Assembly: GCA_964652365.1 (NCBI GenBank)
Contig: CAZZCT010000003.1
Span: forward strand, 158 to 64,157
Source: an uncultured Lentisphaerales bacterium
Lineage (GTDB): Bacteria > Verrucomicrobiota > Kiritimatiellia > RFP12 > CAZZCT01
DNA: 64,000 nucleotides
Reading direction: 5' to 3'
Below the pieces are notes generated by a model that saw nothing but the letters and a program-made list of their open reading frames with translations, was not told the DNA's origin and searched no databases. Positions 1 to 64,000 of the stretch are shown here, piece after piece; position 1 is the first letter of the stretch; each line of letters begins with the position of its first letter. The position numbers and the translations under genes are program-made.

Positions 1-45
1 ACATCTTTCACAGTTAGTCTCCGCTTTTGCGCCCTCTTCTTTCGC

Positions 46-57
46 ATTGCGCGCAAT
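46..57. promoter_or_regulatory. Perfect 12-bp palindrome ATTGCGCGCAAT in the non-coding leader upstream of the first gene. It could be an operator for a dimeric regulator.
   Basis: Read directly: positions 46-57 are self-complementary. The site lies about 230 nt upstream of the ATG at 290. Confidence 0.2.
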
Positions 58-108
58 CACGCGCGGTCCTATCATCAAAATGGGCTGGATGTCCGGAACC
101 CAATCTCA

Positions 109-180
109 TCTCTCACAGAGATCCCAGAGTGGCACGGAGGTTTATACAAATCTCTGTGAACTCTGTGCCTCTGTGAGAGA
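109..180. repeat. 12-bp perfect inverted repeat (TCTCTCACAGAG 109-120 / CTCTGTGAGAGA 169-180) enclosing three direct CTCTGTG copies (152-158, 161-167, 169-175)
   Basis: Read directly from the sequence. It sits in the non-coding region about 110-180 nt upstream of the ATG at 290. One CACAGAG segment can pair with any of the three CTCTGTG copies. Confidence 0.6.
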
Positions 181-289
181 CCAACAACGTGCTGCGTGTT
201 GGCCTTGTCGGCAGGTAAGGCACTGATTGGGTTGGCCGTCTCATCGGGTGTCGCGCGTCGCGTCAGAGACCCTCGCAGGGGATTGCGAT

Positions 290-3200
290 ATGCGGAAGCG
301 AATGATCATCAGCGTGCTCCTTCTGTTTGGGCTGGCGCTGCAGTCTCCGGCGCTGACGGTTTCGGGGACCGTGCGAAAAGCAAACGGGGCCGCGCTCACA
401 GAGGCCTGCACCGTGCGGGCGTCGAACGGAGGTGGAGCCGCCAACACCAGCAGCGGATCCTACTCGCTTGTCGGGGTTCCCAGCGGGTGGAGCGGCGTGA
501 TCGTGGTCGATTACACCGCGGAAAGCGGTGAATCGGTGGTGTTTGGACCCGCCTATCGGGCGTACACCAACCTGATAACTGATCAGACCGATCAGGACTT
601 CAGGATCCAGCTCTGGCAGCCCAAGACCATTGACGGCATTGTGACCAATCAGTCCGGCCAGGGAGTCGGCGACGTGCTGCTCATCGCGACCAGCGGCGGC
701 GGGGCCACGCTGTCACAAGCCTCGGGAACGTACCGTCTGGGGTATCATCATCCGCCCGGCGGTTCCTGGACCGGGACCGTCACCCCGGCCAGGTCCGGCT
801 ACGTCTTTGTCCCCACGGCACGGGCCTATTCGGCCATCAACACCGCACAGTCGCCCGAGGACTACGCGGCCACACGCCTGCCGCCGGCCCTCTCCAAGTC
901 GCTCGCGCCCAGGTTTGCTGCCACCGGCGCCACGGTGAGAGTCATGCTCACGGTGACCAACCAGTCGGAGACGGTCTCCAGTGAAGCGACCGTGTACGAC
1001 CCGCTTCCGCCGGAATTGATCTGTGTCACCAACTCGCTTGGGCCGGGCGGCGTCTATGTCGCCGCCGACCACGCCATCGCCTGGAATCTGGGCGACCTGG
1101 CGCCGGGTGAGGGCCGCGTGCTGAGCTTCAATACCACCGTGGCCGGCGTGGCCCAGGCCGGGCAGGTGATCTCCAACACCGCACAGATCGTAGTGGGCAT
1201 TGCCACGAACTTCTCCAACCCTGCGACCGTGCGTGTCCCACTCCCCACCCCCGCGTTGGGTCGAATCGCCCTGGCGCGTCGCACCTCCCCGACCGCCGCG
1301 CACCTGCGCCTGATCGACCGGGACGGCGGCAACGACCTGTTTCTGACCGATTCGCCCCATCGCGACGCGCGGCCGCACTTCCGGCCGGATGGCACCCAAC
1401 TCGTCTTTGCACGCACCGTCAGCACCCAGCCGCCGCGCACCGACGTGCTGCGCATTGAGGCCGACGGCAGCGGCGAGACGAATCTGACGCAGAACCTTGC
1501 GGGCGACTGCAACGGCCCGCGCTGGTCCTGGGACGGACAGCGCATCGTGTTTGACGTGACCGCGTCGGGCGATCAAGGCGACCTCTACCTGATGCAGGCG
1601 GACGGCACGGGCATCACCCCGTTGCTGACCGGCAGTCTGGACGATCGTGCCCCCTGCTTCTCGCCCGACGGCGCATGGGTCGTGTTCCAGCGGGAGACAC
1701 AGGCGTTTCCCCGGCGGGTCAAGATCTGCAAGCTCCGGCTCAGCGACAGCGCGGTCGTTGACCTGACCGACGCCAGCACGGTCGATGAAGCGCCCATGTG
1801 GTCACCAGACGGGATGACCGTCGTGTTCCGGCGCGGCATCGTAACCTGGGACCTGTTCGCCATGTCGGCGAACCACGATCCAGACAGCACGTTCGGGTTC
1901 CTGAACCTGACCCAGACCGGCACACGTTCGATCGGCACGGCCCAGTACACATGGGAGAATGACGGGATCTTCTATCAGACCACCACCAGTGGCATCGCAT
2001 CCGCCCATGCCGAGATCTTCCGGATGAACCGCCTCGGGGGCAACGTCCAGCAACTCACAACCAACTTGGTCGAGGACCTGGACCCGGCGCCGGCACCGGT
2101 CACACCCTTCACGCCCAGGCCGGTGCTGGCCATCGCCAAGACGGCGGACGTCCTCAGCGTAACGGGAGGCCAGTCCGTGGTGTTCTCGATCCTGATCACC
2201 AACACCGCAATGCTGGTGGCCTCCAACGTCGTCGTCCGCGATACGCTCGATAGCCAACTAACCTGTGAACTGGATTCCATCAGCTCCGGGGGAATCTACA
2301 CCCCGATCTCCCGAACCATCGCGTGGACGCTCGGCGCACTGGAAGCCGGCGCCGGAACCGGCTGCACCTTTCGCGCAACCGTCGCGCCAAGTGCATCCTA
2401 TTATACGCCGATCGTCAATCTGGCCAGCGTGACGGCGGACGATACCGAAACAAAGTGGAGCAACACCGTGTCGCTCCGGGTGCCACTGCCCGTGCGCGAC
2501 GAGCAACGTTTCGGAGGAGGCGGTCTGAGCGGCGTCACCAACTATGCTGATCGCGTGGCGTTGGCCATCACCTACGGACGCCTATCAATCGGCCTGACCC
2601 CGGCACAATGCGCCAACCCGTACCTGATCGATTTCGGTCCCGCGGACCTGGCGCTGACCCGCGGCCAGTCGCACGGTTTGCGGGCCATCGGATTGATCGA
2701 CCTGCAGGCCAGCCTGCTGACGTGGCCGACGGTGGCGGATTTCGGCCGTGCCGTCGCGGCGATCGTCGAACGCTACGACGGCGACGGGGTCGAGGACATG
2801 CCTGGGCTGATCGAGCCGATCCGACACTGGGAGATTTTCGACGGCTATGCACCAGCCGCCAATCCTCAGCGCTGGGCCGGTTGCGGCGTCGAACTCTATG
2901 GCCGCTACCTGACCAATGCCTGGCAGATCGCGCACGCCAGCACGCCACACGCCACGATCCTGTGCAGTTCCCTGACCGGCCGTCCCGACGCGACGAATGG
3001 GTGGTACCTGACATCGCTCCTGGCGCACGAGTGGGTCCGGCCCTGCATCGACGCGATCCCCTACCACAGCTATCTGGAACGGTCCGTGTGGACCAACGGG
3101 ACCCAGCAACTGCCGCAGTACCTGTTCGCACGCCAGTTCATGGCCTATCTGGCAGACCAGGGGCTGGACAGTCGGACGGTGTGGGCGACGGAAACCGACT

Positions 3201-4162
3201 TCCGCTCAACCTACACACAGAACCTGACCACCGGCGTCACAAACTCGCAAGCGGATAACGCCCGTTTTCTCGCACGCTCCTATCCGTTCGCACTGGCCGC
3301 GGGCATTGATCGCCTCCTGTACGCGGAACTCGAATACGACCCCGCATTCCCGGCCGAACTCAACTGGGCCGTTCTGACCGACACCAACCTGAACCGGCGG
3401 GCCAGCTTCTACGTCTACCAGAAGCTGATCGAGAAACTGGAGGGCTTCCAGCGGGCACATCTGGACGACTTCGGCAACGATAACCTCGGGGCCTGCTTCA
3501 TCGGCGCCAATGGGCAGCCGGTCCAGGTGGTCTGGAATACGTCCGAGCGAACCGAACGGGTACGGGTGCCGGTGGGTCCTGTGCTGGAGGCCCGCGTGAC
3601 GCGCGCCGTACCGGACGCGTTCGACAACACGCATGCGACCTGGACCGTCACATCCGTCACGTTAACCAACGGCACCTGCGACGTGGACGCCAGCGGCACG
3701 CCGGTCTACGTGGAAGCTCTGACCACGTTTGCCGGGGATCTGGACGGCGATGGAATCCCCAATGATCTGGACGACGACTGTGACGGCGACGGCATGACGG
3801 ACGATTGGGAATACACGTATGGTCTGGACCTCTTCACGGCCGGCGCCCTGCTCGACACGGATGGCGACGGGCAGGGCGACTTCAGTGAGAACGTGGCGGG
3901 AACCGACCCGACCAACCGGCTGTCATACTTCCACGTCGCGTCCGTCAGACCGGTTGGCGCTGGCCAGATCGCCGTCGGGTGGCAGGGCGTGGAAACGCGC
4001 TATTACGGACTCGACTATCGCGACTGGACTCCGGGCAACACCTGGACCCACGCCGCGGGCGCCGACGAACTCCCGGGCCGCGACGGTGCGATGTGCTTCA
4101 CGAACCCGATCGCTTCAGGAACCAACCGCTTCTACCGGCTGCGCGTCTGGACAGAGCCGTGA
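290..4162 (+). CDS. Secreted multidomain surface protein. Modules: signal peptide, CarboxypepD_reg-like modules, 2x DUF11-type repeat, TolB-like PD40 beta-propeller, TIM-barrel glycoside-hydrolase-like module, thrombospondin type-3 Ca-binding repeats.
   Basis: Track ORF 227..4162. The internal ATG at 290 gives the signal peptide MRKRMIISVLLLFGLALQSPALT. PD40-like blades are PHFRPDGTQLVF, PRWSWDGQRIVF, PCFSPDGAWVVF and PMWSPDGMTVVF. DUF11-like segments are VMLTVTNQSE and FSILITNTAM. TSP3-like repeats read DGDGIPNDLDDDCDGDGMTDDWE and DTDGDGQGDF. Confidence 0.85.
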   Translation: MRKRMIISVLLLFGLALQSPALTVSGTVRKANGAALTEACTVRASNGGGAANTSSGSYSLVGVPSGWSGVIVVDYTAESGESVVFGPAYRAYTNLITDQTDQDFRIQLWQPKTIDGIVTNQSGQGVGDVLLIATSGGGATLSQASGTYRLGYHHPPGGSWTGTVTPARSGYVFVPTARAYSAINTAQSPEDYAATRLPPALSKSLAPRFAATGATVRVMLTVTNQSETVSSEATVYDPLPPELICVTNSLGPGGVYVAADHAIAWNLGDLAPGEGRVLSFNTTVAGVAQAGQVISNTAQIVVGIATNFSNPATVRVPLPTPALGRIALARRTSPTAAHLRLIDRDGGNDLFLTDSPHRDARPHFRPDGTQLVFARTVSTQPPRTDVLRIEADGSGETNLTQNLAGDCNGPRWSWDGQRIVFDVTASGDQGDLYLMQADGTGITPLLTGSLDDRAPCFSPDGAWVVFQRETQAFPRRVKICKLRLSDSAVVDLTDASTVDEAPMWSPDGMTVVFRRGIVTWDLFAMSANHDPDSTFGFLNLTQTGTRSIGTAQYTWENDGIFYQTTTSGIASAHAEIFRMNRLGGNVQQLTTNLVEDLDPAPAPVTPFTPRPVLAIAKTADVLSVTGGQSVVFSILITNTAMLVASNVVVRDTLDSQLTCELDSISSGGIYTPISRTIAWTLGALEAGAGTGCTFRATVAPSASYYTPIVNLASVTADDTETKWSNTVSLRVPLPVRDEQRFGGGGLSGVTNYADRVALAITYGRLSIGLTPAQCANPYLIDFGPADLALTRGQSHGLRAIGLIDLQASLLTWPTVADFGRAVAAIVERYDGDGVEDMPGLIEPIRHWEIFDGYAPAANPQRWAGCGVELYGRYLTNAWQIAHASTPHATILCSSLTGRPDATNGWYLTSLLAHEWVRPCIDAIPYHSYLERSVWTNGTQQLPQYLFARQFMAYLADQGLDSRTVWATETDFRSTYTQNLTTGVTNSQADNARFLARSYPFALAAGIDRLLYAELEYDPAFPAELNWAVLTDTNLNRRASFYVYQKLIEKLEGFQRAHLDDFGNDNLGACFIGANGQPVQVVWNTSERTERVRVPVGPVLEARVTRAVPDAFDNTHATWTVTSVTLTNGTCDVDASGTPVYVEALTTFAGDLDGDGIPNDLDDDCDGDGMTDDWEYTYGLDLFTAGALLDTDGDGQGDFSENVAGTDPTNRLSYFHVASVRPVGAGQIAVGWQGVETRYYGLDYRDWTPGNTWTHAAGADELPGRDGAMCFTNPIASGTNRFYRLRVWTEP

Positions 4163-4496
4163 TCTGCCTCTGCGCCTCCGCGCCGCTGCGGGAGTCATCG
4201 CTTCTCCGGCACTAACGGCAACGCTCTGGTAGAGGCACGCCGTGCCGATTGCCAGAAGTGTCTTGTTGGGGCAATCATGTTAAGGTCGACATTCGGCTCT
4301 TCCGGGGACGTCCACCTTTCAATCCGTTTGAGGCGCTGTAGACATACGGGTTGTCCTGCTGGTGCAAGAAGGCTAACCTATTCGATTAGGTTTCTCGAGT
4401 GCCTGATTCTCTCTGCTCGGCATAACAGGAGCGCGATTGGCGCGTCGGCGCAAACCGTGTCAGATGCAACGTACATGGCCTAAGCCCGACAGGCTC

Positions 4497-5627
4497 CTAG
4501 ATCCACTCGCACAGGCGCCAGTTGGCGCGTGTCATGAGGCGCATAAGAGCGCGCCGCGTCTCCTCGTCGAACGTGCCCGCCGCGCAGCAGAGGGTCACGG
4601 TGCAACGCGCGCGGGCGCGGGTGCGACGGCGATCCTCCAGGTAGGAGCGCAGGGCTGCCGCGAGGCTCTCGGGCGAACCGTGGTAGACCACGGCATAACG
4701 ATTGAACCAGGCGGCGTCGAACAGGAACTCCCAACCGCGCGAATCGCCCTCCCGCAGCACGAGTTTGGGGACCATCCAAGCCGTCAACCGCGGCAGGCGT
4801 AGATGGCCGATCCGCAGCGGCGGCAGTTCCAGCCGCGGCAGGGCGTCGCTGACCGGCAAGGGATCATCCGGGGCGATGGCGAGGAATGTCTCGCCTCGAC
4901 GCACCAGGTCGCGCAGGAGGCGGGCCGAGTTGGCGCCCGGCCAGGTGCAGGTGTAGGACTTGGTCGAGAAATCGTCCAGCCAGGGAGCTGAGACCGGCAG
5001 GGGCGGGTAGCCGGGCATCCAGCGGTTGAACCGGATCAGGTAGTCCCAGAGCAACAGGATCAACCCGGCCCAGAAGACCAGGCGCGCAGCTCTCAGGTTG
5101 TGACGGTCCAGGGTGTTGGCCCGGTTGGCGTCCAGTTCCTTCAGCATCTTGGGCGGCTTCTCGGTGGCCTCGACAACGGCCGAGGCGTCGCCGACCTTCT
5201 CCTTGCGATCCGCGGCGCGCTGCTGCTTGCCGCGCGTACGATAGGCTGGTTCGGCCTCTCCCAGGCCACCTTCCGCCGCCATCAACCCATTGGTGGGGGC
5301 GGTCTCGTCAGTCGGCGCGTCCTCGGCAAAGTGCATCTGGGCGGCGAGATTGCTCTCGCCGCTGGCGTCCACGCGCATCTCGCGCTGTTGGCGCCGGGCC
5401 TCCTCCATCTCCTCGGTACGGTCAACCCGGATCTCGCTGACGGCGGTCGAGTTGATGCGCGCCAGAACCAGGCCCACCAGGCCCAGGCCGAATGCCAGCA
5501 GGTAGCGCAGATTGCGCCGGCTATCGCGCCAATACACACCATACAGCACCGCGGCCGCCAGCCAGAAGAGGATGGACGCGATCCCGACAACCCCGAAGTA
5601 TGTGTAGAGCTTGAGCATGGGCGGCAT
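4497..5627 (-). CDS. Hypothetical membrane protein with two N-terminal TM helices, a charged coiled segment, a third TM helix and a C-terminal domain of unknown function. It is the last gene of the motor cluster.
   Basis: 376-aa ORF starting at ATG 5627. Hydrophobic helices are YTYFGVVGIASILFWLAAAVLYGV, LLAFGLGLVGLVLA and LVFWAGLILLLWDYLI. It lies 21 nt downstream of the preceding co-directional gene. Confidence 0.75.
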   Translation of the reverse strand: MPPMLKLYTYFGVVGIASILFWLAAAVLYGVYWRDSRRNLRYLLAFGLGLVGLVLARINSTAVSEIRVDRTEEMEEARRQQREMRVDASGESNLAAQMHFAEDAPTDETAPTNGLMAAEGGLGEAEPAYRTRGKQQRAADRKEKVGDASAVVEATEKPPKMLKELDANRANTLDRHNLRAARLVFWAGLILLLWDYLIRFNRWMPGYPPLPVSAPWLDDFSTKSYTCTWPGANSARLLRDLVRRGETFLAIAPDDPLPVSDALPRLELPPLRIGHLRLPRLTAWMVPKLVLREGDSRGWEFLFDAAWFNRYAVVYHGSPESLAAALRSYLEDRRRTRARARCTVTLCCAAGTFDEETRRALMRLMTRANWRLCEWI

Positions 5628-5648
5628 CCGGCAACGGAGACCAGGCGG

Positions 5649-7214
5649 CTACTTGCGATGCTTCCGAGTCATCTCCAGGTAGTGGGTGAAGGAGTAGTGA
5701 ATGATGTTGATGCCCAGATCCATGGCGCTCTGGCTCAGTTCCGGGGCCATTCCGCCGCGGTCGTTCTTCCACGTGTCGTTCATGTCGCCGGGGTGGTAGA
5801 AGACCACCCAGCGGTCCTTGTGCTTGATACCCATGGCCCGCCAGCCGCCATGATGCCACAGCGGCGGCGCACCGTTGGGGAAGACATAGGGTTGCTGGAA
5901 GAGCGGATCGTCATCGGCAATCTCGCGCATGGGATTACCCGGGAAGAGCGACTGCGCCAGTGAGCGGAAGTTCCGGTCAAACCACGGGCTGCCCGCATCC
6001 GCGAAGAGCAGCCCGCCGTCCAGCAGATAGGCGCGCAGGATCTCGATGTCGCGGGCCGAGATGCGGATGTCGCCATCGCCGGTCAGATAGACGAAGGGTG
6101 GCGCAAACCCCTTGGGATAGTTTTTGAGCACGCGCACGGGGTGGCTCTCACCGCGCGGCGCGACCTTAAAGCCGGTGACGCGCTTGAACTCCTGCAGGAA
6201 ATTGATGTCGGCGCGCGACTTGGCATCCATGCCGTCGTCCCACTGCGGACCGCCATGCTCCAGCCGGATGAAGCGCACGACGGCGTTCTCCATGCCGTCC
6301 GGCCATCCGCCCTTGCTGCCCTTGCCCACGCCCAGCTTGCCCTTGTGCACGCGGGTTGGATCCGCCGCGTACTCGACCTGGCTCTGTTTGTCGACCTCCC
6401 GCATCAGCTTCATGTCATCCGGCAGGTGGAAGATGATGGCCGAGTTCGGATTCACGACATAGCGCTTCTGGGGCTTCTTCTTGCGTACGACCTTGACGAC
6501 GCGCTCGATCACCGGCTCGCCTTCGCCCTTGGGAATCCGGTAGGGATCGACGCAGCCGCGCATCGAAAGCAGCCAGGGCAGCAGCACGATCACGAACAGG
6601 TGGAGGCTGACGCTGTGGTAGAGGCTCTTACGGTAGGATGGCGCCAGGCGATGCAACCGCAATGCCTCGATCAGGCGGTCGCCCATCGAAGGCTGTGTCG
6701 GCGCCGAACCGGTATAGACCTCGATCGTCGCGTTACACCAGGTGATGACCTGCACACCCATGGCCAACACAACCGCAACCAGCGCGGGCCAGAGGTAATG
6801 GAGCCGACAGAAGAAGATGTTCCAACTGTCGGGCTTCTGTCCCAAGAGCGGAATGTTCGCGGATGCCAGCGCGCTGGTCGCCTGGAAGACGGCCAGCAGC
6901 TCGACGGCCAGCAGAACTCCGATCAGCAGGCAGCCCTTGCGCACGACGCCCAGACTCCAGCCGCGATGGAGCGTCAGTCCCAGCAGGAACGCCGTCAAGA
7001 GCAGCAGGGCGCCGCCGACGGCGGACCAGAAGAACAGTTCAACCGTGACACCCACGCCCTCCGCAGCAAAGACGGCGCCGTACGCCGGGTAGGCGACAAG
7101 GAGGCCCTCATACCATTCCGGCAATAGGCGCACCACCCACGCCAGGCCGGCGGCGATCAGACCGAGTGGCGTGGCGATTGCGAGCGGGAGCCAGGATTTT
7201 GGCAGGATCCGCAT
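5649..7214 (-). CDS. Polytopic membrane protein with a C-terminal DUF4159 domain
   Basis: 521-aa ORF starting at ATG 7214, 3 nt after the upstream stop. The N-terminal ~200 aa hold about 5 TM helices. The C-terminus matches my recollection of DUF4159 (PF13709): PFVYLTGDGDIRISARDIEILRAYLLDGGLLFADAGSPWFDRNFR...DDDPLFQQPY...RWVVFYHPGDMNDTWKN. Confidence 0.8.
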   Translation of the reverse strand: MRILPKSWLPLAIATPLGLIAAGLAWVVRLLPEWYEGLLVAYPAYGAVFAAEGVGVTVELFFWSAVGGALLLLTAFLLGLTLHRGWSLGVVRKGCLLIGVLLAVELLAVFQATSALASANIPLLGQKPDSWNIFFCRLHYLWPALVAVVLAMGVQVITWCNATIEVYTGSAPTQPSMGDRLIEALRLHRLAPSYRKSLYHSVSLHLFVIVLLPWLLSMRGCVDPYRIPKGEGEPVIERVVKVVRKKKPQKRYVVNPNSAIIFHLPDDMKLMREVDKQSQVEYAADPTRVHKGKLGVGKGSKGGWPDGMENAVVRFIRLEHGGPQWDDGMDAKSRADINFLQEFKRVTGFKVAPRGESHPVRVLKNYPKGFAPPFVYLTGDGDIRISARDIEILRAYLLDGGLLFADAGSPWFDRNFRSLAQSLFPGNPMREIADDDPLFQQPYVFPNGAPPLWHHGGWRAMGIKHKDRWVVFYHPGDMNDTWKNDRGGMAPELSQSAMDLGINIIHYSFTHYLEMTRKHRK

Positions 7215-7217
7215 GCG

Positions 7218-7640
7218 TTAGCGTACTTTGGTGTCTTCCAGCGAGATGCCGAGATCGCCGGGTTGCGCCGGGATATCCTCGGGCTTGGCGGCGTCGGTGA
7301 TACGTTTGACGACCGGCGCGCCAGAGCGCTGCTCCAGAACCTGCGCGTCGGTCGGCTCCTGGTCGCCCGCGGTCGCGTTGGTCGTGCCGGTGCCGGCCGT
7401 GGAGGCCGTGGCGTTAGGTTCGCCGGACGCCGGCGCGGCAGCCTCTGCGGAGGCCTCCGCCGCAGCCGGAGCAGCCGGAGCGGCATTGCGCTTGACCAGC
7501 GAACCCAACGACAGCAAGACGACCGCAATCGCATGCACGACCGTGGCCAGTACAACCCATTTGATGAACCCGCCGCGGGTGAAGGCCGTCAGCAACTGAT
7601 CCGAGTTGAGATCGGAAACCGCTTCCTGTTGTTCTGTCAT
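7218..7640 (-). CDS. Small bitopic protein with one TM helix followed by an Ala/Pro/Thr-rich low-complexity linker. It sits in the TonB/TolA position but has no recognisable TonB C-terminal domain.
   Basis: The track ORF 7218..7649 starts at a GTG. I prefer ATG 7640 because AAGGAG (reverse complement of 7649-7654) lies 8 nt upstream of it. TM helix: FIKWVVLATVVHAIAVVLLSLGSL. Linker: AAPAAPAAAEASAEAAAPASGEP. The gene directly follows exbB-exbD-exbD. Confidence 0.7.
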   Translation of the reverse strand: MTEQQEAVSDLNSDQLLTAFTRGGFIKWVVLATVVHAIAVVLLSLGSLVKRNAAPAAPAAAEASAEAAAPASGEPNATASTAGTGTTNATAGDQEPTDAQVLEQRSGAPVVKRITDAAKPEDIPAQPGDLGISLEDTKVR

Positions 7641-7679
7641 GGCAACCACTCCTTGATTTCAGTCTTCGCCCGGCAGCAC

Positions 7680-8120
7680 CTAGGGTGCCGCCGGTGACGG
7701 CACGTGGGGAGCCTGCATCCCCTTGTCTCCCACGGCCACAATCGTTCCACCGGCCTTGGCGATCGCATCGATCACCGGCTCGAAAAAGGTCTTGTCCACG
7801 TCCTTGTCGCACCGCAAGACCACCAGCCGGGCATCGGGGCCGGTCTTACCGGTCAGCAGCAGGGTGATTCCAGGCTCCAGTTCCACGATGTCGATCCGCC
7901 TTCCCTGCAGGAAGACGTCGCCCTTGTCATCGACGATCACCGACACACGCCCCTCTTTGACCCCTTTGACGTCGGCGCTCCGCGGCGAGGTGTACTTGAT
8001 TCCCGATTCCTTGATGAAGTTGCTGCACAGGATGAAAAAGATCGTCAGCAGGAATGCGATATCACCCATGCTCACAATTGGAACGGCAACTTCCTTCTTG
8101 CGGCGGCGCGGCATCTTCAT
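7680..8120 (-). CDS. exbD: ExbD/TolR-family biopolymer transport protein (second copy)
   Basis: 146 aa. The N-terminal TM helix carries the conserved Asp (SMGDIAFLLTIFFILCSNF). Its ATG overlaps the upstream stop as ATGA at 8117-8120. Confidence 0.9.
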   Translation of the reverse strand: MKMPRRRKKEVAVPIVSMGDIAFLLTIFFILCSNFIKESGIKYTSPRSADVKGVKEGRVSVIVDDKGDVFLQGRRIDIVELEPGITLLLTGKTGPDARLVVLRCDKDVDKTFFEPVIDAIAKAGGTIVAVGDKGMQAPHVPSPAAP

Positions 8121-8542
8121 TTGGCGCCCCCCTCGTCGGTCATGATGCCGACCACCCCGCCGGCACCGCTGATGGCCGCCATGGTCTCGTAGTAGTTCTG
8201 GTACTTGACGCCCTTGGCGGCATCCAGCACGATCACGCGCTTGTCTTCAGGCTTGCTGGGAAGCTTGAGTACCAGCAGGGCCGCACGCAGCCCCGCCATG
8301 TCCATGGGCTGGTCGTTGAAGCTCAGACCGTTATCGTGCAGCTTGATGGTCGGAGTCTTCTCCTCCTGCTGCTGCTGTTGCTGCTGCGCGGCCGGTATAT
8401 CGGTCTCGAAGCCGGTCAGTTTGCGGATCGACGTCGTCAGGATGAAGAAAATGATCAGCAAGAAGGCGATGTCCGACACCGAATCGGTGGGGACGGTCGG
8501 CTGCTCCTTGCTCTTCTTTCTCTTACCCAGTGACACGGGCAT
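8117..8542 (-). CDS. exbD: ExbD/TolR-family biopolymer transport protein (first copy) with a poly-Gln insert
   Basis: 141 aa. The TM helix carries the conserved Asp (SVSDIAFLLIIFFILTTSI). An AAQQQQQQQEEK tract is encoded by the (CTG)n run at 8366-8386. Confidence 0.9.
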   Translation of the reverse strand: MPVSLGKRKKSKEQPTVPTDSVSDIAFLLIIFFILTTSIRKLTGFETDIPAAQQQQQQQEEKTPTIKLHDNGLSFNDQPMDMAGLRAALLVLKLPSKPEDKRVIVLDAAKGVKYQNYYETMAAISGAGGVVGIMTDEGGAK

Positions 8543-8570
8543 CTCTCCGACTGCAGTGTTAAGTTCCGGC

Positions 8571-9221
8571 TCAGGCGCGCCGCGATGAACGCAGGGTCAC
8601 GAAATCGAGCAGTTCGACGCCCGCCTCGTGAATCTCCTCCTCGACCTTCTCGGCGCGGCCGGTGAAGTAGTGGAAGGGGATCACGGCACCCATCGCGATC
8701 AGCAAGCCGGCCGCAGTGGTGATCAGGGCTTCCGAGATGCCGGATGCGACGGCCGCACCCTCGAGCGCGCCGGCCTTGCCCATCGACTCAAACGACCGGA
8801 TCATGCCGGTGACCGTACCGGTCATGCCGAAGAGCGGCGCCGAGTTGCCGATGAACGAAAGCACATTCAGGCGCTTCTCAACTGCCTTGGTGGCGATGTA
8901 AGTGTAATCCTCAATCGCATCCTCGACCAGTGAGCGCAGCGACTCCGGCGTGCTGGCCATGGCCCGGTGCTTCTCGTAGGCCTGCACACCAGACAGCAAC
9001 ACAGCCGAGACCGGGCCCGGCGTGCCGACGCACAGGCGGCATGCCTCCTCAATCCGGTCTTCGCGCAGCAGGCGCATGACCTTAGCGCGCAGCGAGCGCA
9101 CATCCACGCGGTCGTTCTCCCGGAAGGCCTTCCAGCGGTCGAACAGGACCGCCAGCGCCAGCACGCTCTCAATCATCAGCGGAATCATCAACATGCCGCC
9201 CTTGATCAGGATCTCAAGCAT
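8571..9221 (-). CDS. exbB: MotA/TolQ/ExbB-family proton channel
   Basis: 216 aa with 3 TM helices. Family signature: NSAPLFGMTGTVTGMIRSF...ISEALITTAAGLLIAMGAVIPFHYF. AAGGAGAG lies upstream of the ATG at 9221. Confidence 0.92.
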   Translation of the reverse strand: MLEILIKGGMLMIPLMIESVLALAVLFDRWKAFRENDRVDVRSLRAKVMRLLREDRIEEACRLCVGTPGPVSAVLLSGVQAYEKHRAMASTPESLRSLVEDAIEDYTYIATKAVEKRLNVLSFIGNSAPLFGMTGTVTGMIRSFESMGKAGALEGAAVASGISEALITTAAGLLIAMGAVIPFHYFTGRAEKVEEEIHEAGVELLDFVTLRSSRRA

Positions 9222-9242
9222 TGTGCACTCTCCTTGCTTCTT

Positions 9243-9662
9243 CTAAACCGAACCCGGCCGGCCGCCGCGCAAGCGAACGGCCAAATCCTCACCCTCGACC
9301 GGCGGCAGGGCCACCTGCGTAACCCGCGCCTCCGGCGCGGGAGCCAGCGTCAACTCGCCGGTCACGGCATTGTAGACGCTGTCGCGCAACACGCCCAACT
9401 CCAGCCGCTGCCGGAGCGGGCTCCGGCCGGCGGCGCAGACCAGCAACGCGTCGTCGCACAGCCCCACCCAGACACGGCTGTCGTGGAACCACTGCCCGAC
9501 GTCGACGCGTGTGGCGGTACAGCGCTGCCAGGACAGCTGGCGGTCCCCCGCCAGTTGCCCGAGCAGCGTCCGGCCCGCGGCCGTCGACCACGACAACCGC
9601 AACCAGCGCATCGCAACCCAGCCCGCCAGGCGGCGGGCGATGGTCTGGATCTTCGCTGCCAT
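9243..9662 (-). CDS. Hypothetical 139-aa soluble Trp/Arg-rich protein with no recognisable domain, wedged between the giant TPR gene and exbB
   Basis: This is the in-frame ATG at 9662 within track ORF 9243..10196. The rest of that ORF overlaps the giant gene. It begins 2 nt after the giant gene's TGA (9665-9667) and ends 21 nt before the exbB ATG. Confidence 0.6.
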   Translation of the reverse strand: MAAKIQTIARRLAGWVAMRWLRLSWSTAAGRTLLGQLAGDRQLSWQRCTATRVDVGQWFHDSRVWVGLCDDALLVCAAGRSPLRQRLELGVLRDSVYNAVTGELTLAPAPEARVTQVALPPVEGEDLAVRLRGGRPGSV

Positions 9663-9664
9663 AC

Positions 9665-12600
9665 TCAGGTGCCTGCATCCTCCGACTCGATCTTGGCCAG
9701 CGCCTCTTCCGAGAGGCGACCGCGCGCATACTTGGCCCAGATCGACTCCGGATAGTCCCAGGTCAGCTTCTTGAACATTCGGTAGGCGGCCACCAGTTCC
9801 TTGGATTTCATGTGACTGTCGCCACACCAGTACATGGACTGGGCAATCAGATCCGCCTCGGCCTTGGGCGTCGCGATCACGCGTTTGAACGTGGCCACGG
9901 CCTTGGGATAGTCCTCGGCGCGGATATAGCACTGACCCGACAGCACGAGCGTCTTCCAGGCCAGGGGATGATCCGGGAACCGTTCCGAGAGGCGCCCGAA
10001 GACCTGCGCCGCCGTCGTCGCCGTGGCCCGCGCCTGCGTCAGGAGCTTCTCGCGCTCGATCAGGTCCGCCTGGGCCTTGGCCTTCTCCACCAGCTCCCGG
10101 TTCTTGACCGTGAAGTAGTTGCCCAGACGGGCGATGGTCTCCGCCACCAGTTCGTTGTCCGGATAGCGATAGGAGAGCTTGACGTACTCCTCGCACGCCA
10201 GATCGATCTCACCCATCTTCTCAAAGGCCAGGGCCTTCTTGAACTGCGACTTGGGCGCGTAGGCGCCTTCCGGGAAGTTGGCCACGATCTCGGTGAAGCG
10301 GCCGACCGCCTCGCGGTAGTGGCGCTGCTTGGCATCCGGCTCCGTCGTCTCGTCGGCAAACTGCATGGAGAGCTCTGCCAGCAGGTAGTCAGCGTGGGCA
10401 CGGGCTTCGGACTTGGGCGAGTCGCGCAGCGACTCCTCCAGCAGCTTGCGTCCCTGCGAGATCTCCTTGCGCGCCAGCTCCTTCTGTCCCAGCTCGCGAT
10501 GCTTCTTAGCCATCTCGAAATAGGCCTCGGCCGTGGTGAACTGGGTTTGGATCGCAATCTCGGGATCGCGGAACTGTTTGGTGAACGGCGCGATCTGACC
10601 GTCGGCACCCTTGTGCACCTGCACCACGAAGGCCAGGACAGCCGGTTCACGGCCGGTCGCGTACTCAAAGGTCAGCCGCTCGCCATAGCCGACCGCCAGA
10701 GCTCCGGCCGCCGGGACACTGCCCGGATCGCCCCCGAACGCCAGCGTGACGGCGCCCTTAAAGACACCCGAGTGGCCGAACGTCTCGGAGAGCTTGACCT
10801 GCCGGGGCCCGCCCGACAGACCGGTGACGTTGAGCGTAACCTCTTCCTTCTCATCCGTGGTGTCCAGCACGTGATCGATGACGCGCGGAAAGATCAGCTC
10901 GCCGACGTGCACCGCCGCGACCTCGGTCTCGTAACGGCGCTCCATGACATGCAACCATGGGTCGCTCGCGAGGGCGACCGTGCGGGTCTGCCAGCGTACG
11001 GCTCCATTGGGCCCGGTGTGCTTGAGACCGATGTAGACGGTGTCGTTACCTGCCACCGCCAGGAACAGCGGCTCCTCGTCTTCGACCACCCGGCGCTGGG
11101 TTCCTTCGGCTTTGGATGCGGCCGCGCGTTTCTCGGCTTCCACCGCCAGGCTCTTCTCGGGCAGGGCTGCCAGTTCCATCGGGAGCACGAATGAGAAGCG
11201 TCCGTCGTCCAGGGCCGCATTGGCATACCGATTGCCGTCGATGGTCACCGCGCGGTAGCCGACCGGTGGCTGGATGTTCGGCAGATTGCCGGGACGCGCC
11301 ACGAGGCGCACGGTGCCGGGAACCGTGATGTCGAACGGCGCCGCTTCCCCGTCGACAGCGGCCGCGGGCGCGGCACCGCCAACACGGGCGCGACCGCGCG
11401 CGGTCTGGACATAGAGCACCGCCTCACTCTCAACGGAGAGCGCCGCAGCCGGATGGAGCAGCTCAACCATGAGCGGCGCGACCACCAGGGTTGTAGAGAC
11501 ATTGTCGGCCTGGGCGTCGGCCGGCCGGTAGGCCACGATCGTCCGGGCCACGGCCACCTGTTCATCACGCATGCGGGCCGTGCGCGTGATCTTGACCGGC
11601 GTGGCAAGTTCCTGCTCTGTCAGCGGCCGCGAACGGGCACTGTAGACGCGCATCTCGGCATCGCCCGAGCCGGTCTGCTCCAGCAGCGCGCGGCGCTCCC
11701 AGGGAATGCCCGGATTCGTGTTCTCGCGGTCGACATAGGCAATGACCGCGTCATCGCCCGGCCCCACGCGGAACTCGGTCGGCCGCTGCGGCTGGCCGGC
11801 AACCGGGAAGACCCGCGCCGTGAAGATGCCGGAGTGGGCTTCGGTCTCGAGCGCCGGAACCTGGATCGCACTGCCGTCCGCGGACATCACGGAGACCGTC
11901 ACCTGGTCCGGTTTCTCGCTCACGTCCATGTCGGGATCGTTCACAAACACGGTCAGGGCGTCCCCCACGCGGAAGCGCCGCATCGGAATATAGACTGCCT
12001 CGCGTGTTCCGTCCCCGGCCAAAACCGACTCGATAAAGCAGGCCTCGACCTGCGCATCATTGAAGGTGGCGCTCATGGACGCCTCGCTTACGGCCTTCTT
12101 GGGATCGACCGGCACCGGGTCCTCGTAGGCGATCGTGATGCGGTCGCCGGGCACGATCTCCAAGGTACGGTTGCGGCGCAGGCTGACGATGTCCACGGCC
12201 GGCGGCAGGATCTTGGCGCCCTCGGCCGAGTCGAGCGTGATGCTGCGGACCGCCGGGGCCTGGCCTTCGAAATCAGCCATCACCAACCGCAGGGTGCGGG
12301 CCTTGGTGGCAGGCGGGAAAGTCGCCGTGAAGACGGACTGCGCCGCGTCGACAGCGATGGCCGCCGGGACGAACAGCGGCCCGCGCTCGCCCTCCGGGAA
12401 GCGCGACGGATCGAAGAGCTGGGCCGAGCACGGCGTCAGTTCCGGCGGCTTCTCGACATCCGACATGAGCGTCCATACGGGCTTGGCCTTGCGCTGCGCT
12501 GCGAAGCAGAACTCGACCCGGTGCACGCCCTTGGGAAGGGATCCACGGAACACACCGCTCTTCGGATCCACAGGCACCCCGTCGACGGTCAGGTACGCCG

Positions 12601-15600
12601 CCATGGCCTTGGCGTTGCCGCGCAGATCGACCCGGAAGGCGCAGACCTGGCGCTGGGGCAGGTAGAAGGCCGCACCGAAGCGACCGACGTACCAGCTGTC
12701 GACGCCGTCGCCGGACAGCCCCATCGCAGCCGCCTGGCCGCCCACCGCCTCATCGAAGGAGAGCTCGGGCTTAAACGGCCGCAGATAGAGTTTGCTCACG
12801 CCAGCGGCCAGGTAGCCGGCATTCAGGAAGGACTCGCACTCCTCCAGGTTGCGCGGCAGGCGGTTCTGCCCCGCGAACCGTACGAGTTCGAAGCGCGCGG
12901 CGCCGTCCCACTCGGGGAGGTTCTGCGGCCAGGCGGCCACGGTGCGGAAATCGCGCCCGCTGTGCGAAACCTGCAGCGCAAAGCGCTTCAGGCGGCGGCC
13001 GGTCTCGTTAGCCGTGAGCGTCAACTTGCCGAGGGCGACCAGGTCGTTCAGGTCGATCGACAGGGTCTTCGGCCGGCGGCCGTCCGGCAGTCCGGCCCAC
13101 CCCGGCGTCTCGCCGCCGGCGATGGCGTAGACGGGCTCGCGCCCCTCCTCGGCATCGGAGGCAAAGGCCGTGGCCGGCGCACTCATGGTCGCGATTTGTC
13201 CTTCGAAGACGCCCGAGAAAGGCTCCGTCTCGGTCAGTTCCAGCGCGTCGATGGCGTCGCCGCTGGAGGAGTTGACCCGCACGGCGATCTTGTCGCGCTC
13301 GGGCGTTCCGCTGCGGTCCGGATCCACGACCCGCACGTTGATCGGATTGCCAGGCTTGATCTCGCTAGAGGCGCGTACGGTGCTGAGCAGCGTCTGGTCG
13401 GCCTCGACCTTGCTGCGCAGGCGCTCGCGAATCAGCCGTTCCATGGCCAGCTCCTCCTGCTCCTGGCGCGACAGGATCCGGCCGGATGAGACGAACAGGT
13501 CTCCGGGCGACACCACCCGGATGGCAATCGCCTTGGAGCCTTCAATCTTGTTGGCGCGCATGAAGCGCTCGGAGAAGTCGTAGTTCACGCGATCGCCGCC
13601 GCGCACTTGCAGGAGGCGATCGCCCTTGACGGCCGCGCCCAGCAGCGTGGGAATCTGACCTTCAAACTTGGTCTTCGAATCGCCGAACGGCAACAGGCTG
13701 AGGAACTCCTCGTCGCCTGCATCTGTCCACGCGCGCACCTCGATCGTGCCGCCCTTGCCGGAGACGGCCAGGGTGCGGTCCTCCAACTGAACCTTGAGGG
13801 GCCGGCCGGGCACGATGACCTCCTGCATGCCGGCCAGTCCGACCCGCACTTCCGTGGCTTCGACCAGCTTCTTGAGGCGCAGGTTCACGCGTCCTTCGAG
13901 CAGGCGTCCGTTGACGTGGCTGGGCTCGAGCACGAAAACCTTCTCGATGTGATCCTTGGCTTCGGCGAACTCCTCGCGGTCGAACTTGATCAACGCCAAC
14001 TGGTAGTTGGCTTCTGTCTGCAGGTAGGCATCGCCGCGCCGGCTGAGTTTCTCCAGCGAGAGGATCGCATCGTCGTACTGGCGCGTCAGGCGGTCGACCT
14101 CCGCCACGCTGAGCTCGGCTTCACGCTTGGCCTGGGTGCCATCAAACTCCTTGGCCAGCACGAGCTGCTCGTACATGGCGCGGGCCTTGGGATACTCCTG
14201 TCGGGCCTTGGCCACGCCGGCATAGGCCAGCATCAAGCGGGCGCGGACTTCGCGGTCAAAGCCCTGGCCGCTGGCAGTGGCCCACTGGATCATCTGCCGC
14301 GCCAGGTCTTCGGCCTGGGTGAAATCGCCGACATCGGTGTGCCGTTCGATCACCCACAGCACGAAGGCGGGGTCGAGCTCCTTCATCGTGGCCGCGAAGC
14401 GTCCGGCGGCCGACAGGTAAAGCTCCCAAGCGGTGGCGAACTTGCCGAGCAGATAATCAGCCTGCGCGGCGAACACCGGATAACGCGGGTCGCCGCGCTC
14501 AACCGGGATGGAGCCGCCGAGGCCGGCCAGGGCCTTGGCTCGCACCGCGGTGAAGGCGTTGCGCTGTTCCTCGCGCAGTTCCATGCCGGGCAGCCCGAGT
14601 GCCAGTGTGCCGAGGACCGCGGCCAGTTCGGCCTGACCGGCCTGCTGCGACTCACCCGCCATCACGGTCAGGTCGGTGTAGCCGGTGGTGGAGCGCAGTT
14701 CGCGCACGGTGCGCAGAATCTGCGGCAGCAGGGGGAACATCTCCGTGTAGCGCTGACGGCGCGCCAGACCGCGCAGGGCCAGCATGCCAGCGGCGTCGAC
14801 CTCTTTGTTCTGCGGCCAGGAGTAGGGCGTCACGCTGCGGAAGAGCGTCAGCAACACCTCGAGTTCGGCGTCGGCCAGTTTGGCGGGATCGGCCGTGCCG
14901 ATGCCAGTCATGAGCGGCGGTCCATAGCGGAACGGCTCGACCGCCGCGCGGGCGCTGTAGGCGGCGACGCCGTCGAAGAAGCTCTTGGCAGCCGCGGGGT
15001 CGTCCTTGCGGTAGGCCGGGACGCTGAACATGCCGACGGCGAAGCTGTCGAAAAAGACCTTGCCGTAGCCGGCCCGGTACTGGTCGATCAAAGCCTGGCG
15101 GCGAGGGGCGTCCGCCCGCTCGATGATGCGGTACACAATCTCCCAGTACGAGGCGCGATCATACACTGGCAGGCTGGCATCCCAACCGAATGGGTAGCGC
15201 GGGAACTTGGCGAAGACCTCAGCCGTGGCATGCAGCACCTTGCGGTCCGTGTCGCCGCTGATGCGCCAGAACTCACGGTTGGCCACGCGCGTGCGGGTGA
15301 CTTCGGCGGCATACATGGCGTCAAAGGCGCTGGCAGCCGGGTATTTGGCATCCAGGACGTTGAACTCATTGCGGATGAGCTGCATGAGCGTCAGCGTTCC
15401 GAGCGCATCCAGTGCCGGCAGCGACGCCGCCTGGCGCTGGCGCAGGATGATCTGTTCGAGCACTTGGGCATTCCACCCCTGCTCGGACCAGCCGTTGCCG
15501 TTGCGGGTGCTGCGGAACCAGCCGAAGAGTTCGCCGGAGAAGCGGTCGCGGGCCAGCGCGTCGGTCAGGGCCTTGGCCAGCACGCCATTCAGTTTCTGCA

Positions 15601-17665
15601 GGGCATCGTGGTCGCCGCGGCCCGCGCCATTGAAGCTGCCCCATCCGGCCCGGTCCGAGCAGATCCGCGACCAGACCAGACGAGCGCCCAGGTTGATCCC
15701 GCCATCGCTGAGCGCCAGTTGATCGGCGAGCATCTCCAGTTGCAGATCGTACGAGCTGAGGTCGGCCGGACGATAGCGCGCGACCCAGCGCAGGACCCCA
15801 CCGCCAAAGGGGGTGTGGTCCTTCTCGAAGCTCTTGACCGCGCCGTAGACGGCGCGCATGGCGGTCGCGAAGGCGGCCGCATCGCGACTGCGGGCCGTGA
15901 GCACGGCTTGAGAAATGTCGCGGCAAACCGGGTTGGCGGCCGTGGCCGGGTCGATGTTGCTGGCCGGATCCATCAGCCGCTTGAGGGCGTCATCCAGCGG
16001 ACCGACGAGGGCGGCGCTCTTGATCGCCTCGGCGTCCTTGGCGGCGACTCCCTTGCGGATTTGGTCCGCCCATTGCCGGACATCGGCCGCCACGGGACCG
16101 AACACGTCCTGACGATCTTCCCGACGGGTGTACGGCACCCACTGCAGGGCGGTCAGAACCCCGACGAACGTGGACTTGTCGGCCGGATTGGCCTCATCCG
16201 GAATCGCCCACACGGCGCGCAGGATCTCCCGCGCCGCCTCGCCGTGGAGCATGAGCGGCGAGTTGAGCGCGTACTGCCGGCCGAAGCGCGAAAGCATGAC
16301 CGTACCGGCGTTGTCCGCGAGCTTCTTCTCGGCCCGCGGCAGTTGGCGCTGCACATCCCATACGCGGCGGTAGGCCTCCCAGACCTCGCGCAGATCCAGG
16401 TGCCAGGCCTGCTGCTGCATCAGCCGCTGGGTGCAGGCCCACGGATCGTCCTCGCCGGCCAGCGCCGTGACCACGGCGGCGTCCACGCTGCGCGTGCCCG
16501 GCAGGACCGCGGCCAGGCTGCGGAAGAGCGCCTGGTCCGTACCGGTCGTGACAAAGCGCAGCGCGTGGCGGCCTTCGGTGGCGCGGAAATAGTCCGGCGC
16601 CTTGAGCGCCAGCGCAGTCCAGAATTCGGGCGTGAAGAACCAGTCGCGCGACGACCAGGCGAAATTGGCGAGGAACGCATCACGGTCGGCGGCCGATGCC
16701 GCCAGGAAGACCGCGGCGAACGTCTCGTGCAGGCGCGAAAGCGTGCGTTTCGCCAGGTCGGCGTTGCCGCACCAGACCGTGGCGATCTCGCGCAGGGTGG
16801 CCTCGGTGGGCGCGGCCGTCTGGTAAGCGACGGCGCTCTTGACCACACTTTCGACCTCGCGACCCAGGGTGGTGTCGTCCTTGCCCTCGGCCCCGGTGCG
16901 GTAGGCCAGGTTCGCGGCCAGGAATTCGGCCCGGGCCCGGCGCGCCGGATCTTCACGGATCAGGCTGGCCATCCGCCGCAGATGGGGACCGGCTGCGTAC
17001 ATCTCGGGCCGCATGGCCACGAGGTCAGTCAGAAGAACGTCGAGCCGCTCCCAAGCCACATAGCGTTCCGCCTCCAGCGGCAGTTGCTCGGCGAGGATCG
17101 TGGCCAGGCGACGGGCCAGGGCCACGTAGTTCTTCTGGGTCTGGGCGTAGTCGAGAAACCACGAATCGAACTTGCGGGCAGCCACCGCGCCTCGCAGCCG
17201 GTCACCGTTCTCATCCATGAACCGAAAGGCCTCTTCGGCGCTGCCCAGGTAGTCCAACTGGATGGTGCAGAGCGTCGCGGCCACGTTGGCTGCGTCGGCA
17301 TCCGGTGTCGCGGTTCCCAGGTACTGCTTGTAGCGCGATACGGCGGCCAGCAGGTCGCCGGCCTGCAGGGCGCAATCGCCGGCCAACCGCACCACCTCGG
17401 GCGCCGGAGCCGCCGTCTGGGCCAGGTAGAGGCGCGCCGCCGTAGAGGCCGCCGTGGGACGGCCGCTGGCCAACCCCGCCCGCAGCCCCTCGATCATGGC
17501 GTCCTTGGTCGCTGCGCCAGGATCGCGCTGCACCTTGCGCAGGAAGGCGTCGAAGGGATCCGGCACAGGAGGCGCATCGGCCGCCCACACCGGGATCCCC
17601 ATGAGCAACCCGAGCAGGACCACGCGGGCGGCCCCAAAGATCGTTTCCACGCTGCTGCGCCTCAT
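9665..17665 (-). CDS. Giant (2666 aa) secreted TPR/alpha-solenoid protein with a central beta-sandwich repeat region, discoidin-like and PA14-like modules, and a YbgF/CpoB-like C-terminal TPR block
   Basis: ATG at 17665 preceded by GGGAGGTGCA. Signal peptide: MRRSSVETIFGAARVVLLGLLMGIPVWAADA. Recurrent motif: ETEPFSGVFEGQI / ETEAHSGIFTARV / ETFGHSGVFKGAV. Discoidin-like segment: PKTLSIDLNDLVALGKLTLTANETGRRLKRFALQVSHSGRDFRTV. C-terminal TPRs resemble CpoB: YPDNELVAETIARLGNYF, FPDHPLAWKTLVLSGQCY, YPESIWAKYARGRL. Confidence 0.9.
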   Translation of the reverse strand: MRRSSVETIFGAARVVLLGLLMGIPVWAADAPPVPDPFDAFLRKVQRDPGAATKDAMIEGLRAGLASGRPTAASTAARLYLAQTAAPAPEVVRLAGDCALQAGDLLAAVSRYKQYLGTATPDADAANVAATLCTIQLDYLGSAEEAFRFMDENGDRLRGAVAARKFDSWFLDYAQTQKNYVALARRLATILAEQLPLEAERYVAWERLDVLLTDLVAMRPEMYAAGPHLRRMASLIREDPARRARAEFLAANLAYRTGAEGKDDTTLGREVESVVKSAVAYQTAAPTEATLREIATVWCGNADLAKRTLSRLHETFAAVFLAASAADRDAFLANFAWSSRDWFFTPEFWTALALKAPDYFRATEGRHALRFVTTGTDQALFRSLAAVLPGTRSVDAAVVTALAGEDDPWACTQRLMQQQAWHLDLREVWEAYRRVWDVQRQLPRAEKKLADNAGTVMLSRFGRQYALNSPLMLHGEAAREILRAVWAIPDEANPADKSTFVGVLTALQWVPYTRREDRQDVFGPVAADVRQWADQIRKGVAAKDAEAIKSAALVGPLDDALKRLMDPASNIDPATAANPVCRDISQAVLTARSRDAAAFATAMRAVYGAVKSFEKDHTPFGGGVLRWVARYRPADLSSYDLQLEMLADQLALSDGGINLGARLVWSRICSDRAGWGSFNGAGRGDHDALQKLNGVLAKALTDALARDRFSGELFGWFRSTRNGNGWSEQGWNAQVLEQIILRQRQAASLPALDALGTLTLMQLIRNEFNVLDAKYPAASAFDAMYAAEVTRTRVANREFWRISGDTDRKVLHATAEVFAKFPRYPFGWDASLPVYDRASYWEIVYRIIERADAPRRQALIDQYRAGYGKVFFDSFAVGMFSVPAYRKDDPAAAKSFFDGVAAYSARAAVEPFRYGPPLMTGIGTADPAKLADAELEVLLTLFRSVTPYSWPQNKEVDAAGMLALRGLARRQRYTEMFPLLPQILRTVRELRSTTGYTDLTVMAGESQQAGQAELAAVLGTLALGLPGMELREEQRNAFTAVRAKALAGLGGSIPVERGDPRYPVFAAQADYLLGKFATAWELYLSAAGRFAATMKELDPAFVLWVIERHTDVGDFTQAEDLARQMIQWATASGQGFDREVRARLMLAYAGVAKARQEYPKARAMYEQLVLAKEFDGTQAKREAELSVAEVDRLTRQYDDAILSLEKLSRRGDAYLQTEANYQLALIKFDREEFAEAKDHIEKVFVLEPSHVNGRLLEGRVNLRLKKLVEATEVRVGLAGMQEVIVPGRPLKVQLEDRTLAVSGKGGTIEVRAWTDAGDEEFLSLLPFGDSKTKFEGQIPTLLGAAVKGDRLLQVRGGDRVNYDFSERFMRANKIEGSKAIAIRVVSPGDLFVSSGRILSRQEQEELAMERLIRERLRSKVEADQTLLSTVRASSEIKPGNPINVRVVDPDRSGTPERDKIAVRVNSSSGDAIDALELTETEPFSGVFEGQIATMSAPATAFASDAEEGREPVYAIAGGETPGWAGLPDGRRPKTLSIDLNDLVALGKLTLTANETGRRLKRFALQVSHSGRDFRTVAAWPQNLPEWDGAARFELVRFAGQNRLPRNLEECESFLNAGYLAAGVSKLYLRPFKPELSFDEAVGGQAAAMGLSGDGVDSWYVGRFGAAFYLPQRQVCAFRVDLRGNAKAMAAYLTVDGVPVDPKSGVFRGSLPKGVHRVEFCFAAQRKAKPVWTLMSDVEKPPELTPCSAQLFDPSRFPEGERGPLFVPAAIAVDAAQSVFTATFPPATKARTLRLVMADFEGQAPAVRSITLDSAEGAKILPPAVDIVSLRRNRTLEIVPGDRITIAYEDPVPVDPKKAVSEASMSATFNDAQVEACFIESVLAGDGTREAVYIPMRRFRVGDALTVFVNDPDMDVSEKPDQVTVSVMSADGSAIQVPALETEAHSGIFTARVFPVAGQPQRPTEFRVGPGDDAVIAYVDRENTNPGIPWERRALLEQTGSGDAEMRVYSARSRPLTEQELATPVKITRTARMRDEQVAVARTIVAYRPADAQADNVSTTLVVAPLMVELLHPAAALSVESEAVLYVQTARGRARVGGAAPAAAVDGEAAPFDITVPGTVRLVARPGNLPNIQPPVGYRAVTIDGNRYANAALDDGRFSFVLPMELAALPEKSLAVEAEKRAAASKAEGTQRRVVEDEEPLFLAVAGNDTVYIGLKHTGPNGAVRWQTRTVALASDPWLHVMERRYETEVAAVHVGELIFPRVIDHVLDTTDEKEEVTLNVTGLSGGPRQVKLSETFGHSGVFKGAVTLAFGGDPGSVPAAGALAVGYGERLTFEYATGREPAVLAFVVQVHKGADGQIAPFTKQFRDPEIAIQTQFTTAEAYFEMAKKHRELGQKELARKEISQGRKLLEESLRDSPKSEARAHADYLLAELSMQFADETTEPDAKQRHYREAVGRFTEIVANFPEGAYAPKSQFKKALAFEKMGEIDLACEEYVKLSYRYPDNELVAETIARLGNYFTVKNRELVEKAKAQADLIEREKLLTQARATATTAAQVFGRLSERFPDHPLAWKTLVLSGQCYIRAEDYPKAVATFKRVIATPKAEADLIAQSMYWCGDSHMKSKELVAAYRMFKKLTWDYPESIWAKYARGRLSEEALAKIESEDAGT

Positions 17666-17739
17666 TGCACCTCCCTAAGGACTGACGGGTCAAAACCTAA
17701 ATCGGCTGCCGGGGCTGCGCCACCTTCATCGGTCCACTG

Positions 17740-20022
17740 CTATTCCTTCTTGAGGCGAGCCTCAATGCGGGGCAGGATCTCCTTGACCTTCTCTGCGTAC
17801 GGGCTGGCCGGATACTCGAAGAGCAGTTGGCTGGCCTTGTCGTATGCCTTCTGGAAATCGGCCCCGCGATAGGCCACCAGCACCCACTTCAGCAGCATGG
17901 CGTCGAGGAAGGCGGCGTCGGGATAGTCCTGGAAGATCTGCTGCAGCAGTTCGTTGGCCTGGCTGTAGTCCTTCATGTCGATGTGGTAGTCGATCACCTT
18001 GGCCAGGGCCTGACCGGCAAACTCGCTTTCGGGATAGCGCTCGGCGCACTGCTTGTAGGTCTGGATGGCAGGCTCGATCGCGGAGAGCTTGTTCACGTTG
18101 TCGCTCTGCGCGATGCGCAGCATGGCCATGGCCTCAATGCACTCGGCGATCCGGAACTGGGCCTCGGCCTTGGCCATCGACTTCTGCAGCGCCAGAACCT
18201 GATTGAAGACGCCGATGGCCTCCTGGTGCTCCTTCTTCTCCATGCGGATGCTGGCGATACCCATCAGGGCCTGATCCACAAAGGGCGAATCCGGGTACAG
18301 CGAGTTGAACAGCCGACAGGCCGCCATGGCGCTGCCGAAATCGTCGGTCACCAGATGCAGCTCCCACTTGAGCTTGAAGGCCTCCTGGCGCACTTCGGCC
18401 GGAATCGGCAGCGCCGTGCGCACCACGGCGTCCACGCGGTCAAGGCCCTCCTTCACCTTCTCCTTTGCGCCGCTCATGAGCCCCATGCTGCGGAAAATGC
18501 GGCCCAGCTCCAGATAGGCCGTGGCCTCGACCAACCCCTTGCGGGCGCGCACGACGGCGTCAGCCACCACGTCCTGGGTGGCACGCGGCCGCGTGTCGAT
18601 CGCGCCGGAGGTGCGAATCAGATTCTCGACCAGGCGCGGATCGGACCCGCCAATGTGAACCTCGTCGACAAAGGTCAGCACAATCTCGTCATCCACCGCC
18701 GCGCTCAGTTGAAGGTCAGTGCGCTCGACCGGCGTGCCCTCGACCAGTCCGACGACCTTGACCGAGCCGCCGAAGCGACCGCTGCGCACGATGGCATTGG
18801 TGCCGATCTCAGACAACGGCAGCGTCACCTCGTCGCGGACCGTGAAGCGCTGCTGCTGCTCTTCCAGCAGCTTGGACAGGTCTACGGTGTTGCCCAGCGG
18901 CTCGTCTTCGTCCTCGGCCTTGTAGCGCGAGACAATCCGCACGTGCACCGCATCGGCCTTGTCGGTCTTGTCGGCATCCGCATCCTGCACCAGCACGAAC
19001 AGCGGCTGATCAAGGAAAGCCGCGGTGGCTTCCGTCTCGTAGTCGCCCAGCGTGAAGGTCGCCGCCGCAGTCGAAACCACCTTGACCGTGGCTTCCTTGG
19101 CTACGTTGACCGTGCCATCCTGCACCGTGGCGTCAATGTAGATGGTCTTGACCGTGTCGCCGCCGGTGACTTCGAGCACGCCGTTGCCGGGCCGCGGCAT
19201 GCCAATTTCGGTTGGCACAGAGCCGATGAACACATCGGCACCGCTGGTCAGCGGGATGCACTCGATGGTCTCCTTGTCGCCGCGCGAGCTCTCGACCGAC
19301 ACCTTGATCTGCTTGCCCAGGTTGTAAAGAATCGGCAGGTCGGCGTCCTGCGTCTTGACATAGAAGCGCCGGCCCGCTTCGGCGAACTGCGTCTGCGGGC
19401 TGTCCGCATCAATGAAGGTGCCCACCATGCTGAGCGCCTCGATGGCGCGGCTCCAGTTGCCTTGCGCAAAGTGGCACATGCCGATGTAGTAGTACGACTG
19501 GTTGGCCCACACGGTGTTCGGGTACTGCGTGGTGATGCGCCGCAGGATCGGAAACGCGGCGCCATATTGCCGCATGTTGAAATAGGCGGTGCCCATCAGG
19601 TAGAGCGACTCCAGCAGCATCTCGCGGTCGTCGCCCGCCAGCTCCTTGTCCGGCTGGTCGATCGCCTTGACCAGGTTCAGATAGGAGATCGCCTTGGGCT
19701 GATCGCTCTTCTCAATGTGGTACTTGCCCAGTTCGATCGCCGCCTGAAATCGTACACGACTGGCCGGGAACTGCTCGATCACGTTCTCGAGCATGCGAAC
19801 CCCGCGCTCCTCATCCTGGGCTGCCAGCAGTTCACGCGCCTTGTTCAGCAGCCGGCTGGCCTCGAACTCGCTCGAATCCAGTCCCTCGCCCTCCTCGCCA
19901 TTGCCGCCTTCGCCACGACCGCTGCGGGGCTGCCGTGCCGCCTGCACGCCGGTCGCCACCACCAGCCAGAGCACCAGGCCCAGACGGGCCGTCTGCCATC
20001 CGAAACGCACTCGATTCTTCAT
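17740..20022 (-). CDS. Secreted TPR-repeat protein (761 aa) with BamD/YbgF-like TPRs flanking the same beta-sandwich module type as the giant protein
   Basis: Track ORF 17740..20121. The internal ATG at 20022 gives the signal peptide MKNRVRFGWQTARLGLVLWLVVATGVQAA. TPR motifs: QYPNTVWANQSYYYIGMCHFAQGNW, LYPDSPFVDQALMGIA, RYPESEFAGQALAKV, EYPASPYAEKVKE. Confidence 0.88.
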   Translation of the reverse strand: MKNRVRFGWQTARLGLVLWLVVATGVQAARQPRSGRGEGGNGEEGEGLDSSEFEASRLLNKARELLAAQDEERGVRMLENVIEQFPASRVRFQAAIELGKYHIEKSDQPKAISYLNLVKAIDQPDKELAGDDREMLLESLYLMGTAYFNMRQYGAAFPILRRITTQYPNTVWANQSYYYIGMCHFAQGNWSRAIEALSMVGTFIDADSPQTQFAEAGRRFYVKTQDADLPILYNLGKQIKVSVESSRGDKETIECIPLTSGADVFIGSVPTEIGMPRPGNGVLEVTGGDTVKTIYIDATVQDGTVNVAKEATVKVVSTAAATFTLGDYETEATAAFLDQPLFVLVQDADADKTDKADAVHVRIVSRYKAEDEDEPLGNTVDLSKLLEEQQQRFTVRDEVTLPLSEIGTNAIVRSGRFGGSVKVVGLVEGTPVERTDLQLSAAVDDEIVLTFVDEVHIGGSDPRLVENLIRTSGAIDTRPRATQDVVADAVVRARKGLVEATAYLELGRIFRSMGLMSGAKEKVKEGLDRVDAVVRTALPIPAEVRQEAFKLKWELHLVTDDFGSAMAACRLFNSLYPDSPFVDQALMGIASIRMEKKEHQEAIGVFNQVLALQKSMAKAEAQFRIAECIEAMAMLRIAQSDNVNKLSAIEPAIQTYKQCAERYPESEFAGQALAKVIDYHIDMKDYSQANELLQQIFQDYPDAAFLDAMLLKWVLVAYRGADFQKAYDKASQLLFEYPASPYAEKVKEILPRIEARLKKE

Positions 20023-20422
20023 CGTCTCGCGTCCTCTCCAAGTCCGCCACTGACCAATACTTGCGCGTCCAAGAAAACAATCACACCACCCAGCCCGGCC
20101 GAAGCTAGGCACGCCACCCAATGGCAGTTGTGGCTTTTAAGCAGGAAGCATGCCGACGCCGCGAGCGCGTCAAACCCGGCGCAAACGGCCTGTCACCCGG
20201 CCGCCCGCCAGGCGTCCCCGGATGGGCCCGCCCGCCCCAACTGCCTACATCACAACGCACCCTGCCGCCCGGATGCCACGTGCCGCACTGGCCCAAGGAA
20301 CCTGTCGGGCTTAAGCCCCGGACGTTGCCAGCCCCGTACCGACAGGCTCCCAAGTCCGACACGCGGCCAGCTGGCAGCCGGCCGGAACAACCGCCACGCG
20401 CTTCGATCGTGTCACGGCCTTT

Positions 20423-22093
20423 CTAATGTGTCATGGCATAGACGAGCAAGTTGAGTCCAAGCTCGGCACCGGACGGGGCCTCGTAGGCGCGTGCCAGCGG
20501 AAACTCGCATCCCTGCCAGGCGCAGGCCACGTCGACCGGGCTGTAGATCACCCGCAGGTCGCCGTCGATCGAGATGGCCTCGATCTGGGGCGTGGTCACG
20601 CCAGGACGCGCCTGCAATGCCGCCGGCGAGTACTGGATCGCGCCCATCGGGCGAACCGTGGCGAACAGGGCGTGGTCAGGCGCCACGGCGGCCAGTTCGC
20701 GGTCCGGCAGCAGCCGCCGCAGTTCCCGCCGCACCGCCTGGTCGAAGGTTCCCAGGCCAAGTCCGTTGTTGATCAGCAAGGTGCCGCCGCGTTCGAGGAA
20801 GGCGCGCAGGGCTCGCAGGGCCGGATCACTCCAGCTGAACTCATCAAGTCCCTCCAGATAGAGAAACGGCAGCGCGCCGAGATCATCGCGCGCAGGGTCC
20901 ACGCTGATGCGTTTGAGGCTGACGCCCACGGCGGTCTCGCGCCGCATCTGCCGCAGCAGCGCCGCCGCCGCGCCGGGATGCACATTCCAGGCGCCGTCGT
21001 GCCGGATCTGGGCAAAGACCAGTTCGTCGGTCGGGCGCTGCTCATCGAGCGCACCGAAGAGTTCGGGGCGCGCCTCCTGGCGCCCGGTCTCGGCATACCC
21101 GATCGCGTAGGCAACCAGATTGATCCCCAGGCGCGTGGCCGAGTCATTATCGTAGAAGACGGCCTTGTCAAGCAGGGGCACATCATGGTCGTCCCAACCG
21201 CAGCCGAGACCATACTGCGAGATCAGACAGGCGATCCGGCTGCCGACATAGATTCCTTCCATAAAGGGCCGCTGGCTGTCGAGATTGCGCGGGTAGGCCA
21301 CGGTCGTGGCGTCGGCCAGCATGTGGAAGAGCGGGTGATCAAGCGGGATGGCCCGGATGCGCTCGCCCGGCACGATCTGCACGGCGAGTTCGCGGGCCGA
21401 GGCGTGAAAGTACGGCGACCCCGCGATCGAGTCGAAAACCACCATGCCACCGCGTCCGACGAAGGTGCGGACAATGGCCAACTGTTCGTCCGTCAGCCGG
21501 ATGCGCCGAACGCCGCTGAAGAACAGAACCGGTGTGGTGGCCGGGTCCGGATCGAGCGTGTTCAGGGAGACCGGCTGGGTTCCATAGTTCAACGCGAACC
21601 AGCGACCTGCCTTGCGCATGAGCTGCGAGAGGTCGTCGGGACAGAGGTTCCAGTCGGCAATCTGCGTGGTCTGGCCTTCGGCATAGCGGTACTCGGCCGT
21701 CTCACCCCAGACAACCTTGCCGACCAGCTGCGGCGGCCGGGGTTCGCGCTTGCGTTCGGTGCGCCGGATCGGCGTGGCGGGCAGGGGCAGCGGCGGCACG
21801 CCTTCGCCTCCCGAGATACGTTTGGGGGCGGCCCGCGGCGGCTGTCCCAGCGGCACCAACCACTCGTTCTCGTCCGCCCGGCCGAGGCCCGGCGCGACGC
21901 ATCCCACGACCAGAGCCAAGCCGGCGGCCGCGGCCAGCAACCGGGGTCGGCCCCGCTGCCAGTGGCCTTCCGTCCTGTGTCTTCCGACCTCTGACCTCTG
22001 GCCTCCGACCTCCGACCTCCGACCTCTAGCATCCAACCTCGGACCTCTCTCGGTCGGACCGGCATCGGGCCGTGCGATTGGCATAGTGCTCAT
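20423..22093 (-). CDS. Tandem-DUF4159 protein, probably a lipoprotein, with an Arg-rich N-terminal extension
   Basis: 556 aa. The ATG at 22093 overlaps the upstream stop as ATGA at 22090-22093. Lipobox-like LALVVGC. Two DUF4159-like units: PVLFFSGVRRIRLTDEQLAIVRTFVGRGGMVVFDSIAGSPYF...LDHPLFHM and LPFLYLEGLDEFSWSDPALRALRAFLERGGTLLINN...PDHALFATV...YSPVDVACAW. Confidence 0.85.
   Translation of the reverse strand: MSTMPIARPDAGPTERGPRLDARGRRSEVGGQRSEVGRHRTEGHWQRGRPRLLAAAAGLALVVGCVAPGLGRADENEWLVPLGQPPRAAPKRISGGEGVPPLPLPATPIRRTERKREPRPPQLVGKVVWGETAEYRYAEGQTTQIADWNLCPDDLSQLMRKAGRWFALNYGTQPVSLNTLDPDPATTPVLFFSGVRRIRLTDEQLAIVRTFVGRGGMVVFDSIAGSPYFHASARELAVQIVPGERIRAIPLDHPLFHMLADATTVAYPRNLDSQRPFMEGIYVGSRIACLISQYGLGCGWDDHDVPLLDKAVFYDNDSATRLGINLVAYAIGYAETGRQEARPELFGALDEQRPTDELVFAQIRHDGAWNVHPGAAAALLRQMRRETAVGVSLKRISVDPARDDLGALPFLYLEGLDEFSWSDPALRALRAFLERGGTLLINNGLGLGTFDQAVRRELRRLLPDRELAAVAPDHALFATVRPMGAIQYSPAALQARPGVTTPQIEAISIDGDLRVIYSPVDVACAWQGCEFPLARAYEAPSGAELGLNLLVYAMTH
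21986..22048. repeat. Heptanucleotide tandem repeat GACCTCY (coding strand RGAGGTC). Six near-perfect consecutive units at 21986-22027, then three degenerate units.
   Basis: Read directly: gacctct gacctct ggcctcc gacctcc gacctcc gacctct agcatcc aacctcg gacctct. The repeat lies in codons ~16-36 of CDS 20423..22093 and encodes RSEVGGQRSEVGR. Confidence 0.9.
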
Positions 22094-24231
22094 CGTGATC
22101 CTTTCCCGTTGCCGGGCTCGGCAGCGGAACCGAAACGATCGCGGGCCACGGCAGCGGCTTCGCTGTAGGGATACGAACGATTCAACTCCTCAAGGGCCTG
22201 CCGGCTCTCACTCCCCGCGCCCTGCTCCTGGCAGACTTCAGCCGTCACCCGAAGCAGTTCGGCACGCTGCGGGTCGTCCGGTGCCGCCTGCAGCAAGCGC
22301 AGGCAGGCCGTCCGCGCAAAGGGCGCTTCGCCGCGCCCGCGGAAGGCTGCCACCAGAATCAGGCCCGTTTCCAGCTCGAGCCGTTCGAGCGGCCGTTCCC
22401 ACTCGATCTCGCGCGCGACCCGTTCGGCCGCATCATAGTCCTTTTGCCGCAGATAGACACGCGCGTTTTCAAGTCGGGCCAGACGCCGCACCTGGTAGGT
22501 CGTGTCGTCGGGCGCCACGACTGTTCCGGCCTGACGGTACAGGACCGCCGCCGCCTCGCGCTCGCAGCGCATCACCTGGATGTCGGCCAGATAGATCAGC
22601 CGCAGCCGGCCGTCGGTCTCGTCCAGCGTCGCCGCCGCCAGTTCATCCAGGAGGCGGCCGGCCGCGGCCAGATCCTGCCCGCTGTGAATCAGAAACCCGG
22701 CCAGGTGCAGCCGGACGCGCGCAGCCGTTGGCGCCGGCACGCCCGGCGCGGCCAGCGCGGCCTGCCAGAACTCCGGCACCCAGCCGTACTGCCGCTGGGT
22801 CGGGTGCTGGGCGAAGAAGCCCAGGCGCAACAGGCCCTCGGCCGCCACGCCGCCGAACTCGCTCCGCCTGGCGCGGCAGATCCCGGCCAGTTCCGCCAGC
22901 AGGTCGCGATCCTCGATCTGATCCGCCAGCACAACCAAACGCGCCAGGTCCGCGGCCGGCAGGCGGTCGAAACCGGTCTGCCGCAGCGCACCGCACAACC
23001 GCACGTAGGCCGCCTCCGGAAACTCGGACGCCTGCTGCCACTGCCGGTGGATGGCCACCTGGCGGGTCAGCGTGCCGCGCGCGCGTCCGTCGCGCACGAC
23101 TTCCAGACGGACCTCGTGTTGCCCACCGACAGTGTATACATGAACCACCTCGGTGCCCGTGGCCGTGCTGCCGTCGTCGAACCGCCAGCGGCAGGTGTCG
23201 CCGGCGGCGGCCGGCAGCGCCCACAGGCGCACGCCGATCAGCTCCGATGCTCCGGCCGCCGCATGCTCGACAATCTCCCAGCTGAAGGCCGCCGGCGCCT
23301 CGGGTCCGCCGACGGCAGCGACGGCCTCGAACGGGGCCGGCGCTCGGTAGGCCGTGGGGGGAATGATCGCGAACCGGTCGACCCCGGGCGGTTGCCAGGC
23401 CGCGGCCACGTGGAAACCGCCGTCGTTCTGGCAGTTGTGGTACGTGATGCGATGGGGACCGCGCCGGAGTTCCACGAAGCCCTGATACTCGCCTCGCAGC
23501 CCACTACCGTCCAACCCGTGCCAACCGGGCCACGCCGCCACCGGCCGGCCGTCGATCAGCAAGAACGAGGCGTCGTCCGAAAGGGTCGCGAAACCGTAAC
23601 GGCCGTCGCGCGGGATGTCGAGCCAGCCCTCATAGCGTGCCATGAGCGGCACATGGGGGCCATGTGGGTGCACCCCCTGGTTGATGGCATCGACGCGCGA
23701 CCGCCCGAACTTCGGACGCCCAACGCGCCACAACTCGAGCGCTTGTGCCAGGGTGTCGACCGCGCCCGGCGACGGCGGCAGGGCGCGCGTCTCCAGCACC
23801 AGCCCGGCAGTCGCGCGCCAGGTCGGTTCGACTGGCGCCGTGGCGGCCGGGGCAATCCGCACCGTGTAGTTGGAGGCGCCGGCGCGACAGTCGAACAGCA
23901 GGTCCAGCGGACCATCGGTCAGCCATTCCACGACCTCGAAGCCGACGGCTCCTCCGGCCGCGTCCAGCACGTGCAACGCCGCGCCGTCGGGAGTCGCGTT
24001 CCACGGCCACAGCCGCACCGCCCCGACCCCCACCTCCGCCGGTCGCGCACCACTTGCCGGCCGGATCGTGAACGAGCTGTCGGCATCGGCCCGGCTGTAG
24101 CCGCTGATCAGGAGGGCAGCCAGCCCGGCCGCGGCCAGGCACCGGGCACGCGCGCGCGCTCCGGCTGACAACCGGCCGGAACTGTGGGCCGACACGCTGC
24201 CGGGAGGGTTCGTCACAGTCCATCCACCCAT
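22090..24231 (-). CDS. Secreted PA14 + PKD domain protein with a C-terminal TPR-like helical region
   Basis: Track ORF 22090..24372. The likely start is ATG 24231, or GTG 24216, which overlaps the upstream stop as GTGA. Hydrophobic N-terminus: CLAAAGLAALLISG. PA14-like: YEGWLDIPRDGRYGFATLSDDASFLLIDGRPV. PKD-like: CRWRFDDGSTATGTEVVHVYTVGGQHEVRLEV. Confidence 0.8.
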   Translation of the reverse strand: MGGWTVTNPPGSVSAHSSGRLSAGARARARCLAAAGLAALLISGYSRADADSSFTIRPASGARPAEVGVGAVRLWPWNATPDGAALHVLDAAGGAVGFEVVEWLTDGPLDLLFDCRAGASNYTVRIAPAATAPVEPTWRATAGLVLETRALPPSPGAVDTLAQALELWRVGRPKFGRSRVDAINQGVHPHGPHVPLMARYEGWLDIPRDGRYGFATLSDDASFLLIDGRPVAAWPGWHGLDGSGLRGEYQGFVELRRGPHRITYHNCQNDGGFHVAAAWQPPGVDRFAIIPPTAYRAPAPFEAVAAVGGPEAPAAFSWEIVEHAAAGASELIGVRLWALPAAAGDTCRWRFDDGSTATGTEVVHVYTVGGQHEVRLEVVRDGRARGTLTRQVAIHRQWQQASEFPEAAYVRLCGALRQTGFDRLPAADLARLVVLADQIEDRDLLAELAGICRARRSEFGGVAAEGLLRLGFFAQHPTQRQYGWVPEFWQAALAAPGVPAPTAARVRLHLAGFLIHSGQDLAAAGRLLDELAAATLDETDGRLRLIYLADIQVMRCEREAAAVLYRQAGTVVAPDDTTYQVRRLARLENARVYLRQKDYDAAERVAREIEWERPLERLELETGLILVAAFRGRGEAPFARTACLRLLQAAPDDPQRAELLRVTAEVCQEQGAGSESRQALEELNRSYPYSEAAAVARDRFGSAAEPGNGKGSR

Positions 24232-25325
24232 CGCTGGAGCCCGTCCTGCTGCGCTTCGAGGTCGCACACCAGTGCCAGCTGGTTGCGGCACCGGTCCAGG
24301 TTGTGCCCCGGCCGCCGGACGCGGAAATAGATGTCCCCTTGCAGAAAATCGGTCAGAAAACGCAGGCCGCATTCGAGCGTCATCAATAGACTGCTGAAGA
24401 CCAGATTGTCGCGCTCGGCCGGCACCAGAAAATCGGCGGTCTCCAGATAGCCGCGCGCAAGGGCCTCGAAGATCTCGCGCCGGCAGCGCACGTGGCTGCG
24501 ATCGGGGTCGTCCTCGGCGGCGCTGTTGGTGGCGGACCGCACCATGTCGCCAAAGTCATACAGCGCCAGTCCCGGCATGACCGTGTCGAGATCGATCACG
24601 CAGATTCCCTCTCCGGAACGGTCGTCGATCATGACGTTGTTGAGCTTGGTGTCGTTGTGGGTGACACGCTCGGGCATCGCGCCGGCCGCCTGCAGATCGA
24701 CGAGGCGACGGCACGCGGTCGCGCGGGCGCGGATGAAATCGAGCTCGGACGCGACCGCCGAGCGGCGGCCGCAGACATCGGCTTGCGCCGCCGCCTCGAG
24801 GGCCGCCACGCGGCGCGGCGTATCGTGAAAGTGAGGAATGGTCTCGAACAGGCGTCCTCCCGGCAGGTCGGCCAGCAGGCGCTGAAACTGCGCAAACGCG
24901 CGCGCGGCCTCGTAGGCCTGCCGCGGTTGCTCGATCCGGTCGTACGTGCACGCCCCGTCGATGAAGAGATAGGCCCGCCACAACCCGCCCGACGCGTCGC
25001 GATGGCTGAGCTCCCCGCGCACGGTCGGAACCAGGGTCAGCGTCCGGCGTGTGATTTCGGCATGGCCGGCCGCGACGAGCCGCGCACGGGCATGGGCGGT
25101 CACGCGGGCCACGTTCTGCATGAGGGCGTCGCCGTCGGCGAAAACGCGCGTGTTCACCCGTTGCAGGATGTAGCTGACAGGTGTGCCGGCCTGGTCGACG
25201 CACACGCGGAAAGTCTCGTTGATGTGTCCGGAACCATACGGCCCACCCTGGCGGAAGTCGCCCCGCAGGTCGAAGGCCGCACACGCCGCACGCAGTTCCT
25301 GTTCAGTCACGACGGTCAACTCCAC
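24213..25325 (-). CDS. Aminoglycoside-phosphotransferase-fold anomeric sugar kinase (NahK / N-acetylhexosamine-1-kinase-like)
   Basis: Motifs GPYGSGHINETFRV and VTHNDTKLNNVMIDD...VIDLDTV. There is no in-frame ATG after the upstream gene, so the start is GTG 25325 or TTG 25319 (a TTGA overlap with the upstream stop). The 5' part of track ORF 24213..25580 overlaps the nucleotidyltransferase gene. Confidence 0.75.
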   Translation of the reverse strand: MELTVVTEQELRAACAAFDLRGDFRQGGPYGSGHINETFRVCVDQAGTPVSYILQRVNTRVFADGDALMQNVARVTAHARARLVAAGHAEITRRTLTLVPTVRGELSHRDASGGLWRAYLFIDGACTYDRIEQPRQAYEAARAFAQFQRLLADLPGGRLFETIPHFHDTPRRVAALEAAAQADVCGRRSAVASELDFIRARATACRRLVDLQAAGAMPERVTHNDTKLNNVMIDDRSGEGICVIDLDTVMPGLALYDFGDMVRSATNSAAEDDPDRSHVRCRREIFEALARGYLETADFLVPAERDNLVFSSLLMTLECGLRFLTDFLQGDIYFRVRRPGHNLDRCRNQLALVCDLEAQQDGLQRWVDGL

Positions 25326-26239
25326 AGCCGTGGCGGATAGTGCCCGCCGGCTACGAGGTCCGCAATCGCGGCCGTGACGCGCGGCCGGTCCTCGCGGTAC
25401 GTCACGCCAAACCACGAGGCCCCGGTCGGCAGGACCTGCACCTCGGCCTCGCCGCTCCGGATCAACTCGTCGACCACAAACGGCAGGTACCACTCGGCCT
25501 TGGGGTTGCCAGCGTGCTGCGCGAGCCACACCGGGAAGCGCTGCTCCAGGAATCCAAACAGCGCGGGGGTGAAGCCCCACATGTTCAACGAGACCAGCTC
25601 GTCGCCGGTCAGCGCCTCGGGCTGACCCTCGATCTCGCGATTCTCGGCCCGACCGTCAGTCAGGGCCACCAGGCGGGTCATCTCGCGCACCGACTGCAGC
25701 CGGCCGTCGGCGGCAACCTGGCACACGCCGCGTGCCACGCTGCCGTGTTCCGAGAGCGTCTGCCGCAGGCGGAAGCCAACCATGGCAAAGCGCGCCACGG
25801 TCGACGGCCCCGCGGGGGGCGTGGCGGTCAGAAACCCGGCCAACCGGGTAAAGGCGTCGCGACTGTAGAAATCGTCGGCATTGATGGCGGCGAAGGGCTC
25901 CCGCACGGCGGCGCGGGCCGCGCGAACGGCATGCGCGGTGCCCCATGGCTTGACGCGCTCGGCCGGCAGGCCGACCCCGGGAGGCAGATCGTCGAGTGCC
26001 TGGTAGACATAGTCCACGGGTATTGAGGCGGCGTACCGTGCGCCGATGCTGGCGCGGAAGAGCGCCTCGAACTCCCGGCGGATCACGAAGACGATCCGGC
26101 CAAAGCCGGCTTGCAAGGCGTCGTAGACCGCATAGTCCATGAGCGTCTCGCCGCCCGGGCCCACCGGATCGACCTGTTTCAGACCGCCATAGCGGCTGCC
26201 CATGCCCGCCGCAAGCACCACCAGCGTCGGTTTCGTCAT
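25316..26239 (-). CDS. Sugar-1-phosphate nucleotidyltransferase (NTP_transferase family)
   Basis: The internal ATG at 26239 gives MTKPTLVVLAAGMGSRYGGLKQVDPVG, a G-x-G-x-R nucleotide-binding loop. It is paired with the kinase immediately downstream. Confidence 0.8.
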   Translation of the reverse strand: MTKPTLVVLAAGMGSRYGGLKQVDPVGPGGETLMDYAVYDALQAGFGRIVFVIRREFEALFRASIGARYAASIPVDYVYQALDDLPPGVGLPAERVKPWGTAHAVRAARAAVREPFAAINADDFYSRDAFTRLAGFLTATPPAGPSTVARFAMVGFRLRQTLSEHGSVARGVCQVAADGRLQSVREMTRLVALTDGRAENREIEGQPEALTGDELVSLNMWGFTPALFGFLEQRFPVWLAQHAGNPKAEWYLPFVVDELIRSGEAEVQVLPTGASWFGVTYREDRPRVTAAIADLVAGGHYPPRLWS

Positions 26240-26369
26240 ACGTCTCCGATAGTACGCTTCGGCCCTAAGGCGGGCAAGCCGCAACCCGACCCCGCCCCGC
26301 AGTTATCCATCTGGCGCAGACCACCCCAAGGCGGGACTGACAACGGTGCCGACGCGCGCCGGATCGCGT

Positions 26370-26861
26370 TCACCGTTTCGCCTTCAGACACTGTTCGGCG
26401 ATCGCAACCGCAAATGCAACCGGGTCGCGCGGCGTGACCAGAACCTTGCCGCGGCGAGTCTGGACCTGAAGAGTGTCGCGCCAACTGGCGCTGGTGACGT
26501 AGGCTCGGAAGACGCCAAGCGGTCTGTTCCAAAAAATCCCTACCCCGGCGAACACTCCGCCATTGCCGAGCAGCCGGATGGTGAATGGCAAGGGTTCGGT
26601 GAGCCGGGCGCAGGAGACGACAGGGCCAAAGCACCGCCTCCCGGCGTGGCGCAGCACCGTCAGGCACCCGTTGTCGACCTCGTACGCGGCAGGGGCCAAC
26701 AGGTAGCAGAGGAAGACGGTGATCCCCAAGGCGAAGCCGATCAACAGCAGGTTGCGGTCGAACAGTCCGCCGACGAGACAACCGGTCGCCACAACGAGCA
26801 TGCTCGCTGTCACGATCCGGATGGAGAGGCTGGTTCTTGCCGTGCGCACGATCATCTTCAT
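26370..26861 (-). CDS. Small membrane protein with two TM helices and a bacterial PH-like C-terminal domain
   Basis: The internal ATG at 26861 (MKMIVRTARTSLSIRIVTASMLVVATGCLVGGL) lies within track ORF 26370..27023. The two hydrophobic helices are followed by a beta-rich segment. The domain call is tentative. Confidence 0.55.
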   Translation of the reverse strand: MKMIVRTARTSLSIRIVTASMLVVATGCLVGGLFDRNLLLIGFALGITVFLCYLLAPAAYEVDNGCLTVLRHAGRRCFGPVVSCARLTEPLPFTIRLLGNGGVFAGVGIFWNRPLGVFRAYVTSASWRDTLQVQTRRGKVLVTPRDPVAFAVAIAEQCLKAKR

Positions 26862-27169
26862 TCCTTGGGGGAAAATCTGAGCCCCGTTTCCATGCCTTCC
26901 GGGCGTCACGCCGCATACGCCCCGTTCCGACGCCGAGTGTGTGCCACGCGCCGCCGCCAACAGCATGCCAGACCGGTGCGCCGGGCACAACCGCCAAAGC
27001 CATGACGAGATCGTGCGCGCCATTGGGTCGAGTCTGCGCTCTGCCGCGCTCTCCGGCCGGAATCGTCTGGCTTCAACCGTTCGGATGCACTAATGTTACG
27101 GCCGGGACTGACAATCCGGGGTGTCATGCGAATGTGCCGGTTCCAACGTCGGGACGGGATGATTGAACC

Positions 27170-29206
27170 ATGAAGGCTGTGGGGGCTCGCAGGCGTGAGA
27201 GGCGGCAACGACCGGCGGCGGCGACATCGGCCGCGTCCGGCGCCGCTGCCGTCACCCCCCGACGCGACCGACCGGCCCTTTCGCGGCGCCAGTGGCGGCG
27301 ACTGGGCGTGGCGGTGATGCTGCTGGCATCGCTGGCGGCCCGGGTACCCTGGCGCAATGCCGACCCGGGCAACGCCGGCCTGTGGACCTATGGCTACTTC
27401 GTGACCGACGAGGGCTACTTCACCTCCGGCGGCCGGCTCCAGGCCCTCACGGGGCATCCGCTTGATCCCGAGATGAACGAGCCGCCCACCTACGGTGCCG
27501 CACCGGCCATGCACTACCTGAGTGCCCTCGCCTACCGGATCCGCGGCGTCACCTACGATGCCTGCCGCTGGCCGTCCATGCTGGCGGGTGTCACCGGCTG
27601 GGCCAGTGCCTTCTGGCTGGCGTCGTCGGTCACACACCCGGCCGTGGCGCTGGCCGTGACGCTCGTGCTGTCCCTCAACCCGCTGAGTCTGACCTACGAA
27701 CGGGCCTCGAGTTCCGATGCGGTTGTCGCGGGCACCGTGCTGCTGGCGCTGTGCCTGGTCCGCGCGCGCCGAAGTTGGGCTTGGTTTCCGGCCGGACTGC
27801 TTTTGGCCCTGGCGCCGGCCGTGAAAGCCACGGGGATCGGGTTCCTGCCGCTGGCCGGACTGGTGGCGGTGGCACTACCGCACCGGCGCGGCCTGCGGCT
27901 GACCTCGCTGGCCGCGGGTTACCTGGCCGGCTGGGCCGCGCTGCGCGGGCTCAACGCCTGGGTCCTGCGCAGCCATCCGTCGCAGATGGCGCCTGGGCTG
28001 CTGCGTGCCAACTGCTCGATGGCCGCCGGGCAACTACCCCGTCCCAACTGGGACCAGATCGTCCATGCCCTGCCCGTCTTTCCACGCTATCCGGTGGACA
28101 CCAAGCTGGGAATCCTCGTGGCCTGGTGCCTGGCGCTGCCGGCCTGGGCGGCGGCGGCGCACCTCGTGCGCGGCTGGCGCCACGGCTGGAGCCGCCGCCT
28201 GGCCCTCTATGCCGGCGTGCTGGCCTTCGGGCTGGCGCTGGCCGTGCAGGTCGGACCGATGGAGCGCTATTTCCTGCCGCTTGCAATGCTCGCACCGTGG
28301 CTGCTCGTCAGTGCCCGCGCGTCGTGTTTCCGCTGCGACCGCGGCTCACCCGCCGTGCGGGCCCTGCTGCTGGCCGGGGTCGGCTTCATGGCGCTATCCT
28401 TCTTCTGGCTGGCTGCCGCCGACCCCCGGGGGCGCAATCCGGGCGAGTTCCTCTCGAACGAGTACAATCTGCCAACCGCCTGTGGGTGGCTGCTGATGTG
28501 GCCGACCCTGGCTGTGACCGGCACGCTGATGGCCATCGCGCTCGTGTTCTGCCGCCGTGGCTGGCGCGGTCCGGCGCTGGCCCTGCCTGCGGCCGTGGTG
28601 GGCGCCCACCTCATCGGCCATGCCTGGCCGATGGCGCGACTGGGTGGCGCGTACGGCACACCGGCGCACACGACCTTTCTGGTGCAGCAGATCCTCTTGC
28701 TGGTGACGCTCGGACTCTTCGTCGTTCCCGGCCGACACTGCCGTTGGCGCCCCTGGTACGGCGTGCTGGCGGCTTCGTTCGTGCTGGCAGCTCTGGGCGA
28801 CCGCCACTGGCGCACGGCCTATCCGGCCCTGCTGCACCGCACGACAGCCGTGAAACAGGCCGCCGTGGCGCTGGAGCAGTCCATCCCGCCGAACAGCATT
28901 GTACTGGGCAACCGGGCCTCGTCGCTGCTGCGGGGCTCGCGCCTGCGCGTGGGGTTCTGCACCCCCAACGACTCGGCGCAGGGCTTTGTGGACAAACTGC
29001 ACCGGGTCATCTCCGACCATCCCGGTCAGCCCGTCTTCCTGCTGATCGATGAGGATCACAGCTACCACTGGTCCTACATCCAGCAGAAGGGCAAAGAGAC
29101 GCTCGACACCCAGGTCGTGGGTGCCCTGCCCCTGCCAGCCGCAGGTGGCGAAGGCCAGCCCCTGCGCGTCTTCGTGGTGCGGATCACCGAAAAGAAGAAG
29201 GGCTGA
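27170..29206 (+). CDS. GT-C fold polytopic membrane glycosyltransferase (ArnT/PMT, GT39/83-like)
   Basis: 678 aa with at least 12 predicted TM helices. A DE motif sits in the first extracytoplasmic loop (GYFVTDEGYFTSGG), as in ArnT/PMT enzymes. The N-terminus is Arg-rich. Confidence 0.7.
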   Translation: MKAVGARRRERRQRPAAATSAASGAAAVTPRRDRPALSRRQWRRLGVAVMLLASLAARVPWRNADPGNAGLWTYGYFVTDEGYFTSGGRLQALTGHPLDPEMNEPPTYGAAPAMHYLSALAYRIRGVTYDACRWPSMLAGVTGWASAFWLASSVTHPAVALAVTLVLSLNPLSLTYERASSSDAVVAGTVLLALCLVRARRSWAWFPAGLLLALAPAVKATGIGFLPLAGLVAVALPHRRGLRLTSLAAGYLAGWAALRGLNAWVLRSHPSQMAPGLLRANCSMAAGQLPRPNWDQIVHALPVFPRYPVDTKLGILVAWCLALPAWAAAAHLVRGWRHGWSRRLALYAGVLAFGLALAVQVGPMERYFLPLAMLAPWLLVSARASCFRCDRGSPAVRALLLAGVGFMALSFFWLAAADPRGRNPGEFLSNEYNLPTACGWLLMWPTLAVTGTLMAIALVFCRRGWRGPALALPAAVVGAHLIGHAWPMARLGGAYGTPAHTTFLVQQILLLVTLGLFVVPGRHCRWRPWYGVLAASFVLAALGDRHWRTAYPALLHRTTAVKQAAVALEQSIPPNSIVLGNRASSLLRGSRLRVGFCTPNDSAQGFVDKLHRVISDHPGQPVFLLIDEDHSYHWSYIQQKGKETLDTQVVGALPLPAAGGEGQPLRVFVVRITEKKKG

Positions 29207-29215
29207 ACGCGGCGC

Positions 29216-30784
29216 ATGGCGACACAAACGGCAGTCATCATCGGAGCGGGTCCGGCCGGACTCACGGCCGCCCACGAACTCCTGAGCCGCACGGCGATCC
29301 GCCCGATCGTGCTGGAGCAGTCGGCTTGGTTCGGCGGCATCTCGCGAACCGAGTGTTACCGCGGCAACCGCATGGACATCGGCGGGCATCGATTCTTCTC
29401 CAAGTCCGACCGCATCATGCGCTGGTGGCTGGATAAGCTGCCGCTGCAAACTGAGGGCATTCCGGACGGACTGACTCTTCCGCCCGCCCTGGCGCAGCTG
29501 TCGCCACCGGCGGTCGGCCCGCGCGACCCCGCCACCTGCGATGAGCTGATGCTGATCCGCCGCCGCCGCAGCCGCATCTACTATGGCCGGGCCTTCTACG
29601 ACTATCCGATCACCCTGAGCCGCCAGACCCTGGCGAACCTCGGCCTGGCGCGCACGGCCCGCATTGGCCTGACCTACGCGGCGGCGCGGGCACACCCGAT
29701 CCACCCCGAGCGCAATCTCGAGGATTTCTTTGTCAACCGTTTCGGCCGCGAACTCTACCGCACCTTCTTCGAGTCCTACACGGAGAAGGTGTGGGGACGC
29801 CCCTGCACGCAGATCAGCGCCGAGTGGGGCGCGCAGCGGGTCAAGGGGCTTTCGGTCACCCAGGCGCTGCGCCACGCCGCCGGGCGCCTGCTGGCGCGCC
29901 GCCGCGACGCGGACCAGACCGAGACCTCGCTGATCGAGCAGTTCTACTATCCCAAGCTCGGGCCGGGACAGCTCTGGGAGCAGGTAGCGGCGGGTGTCCA
30001 GGCGGGTGGCGGCGAGGTGCGGCGCAACGTCGCCGTGACCGGGGTGCGCTTCGACGGCCGGCGCGTGACCGGCGTCGAGACGCGCGACACGCGCTCAGGT
30101 GCCGCGGGGTGGGTGCCGGCCGACCGGGTCTTCTCTTCCATGCCGGTACGGGACCTTGTCGCCGCCATGGGACCGGCCGTGCCGTCGGCAGTGCGCGACG
30201 TGGCGGGGGCGCTGGCCTACCGCGATTTCATCACGGTCGGGCTGCTCTACCGCCGTCTGGGCAAGCGCACCCCGCGGGGCGCCCCCCCGCTCAAACTGGA
30301 TGACAACTGGATCTATGTGCAGGAGCCGGACGTGCGGTTGGGCCGCATCCAGATCTTCAACAACTGGAGCCACTGGCTGGTGGCGGATCCCCAGACCGTC
30401 TGGCTGGGACTCGAGTACTTCTGCCAGGAGGGCGACCAGCTGTGGTCGCTGCCGGACGCCGAACTCGTTGGCCTGGCGCGCACGGAACTGGAACAGATCG
30501 GCCTGGCCGCGCCCGAGGACGCGCTGGACGGCACGGTGATCCGGGTACCGAAGGCCTACCCCGGCTACTTCGACGCCTATGCGAACTTCGGCGTCGTGCG
30601 CGACTGGTTACAGGGCATCGCCAACCTCCACCCCATCGGACGCAACGGCATGCATCGCTACAACAACCAGGACCACTCGATGCTGACCGCCATGGCCACC
30701 GTTGACCACCTCGTGGCCGGCACCGACCCGCATCGGGCCGTCTGGCAGATCAACGCCGAGCAGGCGTACCACGAGGAGAAGTGA
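29216..30784 (+). CDS. FAD/NAD(P)-dependent oxidoreductase of the amine-oxidase / UDP-galactopyranose-mutase-like superfamily
   Basis: N-terminal Rossmann motif [30 protein letters not shown] motif. The gene starts 10 nt after the GT-C gene. Confidence 0.75.
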
Positions 30785-30999
30785 TCGTCGTAAGCCGGCC
30801 CACAGTCGGTTCTTGCAGGCCTGGGCGGTTGTTCAACGGCCACCCAACCAAATCCGGACGCGCCATTCTGGGACCGCGAACCGTGCTCCGGATTGCAGCG
30901 CGTCACCCGTAACTTGTCTGATGTCATCTGCCCGCCCATCTGCTATGCTTCTGGCATGCTATAGGCGCAGATGCCGCGCTGATGGCGGAGGAGTCTCGA

Positions 31000-32061
31000 A
31001 TGACCAAGCTGGGAAACCTGGATTTTCTGGCGGATGCGCGCGTACTGATCACAGGCGGCACGGGATCGCTTGGTCACAAGCTGACCGATATTCTGCTGAC
31101 CCACAGTCAGGCGCGTGTCATCATCATCTTCAGCCGTGACGAGTTCAAGCAGTATCAGATGCAGAGCGCCATCCCCGCGGAGCAGCAGGGACGGATGCGT
31201 TTCTTCCTTGGCGACGTGCGGGACGAACCACGATTGCGACGCGCGTTGGATGGGGTAACGTATGTCATCCATGCGGCGGCCTTGAAGCAAGTCCCGGCAG
31301 CCGAATACAACCCCTTCGAGTTCATCAAGACCAACGTCATGGGGGCCGAGAACGTCATCAACGCATCGATTGATGCTGGCGTGCGCCGGGTGGTGGCGCT
31401 GAGTACTGACAAGGCCGCCAACCCGATCAATCTCTACGGCGCCACGAAACTGTGTTCGGACAAGCTTTTCGTGGCGGGTAACAGCTACAGCGGAACGCGT
31501 CAGGCCCGGTTCTCCGTCGTGCGCTACGGTAACGTCGTGGGCAGTCGCGGCAGCGTGGTGCCATTCTTCTTGCGGCAGCGGCACAGCGGCTTCCTGCCAG
31601 TTACAGACCACCGCATGACGCGTTTCTGGATTACGCTCGATCAGGGCGCCGCGCTCGTTCTGAACGCTTTGCGCGACATGCACGGCGGTGAGATCTGGGT
31701 GCCGCGGATTCCCAGCATGCGAATCACCGATCTCGCGCACGCAATCGATCCGGCCTGTCGAACGCCTGAGATCGGAATCCGTCCGGGCGAGAAACTTCAC
31801 GAGGTGATGATTCCGCTGGATGACGGGCGTGCGGCAGTCGAGTTCCCGCGGCACTACGTCATCCTTCCGCAGCAACCGCTTCAGCAGGGAACCGCGCGCC
31901 TGGACGACTACCGGACGTTGGGGGGCAAGCCGTGCCCGGAGGCGTTTTACTACGGAAGCGACAACAACCCCGAATGGCTCCAGGCTGATGATCTGGCCCG
32001 CATGATTGCGGGTTTGGACTCACCCGAAGCACAAGCGTGGACCCGCGAACGATCCAAATGA
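31000..32061 (+). CDS. pseB: UDP-N-acetylglucosamine 4,6-dehydratase (inverting), PseB/FlaA1
   Basis: Motifs LITGGTGSLGHKL, FFLGDVRD, VIHAAALKQVPAAEYNPFEFIKTNVMGAENV and STDKAANPINLYGATKLCSDKLF. The ATG at 31000 is preceded by GGAGGAG (30987-30993) at 6-nt spacing. The alternative ATG is at 30982. Confidence 0.9.
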   Translation: MTKLGNLDFLADARVLITGGTGSLGHKLTDILLTHSQARVIIIFSRDEFKQYQMQSAIPAEQQGRMRFFLGDVRDEPRLRRALDGVTYVIHAAALKQVPAAEYNPFEFIKTNVMGAENVINASIDAGVRRVVALSTDKAANPINLYGATKLCSDKLFVAGNSYSGTRQARFSVVRYGNVVGSRGSVVPFFLRQRHSGFLPVTDHRMTRFWITLDQGAALVLNALRDMHGGEIWVPRIPSMRITDLAHAIDPACRTPEIGIRPGEKLHEVMIPLDDGRAAVEFPRHYVILPQQPLQQGTARLDDYRTLGGKPCPEAFYYGSDNNPEWLQADDLARMIAGLDSPEAQAWTRERSK

Positions 32062-32717
32062 AGACAGTACTTTCACACGAGCCTGATATGCCCAAAGCGA
32101 CATTCAGTACGGAGCAGGAGGAGTTCTGGGCCGGTACGTTCGGAACCGAGTACAGCCAACGCAACCGTGGCGAGCGGGCGGTTGCCGTGAATTGCGGCCT
32201 CTTTGCTAGCGTTTTGCGCTCGGCCGGCATGATTCGCACCGTCACCGAACTTGGGGCCAATATTGGCCTCAACTTACAGGCCCTTGGCCGCCTGCTCCCA
32301 GAAGCCCGCTTCACTGGCGTGGAGATCAACCCCGACGCGGCACGGGAGATGGCGCTCTGCCCCCGCACGACGGTCGTGGAGTGCTCGTTGTTCGAATATA
32401 CCCCGACGGCAACCGCGGACTTGGCGTTCACCAAGGGCGTTCTAATCCATCTGCACCCAGACCGCCTGGCGCAGGCATACGATCGATTGGACGCCGCCTC
32501 ACATCGACTGGTGCTGGTGTCCGAGTATTACAATCCTGTGCCGGTCGAAGTCCGCTATCGCGGCCACGAGAATCGGCTATTCAAACGCGACTTCGCTGGA
32601 GAGTTCATGGATCGTCATCCCCGGTATCGCCTATTGGACTACGGGTTCATATACCACCGTGACAGCACGTTCCCGCAAGATGACGTCACATGGTTCCTGA
32701 TGGAGAAGCCGTGCTAA
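32058..32717 (+). CDS. Pseudaminic-acid-biosynthesis-associated methylase (class I SAM methyltransferase)
   Basis: ATGA overlap with the pseB stop at 32058-32061. Motifs FWAGTFGTEYSQRN, ELGANIGLNLQAL and VLVSEYYNPVPVEVRYRGHENRLFKRDF match my recollection of the Pse-locus methylase family (TIGR03587). Confidence 0.75.
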   Translation: MKTVLSHEPDMPKATFSTEQEEFWAGTFGTEYSQRNRGERAVAVNCGLFASVLRSAGMIRTVTELGANIGLNLQALGRLLPEARFTGVEINPDAAREMALCPRTTVVECSLFEYTPTATADLAFTKGVLIHLHPDRLAQAYDRLDAASHRLVLVSEYYNPVPVEVRYRGHENRLFKRDFAGEFMDRHPRYRLLDYGFIYHRDSTFPQDDVTWFLMEKPC

Positions 32718-32757
32718 CGCGATGGATCGGGATTCCAGGTGATGAAGGAGCTCTGCG

Positions 32758-33660
32758 ATGATCACGCCGCGCGAGTTGCAGGCGATGTACGAGCGAGGCG
32801 AGAACCTGAGCGCGGCGCTCCGTCAGTCAGGCGCGACGACGCGCAACACGGAAGACGTTATCGAGTGGTCGTATGACATTCAGGCTGGCAGTTATGTTCG
32901 AGCACTTCAACGGCCTGAGTTTGCGGCCCACAAGCACGACTATACGTGCGAGGTTGCGCGTCGCCTGCGCGCGCTCGGTCTGACGCATTCGGTTCTCGAA
33001 GCCGGTGTTGGTGAAGCCACGACTCTCGCCGGAGTCCTGACAGCTCTGTCCATGCCAGACCTTGCCGCATACGGGTTTGACATTTCGTGGTCCCGCGTGG
33101 CGTACGCTCAAGCGTTCCTGGCCACACAAGGCATCTCTGGAGTAACCCTTTGTACCGGAAGCCTGCATAGCATTCCGTTCGCAACCGATTCGATCGACAT
33201 CGTCTATACATCCCATTCCATTGAGCCGAACGGCGGTCAGGAGACGCCGATCCTACGTGAGCTTCACCGGGTGGCGCGGAGATATCTGGTGCTGCTTGAA
33301 CCGGGCTATGAGTTGGCGGATGATACGAGTCGGAGACGCATGGAGTCGCACGGCTATTGCCGCAACTTGAGAGCTTCCGCCGAATCGCTGGGTTACCGGG
33401 TTGTCGAGCACGAACGGTTTCCCTTCAGTGCCAACCCGGCCAATCCCACATCATGGACCCTCATCCGGAAGGATGGTACGTCGCCTGTGGCACGCGAGGT
33501 GCTGGCCTGTCCCCGCTTCAAGACACCCCTGCAGAAGCTCGGCGATGTCTACTACAGCCACGATTCACTCACTGCATATCCCATCGTCATGGGCGTTCCC
33601 TGTCTGCGCGTGGAAAGCGGCATCGTAGCCAGTCACTATCCTGCCTTCTGGGCCAAATGA
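32758..33660 (+). CDS. Class I SAM-dependent methyltransferase with a C-terminal Trm112-like zinc-ribbon-type tail
   Basis: GAAGGAG lies 7 nt upstream of the ATG. SAM motif I: VLEAGVGEATTL. C-terminus LACPRFKTPL...YPIVMGVPCL resembles the Trm112/DUF343 motif. Confidence 0.75.
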   Translation: MITPRELQAMYERGENLSAALRQSGATTRNTEDVIEWSYDIQAGSYVRALQRPEFAAHKHDYTCEVARRLRALGLTHSVLEAGVGEATTLAGVLTALSMPDLAAYGFDISWSRVAYAQAFLATQGISGVTLCTGSLHSIPFATDSIDIVYTSHSIEPNGGQETPILRELHRVARRYLVLLEPGYELADDTSRRRMESHGYCRNLRASAESLGYRVVEHERFPFSANPANPTSWTLIRKDGTSPVAREVLACPRFKTPLQKLGDVYYSHDSLTAYPIVMGVPCLRVESGIVASHYPAFWAK

Positions 33661-34847
33661 ACACACCCCCCGTCATTCCTTACGGGCGGCAGAGCATCGA
33701 CGACGATGATGCGGCAGCAGTTCTCAAGGCCCTGCGTTCGGACTTTCTGACGACCGGCCCGGTGGTGCAGGAGTTCGAGCGAACCCTCGCCGAGGTTTGC
33801 GACGCGAAACACGCCGTCGCAGTCGCCAACGGCACCGCCGCGCTGCATGTGGCCATGCTAGCTGCCGGAATCGGGTCTGGCGCGCGAGTGATCACGTCGC
33901 CCAACACTTTCCTTGCCTCCGCCAATGCCGCCGAGTTCGTCGGAGCCACGGCGGACTTCGCGGACATCGATGACCAAACGTACAACCTGAACCCGACGGC
34001 ACTGGCCGCGACCTGGCGACCGGATACGCGGGCGGTCGTCGCGGTCGATTTCGCTGGCCAGACCTGTGACCTGCCGGCAATCGCTGCCTTGGCGCGCGAG
34101 CGGGGCGCCGTTGTGATTGAGGACGCCGCACACGCGCTGGGCAGCACATTCGCGCACGAAGGACAACGTTACCGGGTGGGCGGCCACCCGTGGGCCGACC
34201 TGACCACACTCAGCTTCCACCCGGTCAAGACGATCACGACCGGCGAGGGCGGCGCGATCCTGACGAACGACGACCACCTGGCGGCGCGCTGCCGAGAGTT
34301 CCGTTCGCACGGGATGGTGCGGCAACCGGACCAGCCGCACAGCCCGGCTGCAGATTGGGGCACCGGGCCGTGGTATTACGAAATGGCCGAACTGGGGTTC
34401 AACTACCGCATCACGGATATTCAGTGTGCACTCGGGCTGACGCAACTGGCCAGGCTGGACCGCTTCATCGCGCGACGAGCCGAGATCGTGGCGGCCTACA
34501 ATGCCACGTTCGCCCACCTGCCGCACGTGACGTTGCCCCGCGCCGCCCCTGGCGCTCAGCCAGCCTGGCACCTCTATGTTCTGCAGCTCGACTTTGACGG
34601 CCTGGGCACCTCGCGCACCGCCTGCATGGATGCCTTGCGCCGCCGGGGTATCGGCACGCAGGTGCACTACATCCCCGTGCATCTGCAACCCTATTATGTC
34701 CGCAAGTATGGATATACTGTCGGCAAGTGTCCCCTGGCGGAGGCTTACTACCGGCACTGCCTCAGCCTGCCGCTCTACCCGGCCATGAGCGACGCCGACG
34801 TGGCGCGAGTCATCAACGCCGTGACGGAGTTCGTACACGCACCATGA
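33657..34847 (+). CDS. pseC: UDP-4-amino-4,6-dideoxy-N-acetyl-beta-L-altrosamine transaminase (DegT/DnrJ/EryC1 family), PseC
   Basis: ATGA overlap at 33657-33660. N-terminus: IPYGRQSIDDDDAAAVLKALRSDFLTTGPVVQEFE. SFHPVKTITTGEGGAI contains the PLP lysine. Confidence 0.88.
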   Translation: MNTPPVIPYGRQSIDDDDAAAVLKALRSDFLTTGPVVQEFERTLAEVCDAKHAVAVANGTAALHVAMLAAGIGSGARVITSPNTFLASANAAEFVGATADFADIDDQTYNLNPTALAATWRPDTRAVVAVDFAGQTCDLPAIAALARERGAVVIEDAAHALGSTFAHEGQRYRVGGHPWADLTTLSFHPVKTITTGEGGAILTNDDHLAARCREFRSHGMVRQPDQPHSPAADWGTGPWYYEMAELGFNYRITDIQCALGLTQLARLDRFIARRAEIVAAYNATFAHLPHVTLPRAAPGAQPAWHLYVLQLDFDGLGTSRTACMDALRRRGIGTQVHYIPVHLQPYYVRKYGYTVGKCPLAEAYYRHCLSLPLYPAMSDADVARVINAVTEFVHAP

Positions 34848-35563
34848 CGATCGCGATCATCCCGGCACGCGGCGGCAGCAAACGCATTCCACGCAAGAAC
34901 GTGCGACTCTTTGCCGGTCGCCCGATGATTGCCCATGCCATCACCACGGCCCGCGCCGCCGGCATCTTCGACCGCATCGCCGTCTCGACCGACGACGACG
35001 AGATCCGCCAGGTCGCCCTCGCCCACGGGGCCGAGGTCCCCTTCGTGCGCCCGCGTGAGTTGGCAAACGATCATGCGACCACCGACGCCGTACTCGTCCA
35101 CGCCTTGCGCTGGTTCGAGTCACACGGCGGTCTGCCGCGTTACGCCTGCTGCATCTACGCCACCGCGCCCCTGCTGCTGCCCGAAGACTTACGCAACGGT
35201 CTCGAACTGCTGCAACGCGCCGACGCCGCCACGGCTCTTGCCGTCACCACCTTCAGTTACCCCATCCTCCGCGCCCTGCGTCTGGACCCCGGCGGACGCC
35301 TGCGCATGCTCTGGCCTGAGCACCGTCTGACGCGTTCGCAGGATCTGCCAGCCGCGTACCATGACGCCGGCGTCTTCTACTGGATGAACGTCGCCCGCTA
35401 CCTGCCCGAAGGGCACCTGTTCGGCGACAACGCCGTCCCGGTGATCCTTCCCGAACACCGCGTTCAGGACATCGACACCGAAGACGACTGGGCCTACGCC
35501 GAAGCGCGCTATCGTCTCCAGCGCGAACTGCCCACGACACCCTTCCAACCAACCCCGTCTTGA
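34844..35563 (+). CDS. pseF: Pseudaminic acid cytidylyltransferase (CMP-nonulosonate synthetase family), PseF
   Basis: ATGA overlap at 34844-34847. N-terminus: MTIAIIPARGGSKRIPRKNVRLFAGRPMI. Confidence 0.88.
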   Translation: MTIAIIPARGGSKRIPRKNVRLFAGRPMIAHAITTARAAGIFDRIAVSTDDDEIRQVALAHGAEVPFVRPRELANDHATTDAVLVHALRWFESHGGLPRYACCIYATAPLLLPEDLRNGLELLQRADAATALAVTTFSYPILRALRLDPGGRLRMLWPEHRLTRSQDLPAAYHDAGVFYWMNVARYLPEGHLFGDNAVPVILPEHRVQDIDTEDDWAYAEARYRLQRELPTTPFQPTPS

Positions 35564-35578
35564 GCGCATCGAGGCACC

Positions 35579-37132
35579 ATGCCAGCGACCTCTCTCATCC
35601 TGCGGGCCGACGGCGGTTTCCACATGGGAACAGGGCACCTGATGCGCATGCACGCCCTGGCGGTCGCCGCACGCCGGGCCGGCTGGCGCGTGCGGCTGAT
35701 CACGGTTTGCGACATCCCCGCCGTGCTCGCGCGCTTCACGGCCGCCGACGTCGAAGTGGCACGCCTGCCTGCGGCCTATCCCGCCCTGGTCGACCAAACG
35801 GAGACGCTCCGCCAAGCCGCGGAGATGGACGACCCGTGGTTGGTGCTGGACGGGTATGCGTTCGATTCAAGCTACCAACGCGGCCTTCAGGCTGCGGGCC
35901 GCCGCGTTTTGGTCGTTGACGACTACGGCCACCAACCGCGCTACGACTCGGACATTCTGCTCAACCCGAACGTGACCGCCTCATCTATCGCCTACAATCT
36001 ACCGAGCGGAACACGACGGCTGCTCGGCCCGCGCTTTGCGCTGCTGCGACCGGAGTGGCGCCAGCAAGCCTGCGTACGCGGCATCCGCGAGGCTCCGCCT
36101 CGCGCAACACGGCTGCTGGTCTGTCAGGGGGGCAGTGACCCGGTCATGGCCACGGTCCGCGTGCTCGAGGCGCTGGCGCTCATCCGGGACCGGACGCTGT
36201 CGTTGTGCGTGCTGGTGGGAGCAGCCAACCCGCACCGCGCCGAAGTGGAGGCCGTAGCTGCCCGCAGCCCCCATGCCGTCAACGTGCTAGTTGATCCGCC
36301 TGATCTGGCTGCGCGCCTGAGCGCCGTGGAGATGGCCGTGAGCGCCGCGGGAACCATGGCACTCGAACTCGCCTGCCTGCGTGTACCGGGATTCGTCACC
36401 GTGCTCGCCGACAACCAGGCCGCCGCCGCGCAGGAACTGGAGCGTCAAGGACTCTTTGAGAACCTAGGCTGGGCGCAAGCTTGCACAGCCGATCACATGG
36501 CCGCGCGAATCCGCGCCTTGGCCGACGCCCCTGATGTCCGTACCGCCCAGTGTGTGGCCCAGCACCAACGGGTGGACGGCCTAGGGTGTGAACGTACGCT
36601 ACATGTCCTCGGTACGCACGCCGAACGCCTGTTTGCCGGCCGTCTGGCGACTCGCCCGGCCCGCCCCGACGACTGCCGGGTATACTTCGACTGGGCGAAT
36701 GATCCATTCAGCCGTGCCAACAGCTTCACCACCGCACCCATCGCCTGGGAAGCCCATGTCAGCTGGTTCCAAGCACGCCTGGCCGACCCGGGAGCGTTCC
36801 TGACTGTTCTGGAACTGGACGGCCTGCCAGCCGCTCAGGTTCGCTACCAGCGCCGCCCTACCGGGCGAGCGGAGATCAGCTTCGGGGTCGACGTGTCACT
36901 GCGCGGGCTGGGACTGGGACGCTGGCTGGTGGCCGCCACACTGCGCACAGCCTGCGGCCAACTGGGCGTGTCAGGGGTCTCGGCACGCACGCGGCCGGAG
37001 AATGCCCCATCGATCCGAGTCTTCCAAGCGCTCGGCTTTTCCGAGCAGACCTCCGAAGGTGGCGGTGCAGCCGAGCGGACATTCATCCTCGATCCGGTGC
37101 CAACGGCACAAGAGACGTTCCATGAAAGCTAA
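35579..37132 (+). CDS. pseG: Bifunctional PseG (UDP-2,4-diacetamido-2,4,6-trideoxy-beta-L-altropyranose hydrolase) fused to a PseH-type GNAT N-acetyltransferase
   Basis: N-terminus ILRADGGFHMGTGHLMRMHALA is PseG-like. The C-terminal ~160 aa form a GNAT fold (AQVRYQRR...ISFGVDVSLRGLGLGRWLV...ENAPSIRVFQALGF). No separate pseH is present in the locus. Confidence 0.8.
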   Translation: MPATSLILRADGGFHMGTGHLMRMHALAVAARRAGWRVRLITVCDIPAVLARFTAADVEVARLPAAYPALVDQTETLRQAAEMDDPWLVLDGYAFDSSYQRGLQAAGRRVLVVDDYGHQPRYDSDILLNPNVTASSIAYNLPSGTRRLLGPRFALLRPEWRQQACVRGIREAPPRATRLLVCQGGSDPVMATVRVLEALALIRDRTLSLCVLVGAANPHRAEVEAVAARSPHAVNVLVDPPDLAARLSAVEMAVSAAGTMALELACLRVPGFVTVLADNQAAAAQELERQGLFENLGWAQACTADHMAARIRALADAPDVRTAQCVAQHQRVDGLGCERTLHVLGTHAERLFAGRLATRPARPDDCRVYFDWANDPFSRANSFTTAPIAWEAHVSWFQARLADPGAFLTVLELDGLPAAQVRYQRRPTGRAEISFGVDVSLRGLGLGRWLVAATLRTACGQLGVSGVSARTRPENAPSIRVFQALGFSEQTSEGGGAAERTFILDPVPTAQETFHES

Positions 37133-38162
37133 CATCGTTCTTGGCCAATTCCTTGCGTCCCATGTGCAGATCGTGGCCGAGCTTTCCGCCAACCATGGCG
37201 GCAGCCTGGAGCGCGCACTGGCCACGGTGCGCGCGGCCGCAGCGGCCGGTGCGGACGCCATCAAGCTGCAGACCTACACGGCCGACACGCTCACGCTCGC
37301 CTGCGACAGCGACCTGTTCCGTGTCCATGGCACGGCGTGGGCCGGGCGGACACTCTACGATCTCTACCGGGAGGCCCACACACCGTGGTCGTGGCACCCG
37401 GTGCTCCGCGATGAGATTCAGCGCGCGGGGCTGGAATGGTTCTCGACGCCCTTCGACCGGACTGCCGTGGAATTTCTGGAGACCTTGCACGTCCCGCGCT
37501 ACAAGATCGCATCGTTCGAGTTGGTCGACACGCCGCTACTGCGACAGGTGGGCGCCACCGGCAAGCCCGTCGTGCTCTCGACGGGAATGGCAACCCAAGA
37601 AGAGATCGCGCAGGCAATCCGCGTGCTGCGCGAATCGGGCTCCGGCCCCGTGACGTTGCTCAAGTGCACGAGCGCCTATCCGGCGCCGCCCGAGAGCATG
37701 AACCTGCTGACGATTCGGGACATGCGCGAACGCTTCGGCCTGCCGACTGGGCTCTCGGACCACACGCTGGGCATTGCCGTGCCAGTTGCAGCCGCCGTCA
37801 TGGGCGCCGTTCTGATCGAGAAGCATTTCACGCTCCGCCGAGCCGACGGAGGGCCCGATGCCGCCTTTTCGCTCGAACCGGAGGAGTTCCGGACCATGGT
37901 GGACGCCGTGCGGACAGCGGAGCGCGCGCTGGGTACGGTGCGCTACGGACCCACGGACGAGGAAGCCGCCAGCCTGGCCTTCCGCCGTTCATTGTTCGTG
38001 GTACAGGACATGGAACGCGGTGAGGTCTTTGACGAGCACAACGTGCGCTCAATCCGGCCGGCACACGGTCTGCCACCCAGCCAACTGCCGGTCATTCTGG
38101 GACGTAAGGCCGCCTGCGCAATTCTTCGCGGCACGCCGCTGGCGTGGAATCTGGTAGCTTGA
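37122..38162 (+). CDS. pseI: Pseudaminic acid synthase (NeuB family), PseI
   Basis: The internal ATG at 37122 lies within track ORF 37002..38162. Motifs VAELSANHGGSLERA, YKIASFELVDTPLL and LLKCTSAYPAP, plus a C-terminal SAF domain. It overlaps the pseG-H end by 11 nt. Confidence 0.88.
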   Translation: MKANIVLGQFLASHVQIVAELSANHGGSLERALATVRAAAAAGADAIKLQTYTADTLTLACDSDLFRVHGTAWAGRTLYDLYREAHTPWSWHPVLRDEIQRAGLEWFSTPFDRTAVEFLETLHVPRYKIASFELVDTPLLRQVGATGKPVVLSTGMATQEEIAQAIRVLRESGSGPVTLLKCTSAYPAPPESMNLLTIRDMRERFGLPTGLSDHTLGIAVPVAAAVMGAVLIEKHFTLRRADGGPDAAFSLEPEEFRTMVDAVRTAERALGTVRYGPTDEEAASLAFRRSLFVVQDMERGEVFDEHNVRSIRPAHGLPPSQLPVILGRKAACAILRGTPLAWNLVA

Positions 38163-38191
38163 CGGCCGGAGCGCCGGATGCAGGGAAGCCT

Positions 38192-39646
38192 ATGCGAATT
38201 CTCTTTCTCGAACACTACAGCCAGTGGGTGCCACACTTCGGCACCACTCTGGAGTTGATCGAGCAGCACGTCGAGCAGGGCGATGAAGTCTGCCTGGTCT
38301 GCTGCAACCGCAGCATCCCAACGTGTGATGTCAACGCCGACCACGGCCTTCGCTCCTGCGCGACGTGCTGGATCGCGCGGCGGCAAGGCCTGGCGACGCT
38401 CTCGCGCCGCATCGCCCTTCGCTGGACACCGCTGGTCACGCCCGAGATGCGCCGCGAGGCCGCAACACTCCGCACGCGCTTCGCGACCACGGACGAGCTT
38501 AAAGCCTACGCAATCGGCAACCTGGACATCGGCTATGCGGTGCTTTCGTCACTGGTCTCACGGCTACGTGATCCCTACCCGGATCTGTTGCGGCACGAGC
38601 CCGCGGTGAACAGCCTGGCCGTCACGACGCTCTACACCTACCGCACGCTGCTGCGGCATATCGACACATTCCGCCCCGACCGGGTGTACCTGGCCAACGC
38701 GCGCCTCGCGCCGATGCGGGCCGCGATGCGGGCCTGTGAGGCTCGCGGCGTCTCGTTCGTTGTGCACGAACGCGGCCACGACACTCACCATTACGCGCTG
38801 TTTGCCAACACCATGCTCCATGACGCCGCGCAATGGGAGGCAAACATCCGCGCCTCCTGGCAATCGGCCGAACCGACGGAACGTGAGCGCAAGGGCGCCG
38901 CTTTCTTCGAGGCGCGCGCGCGGGGAGCCGACCAAGGCTGGATGTCGTTCGTGCGCGACCAAGATGCCACGCAGCTGCCCGCCGACTGGGACCCCGCATG
39001 CCGGAACGTCGTGATCTTTCTGTCATCGGAGGACGAGTACGTCGCCATCAACCCCTCCTGGCGCTATCCGTTCTTCCGCGATCAACTCGAGGGCCTCACG
39101 GGCCTCATCGCGCGCCTGGCAGTCGTGATCCCGCCGAACATGCACCTTTACCTGCGCGCCCATCCCAACATGCGCGCCATCGTCAATCCCTATGCCCGCC
39201 GTTTCGGCAAACTGACCGCACCGTTTCTGACCTTCATTCCCCCGGAGAGCCCGGTCAGCACCTATCGGCTCATCCAAGCCGCCGAGAAGGTCGTTTCGTT
39301 CGGCTCGACCGTCGGCATTGAATCGGTTTATTGGGGTAAGGCCTCGATCCTCTGCGGTCCCAGCCTGTACGCCGGACTCGGGGGCACGTATGGGCCCGAC
39401 TCGTGGCAATCACTGCTCGATCTGGTGCTGGACCCAGCCCTGCCACCCGGCGACCGTGGGGCCGCGCTCATGTACGGGCACCACCTGAGCACGTTCGGCA
39501 CCCCATTCCGCCATTACACGCCGCATGGGTTCTTCGAGGGGACGTTCCGGGGCCGAACCTTAGGCGTGCCAGCTTGGCTGCATCACCTGGCACACGTTGC
39601 CGATCGCGCGCGACGAGTGGCCGGCCGCCTGAAACGTGCGCGCTAG
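38192..39646 (+). CDS. Capsule_synth (KpsS/KpsC-like) family protein with an N-terminal Cys cluster; putative CMP-pseudaminic acid transferase
   Basis: The internal ATG at 38192 gives MRILFLEHY. Cys cluster: CLVCCNRSIPTCDVNADHGLRSCATCW. LYLRAHPNMR and SFGSTVGIESVYWGK resemble the HP and G-x-E motifs of KpsS-type transferases. The gene immediately follows pseI. Confidence 0.45.
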   Translation: MRILFLEHYSQWVPHFGTTLELIEQHVEQGDEVCLVCCNRSIPTCDVNADHGLRSCATCWIARRQGLATLSRRIALRWTPLVTPEMRREAATLRTRFATTDELKAYAIGNLDIGYAVLSSLVSRLRDPYPDLLRHEPAVNSLAVTTLYTYRTLLRHIDTFRPDRVYLANARLAPMRAAMRACEARGVSFVVHERGHDTHHYALFANTMLHDAAQWEANIRASWQSAEPTERERKGAAFFEARARGADQGWMSFVRDQDATQLPADWDPACRNVVIFLSSEDEYVAINPSWRYPFFRDQLEGLTGLIARLAVVIPPNMHLYLRAHPNMRAIVNPYARRFGKLTAPFLTFIPPESPVSTYRLIQAAEKVVSFGSTVGIESVYWGKASILCGPSLYAGLGGTYGPDSWQSLLDLVLDPALPPGDRGAALMYGHHLSTFGTPFRHYTPHGFFEGTFRGRTLGVPAWLHHLAHVADRARRVAGRLKRAR

Positions 39647-39731
39647 ATTCGTCGTGCCGGGCCATCGGAAGGGGGCGCATCGCGCGTCCGCCAGCCCGCT
39701 CCGCAGACTCGGTCGAGCAGCCGGGACGAGC

Positions 39732-42275
39732 CTACTCCGCTCCACGTGCCGCAGGCTGATTTCTGTGGCAGAGCCGCTGCATGATCGGCAGCAGCAGCCA
39801 TGTCGGCACCAGTGCAAGCGTCAAGAGGCTGGCGGCGGGCCACAGCCACTTGCGGGGGGCTCGCAAGGTCACAGTATGCCGGCCGGCCGGAATCCAGACG
39901 CCCGTCCAAAGTCCGGTAGATTGCCAGACGGGCACGCGCTGACCGTCCAGACACGCCACCAGGTTCGGATCGTAGGCCATACGCACCGTGAGGAGCCGAG
40001 GGGCCGGCACGTTGGCATCCACCCGTGTGGCCAGCGCGCCGTCGGCATTGCGCCAGCGCTCAACGTGCACGTCGCCCACCCTGGCATCGGTGCCGAACCC
40101 AGCGCGTTCGGGCGGACAATCGCCCCCGATCGCGACCCACATACGCAGATCGCCCGTTTGTCCAGCCAGCCAAGCCGCCTGCCGCGCCGGCGCCACATTG
40201 GTCCACGCCGGGCTGAGCCAGACCGGCGGAAGGGCGTGCGCCACCCGCAGCAAAGCCTGCGCCTCAGATCCCTCGCCAGCGGGCACGACCCGACCATCCG
40301 TGATCCCGAACACATCGATGAGGGTGGTACGACCTCCGGTCAGACCGCGGGCCGCCTGCGCCGGAATCACTGCGAACGAGGCGCCACTGATCTCCCAGAA
40401 GCGCACGGGGTCGTGGGCCAGCGTAGACATCAATTGGCCTGCCGGTGTTGTGGCACGATTGTGCGGCGCCGGCACGCAGTTCGCGATGCCCTGCGACAAA
40501 GCCGCACAGGTGAACCAGTTGACATAGGTGTTGGGCGTCGCGTAGTTAGCAACCACTGGTGCAAGCGGCACGGCGTCCCGCACGCGCTTCGCGATGGGAT
40601 TGGGCCGGTACCACGCGGCAACATCGGCCGCCTCGATGAAGCGGCGGTTCACAGCCACCAGATCGCAACCGACCGCCAGCCAGAGGATCGCCAGCACGAC
40701 GGCGACCGGCGCCCGGCGGCTTGCAACCAGCCAGCCCAGACCGGCCGCAAGCGCGATCAGCAGGGCGCCGTGCAGCAACGCGCCAGCCATCTGGCGCGCC
40801 AGCACCGGCGCCAGGCCCGCGATCCCCATGGCCTGCCAGTGCGTAATCAGCGGCGCGGCACCGGCCCGGACCCACACGGCGCCCATCAGCAGCAGGCCGG
40901 CACCTGCCAGCGTGGCAACGGTCCAGCGCGTGACGGTACGCCGTCGCGCATAGTCGACTGCGGCCGTCGCGGTTGAAGTCAGCGCCGCCATCAGACCGCA
41001 GCCGAAGAGGCAGGCCGTGCCGATCTCAGCCAGGTGTACAAACTTGACCGGCGCGCGCAGCAGCGCCATGCCTGGCACGTGGTAGAAGAGCCGGTAGAAC
41101 GGCGTGTAGCGCCCGCACGCCAACACCAGGGCCACGGCACACGCGCCAATCCAGAACGGCACATCGCGCAACCAGGGCTCCAGCGGTTCGTCCCGCCCGC
41201 GCCGCCGTCGGGCGACCCAGGCCCACACCGCGAAGCAGGCAAAGGCCACCTGCACGGCTCCAAGGTAGATCGTGTGCTGCCGGAAGCTCAGGAATCCCTG
41301 GCGGTTCTGCCACCACCCGAACGTACGGCCCAACCGACCCCAGTAGGGACGTTTGGCATCTCTCGGCTGGGTTCCGAACACGCACGGCACCACAAACTCC
41401 AGCATGTCCTCGGGCGGCAGGCTCCAGTCGGTGGCAAAGATCCACTGCTCGTGCGCCGCCTGGGCGCGTTCGCTGGCCGCCGCCGCGGGATCCGGGGTCG
41501 CAACCGGCCCGACCGCGGACGGCGGACGGGATGTCTGCGCGATCTGGGCCAAGCGATGCGGCAGCAGGTCGGCGAAGACCGTGCGAAAGACACTGCCCCC
41601 CGCCAGCATGAAGGCGGCCACGGCCCACAGGAAACGCGGCCACACCCGCACCAGCCGCCGACCGCATCCCTCATCCGGACGAGCCGCCGCGCGGCTGAAG
41701 GTCAGCCAGAGCGCGTAGGCGGCGGCCAGTGCCAGTACCAGCACAAACACATCGGGCTGGTTGAGCGCCCCCCACCCCAGACAGAGCCCCAACAGCATAA
41801 ACGGCGTCACACGGCGACTCTCGAACCCTCGTAGGATCAGTCCGAACGCAAACACCGTGTAGGCCATCATGTGGAAGTAGCCACGGTGACCGGCAGAGAC
41901 CAGCGTGAAGGTGTAACCGGAGAAACCCAACGCCGTGCCGGCCAGCCAAGCCACGCCCGGTCGCACGTGCCGGCCGGTGAGATAAAGGGCGCCGGCTGCC
42001 GCCAGCAGGAGCGAGTCAACCAGGTAGGTCAAATCATGCACATGCAACTCGGGCAACACCAGCCAGAGTAGCCAATGCGGCGCAATCGACGTGCCCTGGA
42101 CCAGCGTGCTTTCAAGCCAGCGCAGGGCCTGGTGCGGCAGGTAGAATGGGCCGGAATCGGGTGACGGCAGCACCTGGTAGAGCGGCAAGACGGGCCAGAA
42201 GATGGCCACGCAAACCGTCAACGCCGCCAGGAAGGGCAGTATCCGCAGAAGCCAACGCCAGATGCCTGTTGCCAT
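39732..42275 (-). CDS. Large polytopic membrane protein (~14 TM helices plus a ~280-aa C-terminal extracytoplasmic domain); YfhO/GT-C-like glycosyltransferase or polymerase candidate
   Basis: 847-aa ORF starting at an ATG. The topology is inferred from hydrophobic segments. The C-terminal beta-rich domain ends in a final TM helix (WPAASLLTLALVPTWLLLPIM). The functional family is uncertain. Confidence 0.5.
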   Translation of the reverse strand: MATGIWRWLLRILPFLAALTVCVAIFWPVLPLYQVLPSPDSGPFYLPHQALRWLESTLVQGTSIAPHWLLWLVLPELHVHDLTYLVDSLLLAAAGALYLTGRHVRPGVAWLAGTALGFSGYTFTLVSAGHRGYFHMMAYTVFAFGLILRGFESRRVTPFMLLGLCLGWGALNQPDVFVLVLALAAAYALWLTFSRAAARPDEGCGRRLVRVWPRFLWAVAAFMLAGGSVFRTVFADLLPHRLAQIAQTSRPPSAVGPVATPDPAAAASERAQAAHEQWIFATDWSLPPEDMLEFVVPCVFGTQPRDAKRPYWGRLGRTFGWWQNRQGFLSFRQHTIYLGAVQVAFACFAVWAWVARRRRGRDEPLEPWLRDVPFWIGACAVALVLACGRYTPFYRLFYHVPGMALLRAPVKFVHLAEIGTACLFGCGLMAALTSTATAAVDYARRRTVTRWTVATLAGAGLLLMGAVWVRAGAAPLITHWQAMGIAGLAPVLARQMAGALLHGALLIALAAGLGWLVASRRAPVAVVLAILWLAVGCDLVAVNRRFIEAADVAAWYRPNPIAKRVRDAVPLAPVVANYATPNTYVNWFTCAALSQGIANCVPAPHNRATTPAGQLMSTLAHDPVRFWEISGASFAVIPAQAARGLTGGRTTLIDVFGITDGRVVPAGEGSEAQALLRVAHALPPVWLSPAWTNVAPARQAAWLAGQTGDLRMWVAIGGDCPPERAGFGTDARVGDVHVERWRNADGALATRVDANVPAPRLLTVRMAYDPNLVACLDGQRVPVWQSTGLWTGVWIPAGRHTVTLRAPRKWLWPAASLLTLALVPTWLLLPIMQRLCHRNQPAARGAE

Positions 42276-42284
42276 GGTGGTTCC

Positions 42285-43658
42285 TCAAGCTTCCCGCGCG
42301 CGCCTCAGCCGGTGTCGCAACGCCAGCTGCACCACCATGCCGGTCACGAAGGCGAGATTGGCCAGAATCATGATGGACACGAAGAACTGCAGTGAGGGTT
42401 GTGTGCGGTCAGCCACCCACTGCCAAAGACCAACCGGCAAGTAAGGCCGCGCCACACTCCAGGCCGGCAGCACGTATAGCAGGCCCGCCTCCAGCAGCAC
42501 CATCGGCGTAACATACCACATGTAGCCAAATCGCCGACAGGCGTTCTCGTGGGCCGTGAAGTAGTCCAACGCGGTGCGCAGGGTGCGCATCAGGCTGACC
42601 TGCCACACGAACCCGGCATAGGCGGCATAGGCCTGCCAAGGGCCCGGCAGCGTGAAAGCCCACGGCATCACCAGGGCGAACAGCACCGTCAGCCCGCCCC
42701 CCATCACCAGGTTAAAGAGTTGCGACTGCACCAGCAGGTTGCGAGTCGACTCCCCGCGCTCGAAACGGTCGGAGACCACCGACCAGAGAAAGGGCGCCAT
42801 GGCGCCGGTGATGTAACTGGGTATGCTGCCGAAGGTCACGGCAAAGTAATAGCCAGCCGAATCGAGTCCGGGCAGCCGCTGGCGGATGACAACCGCTTCG
42901 ATCGGCCCCTGAATGCGCATGGCGAACCCGAGCGCCACCAGCGGCAGCGTATAGGCACACATCTCGCGCAGGTGGCCACGGTACGAGGCCCGCCGGTGCA
43001 TGCCACGCAAGGCCATCGACACCGACACGGCTGTGATCAGCGTGCCCCAGACACCCACTCCAAGCTGCGCCAGTAGATAGCCCAGGGCCCCGAGCGGCGC
43101 GAGCAGCAGAAGCATGCCGGCGAGGCGAATGTAGGGGCCGGTTAAGCCGCCCAGCAGCATGGGATAGAACAACTTCAGGGCACGCAACGCGGAACTCAGC
43201 ACCGGATCGATGCAACTCAGCAAGGCGAACGCGGCAATTGGCCACAGCAGACGGCGATCCGTAACGCCGAGCCGCACGAGGACGGCATCCCCCTTCAGAA
43301 AAAGGTAGCCGGCCATGACCACCGTGAAGAGCGCCGAGACCGCCAGCGCGTCCTGCAGCAGGGCGCGGCACTTGCCGGTCTCACCCCGCGCCATGAAGAC
43401 GTTGAGGAACTTGCCAACCGGTATCAACACCAGACCCAACGGGGTCGAGAAGAGCGCACCGACCGCCATCAACGGGAGCAACGCCCCCAGTTGGTCCGAA
43501 CTCAGCACCCGCGGGACCAGGTAGGTGCCGATCACGATGTTGACCACGTCACCCAGCCGGCTCACCACGAAGGCCAGCGACGTGTACCACCAAAGCGGAC
43601 CCATGCGGGCACGCAACGCTCGCAACCGGTCGGCATATGGAATGGCTGGCATTCGCAT
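42285..43658 (-). CDS. MOP-superfamily polysaccharide flippase (Wzx-like)
   Basis: The internal ATG at 43658 gives MRMPAIPYADRL. About 12-14 TM helices run throughout. The gene sits in a glycan locus next to the large membrane protein, separated by a 9-nt gap. Confidence 0.7.
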   Translation of the reverse strand: MRMPAIPYADRLRALRARMGPLWWYTSLAFVVSRLGDVVNIVIGTYLVPRVLSSDQLGALLPLMAVGALFSTPLGLVLIPVGKFLNVFMARGETGKCRALLQDALAVSALFTVVMAGYLFLKGDAVLVRLGVTDRRLLWPIAAFALLSCIDPVLSSALRALKLFYPMLLGGLTGPYIRLAGMLLLLAPLGALGYLLAQLGVGVWGTLITAVSVSMALRGMHRRASYRGHLREMCAYTLPLVALGFAMRIQGPIEAVVIRQRLPGLDSAGYYFAVTFGSIPSYITGAMAPFLWSVVSDRFERGESTRNLLVQSQLFNLVMGGGLTVLFALVMPWAFTLPGPWQAYAAYAGFVWQVSLMRTLRTALDYFTAHENACRRFGYMWYVTPMVLLEAGLLYVLPAWSVARPYLPVGLWQWVADRTQPSLQFFVSIMILANLAFVTGMVVQLALRHRLRRAREA

Positions 43659-43826
43659 CGGAAATGTGGTTCCCTTATAGCACAAATGGCGGCCGGGAAA
43701 CCAGCGTAACCGGGACGTGGTCTTGACGGCCCCGTGCTCTACCAGCCGTACGCAAGAACGATTGTGTGCGCAGGAGGTTGTGATTCTGCGCGACACCTGG
43801 CAGCAGCCAGTTACCTGACCTTGGCC

Positions 43827-45350
43827 ATGACCAGTGCCGTGCTATTCCTGGTGTTTCGTCGTCCCGAGCCGACCCAGCGCGTCTTCGCCGCGATCCGCGC
43901 GGCCCGGCCGCCGCGGCTCTACGTGGCCGCCGACGGTCCGCGTGCGGACCGCCCCGGCGAAGCCGTCCGTTGCGAGGAGGTGCGGCGCATCGCATCGGCG
44001 ATCGACTGGCCCTGCGAGCTCAAGACGCGTTTCCGCGATACCAATGCCGGATGCAAGGAGGCCGTCTCCTCAGCCATATCGTGGTTCTTCGATCAGGAGG
44101 ATGAGGGGATCGTCCTGGAAGACGACTGCCTTCCGCATCCCGACTTCTTCGGCTTCGCCGAGGAGATGCTGGCTCGCTACCGTACGGACAATCGCATCCT
44201 CTGCATCAACGGTAACCACTCCCTTGGATCGGTGTTCGGCCAAACCGACAGCTACTACTACACCGCCTTTCCAAACATCTGGGGTTGGGCCAGTTGGCGG
44301 CGCGCGTGGCGGCTATACGATGTGACGATGGCGGAGTGGCCCCGATTTCGTGACGACGGGGGTCTGCAACGGGTCTTCGGTCGGAACCGGCTGTCACGTC
44401 AATGGACCCGTGTGCTGGACCAAACCCATCAGGGTGCGATCAACACATGGGACTTCCAATTCGTCTTCGCGGTGTTCAAACAGGGCGGCCTGTGTGTCCA
44501 ACCCTACCAGAACCTCATCACCAACATCGGCCACGGACCCGCCGCCACCTTCACGACCGACCCTCTGGCCCCGCGTGCCAATCAGCCCACCCATGCCCTG
44601 CCGGTTCCCCTGATCCATCCGGAGCAGGTCGTGCGCATCCTTCTGCAGTGCGAATACTCGCTGTCACAACAGCGGCCGATTAAGCGGGCCCTAGGTGCGC
44701 TGGCCCGCCAGCCGTGGGCGCTCCGCGTCTGGCAACGCCTGCTGCGCCTGCGCCGGCCGCCGCGGCCTACGGCGTCGGAACCCGTGCACCTGAACATCGG
44801 CTGCGGCGGCAACCCGGTGCGTGAACCCGGCTGGATCAACCTCGACCTGTGTCCGGCCCGGCACGTCTTCTACGGCGATGCCCGGCGCCCCCTGCCCTTC
44901 CCGAACACCTGCGCCACGACCATCTTCACCGAACACATGATCGAGCACCTCACGCCGGATGAGGCCCGCGCCTTCCTCCGCGAGTGCCGCCGCGTGCTGC
45001 AGCCGGACGGCGTCCTGCGCGTGGCCACGCCCGACCTGGCGGCCGTCGGCCGCCTGCTCACAACCGACACGCCGGAAACCCGCGACTACCTGGCGTCAGC
45101 CGGCCGGGCCGGCGGCGCCACCACGCGCGACGCGGCTGTGAACCAACTCTTCTACGGACATGGCCACCGCCAGATCTTCAGCGCGGACTCCCTCGCGGCC
45201 CTACTCGCGGAGTGTGGTTTCCGCGCGGCGCGCCGCGCGGAAGTCGGCCAGTCGGAGCACCCCACGTTGCGCGACCGCGAACGACATGGCGACACGGTCG
45301 GCGCGCAGGCCAACCGCTTCGAAACGCTGGTGATGGAGGCGCGGAAGTAA
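43827..45350 (+). CDS. Bifunctional GT-A-fold glycosyltransferase-like domain fused to a class I SAM methyltransferase
   Basis: The internal ATG at 43827 gives MTSAVLFLVFRRPE. N-domain: LYVAADGPR...GIVLEDDCLPHPDFF (DxD-type EDD). C-domain: VHLNIGCGGNPVREPGWINLDL...GVLRVATPD. Confidence 0.65.
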   Translation: MTSAVLFLVFRRPEPTQRVFAAIRAARPPRLYVAADGPRADRPGEAVRCEEVRRIASAIDWPCELKTRFRDTNAGCKEAVSSAISWFFDQEDEGIVLEDDCLPHPDFFGFAEEMLARYRTDNRILCINGNHSLGSVFGQTDSYYYTAFPNIWGWASWRRAWRLYDVTMAEWPRFRDDGGLQRVFGRNRLSRQWTRVLDQTHQGAINTWDFQFVFAVFKQGGLCVQPYQNLITNIGHGPAATFTTDPLAPRANQPTHALPVPLIHPEQVVRILLQCEYSLSQQRPIKRALGALARQPWALRVWQRLLRLRRPPRPTASEPVHLNIGCGGNPVREPGWINLDLCPARHVFYGDARRPLPFPNTCATTIFTEHMIEHLTPDEARAFLRECRRVLQPDGVLRVATPDLAAVGRLLTTDTPETRDYLASAGRAGGATTRDAAVNQLFYGHGHRQIFSADSLAALLAECGFRAARRAEVGQSEHPTLRDRERHGDTVGAQANRFETLVMEARK

Positions 45351-46076
45351 ATGCTGCCCGCCCAGGTTGTCTCGCTGGCCGACTGCACGGAACGACGGCG
45401 CGTCTTCGCGCAGGAGCACGCCTGGCTGGACTTCGCCTTCGTCGACGCCGTCGATGGCCGGGCGGGCCGGATACCCTTCCTGGCGCGCATCCGGCCGCTG
45501 TTCGGCACCGACGGCTTCTCGCCTGGCGCGCTCGGCTGCCTGCTGAGCCACCGACGCATCTGGAAATCATTGCTGGCCTCAAACCGTCCGGCGGTGCTGA
45601 TCTTGGAAGATGACGTTCGTATCTCCCGCAAAGCCTTTGCCTGGTGGCAACCGGTGATCACGGACCGCGCGGATTACGATGTGCTGTTTCTGGGAGCCCA
45701 CAACGGACTGAGCGTGCCGTGCCTCTTCGATGTCCGGCTGTTTTCGGTCCGGTATGGGTTCCTGGCCGTGCCGTTTGACCGGACGCTCTACTGCACCTAC
45801 GGCTACGTCGTCTCCCGGGCCGGGGCCCAGAAACTTCTGGCTCGGACGCACATGGGATGCAGTGTCGACTACTGGCACCGCTACAACACCGACGGCGCCA
45901 TGCGCTACCTCGGCCTCTACCCCAACATCGCATGCCCGTCGGCGCTGGCACGCGAGTCGTCGACCCAGGCATCCAAGCCGGCCGTGGGCAGCCGCGCTCG
46001 GTTGCGGTGCGCCGTCACATGGATATCCCTGCATCTCAAACTAGCCTATCGCCATGCAACCCAATTCCTGGACTAG
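45351..46076 (+). CDS. Glycosyltransferase family 25 (LOS/LPS glycosyltransferase type)
   Basis: Motifs VVSLADCTERRRVF, FVDAVDGR and GALGCLLSHRRIWKSLL...VLILEDDVRI. The ATG directly abuts the preceding TAA. Confidence 0.8.
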   Translation: MLPAQVVSLADCTERRRVFAQEHAWLDFAFVDAVDGRAGRIPFLARIRPLFGTDGFSPGALGCLLSHRRIWKSLLASNRPAVLILEDDVRISRKAFAWWQPVITDRADYDVLFLGAHNGLSVPCLFDVRLFSVRYGFLAVPFDRTLYCTYGYVVSRAGAQKLLARTHMGCSVDYWHRYNTDGAMRYLGLYPNIACPSALARESSTQASKPAVGSRARLRCAVTWISLHLKLAYRHATQFLD

Positions 46077-46081
46077 ACCGA

Positions 46082-46840
46082 ATGCATCATCAGCCCTACA
46101 GCCAAGCGTTCTATGAAGCCCAGAAGACCGGTTCCCTGCGATCCGCGCGCATCGTCGTACCCACTGTTCTGGACGTGCTCGCCGCGCTTCCTGTCGACTC
46201 GATCTGTGATGTGGGCTGCGGCGTTGGAACATGGCTGCGAGTGTTCCTGGAACTGGGAGTGCCTCTCGTAAGGGGATACGATGGCCCTCACGTGGCGCAC
46301 GAACAACTGATGGTTGAAACTGAGTGCTTCGCGGCTGCGGACCTATCTGCGCATCTTCCGGAGACTCGGCGCTTCTCTCTGGCGATCTCACTGGAGGTCG
46401 CAGAGCATATACCCGCCTGCCAGGCGGACGTGTTCGTTGACAATTTGACCCGTCTGGCTCCAACCATCCTGTTCTCTGCGTGCACCCCAACTCCCGGCCA
46501 CGGCACTGGCCACGTTAACGAGCAAACCCAAAGCTACTGGGCTGCCAAGATGGCGACGAAAGGATACTGGCCGTCAACAGTCATCCGCGACCGGATCTGG
46601 GGTTGCCACGATGTCGAGTGGTTCTACCGCCAGAATTCGGTATTGTACCTTAAAGCCGACGTGGCTTCCAGACTTGGGATTCCCGTGGTTGATCGGAGCC
46701 AGTTCCATCTACTCGATGTCCGGCACCCCGACTTCGTCAGCCTCATCATGGCTGAATCCATCAATCTGCAGAGTCCAGCGCGCCTGCTGATATGCGGCAG
46801 TCGTCGTCTGCTGGGAAACGTGCTCCACCGTCTCCGCTGA
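46082..46840 (+). CDS. Class I SAM-dependent methyltransferase
   Basis: The internal ATG at 46082 lies within track ORF 45857..46840. SAM motif I: ICDVGCGVGTWLRVFLELG. Also LAISLEVAEHI. Confidence 0.75.
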   Translation: MHHQPYSQAFYEAQKTGSLRSARIVVPTVLDVLAALPVDSICDVGCGVGTWLRVFLELGVPLVRGYDGPHVAHEQLMVETECFAAADLSAHLPETRRFSLAISLEVAEHIPACQADVFVDNLTRLAPTILFSACTPTPGHGTGHVNEQTQSYWAAKMATKGYWPSTVIRDRIWGCHDVEWFYRQNSVLYLKADVASRLGIPVVDRSQFHLLDVRHPDFVSLIMAESINLQSPARLLICGSRRLLGNVLHRLR

Positions 46841-46980
46841 ACCCCATGGCCGCACGTGCTTCGCGAAACACGCCGTACTCCCGAAACGGCTTCCCTGATA
46901 CTGCGCTCGAACCTCGCTCCCACATGAACCGAGCCGGAGCGACGGCCACACCCAAGGGGACGTAACTGCTGGTGCCCTGC

Positions 46981-48105
46981 TCAGACCGCCTGCGCGAAGT
47001 AGCGACTGGCGCGCAGCACGTCAGCGGGCCGCACCCGCCACAGGCCCAGGCCGTCACGCAGTTGGCGGCCGGCCAGTCCGACCCCCAGACAGGCAGGCAA
47101 CGGCGCGTCACAGATGGCCTGGACAACTCCAGCTTCCGCCGGGTAAGGCCAGAAGGTATTCCGTCCCGTGTGTCCGTTGGTGATGCAGACGAATGGCACG
47201 CCGGCCGCCGCCGCCATGTGGATCGCGCAACTGTCGTTGGACACCAGCAACCGCGCGTCGGCCACGTGGGCCCAAAGCTCCGTCAGGCTCAGCGCACCGC
47301 ACAGATCGCGCGGATGCGCGGATGCCGCCTGCGCGACGATGCGCGCGGCAGACCGGCGCTCCGCCGCAGATCCCAGCAGGACGCTGTGCAGCCCATGGCG
47401 CTGCCATAGGCCGCGCACCACGGCGGCAAACCGCGCGACGGGCCAGCGCTTGGTCCAGTGCGAGCCGCCAATGAAAACCGCCGCGTAACCGGCCGCACCC
47501 GCCGTTGTCGTGACAGGCAACCGCGCCCGGTCGACGGTGGGGTGCCGCAACGCGCAGGTTACGCCGGTCACCTGGCGTGCAATCGCCACGTTCTCGTCAA
47601 ACACGAACCGCGGCGCAGCGGGTAACACGGCCTGATCTTCGTAGTCCATCAGTCCCGTACGCCCGACACCCTCGCGACCCACGCCAATCCGCGGACGGGC
47701 CGAAAGACCCGCCACGAGCGCATCGACCTGCGCATCGGGATAGGCGCTCGGATAGAGCAGCGCATCCCAGCGCACGGCATTGAGCGCGGCGAGCAGACCA
47801 GCGCACGCACGGCAGCGTGCAGCCCGCGCACCCGCGCGCACGCCGGACAGCGGCAGGTTGTCCCACCGGCCCCGCAGCAGGTCGGCCGGCCTCACCCAGA
47901 TGAACTCGTCAACGACCTCACGGTCCAAGGTCTCGGCCAGTTCGCGCCAAGCGACATTCCCGACCAGCGCCAGACGGTGGCCCCTGAACCGCGGGGCGTG
48001 ACGCAGCACCGGCAGCAGATCGCGGAACAGAATGTAATCGCCAATCGCGTCCAAGCGCAGCACCAGCAGGCCTGGCGGCTTTGCCGCCACAGGCGGCGCA
48101 CGCAT
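46981..48105 (-). CDS. Glycosyltransferase family 9 (heptosyltransferase-like)
   Basis: The internal ATG at 48105 gives MRAPPVAAKPPGLLVLRLDAIGDYILF. C-terminal motif: LLVSNDSCAIHMAAAAGVPFVCI. Confidence 0.8.
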   Translation of the reverse strand: MRAPPVAAKPPGLLVLRLDAIGDYILFRDLLPVLRHAPRFRGHRLALVGNVAWRELAETLDREVVDEFIWVRPADLLRGRWDNLPLSGVRAGARAARCRACAGLLAALNAVRWDALLYPSAYPDAQVDALVAGLSARPRIGVGREGVGRTGLMDYEDQAVLPAAPRFVFDENVAIARQVTGVTCALRHPTVDRARLPVTTTAGAAGYAAVFIGGSHWTKRWPVARFAAVVRGLWQRHGLHSVLLGSAAERRSAARIVAQAASAHPRDLCGALSLTELWAHVADARLLVSNDSCAIHMAAAAGVPFVCITNGHTGRNTFWPYPAEAGVVQAICDAPLPACLGVGLAGRQLRDGLGLWRVRPADVLRASRYFAQAV

Positions 48106-48330
48106 AGCGCATCCTGCTCCTACACACGCCGAAACCCGCTCGGTCGTAGCGGACGGGAGTGCGTGTAACTTGCTTTGTCTTGTGTCCGGCACAGCTTGCA
48201 TTCGTGATGAAAGCGCGACCTCTGACGCCGCCCCACTGAACCCGTCACGGGACGTTGGCCTTTCCACGAGACCGGCAGCCGGATGCCACCTGTCGCGTCT
48301 TCAGCGAAGCCCAATAACCCGCGGGCCGGG

Positions 48331-49950
48331 TCAGCGAGACCCGCTGTCCGGCGCTGACAGACTCACCCCACCCACCCCACCCGGCAAGAGCCGCGGCGGC
48401 CAGTTCACAATAGTCACGGTCGCTTGGGCTGGGCTGCCCGCGGCGACACCAGAGGGCTTTGTCAGCAGCACGCTGAAGGTCTCGTCCTTCTCACGTAACC
48501 GATCTCGTACGATGGCGATGCTGACCCTCTTCATGCCGGCCTCGCCGTCCGCCCAGGAAAGGGTAGAGCTTGCGCTAGCAAAATCGGTGCCGGCGCTCGC
48601 GGTGATTCCACTGGTGGCACAGGTCACACCGGCGGCGCCGTACGAACCGCCAACGCGTTCCACTGCCAGTTGCACGCTACCTGCGTCTTCGCGAACCTTG
48701 CATGCAGACTGCTGAAACCGCACCGTGCCAGGCGGCAACGGCTCGAAGCTGGCTGTGTAGCTCGCCCCACCTGACGGAACCACCACCTGGCGCGACGCGA
48801 CATTGACACCGTCATTCCAGCACAGGAACCTGAAGCCCGTCGCCGCAGAGGCTGAGATCGTCACGTCCGTCCCTTCCGCATACCACCCCCCGCCGCCAAC
48901 TGTCCCGCCCGTCCCAGCCGTGACCTCAAGCCGGTGCTCTGCCCGCCACTGCCAGACCACCGTCGAGTCATTCGTAATCGTGAATGTCACGCTGGTAGTT
49001 GCGCCGACCGCCGGCACGCTTCCCGTACCCGTCCAACCCATGCACACCTGGCGCGTACCGGCCGCCGTGGATACGACTTCCTCCACCTGGTTTGTCAGGA
49101 TGCGTCCGGTGTAGTTCGTGCGGATACCGTATCCGTCGGGAACCGGCGCACCATAGGCCGCCGGCGATCCCGAGACGGTCCATACGCACGGCGATGCACC
49201 AGCATCCTCGACCAGACGATCGCTGAAATCCGTCTTGGTAATGCTCCAGATCTTGAGGTTGTCGAATGCCACAGAGGTATTGGCAACCCCGGCACCCTCA
49301 AGCAGGTCCAGCATCGCCGTTGGCGAAACCGGTGAGTACCAGCCATAGGGATCGGCCTGTTCATACGGAGTCTTGAGTACTCCATCAATATAGACCGCCA
49401 GTTTCCGACCGCTCAGTCCGGGAATGCCGCCACTTGCCCACACCAGCGCGTAGTGATGCCAATTGGCGCGTTGCCCCGCACCGAGGACGGAGTCGTAGGT
49501 CCAGATACCAAAATTTCCCGTATAGGCACGTTGATGCCGCCACACGCCGACAACCCCCCCATGGCCGAGCCCGTCATTGTTGTTCAGTTCAACTCGCAGC
49601 CATGAGGGACTACCCGACGCAATGAAAATTGGGCCACCTGAGATGTTGGTCGGGTAGCCGATCAGCTTGGCCCAAAACTCGATTGTCCCCGCGGTCGCGT
49701 TGATCACCGGGTAGCAGGGGAACGTGATGCAACGCCTCTCGGCGGCAGTCGCTACAAAGGCCTGACCAAACACGCCCGCCGTGAAGCTCCCGCCCTTAAA
49801 CGTGCCATTAGGGCCAATCTCACTGGCGCACACCGAAGCAGATGACTCCAGTCGGTTCCACAGAACCAGGCCGGTCGGGGTCTCCGCTTTGACGAAGCCT
49901 GCCAACGTGGCGAGGGATGACAGAACCAGCGCCGCATACTGAACTCGCAT
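48331..49950 (-). CDS. Secreted protein with a LamG/concanavalin-A-like lectin domain, Ig-like repeats and a C-terminal Calx-beta domain
   Basis: The internal ATG at 49950 gives the signal peptide MRVQYAALVLSSLATLAGFVKA. LamG-like: TIEFWAKL...WHHYALVW...LAVYIDG. Calx-beta-like: VREDAGSVQLAVERVGGSYGAAGVTCATSGITASAGTDFASASSTLSWADGEAGMKRVSIAIVRDRLREKDETFSVLL. Confidence 0.75.
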   Translation of the reverse strand: MRVQYAALVLSSLATLAGFVKAETPTGLVLWNRLESSASVCASEIGPNGTFKGGSFTAGVFGQAFVATAAERRCITFPCYPVINATAGTIEFWAKLIGYPTNISGGPIFIASGSPSWLRVELNNNDGLGHGGVVGVWRHQRAYTGNFGIWTYDSVLGAGQRANWHHYALVWASGGIPGLSGRKLAVYIDGVLKTPYEQADPYGWYSPVSPTAMLDLLEGAGVANTSVAFDNLKIWSITKTDFSDRLVEDAGASPCVWTVSGSPAAYGAPVPDGYGIRTNYTGRILTNQVEEVVSTAAGTRQVCMGWTGTGSVPAVGATTSVTFTITNDSTVVWQWRAEHRLEVTAGTGGTVGGGGWYAEGTDVTISASAATGFRFLCWNDGVNVASRQVVVPSGGASYTASFEPLPPGTVRFQQSACKVREDAGSVQLAVERVGGSYGAAGVTCATSGITASAGTDFASASSTLSWADGEAGMKRVSIAIVRDRLREKDETFSVLLTKPSGVAAGSPAQATVTIVNWPPRLLPGGVGGVSLSAPDSGSR

Positions 49951-50062
49951 GTTTCTCACAACCCCTCCAGTGGTGCAATTACACCTCATTGGTGGTGATT
50001 GAACCAGACACCAAGATTGAGGGCAAGCACCAAATTCGCGATTGGTAACCGCGGATAGTCGG

Positions 50063-50081
50063 ACCCGCCCGCATGGCGGGT
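50063..50081 (-). terminator. GC-rich hairpin (7-bp stem ACCCGCC/GGCGGGT, 5-nt loop) 18-36 nt downstream of the GT4 gene stop. It could be an intrinsic terminator or intercistronic attenuator, but it has no U-tract.
   Basis: Read directly from the sequence. It lies in the 148-nt gap between CDS 50099..51148 and CDS 48331..49950. Confidence 0.3.
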
Positions 50082-50098
50082 ATGTTCATGCAGCGAAT

Positions 50099-51148
50099 CT
50101 AGACCCTGAGGTCAACAGAATGCTCCCCAAGGCCCGCCAGCCATCCGTCGAACTGCCGCGCGATCTCTGCCCAGGTGTGCACCGGGATGTCCTGCGCCGC
50201 GTGTGCGGCCAGTGCGTCGCGCAGCGCCGGATCGTCGGCCAGACGGCGAATCGCAGCCGGGTAGTCGCGCGTCAGGAGTGCGTTGCGGCCGTTGGCGAAA
50301 AAGAGGTTCGGCCGGCCATCATACCCGATGATAGGTTTGCCGAACCGCAGGTATTCGTGGATCTTGGCGTTGCAGTCCTGATCGGCCGTCACCACCAGCA
50401 CGTCGGCCTGGGCCATCACGGCGAGTTGGTCGGCTTTGGAGAGGTATCCGAGGAAGATGCAGTTGTCCGAGGCGGTGCGGTCGAGGTAGGCATAGTGCTC
50501 ACCGGTCAGGTACAGCTTGATGTCCGGCGGCAGCAGACGCATCGCGGCGCACACGTCGGCGGTGCGCTTCCAACGCGCTTGATCGCCGGTATAGACCAGT
50601 TTGAGCCGGCCATCCAGCTTGATGCCGCTGGCGGACGCGTCCAGCCGCGGCGGGTCGGCGCCATTCGGGATGTAGTGACAGTCGACGCCCCAGCGCCGGG
50701 CCCGCAACTGGTTGTAGCGGCTCAAGGTGACCACGGCATCTGAGCGCTCCACGATTTGGCGCTCCAGCAGATTCATGGCCATCCCCGGCAGGCGGCCATA
50801 GACATCCTGCCAGATCTCGCCGTAGACATCATCCCAGCCATGCGCGACCGTATAGGCCCGGTGGCGGCAGAGCGTGCGTCGGACCGCCAGCGGCATCAGG
50901 GCCGTCAGTGCGCCATAGGTGTAGACCACCTGCGGCTGGAACCGGTCGATCAGGCGTGCCAGCCTCAGGGGATGCGCGCTGGTCTGGATCCCGGCGCGCT
51001 GCGTGGCCCAGCCCAGTTGCTCCAGATGGAAGAGAATCGCCCCCAAGCTATAGGGGTAGCGGGCGTAGAAATCGGCGGGCGATAGCGTCTCGAATCCCGG
51101 TTTCCGGTGGCTAGATACCAACAGCAGTCGTTTGGGGGCAGCCATCAT
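50099..51148 (-). CDS. Glycosyltransferase family 4 (GT-B fold)
   Basis: The ATG at 51148 overlaps the upstream stop as ATGA at 51145-51148. The protein begins MMAAPKRLLLVSSH. The C-terminal half is GT1/GT4-like (KLYLTGEH...ADVLVVTADQD...KPIIGYD). Confidence 0.75.
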   Translation of the reverse strand: MMAAPKRLLLVSSHRKPGFETLSPADFYARYPYSLGAILFHLEQLGWATQRAGIQTSAHPLRLARLIDRFQPQVVYTYGALTALMPLAVRRTLCRHRAYTVAHGWDDVYGEIWQDVYGRLPGMAMNLLERQIVERSDAVVTLSRYNQLRARRWGVDCHYIPNGADPPRLDASASGIKLDGRLKLVYTGDQARWKRTADVCAAMRLLPPDIKLYLTGEHYAYLDRTASDNCIFLGYLSKADQLAVMAQADVLVVTADQDCNAKIHEYLRFGKPIIGYDGRPNLFFANGRNALLTRDYPAAIRRLADDPALRDALAAHAAQDIPVHTWAEIARQFDGWLAGLGEHSVDLRV

Positions 51149-52071
51149 GTCGGTGCGGTTCCGGCTGGGCCGCGGCCGGCTGCTCGGGCGCGGACCGCGC
51201 GCCGCCATTGGCAGACGAAGTCCAGGTACTTGCCGCCCAGGCTGACCAGGGCAGATAGCAGGTTGAAATGGCGGAAGTAGAAGCGGGAGACGCGATGGAC
51301 GTTGTACGCTGACTTGCGTGATGTCAACAGCCTGACGATGCGGCCAAGGCTCAGTGAACCGTCGCCGATGTACAGACCGGTCTTGTCGCGGGCGTTGCGG
51401 ATCACACTGGCCGGCTCAAACCAGACCTGGCAGCTCTTCCGGCGGGCACGGAAACAGAAGTCCGCATCACCGTAGTACTGGGGAAACGCGCGTGCGTCCA
51501 GCAGACCGACGCGCGCCAGCACGGTCCGCGGGATCAGCACGCCCATGCCCCCGCACCAGGCGACCTCACCGGCCGCCAGGGCCATCTCCGACACGGGTCG
51601 CCCCGCGTGCCGCGACGCGAGCCCGCCCCAGCGCGACCGCATCACCCCGCCGGCGAACTGGATCTCCTCGCGATCATCATCGAACATTACCAGCGAGCAG
51701 ACGATCCGCGCCGGGTTCCCATAGGCCGCCGTGAGAAGTGCGCCCAACGCACCTGGCTCCGGGCGGTTGTCGTCATTCAACAGCAACACGTGTGTCGCAT
51801 CTTCGGCCAGTGCCTGCCGGATGCCCTGGTTGACAGACTCGGCCCACCACCAATCCCCTGTGCCGCGGATGACCTGAACGTCTGGAAACTCGCGTGCCAG
51901 CCGTTCGGCCGTGCCGTCGCGCGAACCGTCGTCGACCACGACGGTCCGCGCCGGCCAGACATCGGAACGTGCCAGCGCCGTCAGGCAGGCCGTCAACCGA
52001 CCGATGGAGTTGAACGTCGGGATGACCGCCCACACACGTGGATCGCCGCTGGCTGTTGCCTCGGTCGTCAT
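51145..52071 (-). CDS. Glycosyltransferase family 2
   Basis: Motifs VWAVIPTFNSIGRLTACLTALARS and VVVDDGSRDGTAE, plus the DxD-like LLLNDDN. Confidence 0.82.
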   Translation of the reverse strand: MTTEATASGDPRVWAVIPTFNSIGRLTACLTALARSDVWPARTVVVDDGSRDGTAERLAREFPDVQVIRGTGDWWWAESVNQGIRQALAEDATHVLLLNDDNRPEPGALGALLTAAYGNPARIVCSLVMFDDDREEIQFAGGVMRSRWGGLASRHAGRPVSEMALAAGEVAWCGGMGVLIPRTVLARVGLLDARAFPQYYGDADFCFRARRKSCQVWFEPASVIRNARDKTGLYIGDGSLSLGRIVRLLTSRKSAYNVHRVSRFYFRHFNLLSALVSLGGKYLDFVCQWRRAVRARAAGRGPAGTAPT

Positions 52072-52073
52072 GG

Positions 52074-53078
52074 CTAACGCCGCGCCTTCCTGCCGCCCCA
52101 GGCGGCAACGCGTTGGCGAAGCAGGTCAACGCCGTAGTGCGCCAGCGAGCGCCACCAGCGCCAGGCCTCGCCGTAATCAAACGTAAAGGAACGCCCCGCC
52201 ACGACTTTCCGGAAGCGCGGATCGGCCGCCAGACGCGTTAACAGCCTGTTGCGGATATCGTCCCATCGCGGGCGGTTGCAGTCCAAAAAGTCCAGCATGG
52301 CCCAGGCGTAGCACAGGTCGGTGGCCCGTTTGCGGGAGCGGCTGATGGCATCCGGATGCACACGGAAACGCGCCAGCGGCCGGTCGATGTAGCCGAACTG
52401 CGGATAGTCCCGGCAGGCGTACAGGAACAACAGCACGTCGGAGCCGGCGCCCGTCCCCCTGAAATCCAAGCCAAACGGATTCGGCAGGTCCTCGACAAGA
52501 CCTTTGCGGAGGTCGTCCAGCCGGAACAGCGCGCAGCCGGGCGAATAAGGTCCGCCGCCCAGGCACGCCGACCGGACAAACACGTCGGAGTCATAGAGGC
52601 CTGTCGCGCCGAACCGGTAGATCACGCGATCGACCTCGCCGAAAAACGCGACACACGTTAGAACGAACCCCACATCTGCACGCCCCGCGAGCAATTCCAT
52701 TGCGGCGGCCACGAAATCAGGCGCCAGGTCGTCATCGGACCAAAGCAGTTTGCCATACGTGCCGCGCGCCAGAGCCAGGCAGCGAGCCCAGTTGCGGACC
52801 GGCCCGAGATTGGCCTCGTTACGGAAAACCCGCACGCGGGGATCACGCGCGGCCCAGTCACGCGCGACGTCGAAGGTCGCATCGGTACTGGCGTTATCGA
52901 CGACGACGACTTCGATCGCCGGCCAGGTCTGGGCGCAGGCGGCCGTCAGGGCCGACTTCAGCATCTGTGCGCGGTTATACACCGGCACGAGAATGCTGAC
53001 CAACGGCGGAGGATCGAGTGACACCGACACGATGGCCTCCCGGGTCAAGACCCTACCGCCTGTTCGCCGGTCGCCCAC
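52074..53078 (-). CDS. Glycosyltransferase family 2
   Basis: Motifs [19 protein letters not shown] and [14 protein letters not shown]. The track start at 53078 is a GTG. An alternative TTG at 53048 overlaps the upstream stop as TTGA. Confidence 0.8.
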
Positions 53079-54079
53079 TCGAACATGGCCGTCACCCCCT
53101 GGCGGGCCGTCACGCGCGGGCTCCAGTCGAAAGCCCGGGCGGCGAGGCTCACGTCGGCGACAAAAACGGGCTGGTCGCCCACACGTGGCGGCAGGCGCTC
53201 ATAGGCCATCCGCACGCCGCCCAACTCCTCGAGCAGCGCGAACAACTCCAGGAGGGACAGACTGTTGTCCATGCCGCCGCCGATGTTAAACGCCCGGCCG
53301 GCCGCGCGGGCCAAGCAGTCCGGCACCGCGAAGTAGAGCCGCACGACATCGTCGACATACAGGATATCGCGGACCTGCTTGCCGGTGCCGCAGATGGTGA
53401 ACGGGCGGCGGAAGGCGTTCGCTCGAAGCTCGGCCGCCTGGCGGCAGAACCACCCCACCCACCCTTGGTCGATGGTCGCAAACTGCCGGCCGCCGTACAT
53501 GGACGAATGCCGGAAGACCACCGTTCGCAGCCCGAACACGCGCGCGTAGTCAAGCACGTATTGGTCGGCCGCACCCTTCGAGCAGCCGTACGGCGATTCG
53601 AAGCTGAGGGGCACCGTCTCGTCGAAGCCGCGCGGCCAGCGCGGGCACACATAGCGGGTCGGACGTTCCTCGCAGGCATACTGTCCGAGATCGCCATAGA
53701 CCTTGTTGGTCGAGGCGTACACCAGGACGGTGGTCGGGGCGTGCGCACGCATCGCCTCGAGAATGTTCAGCGTACCCAGCGCGTTGACCTCAAAATCAAG
53801 CCGCGGGTTGGCGAGTGAGACGGTCATCGCCACCTGCCCGGCCAGGTGAAAGATCAGGTCGGGCGACGACGCCTTCAGACACTCAGCGACGGTTCTCGGG
53901 TCCCGGATATCGCCATGCACAACCTCGAAGGGGCCGCGCGCGCGCAACCACGCGAGATTGCGGTTCGACCCCTCGCGCGAGAAGTCGTCCAGCACGGTCA
54001 CGCACGCACCTCGAACGAGCGCCTCGGCCACCAGGTTGGTGCCCAGAAATCCGCATCCGCCTGTCACAAGCAGCCGCAT
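53045..54079 (-). CDS. rfbE: CDP-paratose 2-epimerase-like NAD-dependent epimerase (tyvelose epimerase type)
   Basis: The internal ATG at 54079 gives [16 protein letters not shown]. Long collinear similarity to my recollection of Salmonella RfbE/Tyv: [90 protein letters not shown]. Confidence 0.75.
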
Positions 54080-54948
54080 GCCAGCCGCTCCTTTGCGATC
54101 GTGTCGGTCAATCCGCTGCAAAAGTCGATCCGCGCCTGCCAGCCGAGCACGGCCAGCGCCGAGGGATCGGCCACCAGCCGCATGGGCTCGTGCGCGCGGT
54201 ATGGCAGAGCGCCGTAGACCGGCCGCGAGGCCGTAGCGGTCAGTGCGCGCACACTTTCCACAAACTCCCGTATCGTGTGCCCGACGCCCGTGCCAACCTC
54301 CAGCGCGCAATAACCGACCAAGCCGGACGCCTGCGCCAAGACAGCCAGAAACGCCTCCAGGATGTCGTCAACGTGTGTGAAGTCGCGCGTCTGCTCCCCT
54401 GCCGTCAGACGCAACTCGACCTCGCCCCGCAGACAAGCCCGAATGATCCAGGCATGGAACTTGGAGGCGTCATCGTCGGGGCCATACATCTGGCTCAAGC
54501 GCAGGTCGGCAAACAACCAGTTCTTCTGCGTAGCTGCCAGGTGGCGGCCCCAGGACGCAAACGCGTGTTTGGAGAGCGCGTACGGGTTGACCTCCGACGG
54601 CAGCAACGTGTTGGCGTAGAGGAAGACGCCCCCCGGCCGCGGCTGCCACTCCTCCAGGAGGCGCAGCGGCTGTGCCACGTTGGCATCCAGAAGGGTCGCA
54701 GCCGACTCGCCGTTCCGCCCGTAGCAGCACGCCGTGTGAATGACGGCATCCACCGCCGCCAGCCGCGCCCCCCGCTCCGTCAGGTCGGGGTCCCACGGCA
54801 GAACGCGCAGCCCGGGAGACGGCCGGAGTGCCTGCCGGACTGCGGCGGGGTTATGCGTCACCGCCAGCAGAACGTGCCCGGCGTCCAGCAGCCGTTGCCC
54901 GATGCGCCGACCGAGAAAGCCGCTGGCGCCTGTCAGGACAATCCGCAT
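54064..54948 (-). CDS. Short-chain NAD(P)-dependent sugar 4-reductase (CDP-paratose/abequose synthase-like)
   Basis: The internal ATG at 54948 gives [25 protein letters not shown] catalytic motif. 294 aa. It sits between ddhC and the 2-epimerase, overlapping each by 16 nt. Confidence 0.65.
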
Positions 54949-56300
54949 GGGGCCACCGCGTCCTTGATCGTCGCGATCATGTGATCCAGCATGGCCGGCG
55001 TCAGGCCGGGATAGACGCCGCACCAGAACGTGTCGTTCAGAATACGGTCGGTAGTGGGAAGGTTCCCGATGGTGCGGTACCCCCGCTGTTCCGCCCGCAG
55101 CGTGTCGAAGCAGGGGTGCCGGATGAGGTTGCCCGCGAACAGGGCACGCGTCTGGATGTTGGCCGCCTCCAGCCGGGCGACGATCTCCTGCCGGCGAACA
55201 GGCGCCGTTTCGCAAACGGTGAGCAGAAAACCGAACCAGCTCGGGTCGGCGTCCGCCTGCGGCTCCGGCAGCACGAACACCTCTGCCAGCGACGACAGGC
55301 CGTCGCGCAGATACTGCCAGTTCCGACGCCGCGCGGCGATGAAGCCGTCGAGCTTTTCGAGCTGGGCGCAACCGATGGCCGCCTGCAGGTCGGTAGCCTT
55401 CAGGTTGTACCCGAAGTGGGAGTAAACGTACTTGTGGTCGTAGCCGTGTGGCAGCGTGCCGAACTGCTGGTCGAACCGCCGGCCACAGCTTCCATCGTGC
55501 CCGGAGGAACACCAGCAGTCGCGGCCCCAGTCGCGGAACGACGCCGCCAGGCGGTGCAGCACGGGATCATCCGTGTAGACGGCGCCCCCCTCGCCAGTCG
55601 TCAGATGGTGGGGCGGGTAGAAGCTAGACGTGCCGAAGTCGCCGAAGGTACCGGTTGGCCGCCACACACCGTTCAGACGGTAGCGGGCCCCCAGGCTGTC
55701 GCAGTTGTCCTCAATCAACCAGAGACGGTGGCGGTCGCAGAAGGCCCGCACGGCCGCCACGTCGAACGGATTACCGAGCGTGTGCGCGAGCATCACCGCT
55801 TTCGTGCGCGGCGAACGCGCCGCCTCGAGCGCCGTCGTGTCCACGTTGTAGGTTGGCAGCGTGACGTCCAGGAAGACGGGCACCGCGCCGTACTGCACGA
55901 TCGGCCCGACCGTCGTCGGAAACGCGCAGGCCACGGTAATCACTTCGTCGCCCGGCACAATGCGCCGGTCCCCCAATTGCGGCGAGGTCAGCGCCATGAA
56001 GGCCAGCAGGTTGGCCGATGACCCGGAGTTCACCAGGAGGCAGTGCTTCGCGCCGAGAAAACCCGCCAGTCCCTGCTCGAACCGCTCCGTGTAGGGCCCC
56101 GCGGTCAGCCAGAACTCGAGGGCTGCATCCACCAGCAGCGCGATCTCCCGGTCGTCGTAGACCCGCCCGGCGTAGGGGATGCGGTCACCCGGACGGAAGG
56201 GGCGCCGCTCTGCCAGCGTGGCACGACAATAGGCCGCCGCGGCCGCCACGATGCCGGCCCGCACGTCCGCGGCGGCCGAAGTCTGGTCCAGAGGCTTCAC
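54933..56300 (-). CDS. rfbH: CDP-6-deoxy-L-threo-D-glycero-4-hexulose 3-dehydrase (E1), RfbH/DdhC
   Basis: The GTG at 56300 overlaps the rfbG stop as GTGA at 56297-56300. Motifs LVNSGSSANLLA, SFYPPHHLTTGEGGAV (His-His where aminotransferases carry the Lys) and GRDCWCSSGHDGSCGRRF (Fe-S Cys cluster). These are all E1 hallmarks as I recall them. Confidence 0.85.
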   Translation of the reverse strand: MKPLDQTSAAADVRAGIVAAAAAYCRATLAERRPFRPGDRIPYAGRVYDDREIALLVDAALEFWLTAGPYTERFEQGLAGFLGAKHCLLVNSGSSANLLAFMALTSPQLGDRRIVPGDEVITVACAFPTTVGPIVQYGAVPVFLDVTLPTYNVDTTALEAARSPRTKAVMLAHTLGNPFDVAAVRAFCDRHRLWLIEDNCDSLGARYRLNGVWRPTGTFGDFGTSSFYPPHHLTTGEGGAVYTDDPVLHRLAASFRDWGRDCWCSSGHDGSCGRRFDQQFGTLPHGYDHKYVYSHFGYNLKATDLQAAIGCAQLEKLDGFIAARRRNWQYLRDGLSSLAEVFVLPEPQADADPSWFGFLLTVCETAPVRRQEIVARLEAANIQTRALFAGNLIRHPCFDTLRAEQRGYRTIGNLPTTDRILNDTFWCGVYPGLTPAMLDHMIATIKDAVAPCGLS

Positions 56301-57385
56301 GCGGCTCCTCCCCACGACAGGTATGTTTCCAACTGCGTCAGGCTGACGGCCCGCAGGTCGCCACCCTGACGCAGGGCCGCATCCCAGGCCGCCGCGTCGC
56401 CAAGCGCGCGCTCGACCGATCCCCACGGCCACCAGTCCAGCCGCGCACGGGCCTTGGCGCAATCCAACCGCAGGATCGTGGTCTCGTGAAGCTGGGTGAC
56501 CGGCGCCACCGTGTAGGCCGCGCCATTCCCCCGCCTTGCGCACAGGTGCCGCACCATCCACTCGACCGTCCGGGTGTCGCGCTCGTCGGGCCCGAAGTTC
56601 CAAGCCTCGGCGTCCGTCACCGGATCGTTCCAGAGGCGGGCCGCCAGGAGCAGGTACCCGCGCAACGCGTCCAGGACGTGTTGCCACGGCCGCACCGCGG
56701 TTGGCGAGCGAATACAGACCGCTTCGCCAGCAGCCAGGGCCCGGAGGCAGTCCGGCACGAGCCGGTCAGCCCCGCCGTCGCCCCCTCCGACTACGTTGCC
56801 TGAACGGGCCGTGGCCACCCCGACGGCCGCGCTCGCACGGGTAAAAAACGACTGCCGATAGCTGGCCGCGACCAGTTCGGCGCAGGCCTTGCTGCTGGAG
56901 TACGGATCGCATCCTCCCAACGCATCGACTTCACGGTACCCCCAGACCCACTCGCGGCTTTCATAGCACTTGTCGGTCGTGACCACCACCACCGCGCGCA
57001 CGCCGGGCGTCGTGCGCACGGCGTCTAACACGTGCGCGGTTCCCAGTACGTTGGTCGCAAACGTGCCCACCGGGTCGGCATACGACGCCCGCACCAGGGG
57101 TTGGGCCGCGAGATGAAAGACGATCTCGGGCGCCGCATGCCGGACAAAGGCCTGCACCCGCACCGCATCCCGGATGTCCAGCATCTCGGAGTCCTGCAGT
57201 CCATCCGCGATCCGGGCCTGGACAAACACGTCTGCGGCGGTTGCGGGAGGTAGAGCGCACCCGCTCACGTGCGCGCCCATCCGGCTCAGCCAGAGTGTCA
57301 GCCACGCGCCCTTGAATCCGGTATGCCCGGTCACCAGCACGCGCCGGCCGCGCCAGAATGCCGGATCGATGTGTCCCCCGCTCAC
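56297..57385 (-). CDS. rfbG: CDP-glucose 4,6-dehydratase, RfbG/DdhB
   Basis: The GTG at 57385 overlaps the rfbF stop as GTGA at 57382-57385. N-terminus: PAFWRGRRVLVTGHTGFKGAWLTLWL. 362 aa, the typical size. Confidence 0.85.
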   Translation of the reverse strand: MSGGHIDPAFWRGRRVLVTGHTGFKGAWLTLWLSRMGAHVSGCALPPATAADVFVQARIADGLQDSEMLDIRDAVRVQAFVRHAAPEIVFHLAAQPLVRASYADPVGTFATNVLGTAHVLDAVRTTPGVRAVVVVTTDKCYESREWVWGYREVDALGGCDPYSSSKACAELVAASYRQSFFTRASAAVGVATARSGNVVGGGDGGADRLVPDCLRALAAGEAVCIRSPTAVRPWQHVLDALRGYLLLAARLWNDPVTDAEAWNFGPDERDTRTVEWMVRHLCARRGNGAAYTVAPVTQLHETTILRLDCAKARARLDWWPWGSVERALGDAAAWDAALRQGGDLRAVSLTQLETYLSWGGAA

Positions 57386-58161
57386 GGCCACACCTTCCAC
57401 GGCGCCCGGCGCTGGTTCCAGAGCGACTCCAGGTGCGTCCGATCGCGCAGCGAATCCATGGCATGCCAGAATCCCGTGTGCCGGAACGCACCCAGTTGTT
57501 GCTCCCGCGCCATCTGTTCCAGCGGTTCCCGCTCCCAGACACAGTCGTCGCCGGCAATCAGTTCGAAGATGCTGGGCTGCAGCACGAAGAATCCGCCATT
57601 GATCCAGCCGCCGTCGCCGCGGGTCTTCTCGCAAAACGCCTCCACGCGCCCGTTGGCATCGATGTCCATCTTCCCCCACCGCCCGGGAGGCTGCACTGCG
57701 GTCACGGTTGCCCGGCGTCCGTGCGCCCGATGAAAGGCGAGGAGTTCGGGCAGGTTGACATCGGCCAGACCATCGCCATAGGTCATCAGAAACGGCTCAT
57801 CGCCCACGTAGGGACGGATGCGCGCAATACGGCCACCCGTCGAAGTATCCAGCCCCGTATCGACCAGCGTGACGCGCCACGGTTCCGCCACGGTCCGATG
57901 CACGATCATTTGCGGATCCGTCTGGCTGAAGTCGAACGTCACATCCGACTGATGCAGGGCATAGTTCGCAAAATACTCCTTGATGACGTAACCTTTGTAG
58001 CCGCAACAGATCACAAACTCGTTGAACCCGTGAAACGAGTAGTACTTCATGATGTGCCACAGAATGGGCCGATCGCCGATCTCGACCATCGGTTTCGGCT
58101 TGAGGTGAGACTCCTCGCTGATGCGAGTCCCGTAGCCGCCCGCCAGAATTACAGTCTTCAT
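57382..58161 (-). CDS. rfbF: Glucose-1-phosphate cytidylyltransferase, RfbF/DdhA
   Basis: The internal ATG at 58161 gives MKTVILAGGYGTRISEESHLKPKPMVEIGDRPILWHIMKYYSFHGFNEFVICCGYKGYVIKEYF. Confidence 0.9.
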   Translation of the reverse strand: MKTVILAGGYGTRISEESHLKPKPMVEIGDRPILWHIMKYYSFHGFNEFVICCGYKGYVIKEYFANYALHQSDVTFDFSQTDPQMIVHRTVAEPWRVTLVDTGLDTSTGGRIARIRPYVGDEPFLMTYGDGLADVNLPELLAFHRAHGRRATVTAVQPPGRWGKMDIDANGRVEAFCEKTRGDGGWINGGFFVLQPSIFELIAGDDCVWEREPLEQMAREQQLGAFRHTGFWHAMDSLRDRTHLESLWNQRRAPWKVWP

Positions 58162-58311
58162 TCGCGTCCGCCACCCTGCTGGAGCCATGCTTCACCGGCA
58201 CGCGTGCTGCGCCCCGCTCGGGGCCTCGGGTGTCAGCATCACCCGCGCCGGCAGGATCAACGACAGGGTAACAGAACCCTCCCGCCCCTGTCCACCGCCC
58301 GCAACACCGTG

Positions 58312-59499
58312 TCAACGCGACAGCGCCCGCGCCGCGCGCGGCAACACCAGGCGCACGAGCGTCGCGGCCCAGGCCTTCCAGAAGATCCGACTTCGAAGTG
58401 CCGCCAGTCGGATCGCCAGGCGTGGGCCCGGCGAGGTCGCCGACAGCGCGGGCGCCTCGTCCGATTGGATGGCGTCTTGGACCTCCCGACCAAAGCGCTC
58501 CCAGTTGAAATGCACGTCCAGCGCGTCTCTGTTGCGCTGCTGCAGGACCTGCAAGCGGGCCGCATCGCAAGTCTGCAGATCGCGCAGCACGCGCACGGCG
58601 CCGTCCACGTCGTCCAGCGGCACATTGACGATGCCGGCCTGGTCTACGTAGCCGCTCTGCGGGGTGCACACCGGGATCAACCCCCAGGCCATGGCTTCCA
58701 ACACGGTGGTGGGGTTGGCGTCCGCCGATCCCACTGTAACCATGAAGTCATACTCCGCCATGCGCGCGCGCGCGCCCGGCGAGGCGAAGTTCAGGAAGCC
58801 GCGGGCCTGCAAGGGCGATGGGGCATGGGCCACGCCGACCCAGTCGAACCGGGTGTCGGGCATCGCCCGCGCCAACGCGGTCAGATAGGGGATGTTCTTG
58901 CAAGGCAAGGCCTGCCCGACGTAAACAAAACACCGCTTCCCGGCCGGATTGAAGATCGCCTTGAGCGAGGGGAAATCAGCCTGGTCGACCGCCAGATCGA
59001 GGTGTCTGAACTTGGGTTGCCAGTGCGCAAACCGCGAACTTGGCAACCGCGCGGCCCAGTAACGGCCGGTGATGGCCAGGAAGAGGTCGCACGTCGGCAA
59101 CACGCGATCGAGGAACCAGACCTGACGCACGTCCTCGTTATAGGGCGAAAGGGCCAGCACACGCGACCACCCCGGTTCACACGCGCTGCGCCTGAAGAGT
59201 GTCAGCGGCCCGGGATGCGGATGGCCGATCAGAATATCGCCCGGCTGGGGATGAATGCACCCGTGCAGATGGTGGTCGTAGTAACGCACCGGGTAATCCC
59301 GTGCCAGGTAGGCACCCAGATGCCGGCCGATGGCATCGGGACAGGCCACCCGCCCGCCGTGCGGGTAGACCAAGTGGACGGTCGGCACACGAGCATCCGC
59401 GGGCTTCACGCGCGCGGCCGCACGTCGACTTGCATTCGGAGGGCCACTTATCACCTTATCCCCGATTGGGTTGCGGGCGGAACGCCGCCTTGGCACCAT
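58312..59499 (-). CDS. GT-B fold glycosyltransferase (GT4-like)
   Basis: 395-aa ORF. The C-terminal GT1-type motif includes EAMAWGLIPVCTPQSGY. The start is uncertain: ATG 59499, or a downstream GTG. Confidence 0.6.
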   Translation of the reverse strand: MVPRRRSARNPIGDKVISGPPNASRRAAARVKPADARVPTVHLVYPHGGRVACPDAIGRHLGAYLARDYPVRYYDHHLHGCIHPQPGDILIGHPHPGPLTLFRRSACEPGWSRVLALSPYNEDVRQVWFLDRVLPTCDLFLAITGRYWAARLPSSRFAHWQPKFRHLDLAVDQADFPSLKAIFNPAGKRCFVYVGQALPCKNIPYLTALARAMPDTRFDWVGVAHAPSPLQARGFLNFASPGARARMAEYDFMVTVGSADANPTTVLEAMAWGLIPVCTPQSGYVDQAGIVNVPLDDVDGAVRVLRDLQTCDAARLQVLQQRNRDALDVHFNWERFGREVQDAIQSDEAPALSATSPGPRLAIRLAALRSRIFWKAWAATLVRLVLPRAARALSR

Positions 59500-59594
59500 G
59501 CCGCCTCAATCCGCCGGACCCTACAGGGCCACGATTGCCTGCCAATTGGGCGGTTTGCATCTGCTTTTCCGTGCTGCCAGCCTGCCGTTCTGAT

Positions 59595-60341
59595 TCAACC
59601 GGGCTTCTGAAACACCAGCAATTGCCCGGTTCCATGGCAGTCGCCCCACGTCACGTTCGCGACCGCATTGTTGAGCCGGTTTCGCAAACCGAGCAAGGGC
59701 ACCCCGGTATCCCGGACCGGCAGGCGGGGATTGCAGACGCACCCGGTCAGGTATTTGAGCCCGGCGCGCCGGAAAACGCGACGGAAATATGCGGGCGAAT
59801 ACATGGTCTCACCCGGCCATTTGTAGGCGCGCAGGCGCCTGCTGTACCGCACGGCAATCCGCATGACTTGATTTGACAGCTGTTGCACGGGGTTGGCGCC
59901 GTTCGGATCCTGTATGACCAGATAACCACCTGGCCGCAGCCAGCAGCGCAGGTTGCCCGGGACCGGCGAGCGGCGCAACCCTTCGAAATGGTGTAGCACG
60001 CTGGGAGCCAAGATCACATCGAAGGCCCCTTCTGGAAACAATCCCGCTATCGTTATATCGCCCAAGATCGCTTGGTACCGATCCGTCAACCCCGTTGATG
60101 CCAGGATGCGGCGAAGGGCGTCAATGCGTTCGGGCAGGACTTCCACGCCCGTCACGTGAACGTTTGGGTATTCGGCCAGTATCCGCCGCCCCATCGGCCC
60201 CGTGCCGCAGCCCAGTTCCAGAGCCCGAATATCTTTTCCAGACTGAAACTCCTCCTGTATGACGGTTTGCCGCACAAAGTCCATCAACTCATTGCACTGC
60301 GCGTTCAACGGATCGTCATAATCAAACACAGGCATGGGCAA
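59595..60341 (-). CDS. Class I SAM-dependent methyltransferase
   Basis: SAM motif I ALELGCGTGPMGRRIL. Also FDVILAPSVLHHF. Confidence 0.8.
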   Translation of the reverse strand: MPMPVFDYDDPLNAQCNELMDFVRQTVIQEEFQSGKDIRALELGCGTGPMGRRILAEYPNVHVTGVEVLPERIDALRRILASTGLTDRYQAILGDITIAGLFPEGAFDVILAPSVLHHFEGLRRSPVPGNLRCWLRPGGYLVIQDPNGANPVQQLSNQVMRIAVRYSRRLRAYKWPGETMYSPAYFRRVFRRAGLKYLTGCVCNPRLPVRDTGVPLLGLRNRLNNAVANVTWGDCHGTGQLLVFQKPG

Positions 60342-60384
60342 ATCGTAACAGGGCCTGCCACATGGGTCAAGAATCCCGAAGGAA

Positions 60385-61797
60385 TCACAATCGAGGGTCG
60401 AGACGGGGCTTTACAGGGCCGATTGTGTTCCGAATCTGACCGTCCGGCGCGCATACGCGGATCAAGGCGTCGCCATCCTCTTCCGCAATGCGGTCCCAAT
60501 CGAATGCCGCCAGCCGGCTGGACCATCCTGTGTCTCGCTTGCGTGATCCTTCGGCCAATCGATCGAGGTGGGCAGAAATGCTTCGAGCGAAGGATGCTAC
60601 GTCAAAGCAAGGCACCCTGCAAAGTACATTCCCCAGTTCCCGCCGGTAGGCCGGCAAATCGTACGCGATGACCGGCACATCGCAGGCCAGGGCTTCCCAG
60701 ACTGCGATCCCCCATCCCTCTTCGTGGCTTGGAGCCAAGAAAAGACTCGCCTCCTTGATGGCGCGGTAATACTCGGCAGGCGGCAGATACCCGCCCGGCG
60801 GCCGCAGGATTTCGATGGCCGTCGCGAGGCCACTGCGCTTGATTTCGTCAATCAGTCTCGCTTCACCACTCATGCCCCCCATCAGGCGCAAGGTGGCCCC
60901 GGGACGCCGTCGCAATACCTCGCGCCAGATTGGCAAAATATCGTGAAGCCCCTTGTTTGGCCGAACACCCACGATGACTGCGTCAACCCGTTTGCCGGGC
61001 ACCGGAATCTGGCGGATGAAGCCAAGATCAAGCCCATTGCGCATCCTCCTCGTCCGGCTTACTGCTAGAGCCATCGACGCCAGTGCCTCCTGAACCTGGT
61101 CGCCCGCATCGGTGTCGAGAATCCAGACCTGGTCGGCATGGGCCGCAATCCGACGAAAACTCCATTGCTGGAGGTGCCATGTGAGCGTGTTGACCAGCCG
61201 ATTGCCGGGACGCCGGCCCGGTGGTTGTTCCCGGTGATGGATCCAGGCAATCCAGCGGCAACAGGGGAAACGGCGCTTGGCTGTCAGAGCCGGCACGATA
61301 TCGCAAAAGTAGTCGCTGACGGTGACAACGACGTCCGGCGCCGACATCCGCACGACCCGGATCGAGCCATCCAAGGCCGACAACACGTAGGACCACAAAC
61401 GGGTCGCGCGCAACCGTTCCCGCCGCGCAAGCCAGGAGGCGCGCACGAGACTCATGGGCAACTCACATCCCATGCCCCGCAACATACCTGCGCCGCCAGA
61501 CGTGGTCAACAGGTGCTGATCAACCCGGCCATCTCGCCGCCAGCGGCGCGAGATCTCATGAAAGCGAACCGGCCCCCCGGTGATGCTGCCACGCTCCAGC
61601 CCGCATCCGTTCAGGATCCATTGCACCGTGAGCCGTTTGTCCATCGATCGGTCCCGACGACAGTCTGTAAGTTGCCCATCCCAGCAGTCATCGACAGCAT
61701 CATACAGGATCACGCCACCATCTGCACCGCAAAGTGCGAAACGCGAAGTGCGGCCCAGCAAGTTGAAGACGGATTCCGATTGAGAGCCCATCATCAC
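60385..61797 (-). CDS. Glycosyltransferase family 4 (GT-B fold)
   Basis: C-terminal motifs LRLMGGMSGE and FLAPSHEEGWGIAVWEALACDVPVIAYD. The N-terminal boundary is uncertain, with several in-frame Met codons downstream of 61797. Confidence 0.75.
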   Translation of the reverse strand: MMMGSQSESVFNLLGRTSRFALCGADGGVILYDAVDDCWDGQLTDCRRDRSMDKRLTVQWILNGCGLERGSITGGPVRFHEISRRWRRDGRVDQHLLTTSGGAGMLRGMGCELPMSLVRASWLARRERLRATRLWSYVLSALDGSIRVVRMSAPDVVVTVSDYFCDIVPALTAKRRFPCCRWIAWIHHREQPPGRRPGNRLVNTLTWHLQQWSFRRIAAHADQVWILDTDAGDQVQEALASMALAVSRTRRMRNGLDLGFIRQIPVPGKRVDAVIVGVRPNKGLHDILPIWREVLRRRPGATLRLMGGMSGEARLIDEIKRSGLATAIEILRPPGGYLPPAEYYRAIKEASLFLAPSHEEGWGIAVWEALACDVPVIAYDLPAYRRELGNVLCRVPCFDVASFARSISAHLDRLAEGSRKRDTGWSSRLAAFDWDRIAEEDGDALIRVCAPDGQIRNTIGPVKPRLDPRL

Positions 61798-61896
61798 ACT
61801 TTATAAAGTGTGAGTGGCGCCCGTTCCACTCCACTGCACTCAGAGCTGCACTCGGGACTTAACGCGCGCCGCCCGGCGTGCTAGCATTCGACTCAA

Positions 61897-62817
61897 ATGG
61901 CATCCGCTCCCGACACCCACGAGCCTGCACTCTTCATCGACGAGCACCGCCGCGTATTCTCCGGCCGCGATGCCCGCGAACGCCTGCAGCAGAAGAACGA
62001 TTCTGCACTCGTCGATCCGGTGCGCGGAATCGTTCGCGTTGACCCGGCACGATGGGAGGAGGCCCAGCGCTACGAACGCCTGACCTGGCTGCGCGATGCC
62101 CGCTACTGCACGAGCGACCGCAACGAGGACCACCGCATCCATTTTGCCGGTTTCGGCATGCTGCGCGGCATGCACTTCGATCGGGCCATCGAACTAGGTT
62201 GCGGGCCGTTCACGAATCTGCGACTGATCCTGCCGGTCTGCCGCGTCGGCTCGGTCACGCTGCTCGATCCGCTGATCGACGACTATCCGCGACACATCTT
62301 CTGTTCCTACGCAGGCGGCCGGCTGGAGGGGCTGCTCCGCCCCCGTCTCGCCCTGCGCGATCTGCGCCACCCGAGAACCTTCCTGTCACGGCGGCTGGAC
62401 GCGTTCCGTGCGGGTCGCTGGTTCGGCCGGCCGGTCGAACGAATCGGCGCACCGATCGAGGAGATGCCCGAACGCGCGCCATTCGACCTGGTGGTCATGA
62501 TCAATGTGCTGGAACATTGTCGCGATGCCGAGGCCGTCTTCGCCAAGCTGGACGCATGCCTGGCCCCAGGTGGAATCTTCGTCTTCGCCGATGCGCTCTA
62601 CCAAGCCGACGAGACCGCTCGACTCTGCCCTGACCGTTACGATGCCGGCCACCCGTTGCACGTCGACCGCTCCGTGACGACGGCCTTCCTCGAGTCCCGT
62701 TTCACGCCGCTCATGTGGGCCGAGTACCTGCGTGCCAGCGTCTTCTCAGGCGTCGCAATCGAGCAGACCGACATTTACTTCATCGGTCGGCGCAATCCTT
62801 CGGCCAGCGTATGTTGA
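61897..62817 (+). CDS. Class I SAM methyltransferase-fold protein
   Basis: Motif I-like AIELGCGPFTNL. Also FDLVVMINVLEHC and LAPGGIFVFAD. Confidence 0.65.
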   Translation: MASAPDTHEPALFIDEHRRVFSGRDARERLQQKNDSALVDPVRGIVRVDPARWEEAQRYERLTWLRDARYCTSDRNEDHRIHFAGFGMLRGMHFDRAIELGCGPFTNLRLILPVCRVGSVTLLDPLIDDYPRHIFCSYAGGRLEGLLRPRLALRDLRHPRTFLSRRLDAFRAGRWFGRPVERIGAPIEEMPERAPFDLVVMINVLEHCRDAEAVFAKLDACLAPGGIFVFADALYQADETARLCPDRYDAGHPLHVDRSVTTAFLESRFTPLMWAEYLRASVFSGVAIEQTDIYFIGRRNPSASVC

Positions 62818-63842
62818 TCAGTATCATCATCCCCACCCTCAACTCCGGTGATACGCTCAGCCATTGCCTGGAGTCTGTCCGCCAGCAGCACCTGGGCGGG
62901 CATACGATCGAGATCGTGATTGCCGACGGTGGATCGGAGGACGATACGCTCCAGATCGCCGCGCGGTTCGGCGTCGACAAGGTCGTGCCGAACCCCTTGC
63001 GCACCGGCGAGGCCGGCAAGAGTGCCGCCATCGCCGCCAGCCGGGGGGACCTGATCGCCCTGATCGACAGCGACAACATCTTGTCGGACACACGCTGGAT
63101 CCAACGCATGATCGCCCCGTTCCGTGACGAGCAGATCATCGGCAGCGAACCCCTGCACTACAGCTGGCGGCGCCGCGACCCGGCCCTCACACGGTACTTT
63201 GCGCTGCTGGGGATGAATGATCCGCTCTGCCTGTTTCTCGGCAACTATGACCGGCTCTCTCAGATAACCGGACGATGGACCGGCCAACCCGTCGAGCAGA
63301 CCGACTGCGGTGACTACCTGCGCGTGACGCTGGATCCGGACGGCGCGCTGCCGACCATCGGAGCCAATGGCTTCGTGTTCCGCCGGTCGTTGCTGGACCA
63401 GGTAGCCTGGCAACCCTACTTTTTCGACATCGACATCGTGCAGCAGGCGGTTGCCGCCGGCCACCGGCAGATCGCCAAGGTCAAGTGCGGCATCGTGCAT
63501 CTCTACTGCCAGACACTGGAACAGTTCGCACGCAAACAACGCCGCCGCATCCGGGACTTCCTGCACTTCCGCGTGGCCCAGCAGCGCAGCTACCCGTGGC
63601 ACCGTCAGAGCCGGGGCGGCGTCGTCCGCTTTGTGCTGTCAACCCTGCTCGTACTCCCGCTGCTGGTGCAGATGCTGCGCGGCGCGGCGCGGCGTCGCGA
63701 CGCGGCCTGGTGGTACCATGTGCCAGTCTGCTGGGTCACGCTGGCCATCTACGGGTATGCCGTGGCCGCGCAGTTGCTGGGCGTGAAGCCGCGCGAACTG
63801 GACCGCGGCACGTGGCAGCGCCCACGCGCCAGAAACCGGTGA
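62811..63842 (+). CDS. Glycosyltransferase family 2 with C-terminal TM helices
   Basis: The internal ATG at 62811 gives MLISIIIPTLNSGDTLSHCLESV. Also VIADGGSEDDTLQIA and LIDSDN. The C-terminal hydrophobic helices include VLSTLLVLPLLVQML. Confidence 0.82.
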   Translation: MLISIIIPTLNSGDTLSHCLESVRQQHLGGHTIEIVIADGGSEDDTLQIAARFGVDKVVPNPLRTGEAGKSAAIAASRGDLIALIDSDNILSDTRWIQRMIAPFRDEQIIGSEPLHYSWRRRDPALTRYFALLGMNDPLCLFLGNYDRLSQITGRWTGQPVEQTDCGDYLRVTLDPDGALPTIGANGFVFRRSLLDQVAWQPYFFDIDIVQQAVAAGHRQIAKVKCGIVHLYCQTLEQFARKQRRRIRDFLHFRVAQQRSYPWHRQSRGGVVRFVLSTLLVLPLLVQMLRGAARRRDAAWWYHVPVCWVTLAIYGYAVAAQLLGVKPRELDRGTWQRPRARNR

Positions 63843-63869
63843 ACAAAATCCAGCGAATTGAGGTACCCG

Positions 63870-64000
63870 ATGCACCCGCTGTGGCTGAACCGCATCGTGA
63901 CGGCCGCCTTGCTGGCGCTCGCCTGCGCAAGCGGCTGCGCCCTGTTCGATCGCCGCGAGCGCCCGCCGCCACAGATCAGCGACTCCCAGCTGAACTGGCT
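63870..64000 (+). CDS. Partial ORF (5' end only) encoding a probable lipoprotein
   Basis: The ATG at 63870 gives MHPLWLNRIVTAALLALACASGCALFDRR, a lipobox-like A-S-G-C. The ORF is open to the window end and is not in the ORF track because it is truncated. Confidence 0.5.
   Translation, partial: MHPLWLNRIVTAALLALACASGCALFDRRERPPPQISDSQLNW

Follow-up and report, generated by a model that had tools for sequence, protein, structure and literature searches.

Judged by gene order in related genomes, the minus-strand genes at 4497–20022 of the window (the whole 64,000-nt stretch of Lentisphaerales DNA analyzed here) are a conserved nine-gene operon, and the two genes upstream of them (20423–24231) are strays from another operon. 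We propose that this PVC operon encodes a force-transduction system of the Tol/Ton type whose transducers are non-canonical, a reading to which we assign a probability of about 0.6.

All 11 minus-strand ORFs in the region are real, each with a single stop. When re-measured, the 4-nt ATGA overlaps (8117–8120 and 22090–22093) and the remaining intergenic gaps (2–74 nt, except for 400 nt at 20023–20422) were as given in the preliminary description of this DNA, and a Pfam profile search returned the domain assignments as described there. The 400-nt gap contains no Rfam match, no sigma-70 consensus and no terminator consensus, so that the border between transcription units is placed here from comparative data only. 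The ORFs of at least 250 aa scanned across the window contain no TonB-dependent receptor, TonB_C, MoxR or BatA, and the 143-aa protein matches neither a TonB_C or TolA domain nor any Pfam family at E ≤ 0.5; the earlier statement that a TonB C-terminal domain and a TonB-dependent receptor are absent thus holds. A defence-system search gave no match. A PD40 protein encoded at 227–4162 is convergent to the cluster, an adjacency that is not conserved in related loci.

Table 1 Features of the cluster and the grounds for their assignment
Feature	Position	Strand	Basis
376-aa protein, three membrane helices; last core gene	4497..5627	-	hydropathy
Inner-membrane DUF4159 protein, 521 aa, 5 helices	5649..7214	-	Pfam DUF4159, E 5e-32; helices by hydropathy
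TonB/TolA-like candidate transducer, 143 aa	7218..7649	-	family alignment; one membrane helix (hydropathy)
ExbD/TolR paralogue 2, 146 aa	7680..8120	-	Pfam ExbD, E 7e-16; membrane Asp
ExbD/TolR paralogue 1, 141 aa	8117..8542	-	Pfam ExbD, E 9e-20; membrane Asp
ExbB/MotA-family proton-channel subunit, TolQ-like, 216 aa	8571..9221	-	Pfam MotA_ExbB, E 3e-26
139-aa protein	9243..9662	-	family conserved in 58/61 loci
Secreted giant TPR scaffold, 2666 aa	9665..17665	-	Pfam TPR families
Secreted TPR protein, 760 aa	17740..20022	-	Pfam TPR_6, TPR_16, YfiO
Intergenic gap, 400 nt; likely border between two transcription units	20023..20422	.	synteny breaks in other genomes
Exported tandem-DUF4159 protein	20423..22093	-	Pfam two DUF4159, E 2e-56
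PA14-PKD-TPR protein (start 24231 or 24372)	22090..24231	-	Pfam PKD_4 + PA14

Relatives of the DUF4159 membrane protein occur in 203 GTDB species. Synteny was assessed in 80 species-representative GTDB loci out of the 203 PVC species with a relative, and the counts given below for core genes refer to differing subsets (59–72 loci) of these 80. The order of the core genes recurs in nearly all 80 loci and in L004–L006, and by this distribution the core operon is a trait of the PVC group (Kiritimatiellia and relatives). The neighborhood that the preliminary description had singled out, an ExbB-ExbD-ExbD core with a giant TPR protein and a DUF4159 membrane protein, is therefore found outside this genome. 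Its proposed link to the adjacent glycan locus is not conserved, because the flanks differ in every related locus and no other one has glycan genes bordering the cluster.

The motor subunits are as originally assigned: Pfam and alignments bear out one MotA/ExbB channel and two ExbD/TolR proteins, each with the membrane Asp. Aligned to E. coli TolQ and ExbB, the channel subunit retains the Thr/Glu/Thr set equivalent to ExbB T148/E176/T181; it scores higher with the NCBIfam tolQ model (100 bits) than with exbB (68 bits), both under cut-off. The Asp of ExbD/TolR paralogue 1 lines up with TolR D23 and ExbD D25, and this protein, which has a poly-Q run within its periplasmic linker in this window, is scored higher by the TolR than by the ExbD model, also below the equivalog cut-off. 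Among the loci covering each slot, ExbB was found in 63/63, paralogue 1 in 65/65 and paralogue 2 in 69/69. That the two paralogues share 27% identity suggests that they form a heterodimer.

Two further membrane proteins of the core are candidate force transducers, because each has an invariant TonB/TolA-type His in a membrane helix. In the structures of ExbBD-TonB and TolQRA, the conserved His of the transducer helix makes the contact with the motor (PMC12204202); the E. coli reference helices carry S16-H20-L27-S31 in TonB and S18-H22-L29-S33 in TolA. The 143-aa protein starts in the cytoplasm and crosses the membrane once, by a helix in which His39 and Ser47 are invariant; an Ala/Pro/Thr linker then leads to a conserved peptide of ~35 aa at the C-terminus (PVVKxITExAKPxEIPxxPDDLGISIEDTN). 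In each of 71 loci the slot of this protein holds an ORF whose helix has the H-x7-S spacing, 53 recognized by tblastn and 18 by ORF inspection. Counted against a transducer role are the Ala that replaces Ser at His-4, the Ser at +8 rather than +11, and the lack, in the window's protein, of the YIRDxWIDPEGA segment found after the helix in most orthologues.

In the DUF4159 membrane protein, four N-terminal helices precede a fifth with a TonB/TolA-like S201-x3-H205-x6-L212 pattern, beyond which a Lys-rich linker leads to a DUF4159 domain in the periplasm that has no conserved catalytic Cys; the positive-inside rule predicts that the C-terminus lies outside. S201, H205, P213 and L215 are invariant in the family alignment. 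The position of the His on the fifth of five helices, unlike single-helix TonB and TolA, counts against this candidate. The helical bundle was modeled confidently by AF2, helix 5 and the DUF4159 domain less so, and a structure search returned a sole significant match, 4i66 (Hoch_4089), a PDB entry with no function in its title. Neither candidate carries a TonB/TolA C-terminal domain.

The 760-aa protein, previously given as 761 aa, starts with the ATG at 20022 and has a signal-peptide-like N-terminus, N-terminal TPRs, a β-rich center and a CpoB/YbgF- and BamD-like TPR at the C-terminus (NCBIfam tol_pal_ybgF, 75 bits against a 90-bit cut-off). Its gene is probably the first of the core operon: in L004, the locus whose flank reaches far enough upstream for comparison, a TPR homologue of 731 aa immediately precedes the giant TPR gene. 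The giant protein itself begins with a signal-peptide-like sequence and ~1150 residues without a family match, followed by TPRs near residue 1200, a β-rich middle and a CpoB/BamD-like C-terminal TPR; Pfam adds one weak, sub-threshold F5/8-type-C match, and a sequence search of the PDB gave no relative. Homologues lie upstream of ExbB in 57/59 species loci and are 2484–2724 aa long in L004–L006. In L007, the closest well-assembled relative, the giant TPR gene is not adjacent, which counts against our reading.

The two remaining core genes encode a small and a membrane-bound protein. The 139-aa protein, formerly called an orphan, represents the conserved family listed in Table 1; the same gene, of 139 aa, was called in an independent assembly. 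The family shares a core of ~90 aa (TRVDVGxW...YNxVTGELVLAP) with invariant G56, W58, A77, G79, N98 and E103, and Pfam and PDB searches found no match. Having neither signal peptide nor membrane helix, the protein is presumably cytoplasmic. The 376-aa protein comprises two N-terminal helices, a charged, partly disordered and presumably periplasmic loop of ~120 aa, a third helix and an α/β C-terminal domain that is cytoplasmic, as indicated by the zinc ribbons in which long homologues end. Its gene lies downstream of the DUF4159 gene in 69/72 loci, and just 363 of 1.84 billion representatives belong to the family. It matched nothing in Pfam or NCBIfam, and a fold search with its AF2 model (pLDDT 69.5) yielded nothing significant (best SulA, E 0.1).

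We hypothesize that proton flow would drive rotation or pulling by an ExbB pentamer and an ExbD/ExbD' heterodimer, and that the His-bearing helices of the 143-aa and DUF4159 proteins dock at the edge of the pentamer, by analogy with TonB and TolA. Force would then travel along their periplasmic linkers to the conserved peptide that ends the 143-aa protein and to the DUF4159 domain, which is non-catalytic; these two elements might in turn engage the two secreted TPR/β-sandwich scaffolds with their CpoB/BamD-like C-termini. In the cytoplasm, the motor may be influenced by the 139-aa protein and by the 376-aa protein through its cytoplasmic domain. Both AF2 models are of moderate quality (pLDDT 66 and 70), and the conserved set encodes no outer-membrane partner; both points weigh against this scheme, and the latter leaves the earlier label "envelope-spanning" unproven.

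Tol-Pal consists of TolQ, TolR, TolA, TolB, Pal and CpoB, and the core operon could instead be the Tol motor of this lineage, in which ExbB takes the part of TolQ and both ExbD proteins that of TolR, while a minimal TolA is supplied by the 143-aa protein and a CpoB analogue by the 760-aa TPR protein. It would energize an unlinked TolB-Pal for outer-membrane constriction and stability, the other genes being lineage-specific accessories. Common to both systems are a TolQ-like channel, TolR-like subunits that keep the conserved Asp, a partner protein that combines an extended linker with a single, His-bearing membrane helix, and a periplasmic TPR protein with CpoB-like repeats. The preference of ExbB and ExbD paralogue 1 for the Tol models fits this reading, as do the matches of the CpoB/YbgF model to the 760-aa and PA14 proteins. 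A published supplement also lists Kiritimatiella glycovorans with tolB-pal and no annotatable TolA and a Lentisphaerae MAG as "tolQ-tolR-???, no TolA found", and in Tichowtungia it discerns neither TolA nor TonB (PMC12204202). However, all the HMM scores remain under the equivalog cut-offs, TolA domain III is absent, and none of the related loci contains TolB or Pal, the neighboring PD40 gene being convergent and not conserved in that position. Tol-Pal further lacks counterparts of the 2666-aa, DUF4159 membrane and 376-aa proteins and of the second TolR, and we regard this alternative as unlikely.

The preliminary description had joined all eleven genes in one envelope-spanning machine handling surface glycans from the adjacent locus, which we now consider highly improbable. 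In its favor, the window's genes all run in one direction with tight spacing, and a DUF4159 domain is common to both parts. Moreover, MoxR-DUF58-BatA comes after the core in L006 and L044, a MoxR gene lies ~6 kb upstream in L007, and these other adjoining arrangements hint at some functional link between the two modules. Yet the gene that comes after tandem-DUF4159 is MoxR in 55/60 related loci and a TPR or ExbB gene in none of the 60, although the exceptions to the MoxR rule include the four closest relatives of the window's copy. This gene and the core lie on different contigs in assembly GCA_050950285.1, the 400-nt gap separates the parts, and glycan genes adjoin the cluster in this genome alone. 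By synteny, the tandem-DUF4159 gene is the displaced first gene of a MoxR-DUF58-BatA/vWA-GATase1_like operon, and the PA14-PKD-TPR gene is its frequent upstream partner (24/54 loci), not a partner of the ExbBD core. In the latter protein (22090–24372), PKD_4 scores above cut-off (33 bits) and PA14 slightly below it (23.2 against 24 bits). Since both genes belong to the MoxR operon elsewhere, a partner set of three DUF4159 domains and carbohydrate-binding modules is largely an accident of adjacency, even though Pfam confirms all three domains. The lipoprotein assignment of the tandem-DUF4159 protein is borne out by a lipobox (LVVGC) in this copy but not by the family consensus, which has no Cys.

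A motor for gliding or surface adhesion on the pattern of Myxococcus xanthus AglRQS-Glt (or Nfs) would match the stator composition, one TolQ-like and two TolR-like proteins, and the TPR-rich envelope partners. To our knowledge, as a matter of established knowledge and not of sequence comparison, Glt contains neither DUF4159 nor a 376-aa protein. The conserved set lacks TonB_C-containing GltG/J-like proteins, outer-membrane Glt proteins or another outer-membrane barrel, and adhesin genes; gliding has been speculated upon for sister vWA-transducer loci (PMC12204202), but K. glycovorans, a cultured Kiritimatiellota species, is reported to be non-motile (PMC5148204), and such a role is very doubtful. 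Least probable of all is an ordinary Ton-type energizer with an unrecognized TonB and receptors encoded elsewhere: the Pfam ExbB and ExbD families match and some Kiritimatiellota (Pontiella) encode PF00593 and PF03544 proteins (PMC10880615), but the cluster has no TonB_C, no receptor was found in the scanned window ORFs or among the Pfam-called genes of four related loci, the conserved partners are unlike those of any Ton operon, and genes for TonB-dependent uptake are reportedly missing in K. glycovorans (PMC5148204).

By the features tested, the core operon is distinct from the Tol-Pal, Ton, Agl-Glt and Bacteroidota TonB operons. It differs from Tol-Pal in having no TolA domain III, TolB or Pal and in having two TolR paralogues and extra conserved genes. 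With the Bacteroidota exbB-exbD-exbD-tonB-TPR operons it shares the ExbB-ExbD-ExbD order, a single-helix protein next in line and a TPR protein; here, however, the single-helix protein has no TonB_C, the TPR proteins are upstream and giant, and the operon also includes the DUF4159 and 376-aa genes. In its PVC version, the MoxR-DUF58-BatA/vWA ("Bat", aerotolerance-type) operon begins with homologues of the window's PA14 and tandem-DUF4159 genes, and a DUF4159 domain also occurs in the core's membrane protein, but the window has no MoxR, DUF58 or BatA/vWA and the ExbBD core forms a conserved unit of its own.

The nearest parallel is provided by TPR-tolQ-tolR-tolR loci with non-TonB, vWA transducers in PVC bacteria including Kiritimatiellota, for example Tichowtungia aerotolerans; a study in Mol Biol Evol (2025, PMC12204202) drew on comparative genomics and AF3 to describe them. 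The earlier designation of the cluster as uncharacterized consequently stands in that we found no characterization of the nine-gene core operon in the literature, but kindred loci had already been described. Both types come from the same superphylum and combine a TPR gene with a single TolQ-like gene and two distinct TolR-like ones, followed by two inner-membrane proteins, each with a TonB/TolA-type His helix and a C-terminal part that is not that of TonB or TolA. The vWA transducers are ~475 aa long, with one membrane helix and a C-terminal vWA domain, and that of Tichowtungia had no tblastn match in the window or in 166 related loci. In contrast, the partners here are the 143-aa protein with its ~35-aa conserved peptide and the five-helix DUF4159 protein, joined by the additional 2666-aa scaffold, 139-aa cytoplasmic protein and 376-aa protein.

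The eleven co-directional minus-strand genes that the preliminary description had presented as one machine are all genuine ORFs and are spaced precisely as stated there, with two ATGA overlaps, gaps of 2–74 nt and a single 400-nt gap. Pfam and NCBIfam searches recovered one MotA/ExbB-family protein and two ExbD/TolR paralogues; Pfam likewise recovered a polytopic protein with a single C-terminal DUF4159 domain, a separate tandem-DUF4159 protein and a protein with PA14 (a borderline match), PKD and TPR domains. The two TPR proteins, one 760 aa long and the other 2666 aa, each have a signal-peptide-like N-terminus. The lack of a canonical transducer was also borne out: TonB_C (PF03544) matched no cluster protein, and the 143-aa protein and its orthologue in L004, a related locus in another genome, contain no TonB_C or TolA domain, with no Pfam family matched even at E ≤ 0.5. 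No TonB-dependent receptor was present among the window ORFs scanned, as claimed, or among the Pfam-called genes of the four related loci that list such calls. The G+C content of the window is 64–70%, and the nearest relatives of its proteins are found in MAGs of Kiritimatiellia and of the wider PVC group. What was observed is confirmed and its interpretation is supported in part: the true unit is a Tol/Ton-like operon of nine genes that occurs PVC-wide and has unusual partners.

Conservation of the neighbourhood, which the preliminary description had left to comparison with other genomes, is clear for these nine core genes. Their order recurs on three unrelated contigs, found through homologues of the DUF4159 membrane protein (~50% identity), and runs as follows: a TPR protein, a giant TPR protein (2484–2724 aa), a small protein, ExbB, ExbD, ExbD, a protein of ~140–160 aa, the DUF4159 membrane protein and a protein of 330–414 aa. 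When one genome was scanned for each GTDB species, relatives were detected in at least 203 species, all PVC-type MAGs. For the best 80 loci, gene presence was counted by tblastn with the window proteins, using as denominators only loci long enough to contain the gene in question (see table). Recovery was lowest for the 143-aa protein because it is short and of low complexity; in the remaining loci (18/18), its slot holds an ORF with the same H-x7-S membrane helix. The 139-aa protein, previously taken for an orphan, represents a conserved family (alignment A6) and is called as a gene in an independent assembly too. Conservation of the 760-aa TPR gene, which lies upstream of the giant gene in L004, is weakly documented because the 10-kb flanks of the other loci stop within the giant gene.

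The closest relative with a good assembly, L007, does not have the giant TPR gene next to the core. A 2046-aa ORF of this locus was considered as a divergent giant scaffold and rejected as a spurious high-GC frame, beneath which lie the real genes, a GH106-like gene and a minus-strand gene. A MoxR gene and the GH106-like gene stand upstream in place of the giant TPR gene, and the 376-aa homologue, here 968 aa long, is followed by PlsY, GpsA and a 742-aa GATase1_like/DUF4350 protein. Downstream of the L004 cluster come a DUF6785 protein and an FtsX-domain protein of 1730 aa, a pair not seen in the other loci with downstream genes listed. We found no studies of the nine-gene operon and no paper combining Kiritimatiellaeota and ExbB; DUF4159 was found in one paper only, the Pfam database paper.

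Positions of the features discussed, with recovery of the core genes in related loci
Feature	Sequence	Position (strand)	Loci with homologue (tblastn)
PD40/DUF11 protein	window	227–4162 (+)	
Nine-gene core	window	4497–20022 (-)	
Giant TPR protein	window		57/59
139-aa protein	window		58/61
ExbB	window		63/63
ExbD paralogue 1	window	8117–8542 (-)	65/65
ExbD paralogue 2	window		69/69
143-aa protein	window	7218–7649 (-)	53/71
DUF4159 membrane protein	window	5649–7214 (-)	
376-aa protein	window		69/72
ATGA overlap	window	8117–8120	
400-nt gap	window	20023–20422	
Tandem-DUF4159 protein	window	20423–22093 (-)	
ATGA overlap	window	22090–22093	
PA14-PKD-TPR protein	window	22090–24231 (-)	
Glycan-biosynthesis locus	window	27170–62000	
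AT-skewed ORF pair (within 40000–44000)	window	39732–43796 (-)	
Polytopic membrane ORF	window	39732–42275 (-)	
MoxR ATPase with FHA domain	L001	11647–13047	
L007 locus	JBMNHG010000008.1	1–19000	
143-aa homologue	L007	9524–9994	
Cluster, then DUF6785 and FtsX-domain proteins	L004	12628–20426	

The claim that all eleven genes form one unit did not hold, as the genes for the PA14 and tandem-DUF4159 proteins are members of a different operon. In the related locus L001, a PA14 protein, a tandem-DUF4159 homologue, FHA-MoxR, DUF58/vWA, BatA/vWA and a GATase1_like protein follow in this order. A metagenome scan yielded 80 further tandem-DUF4159 loci; among those with enough sequence, MoxR lies ≤2.5 kb downstream of the tandem-DUF4159 homologue in 55 of 60, usually followed by DUF58, BatA/vWA, GATase1_like and a 354-aa protein; 24 of 54 have a PA14 homologue upstream, and none (0/60) has a TPR or ExbB homologue. 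In GCA_050950285.1, the tandem-DUF4159 gene and the core are on different contigs. Assignment of the two window genes to the MoxR-DUF58-BatA/vWA operon follows from gene orthology, not local context: the whole window contains no MoxR, DUF58 or BatA/vWA. The four closest relatives of the window copy are among the five exceptions, and this clade has therefore detached the gene from MoxR. Judging by the synteny of the core versus the tandem-DUF4159 loci, the 400-nt gap is likely the boundary between two units; a promoter/terminator scan of the gap returned nothing, and Rfam gave no match across 4–25 kb. Their inclusion in the flagged set is an adjacency artefact.

The core is followed by MoxR-DUF58-BatA in two related loci (L006 and L044), and the MoxR gene of L007 is ~6 kb upstream; a loose functional link between the core and the MoxR module is possible. 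The SxxxH motor-binding helix was not found in the BatA/vWA and GATase1-like proteins of this module. An FHA/Yop-YscD_cpl domain is often present at the N-terminus of the MoxR ATPase in L001 and related loci, and suggests that the tandem-DUF4159 module is regulated in a phospho-threonine-dependent manner.

What remains of the window is taken up by a locus of nonulosonic-acid and glycosyltransferase genes, whose suggested link to the motor proved to be another adjacency artefact, since it is not tied to the ExbBD cluster in other genomes. The locus encodes a PseB-like Polysacc_synt_2 protein, two DegT aminotransferases, GNAT, NeuB, GT2, GT4 and GT9 glycosyltransferases, methyltransferases, a PMT_2-like protein and a Calx-beta/InlB-repeat protein, which suggests a nonulosonic-acid-containing surface glycan. 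Within it, a strong AT skew (~0.26) extends over two large ORFs without Pfam matches, one of them a polytopic membrane protein that is possibly a glycan polymerase or transferase. On the other side of the core, a 1311-aa protein with PD40 (TolB-type propeller) and DUF11 repeats is convergent on the cluster's last gene. It is probably unrelated to the cluster, because none of the 83 core-cluster loci checked has a homologue beside the cluster.

The general features of Ton/Tol-type motors are present in the core, with Pfam matches above cut-off and conserved Thr, Glu and Asp residues. The channel Thr/Glu/Thr of TM2/TM3 is kept in ExbB (alignment with E. coli TolQ and ExbB), as is the membrane Asp in the ExbD/TolR copies (alignment with E. 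coli TolR and ExbD). In NCBIfam, the tolQ model gave the ExbB-family protein 100 bits against an equivalog cut-off of 221 and outscored the ExbB model, which was also below its cut-off; the tolR model reached 33.7 bits against 127. The motor components and the conservation of the core are both shown. ExbD paralogue 1 has a run of seven glutamines (QQQQQQQ) in the periplasmic linker directly after the membrane helix, missing in the L004 orthologue.

Members of the 143-aa family (alignment A7) share a cytoplasmic segment of the form (S/A)PxxLLxxF, a single membrane helix in which His39 and Ser47 are invariant, and an Ala/Pro/Thr-rich linker, past which there is only a conserved C-terminal peptide of ~35 aa with the invariant pair I126-P127. 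Compared with the S-x3-H-x6-L-x3-S motif, the helix has the invariant His and the Leu at +7, but Ala at -4 and Ser at +8. In most members the helix is followed by YIRDxWIDPEGA; it is absent from the window protein and the L007 homologue, whose lineage may have lost a segment that possibly contacts the motor.

The DUF4159 membrane protein has five hydrophobic helices. In its AF2 model (overall pLDDT 66), helices 1–4 form a confident bundle and helix 5 has pLDDT 48–61. S201, H205, P213 and L215 of helix 5 are invariant in the alignment, giving an S-x3-H-x6-L pattern, with S-4, His and L+7 invariant or conserved, in common with E. coli TonB (S16, H20, L27) and TolA (S18, H22, L29), although here it is in the fifth helix and not at the N-terminus. 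An invariant Gly-Cys (residues 220–221) stands two residues past helix 5; it was ruled out as a lipobox by Arg at -2. By the positive-inside rule, the DUF4159 domain is periplasmic, in agreement with export of the tandem-DUF4159 protein. The domain looks non-catalytic, as the GATase nucleophile position is not conserved (consensus Cys, Ala in the window protein). The only significant structural match was PDB 4i66, whose title gives no function.

The 376-aa protein starts with two helices, which a charged, partly disordered loop separates from a third, and ends in an α/β C-terminal domain, which we place in the cytoplasm because longer homologues end in zinc ribbons. With 363 representatives among 1.84 billion proteins, this is a small, specific family. 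Its long members (P0254–P0392; 600–1364 aa) carry C-terminal zinc-ribbon repeats, one of them with a PA14 domain. The AF2 model (pLDDT 70) had no significant fold match, the best being SulA/RecA-like at E 0.1, and neither this model nor that of the DUF4159 membrane protein offered a functional lead. The 139-aa protein lacks both signal peptide and membrane helix, and profile, PDB sequence and Pfam searches found no relative of known function. PDB sequence searches matched the 760-aa TPR protein to designed or generic TPRs only and the giant TPR protein to nothing.

Proton-driven 5:2 motors (MotAB, ExbBD, TolQR, AglRQS, GldLM, ZorAB) are the main known means of delivering energy beyond the inner membrane of two-membrane bacteria. 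In ExbBD-TonB and TolQRA, the ExbB or TolQ pentamer encloses an ExbD or TolR dimer, a TonB or TolA helix binds the pentamer periphery via a conserved His, and proton flow through Asp is turned into force that acts on the periplasmic linker. Read most economically, the operon would encode a motor of this kind whose ExbD pair is heteromeric and which has two His-helix partners of its own; these would pass force to the secreted TPR scaffolds, in place of a TonB box or TolB. Docking, force transmission and TPR contacts are what we infer. The earlier term 'envelope-spanning' is not established, because the conserved set includes no outer-membrane component. More tentatively, with a probability of about one in three, the operon may represent a force-transduction system of a third Tol/Ton-like class that is PVC-wide. 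In it, a TolQ-(TolR/TolR') proton motor would power two transducers of its own, neither with a TonB/TolA C-terminal domain: one ends in the short conserved peptide, the other in the non-catalytic DUF4159 (GATase1-like) domain. Each would pull on the giant periplasmic TPR scaffolds, controlled by cytoplasmic accessory proteins, and the system may cooperate with the repeatedly but loosely linked MoxR-vWA-BatA-DUF4159 envelope module.

To our knowledge, every new partner set of a 5:2 motor has uncovered a new cell-envelope process. The carriers, at least 203 species-level PVC lineages, are mostly uncultured polysaccharide degraders living in sediments, lakes and guts; neither TonB nor TolA is identifiable in some of their relatives. 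The operon is a concrete, testable candidate for energising the periplasm or outer membrane in carriers and, as a third class, could replace TolA/TonB in Kiritimatiellota-type bacteria without either. It also provides the first genomic context for four families without assigned function (DUF4159 with a membrane domain, and the 139-aa, 143-aa and 376-aa proteins) and corrects annotation, placing DUF4159 in two distinct conserved operons, one ExbBD-linked and one MoxR/BatA-linked. The motor chemistry is familiar and a sister system is already published; the partner set, the breadth of conservation and the lack of canonical transducers make the operon a good experimental target.

Among known systems, Tol-Pal provides the alternative that we keep alive, namely that the core supplies a Tol motor. 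Kiritimatiella glycovorans, reported to be non-motile and without genes for TonB-dependent uptake (PMC5148204), has tolB-pal without an identifiable TolA (supplement of PMC12204202). TolA domain III is absent from the core, including the 143-aa protein, and neither a TolB propeller nor a Pal lipoprotein is in the cluster; the tol_pal_ybgF match to the C-terminus of the 760-aa protein (75.3 bits, cut-off 90.1) is equalled by TPR cross-matches to BamD. The Ton system differs in its TonB_C domain, absent from the cluster proteins, and in its receptor, not found in the window ORFs scanned, and the Bacteroidota exbB-exbD-exbD-tonB-TPR operon has a TonB_C-bearing protein after the second exbD, where the present operon has one without TonB_C. 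Myxococcus Agl-Glt, whose Glt proteins were compared by description, is set apart by Pfam content, the cluster having no TonB_C family of the GltG/GltJ type and no outer-membrane-barrel family corresponding to GltA/B/H/K. The operon is not a known defence system: PADLOC, which covers Zorya-like MotAB motors, returned only one marginal TPR match (E 9e-4). The closest published description is that of PVC loci with vWA transducers, in which a gene for a TPR protein, one resembling tolQ and two different tolR-like genes stand in a row, as here, and which include Tichowtungia aerotolerans (Kiritimatiellota), with no TolA or TonB discernible (PMC12204202). No cluster protein has a VWA Pfam match, and the Tichowtungia transducer, its sequence transcribed from the supplement, had no tblastn match at E ≤ 1 in the window or 166 related loci; the operon is therefore a sister design and not the same system.
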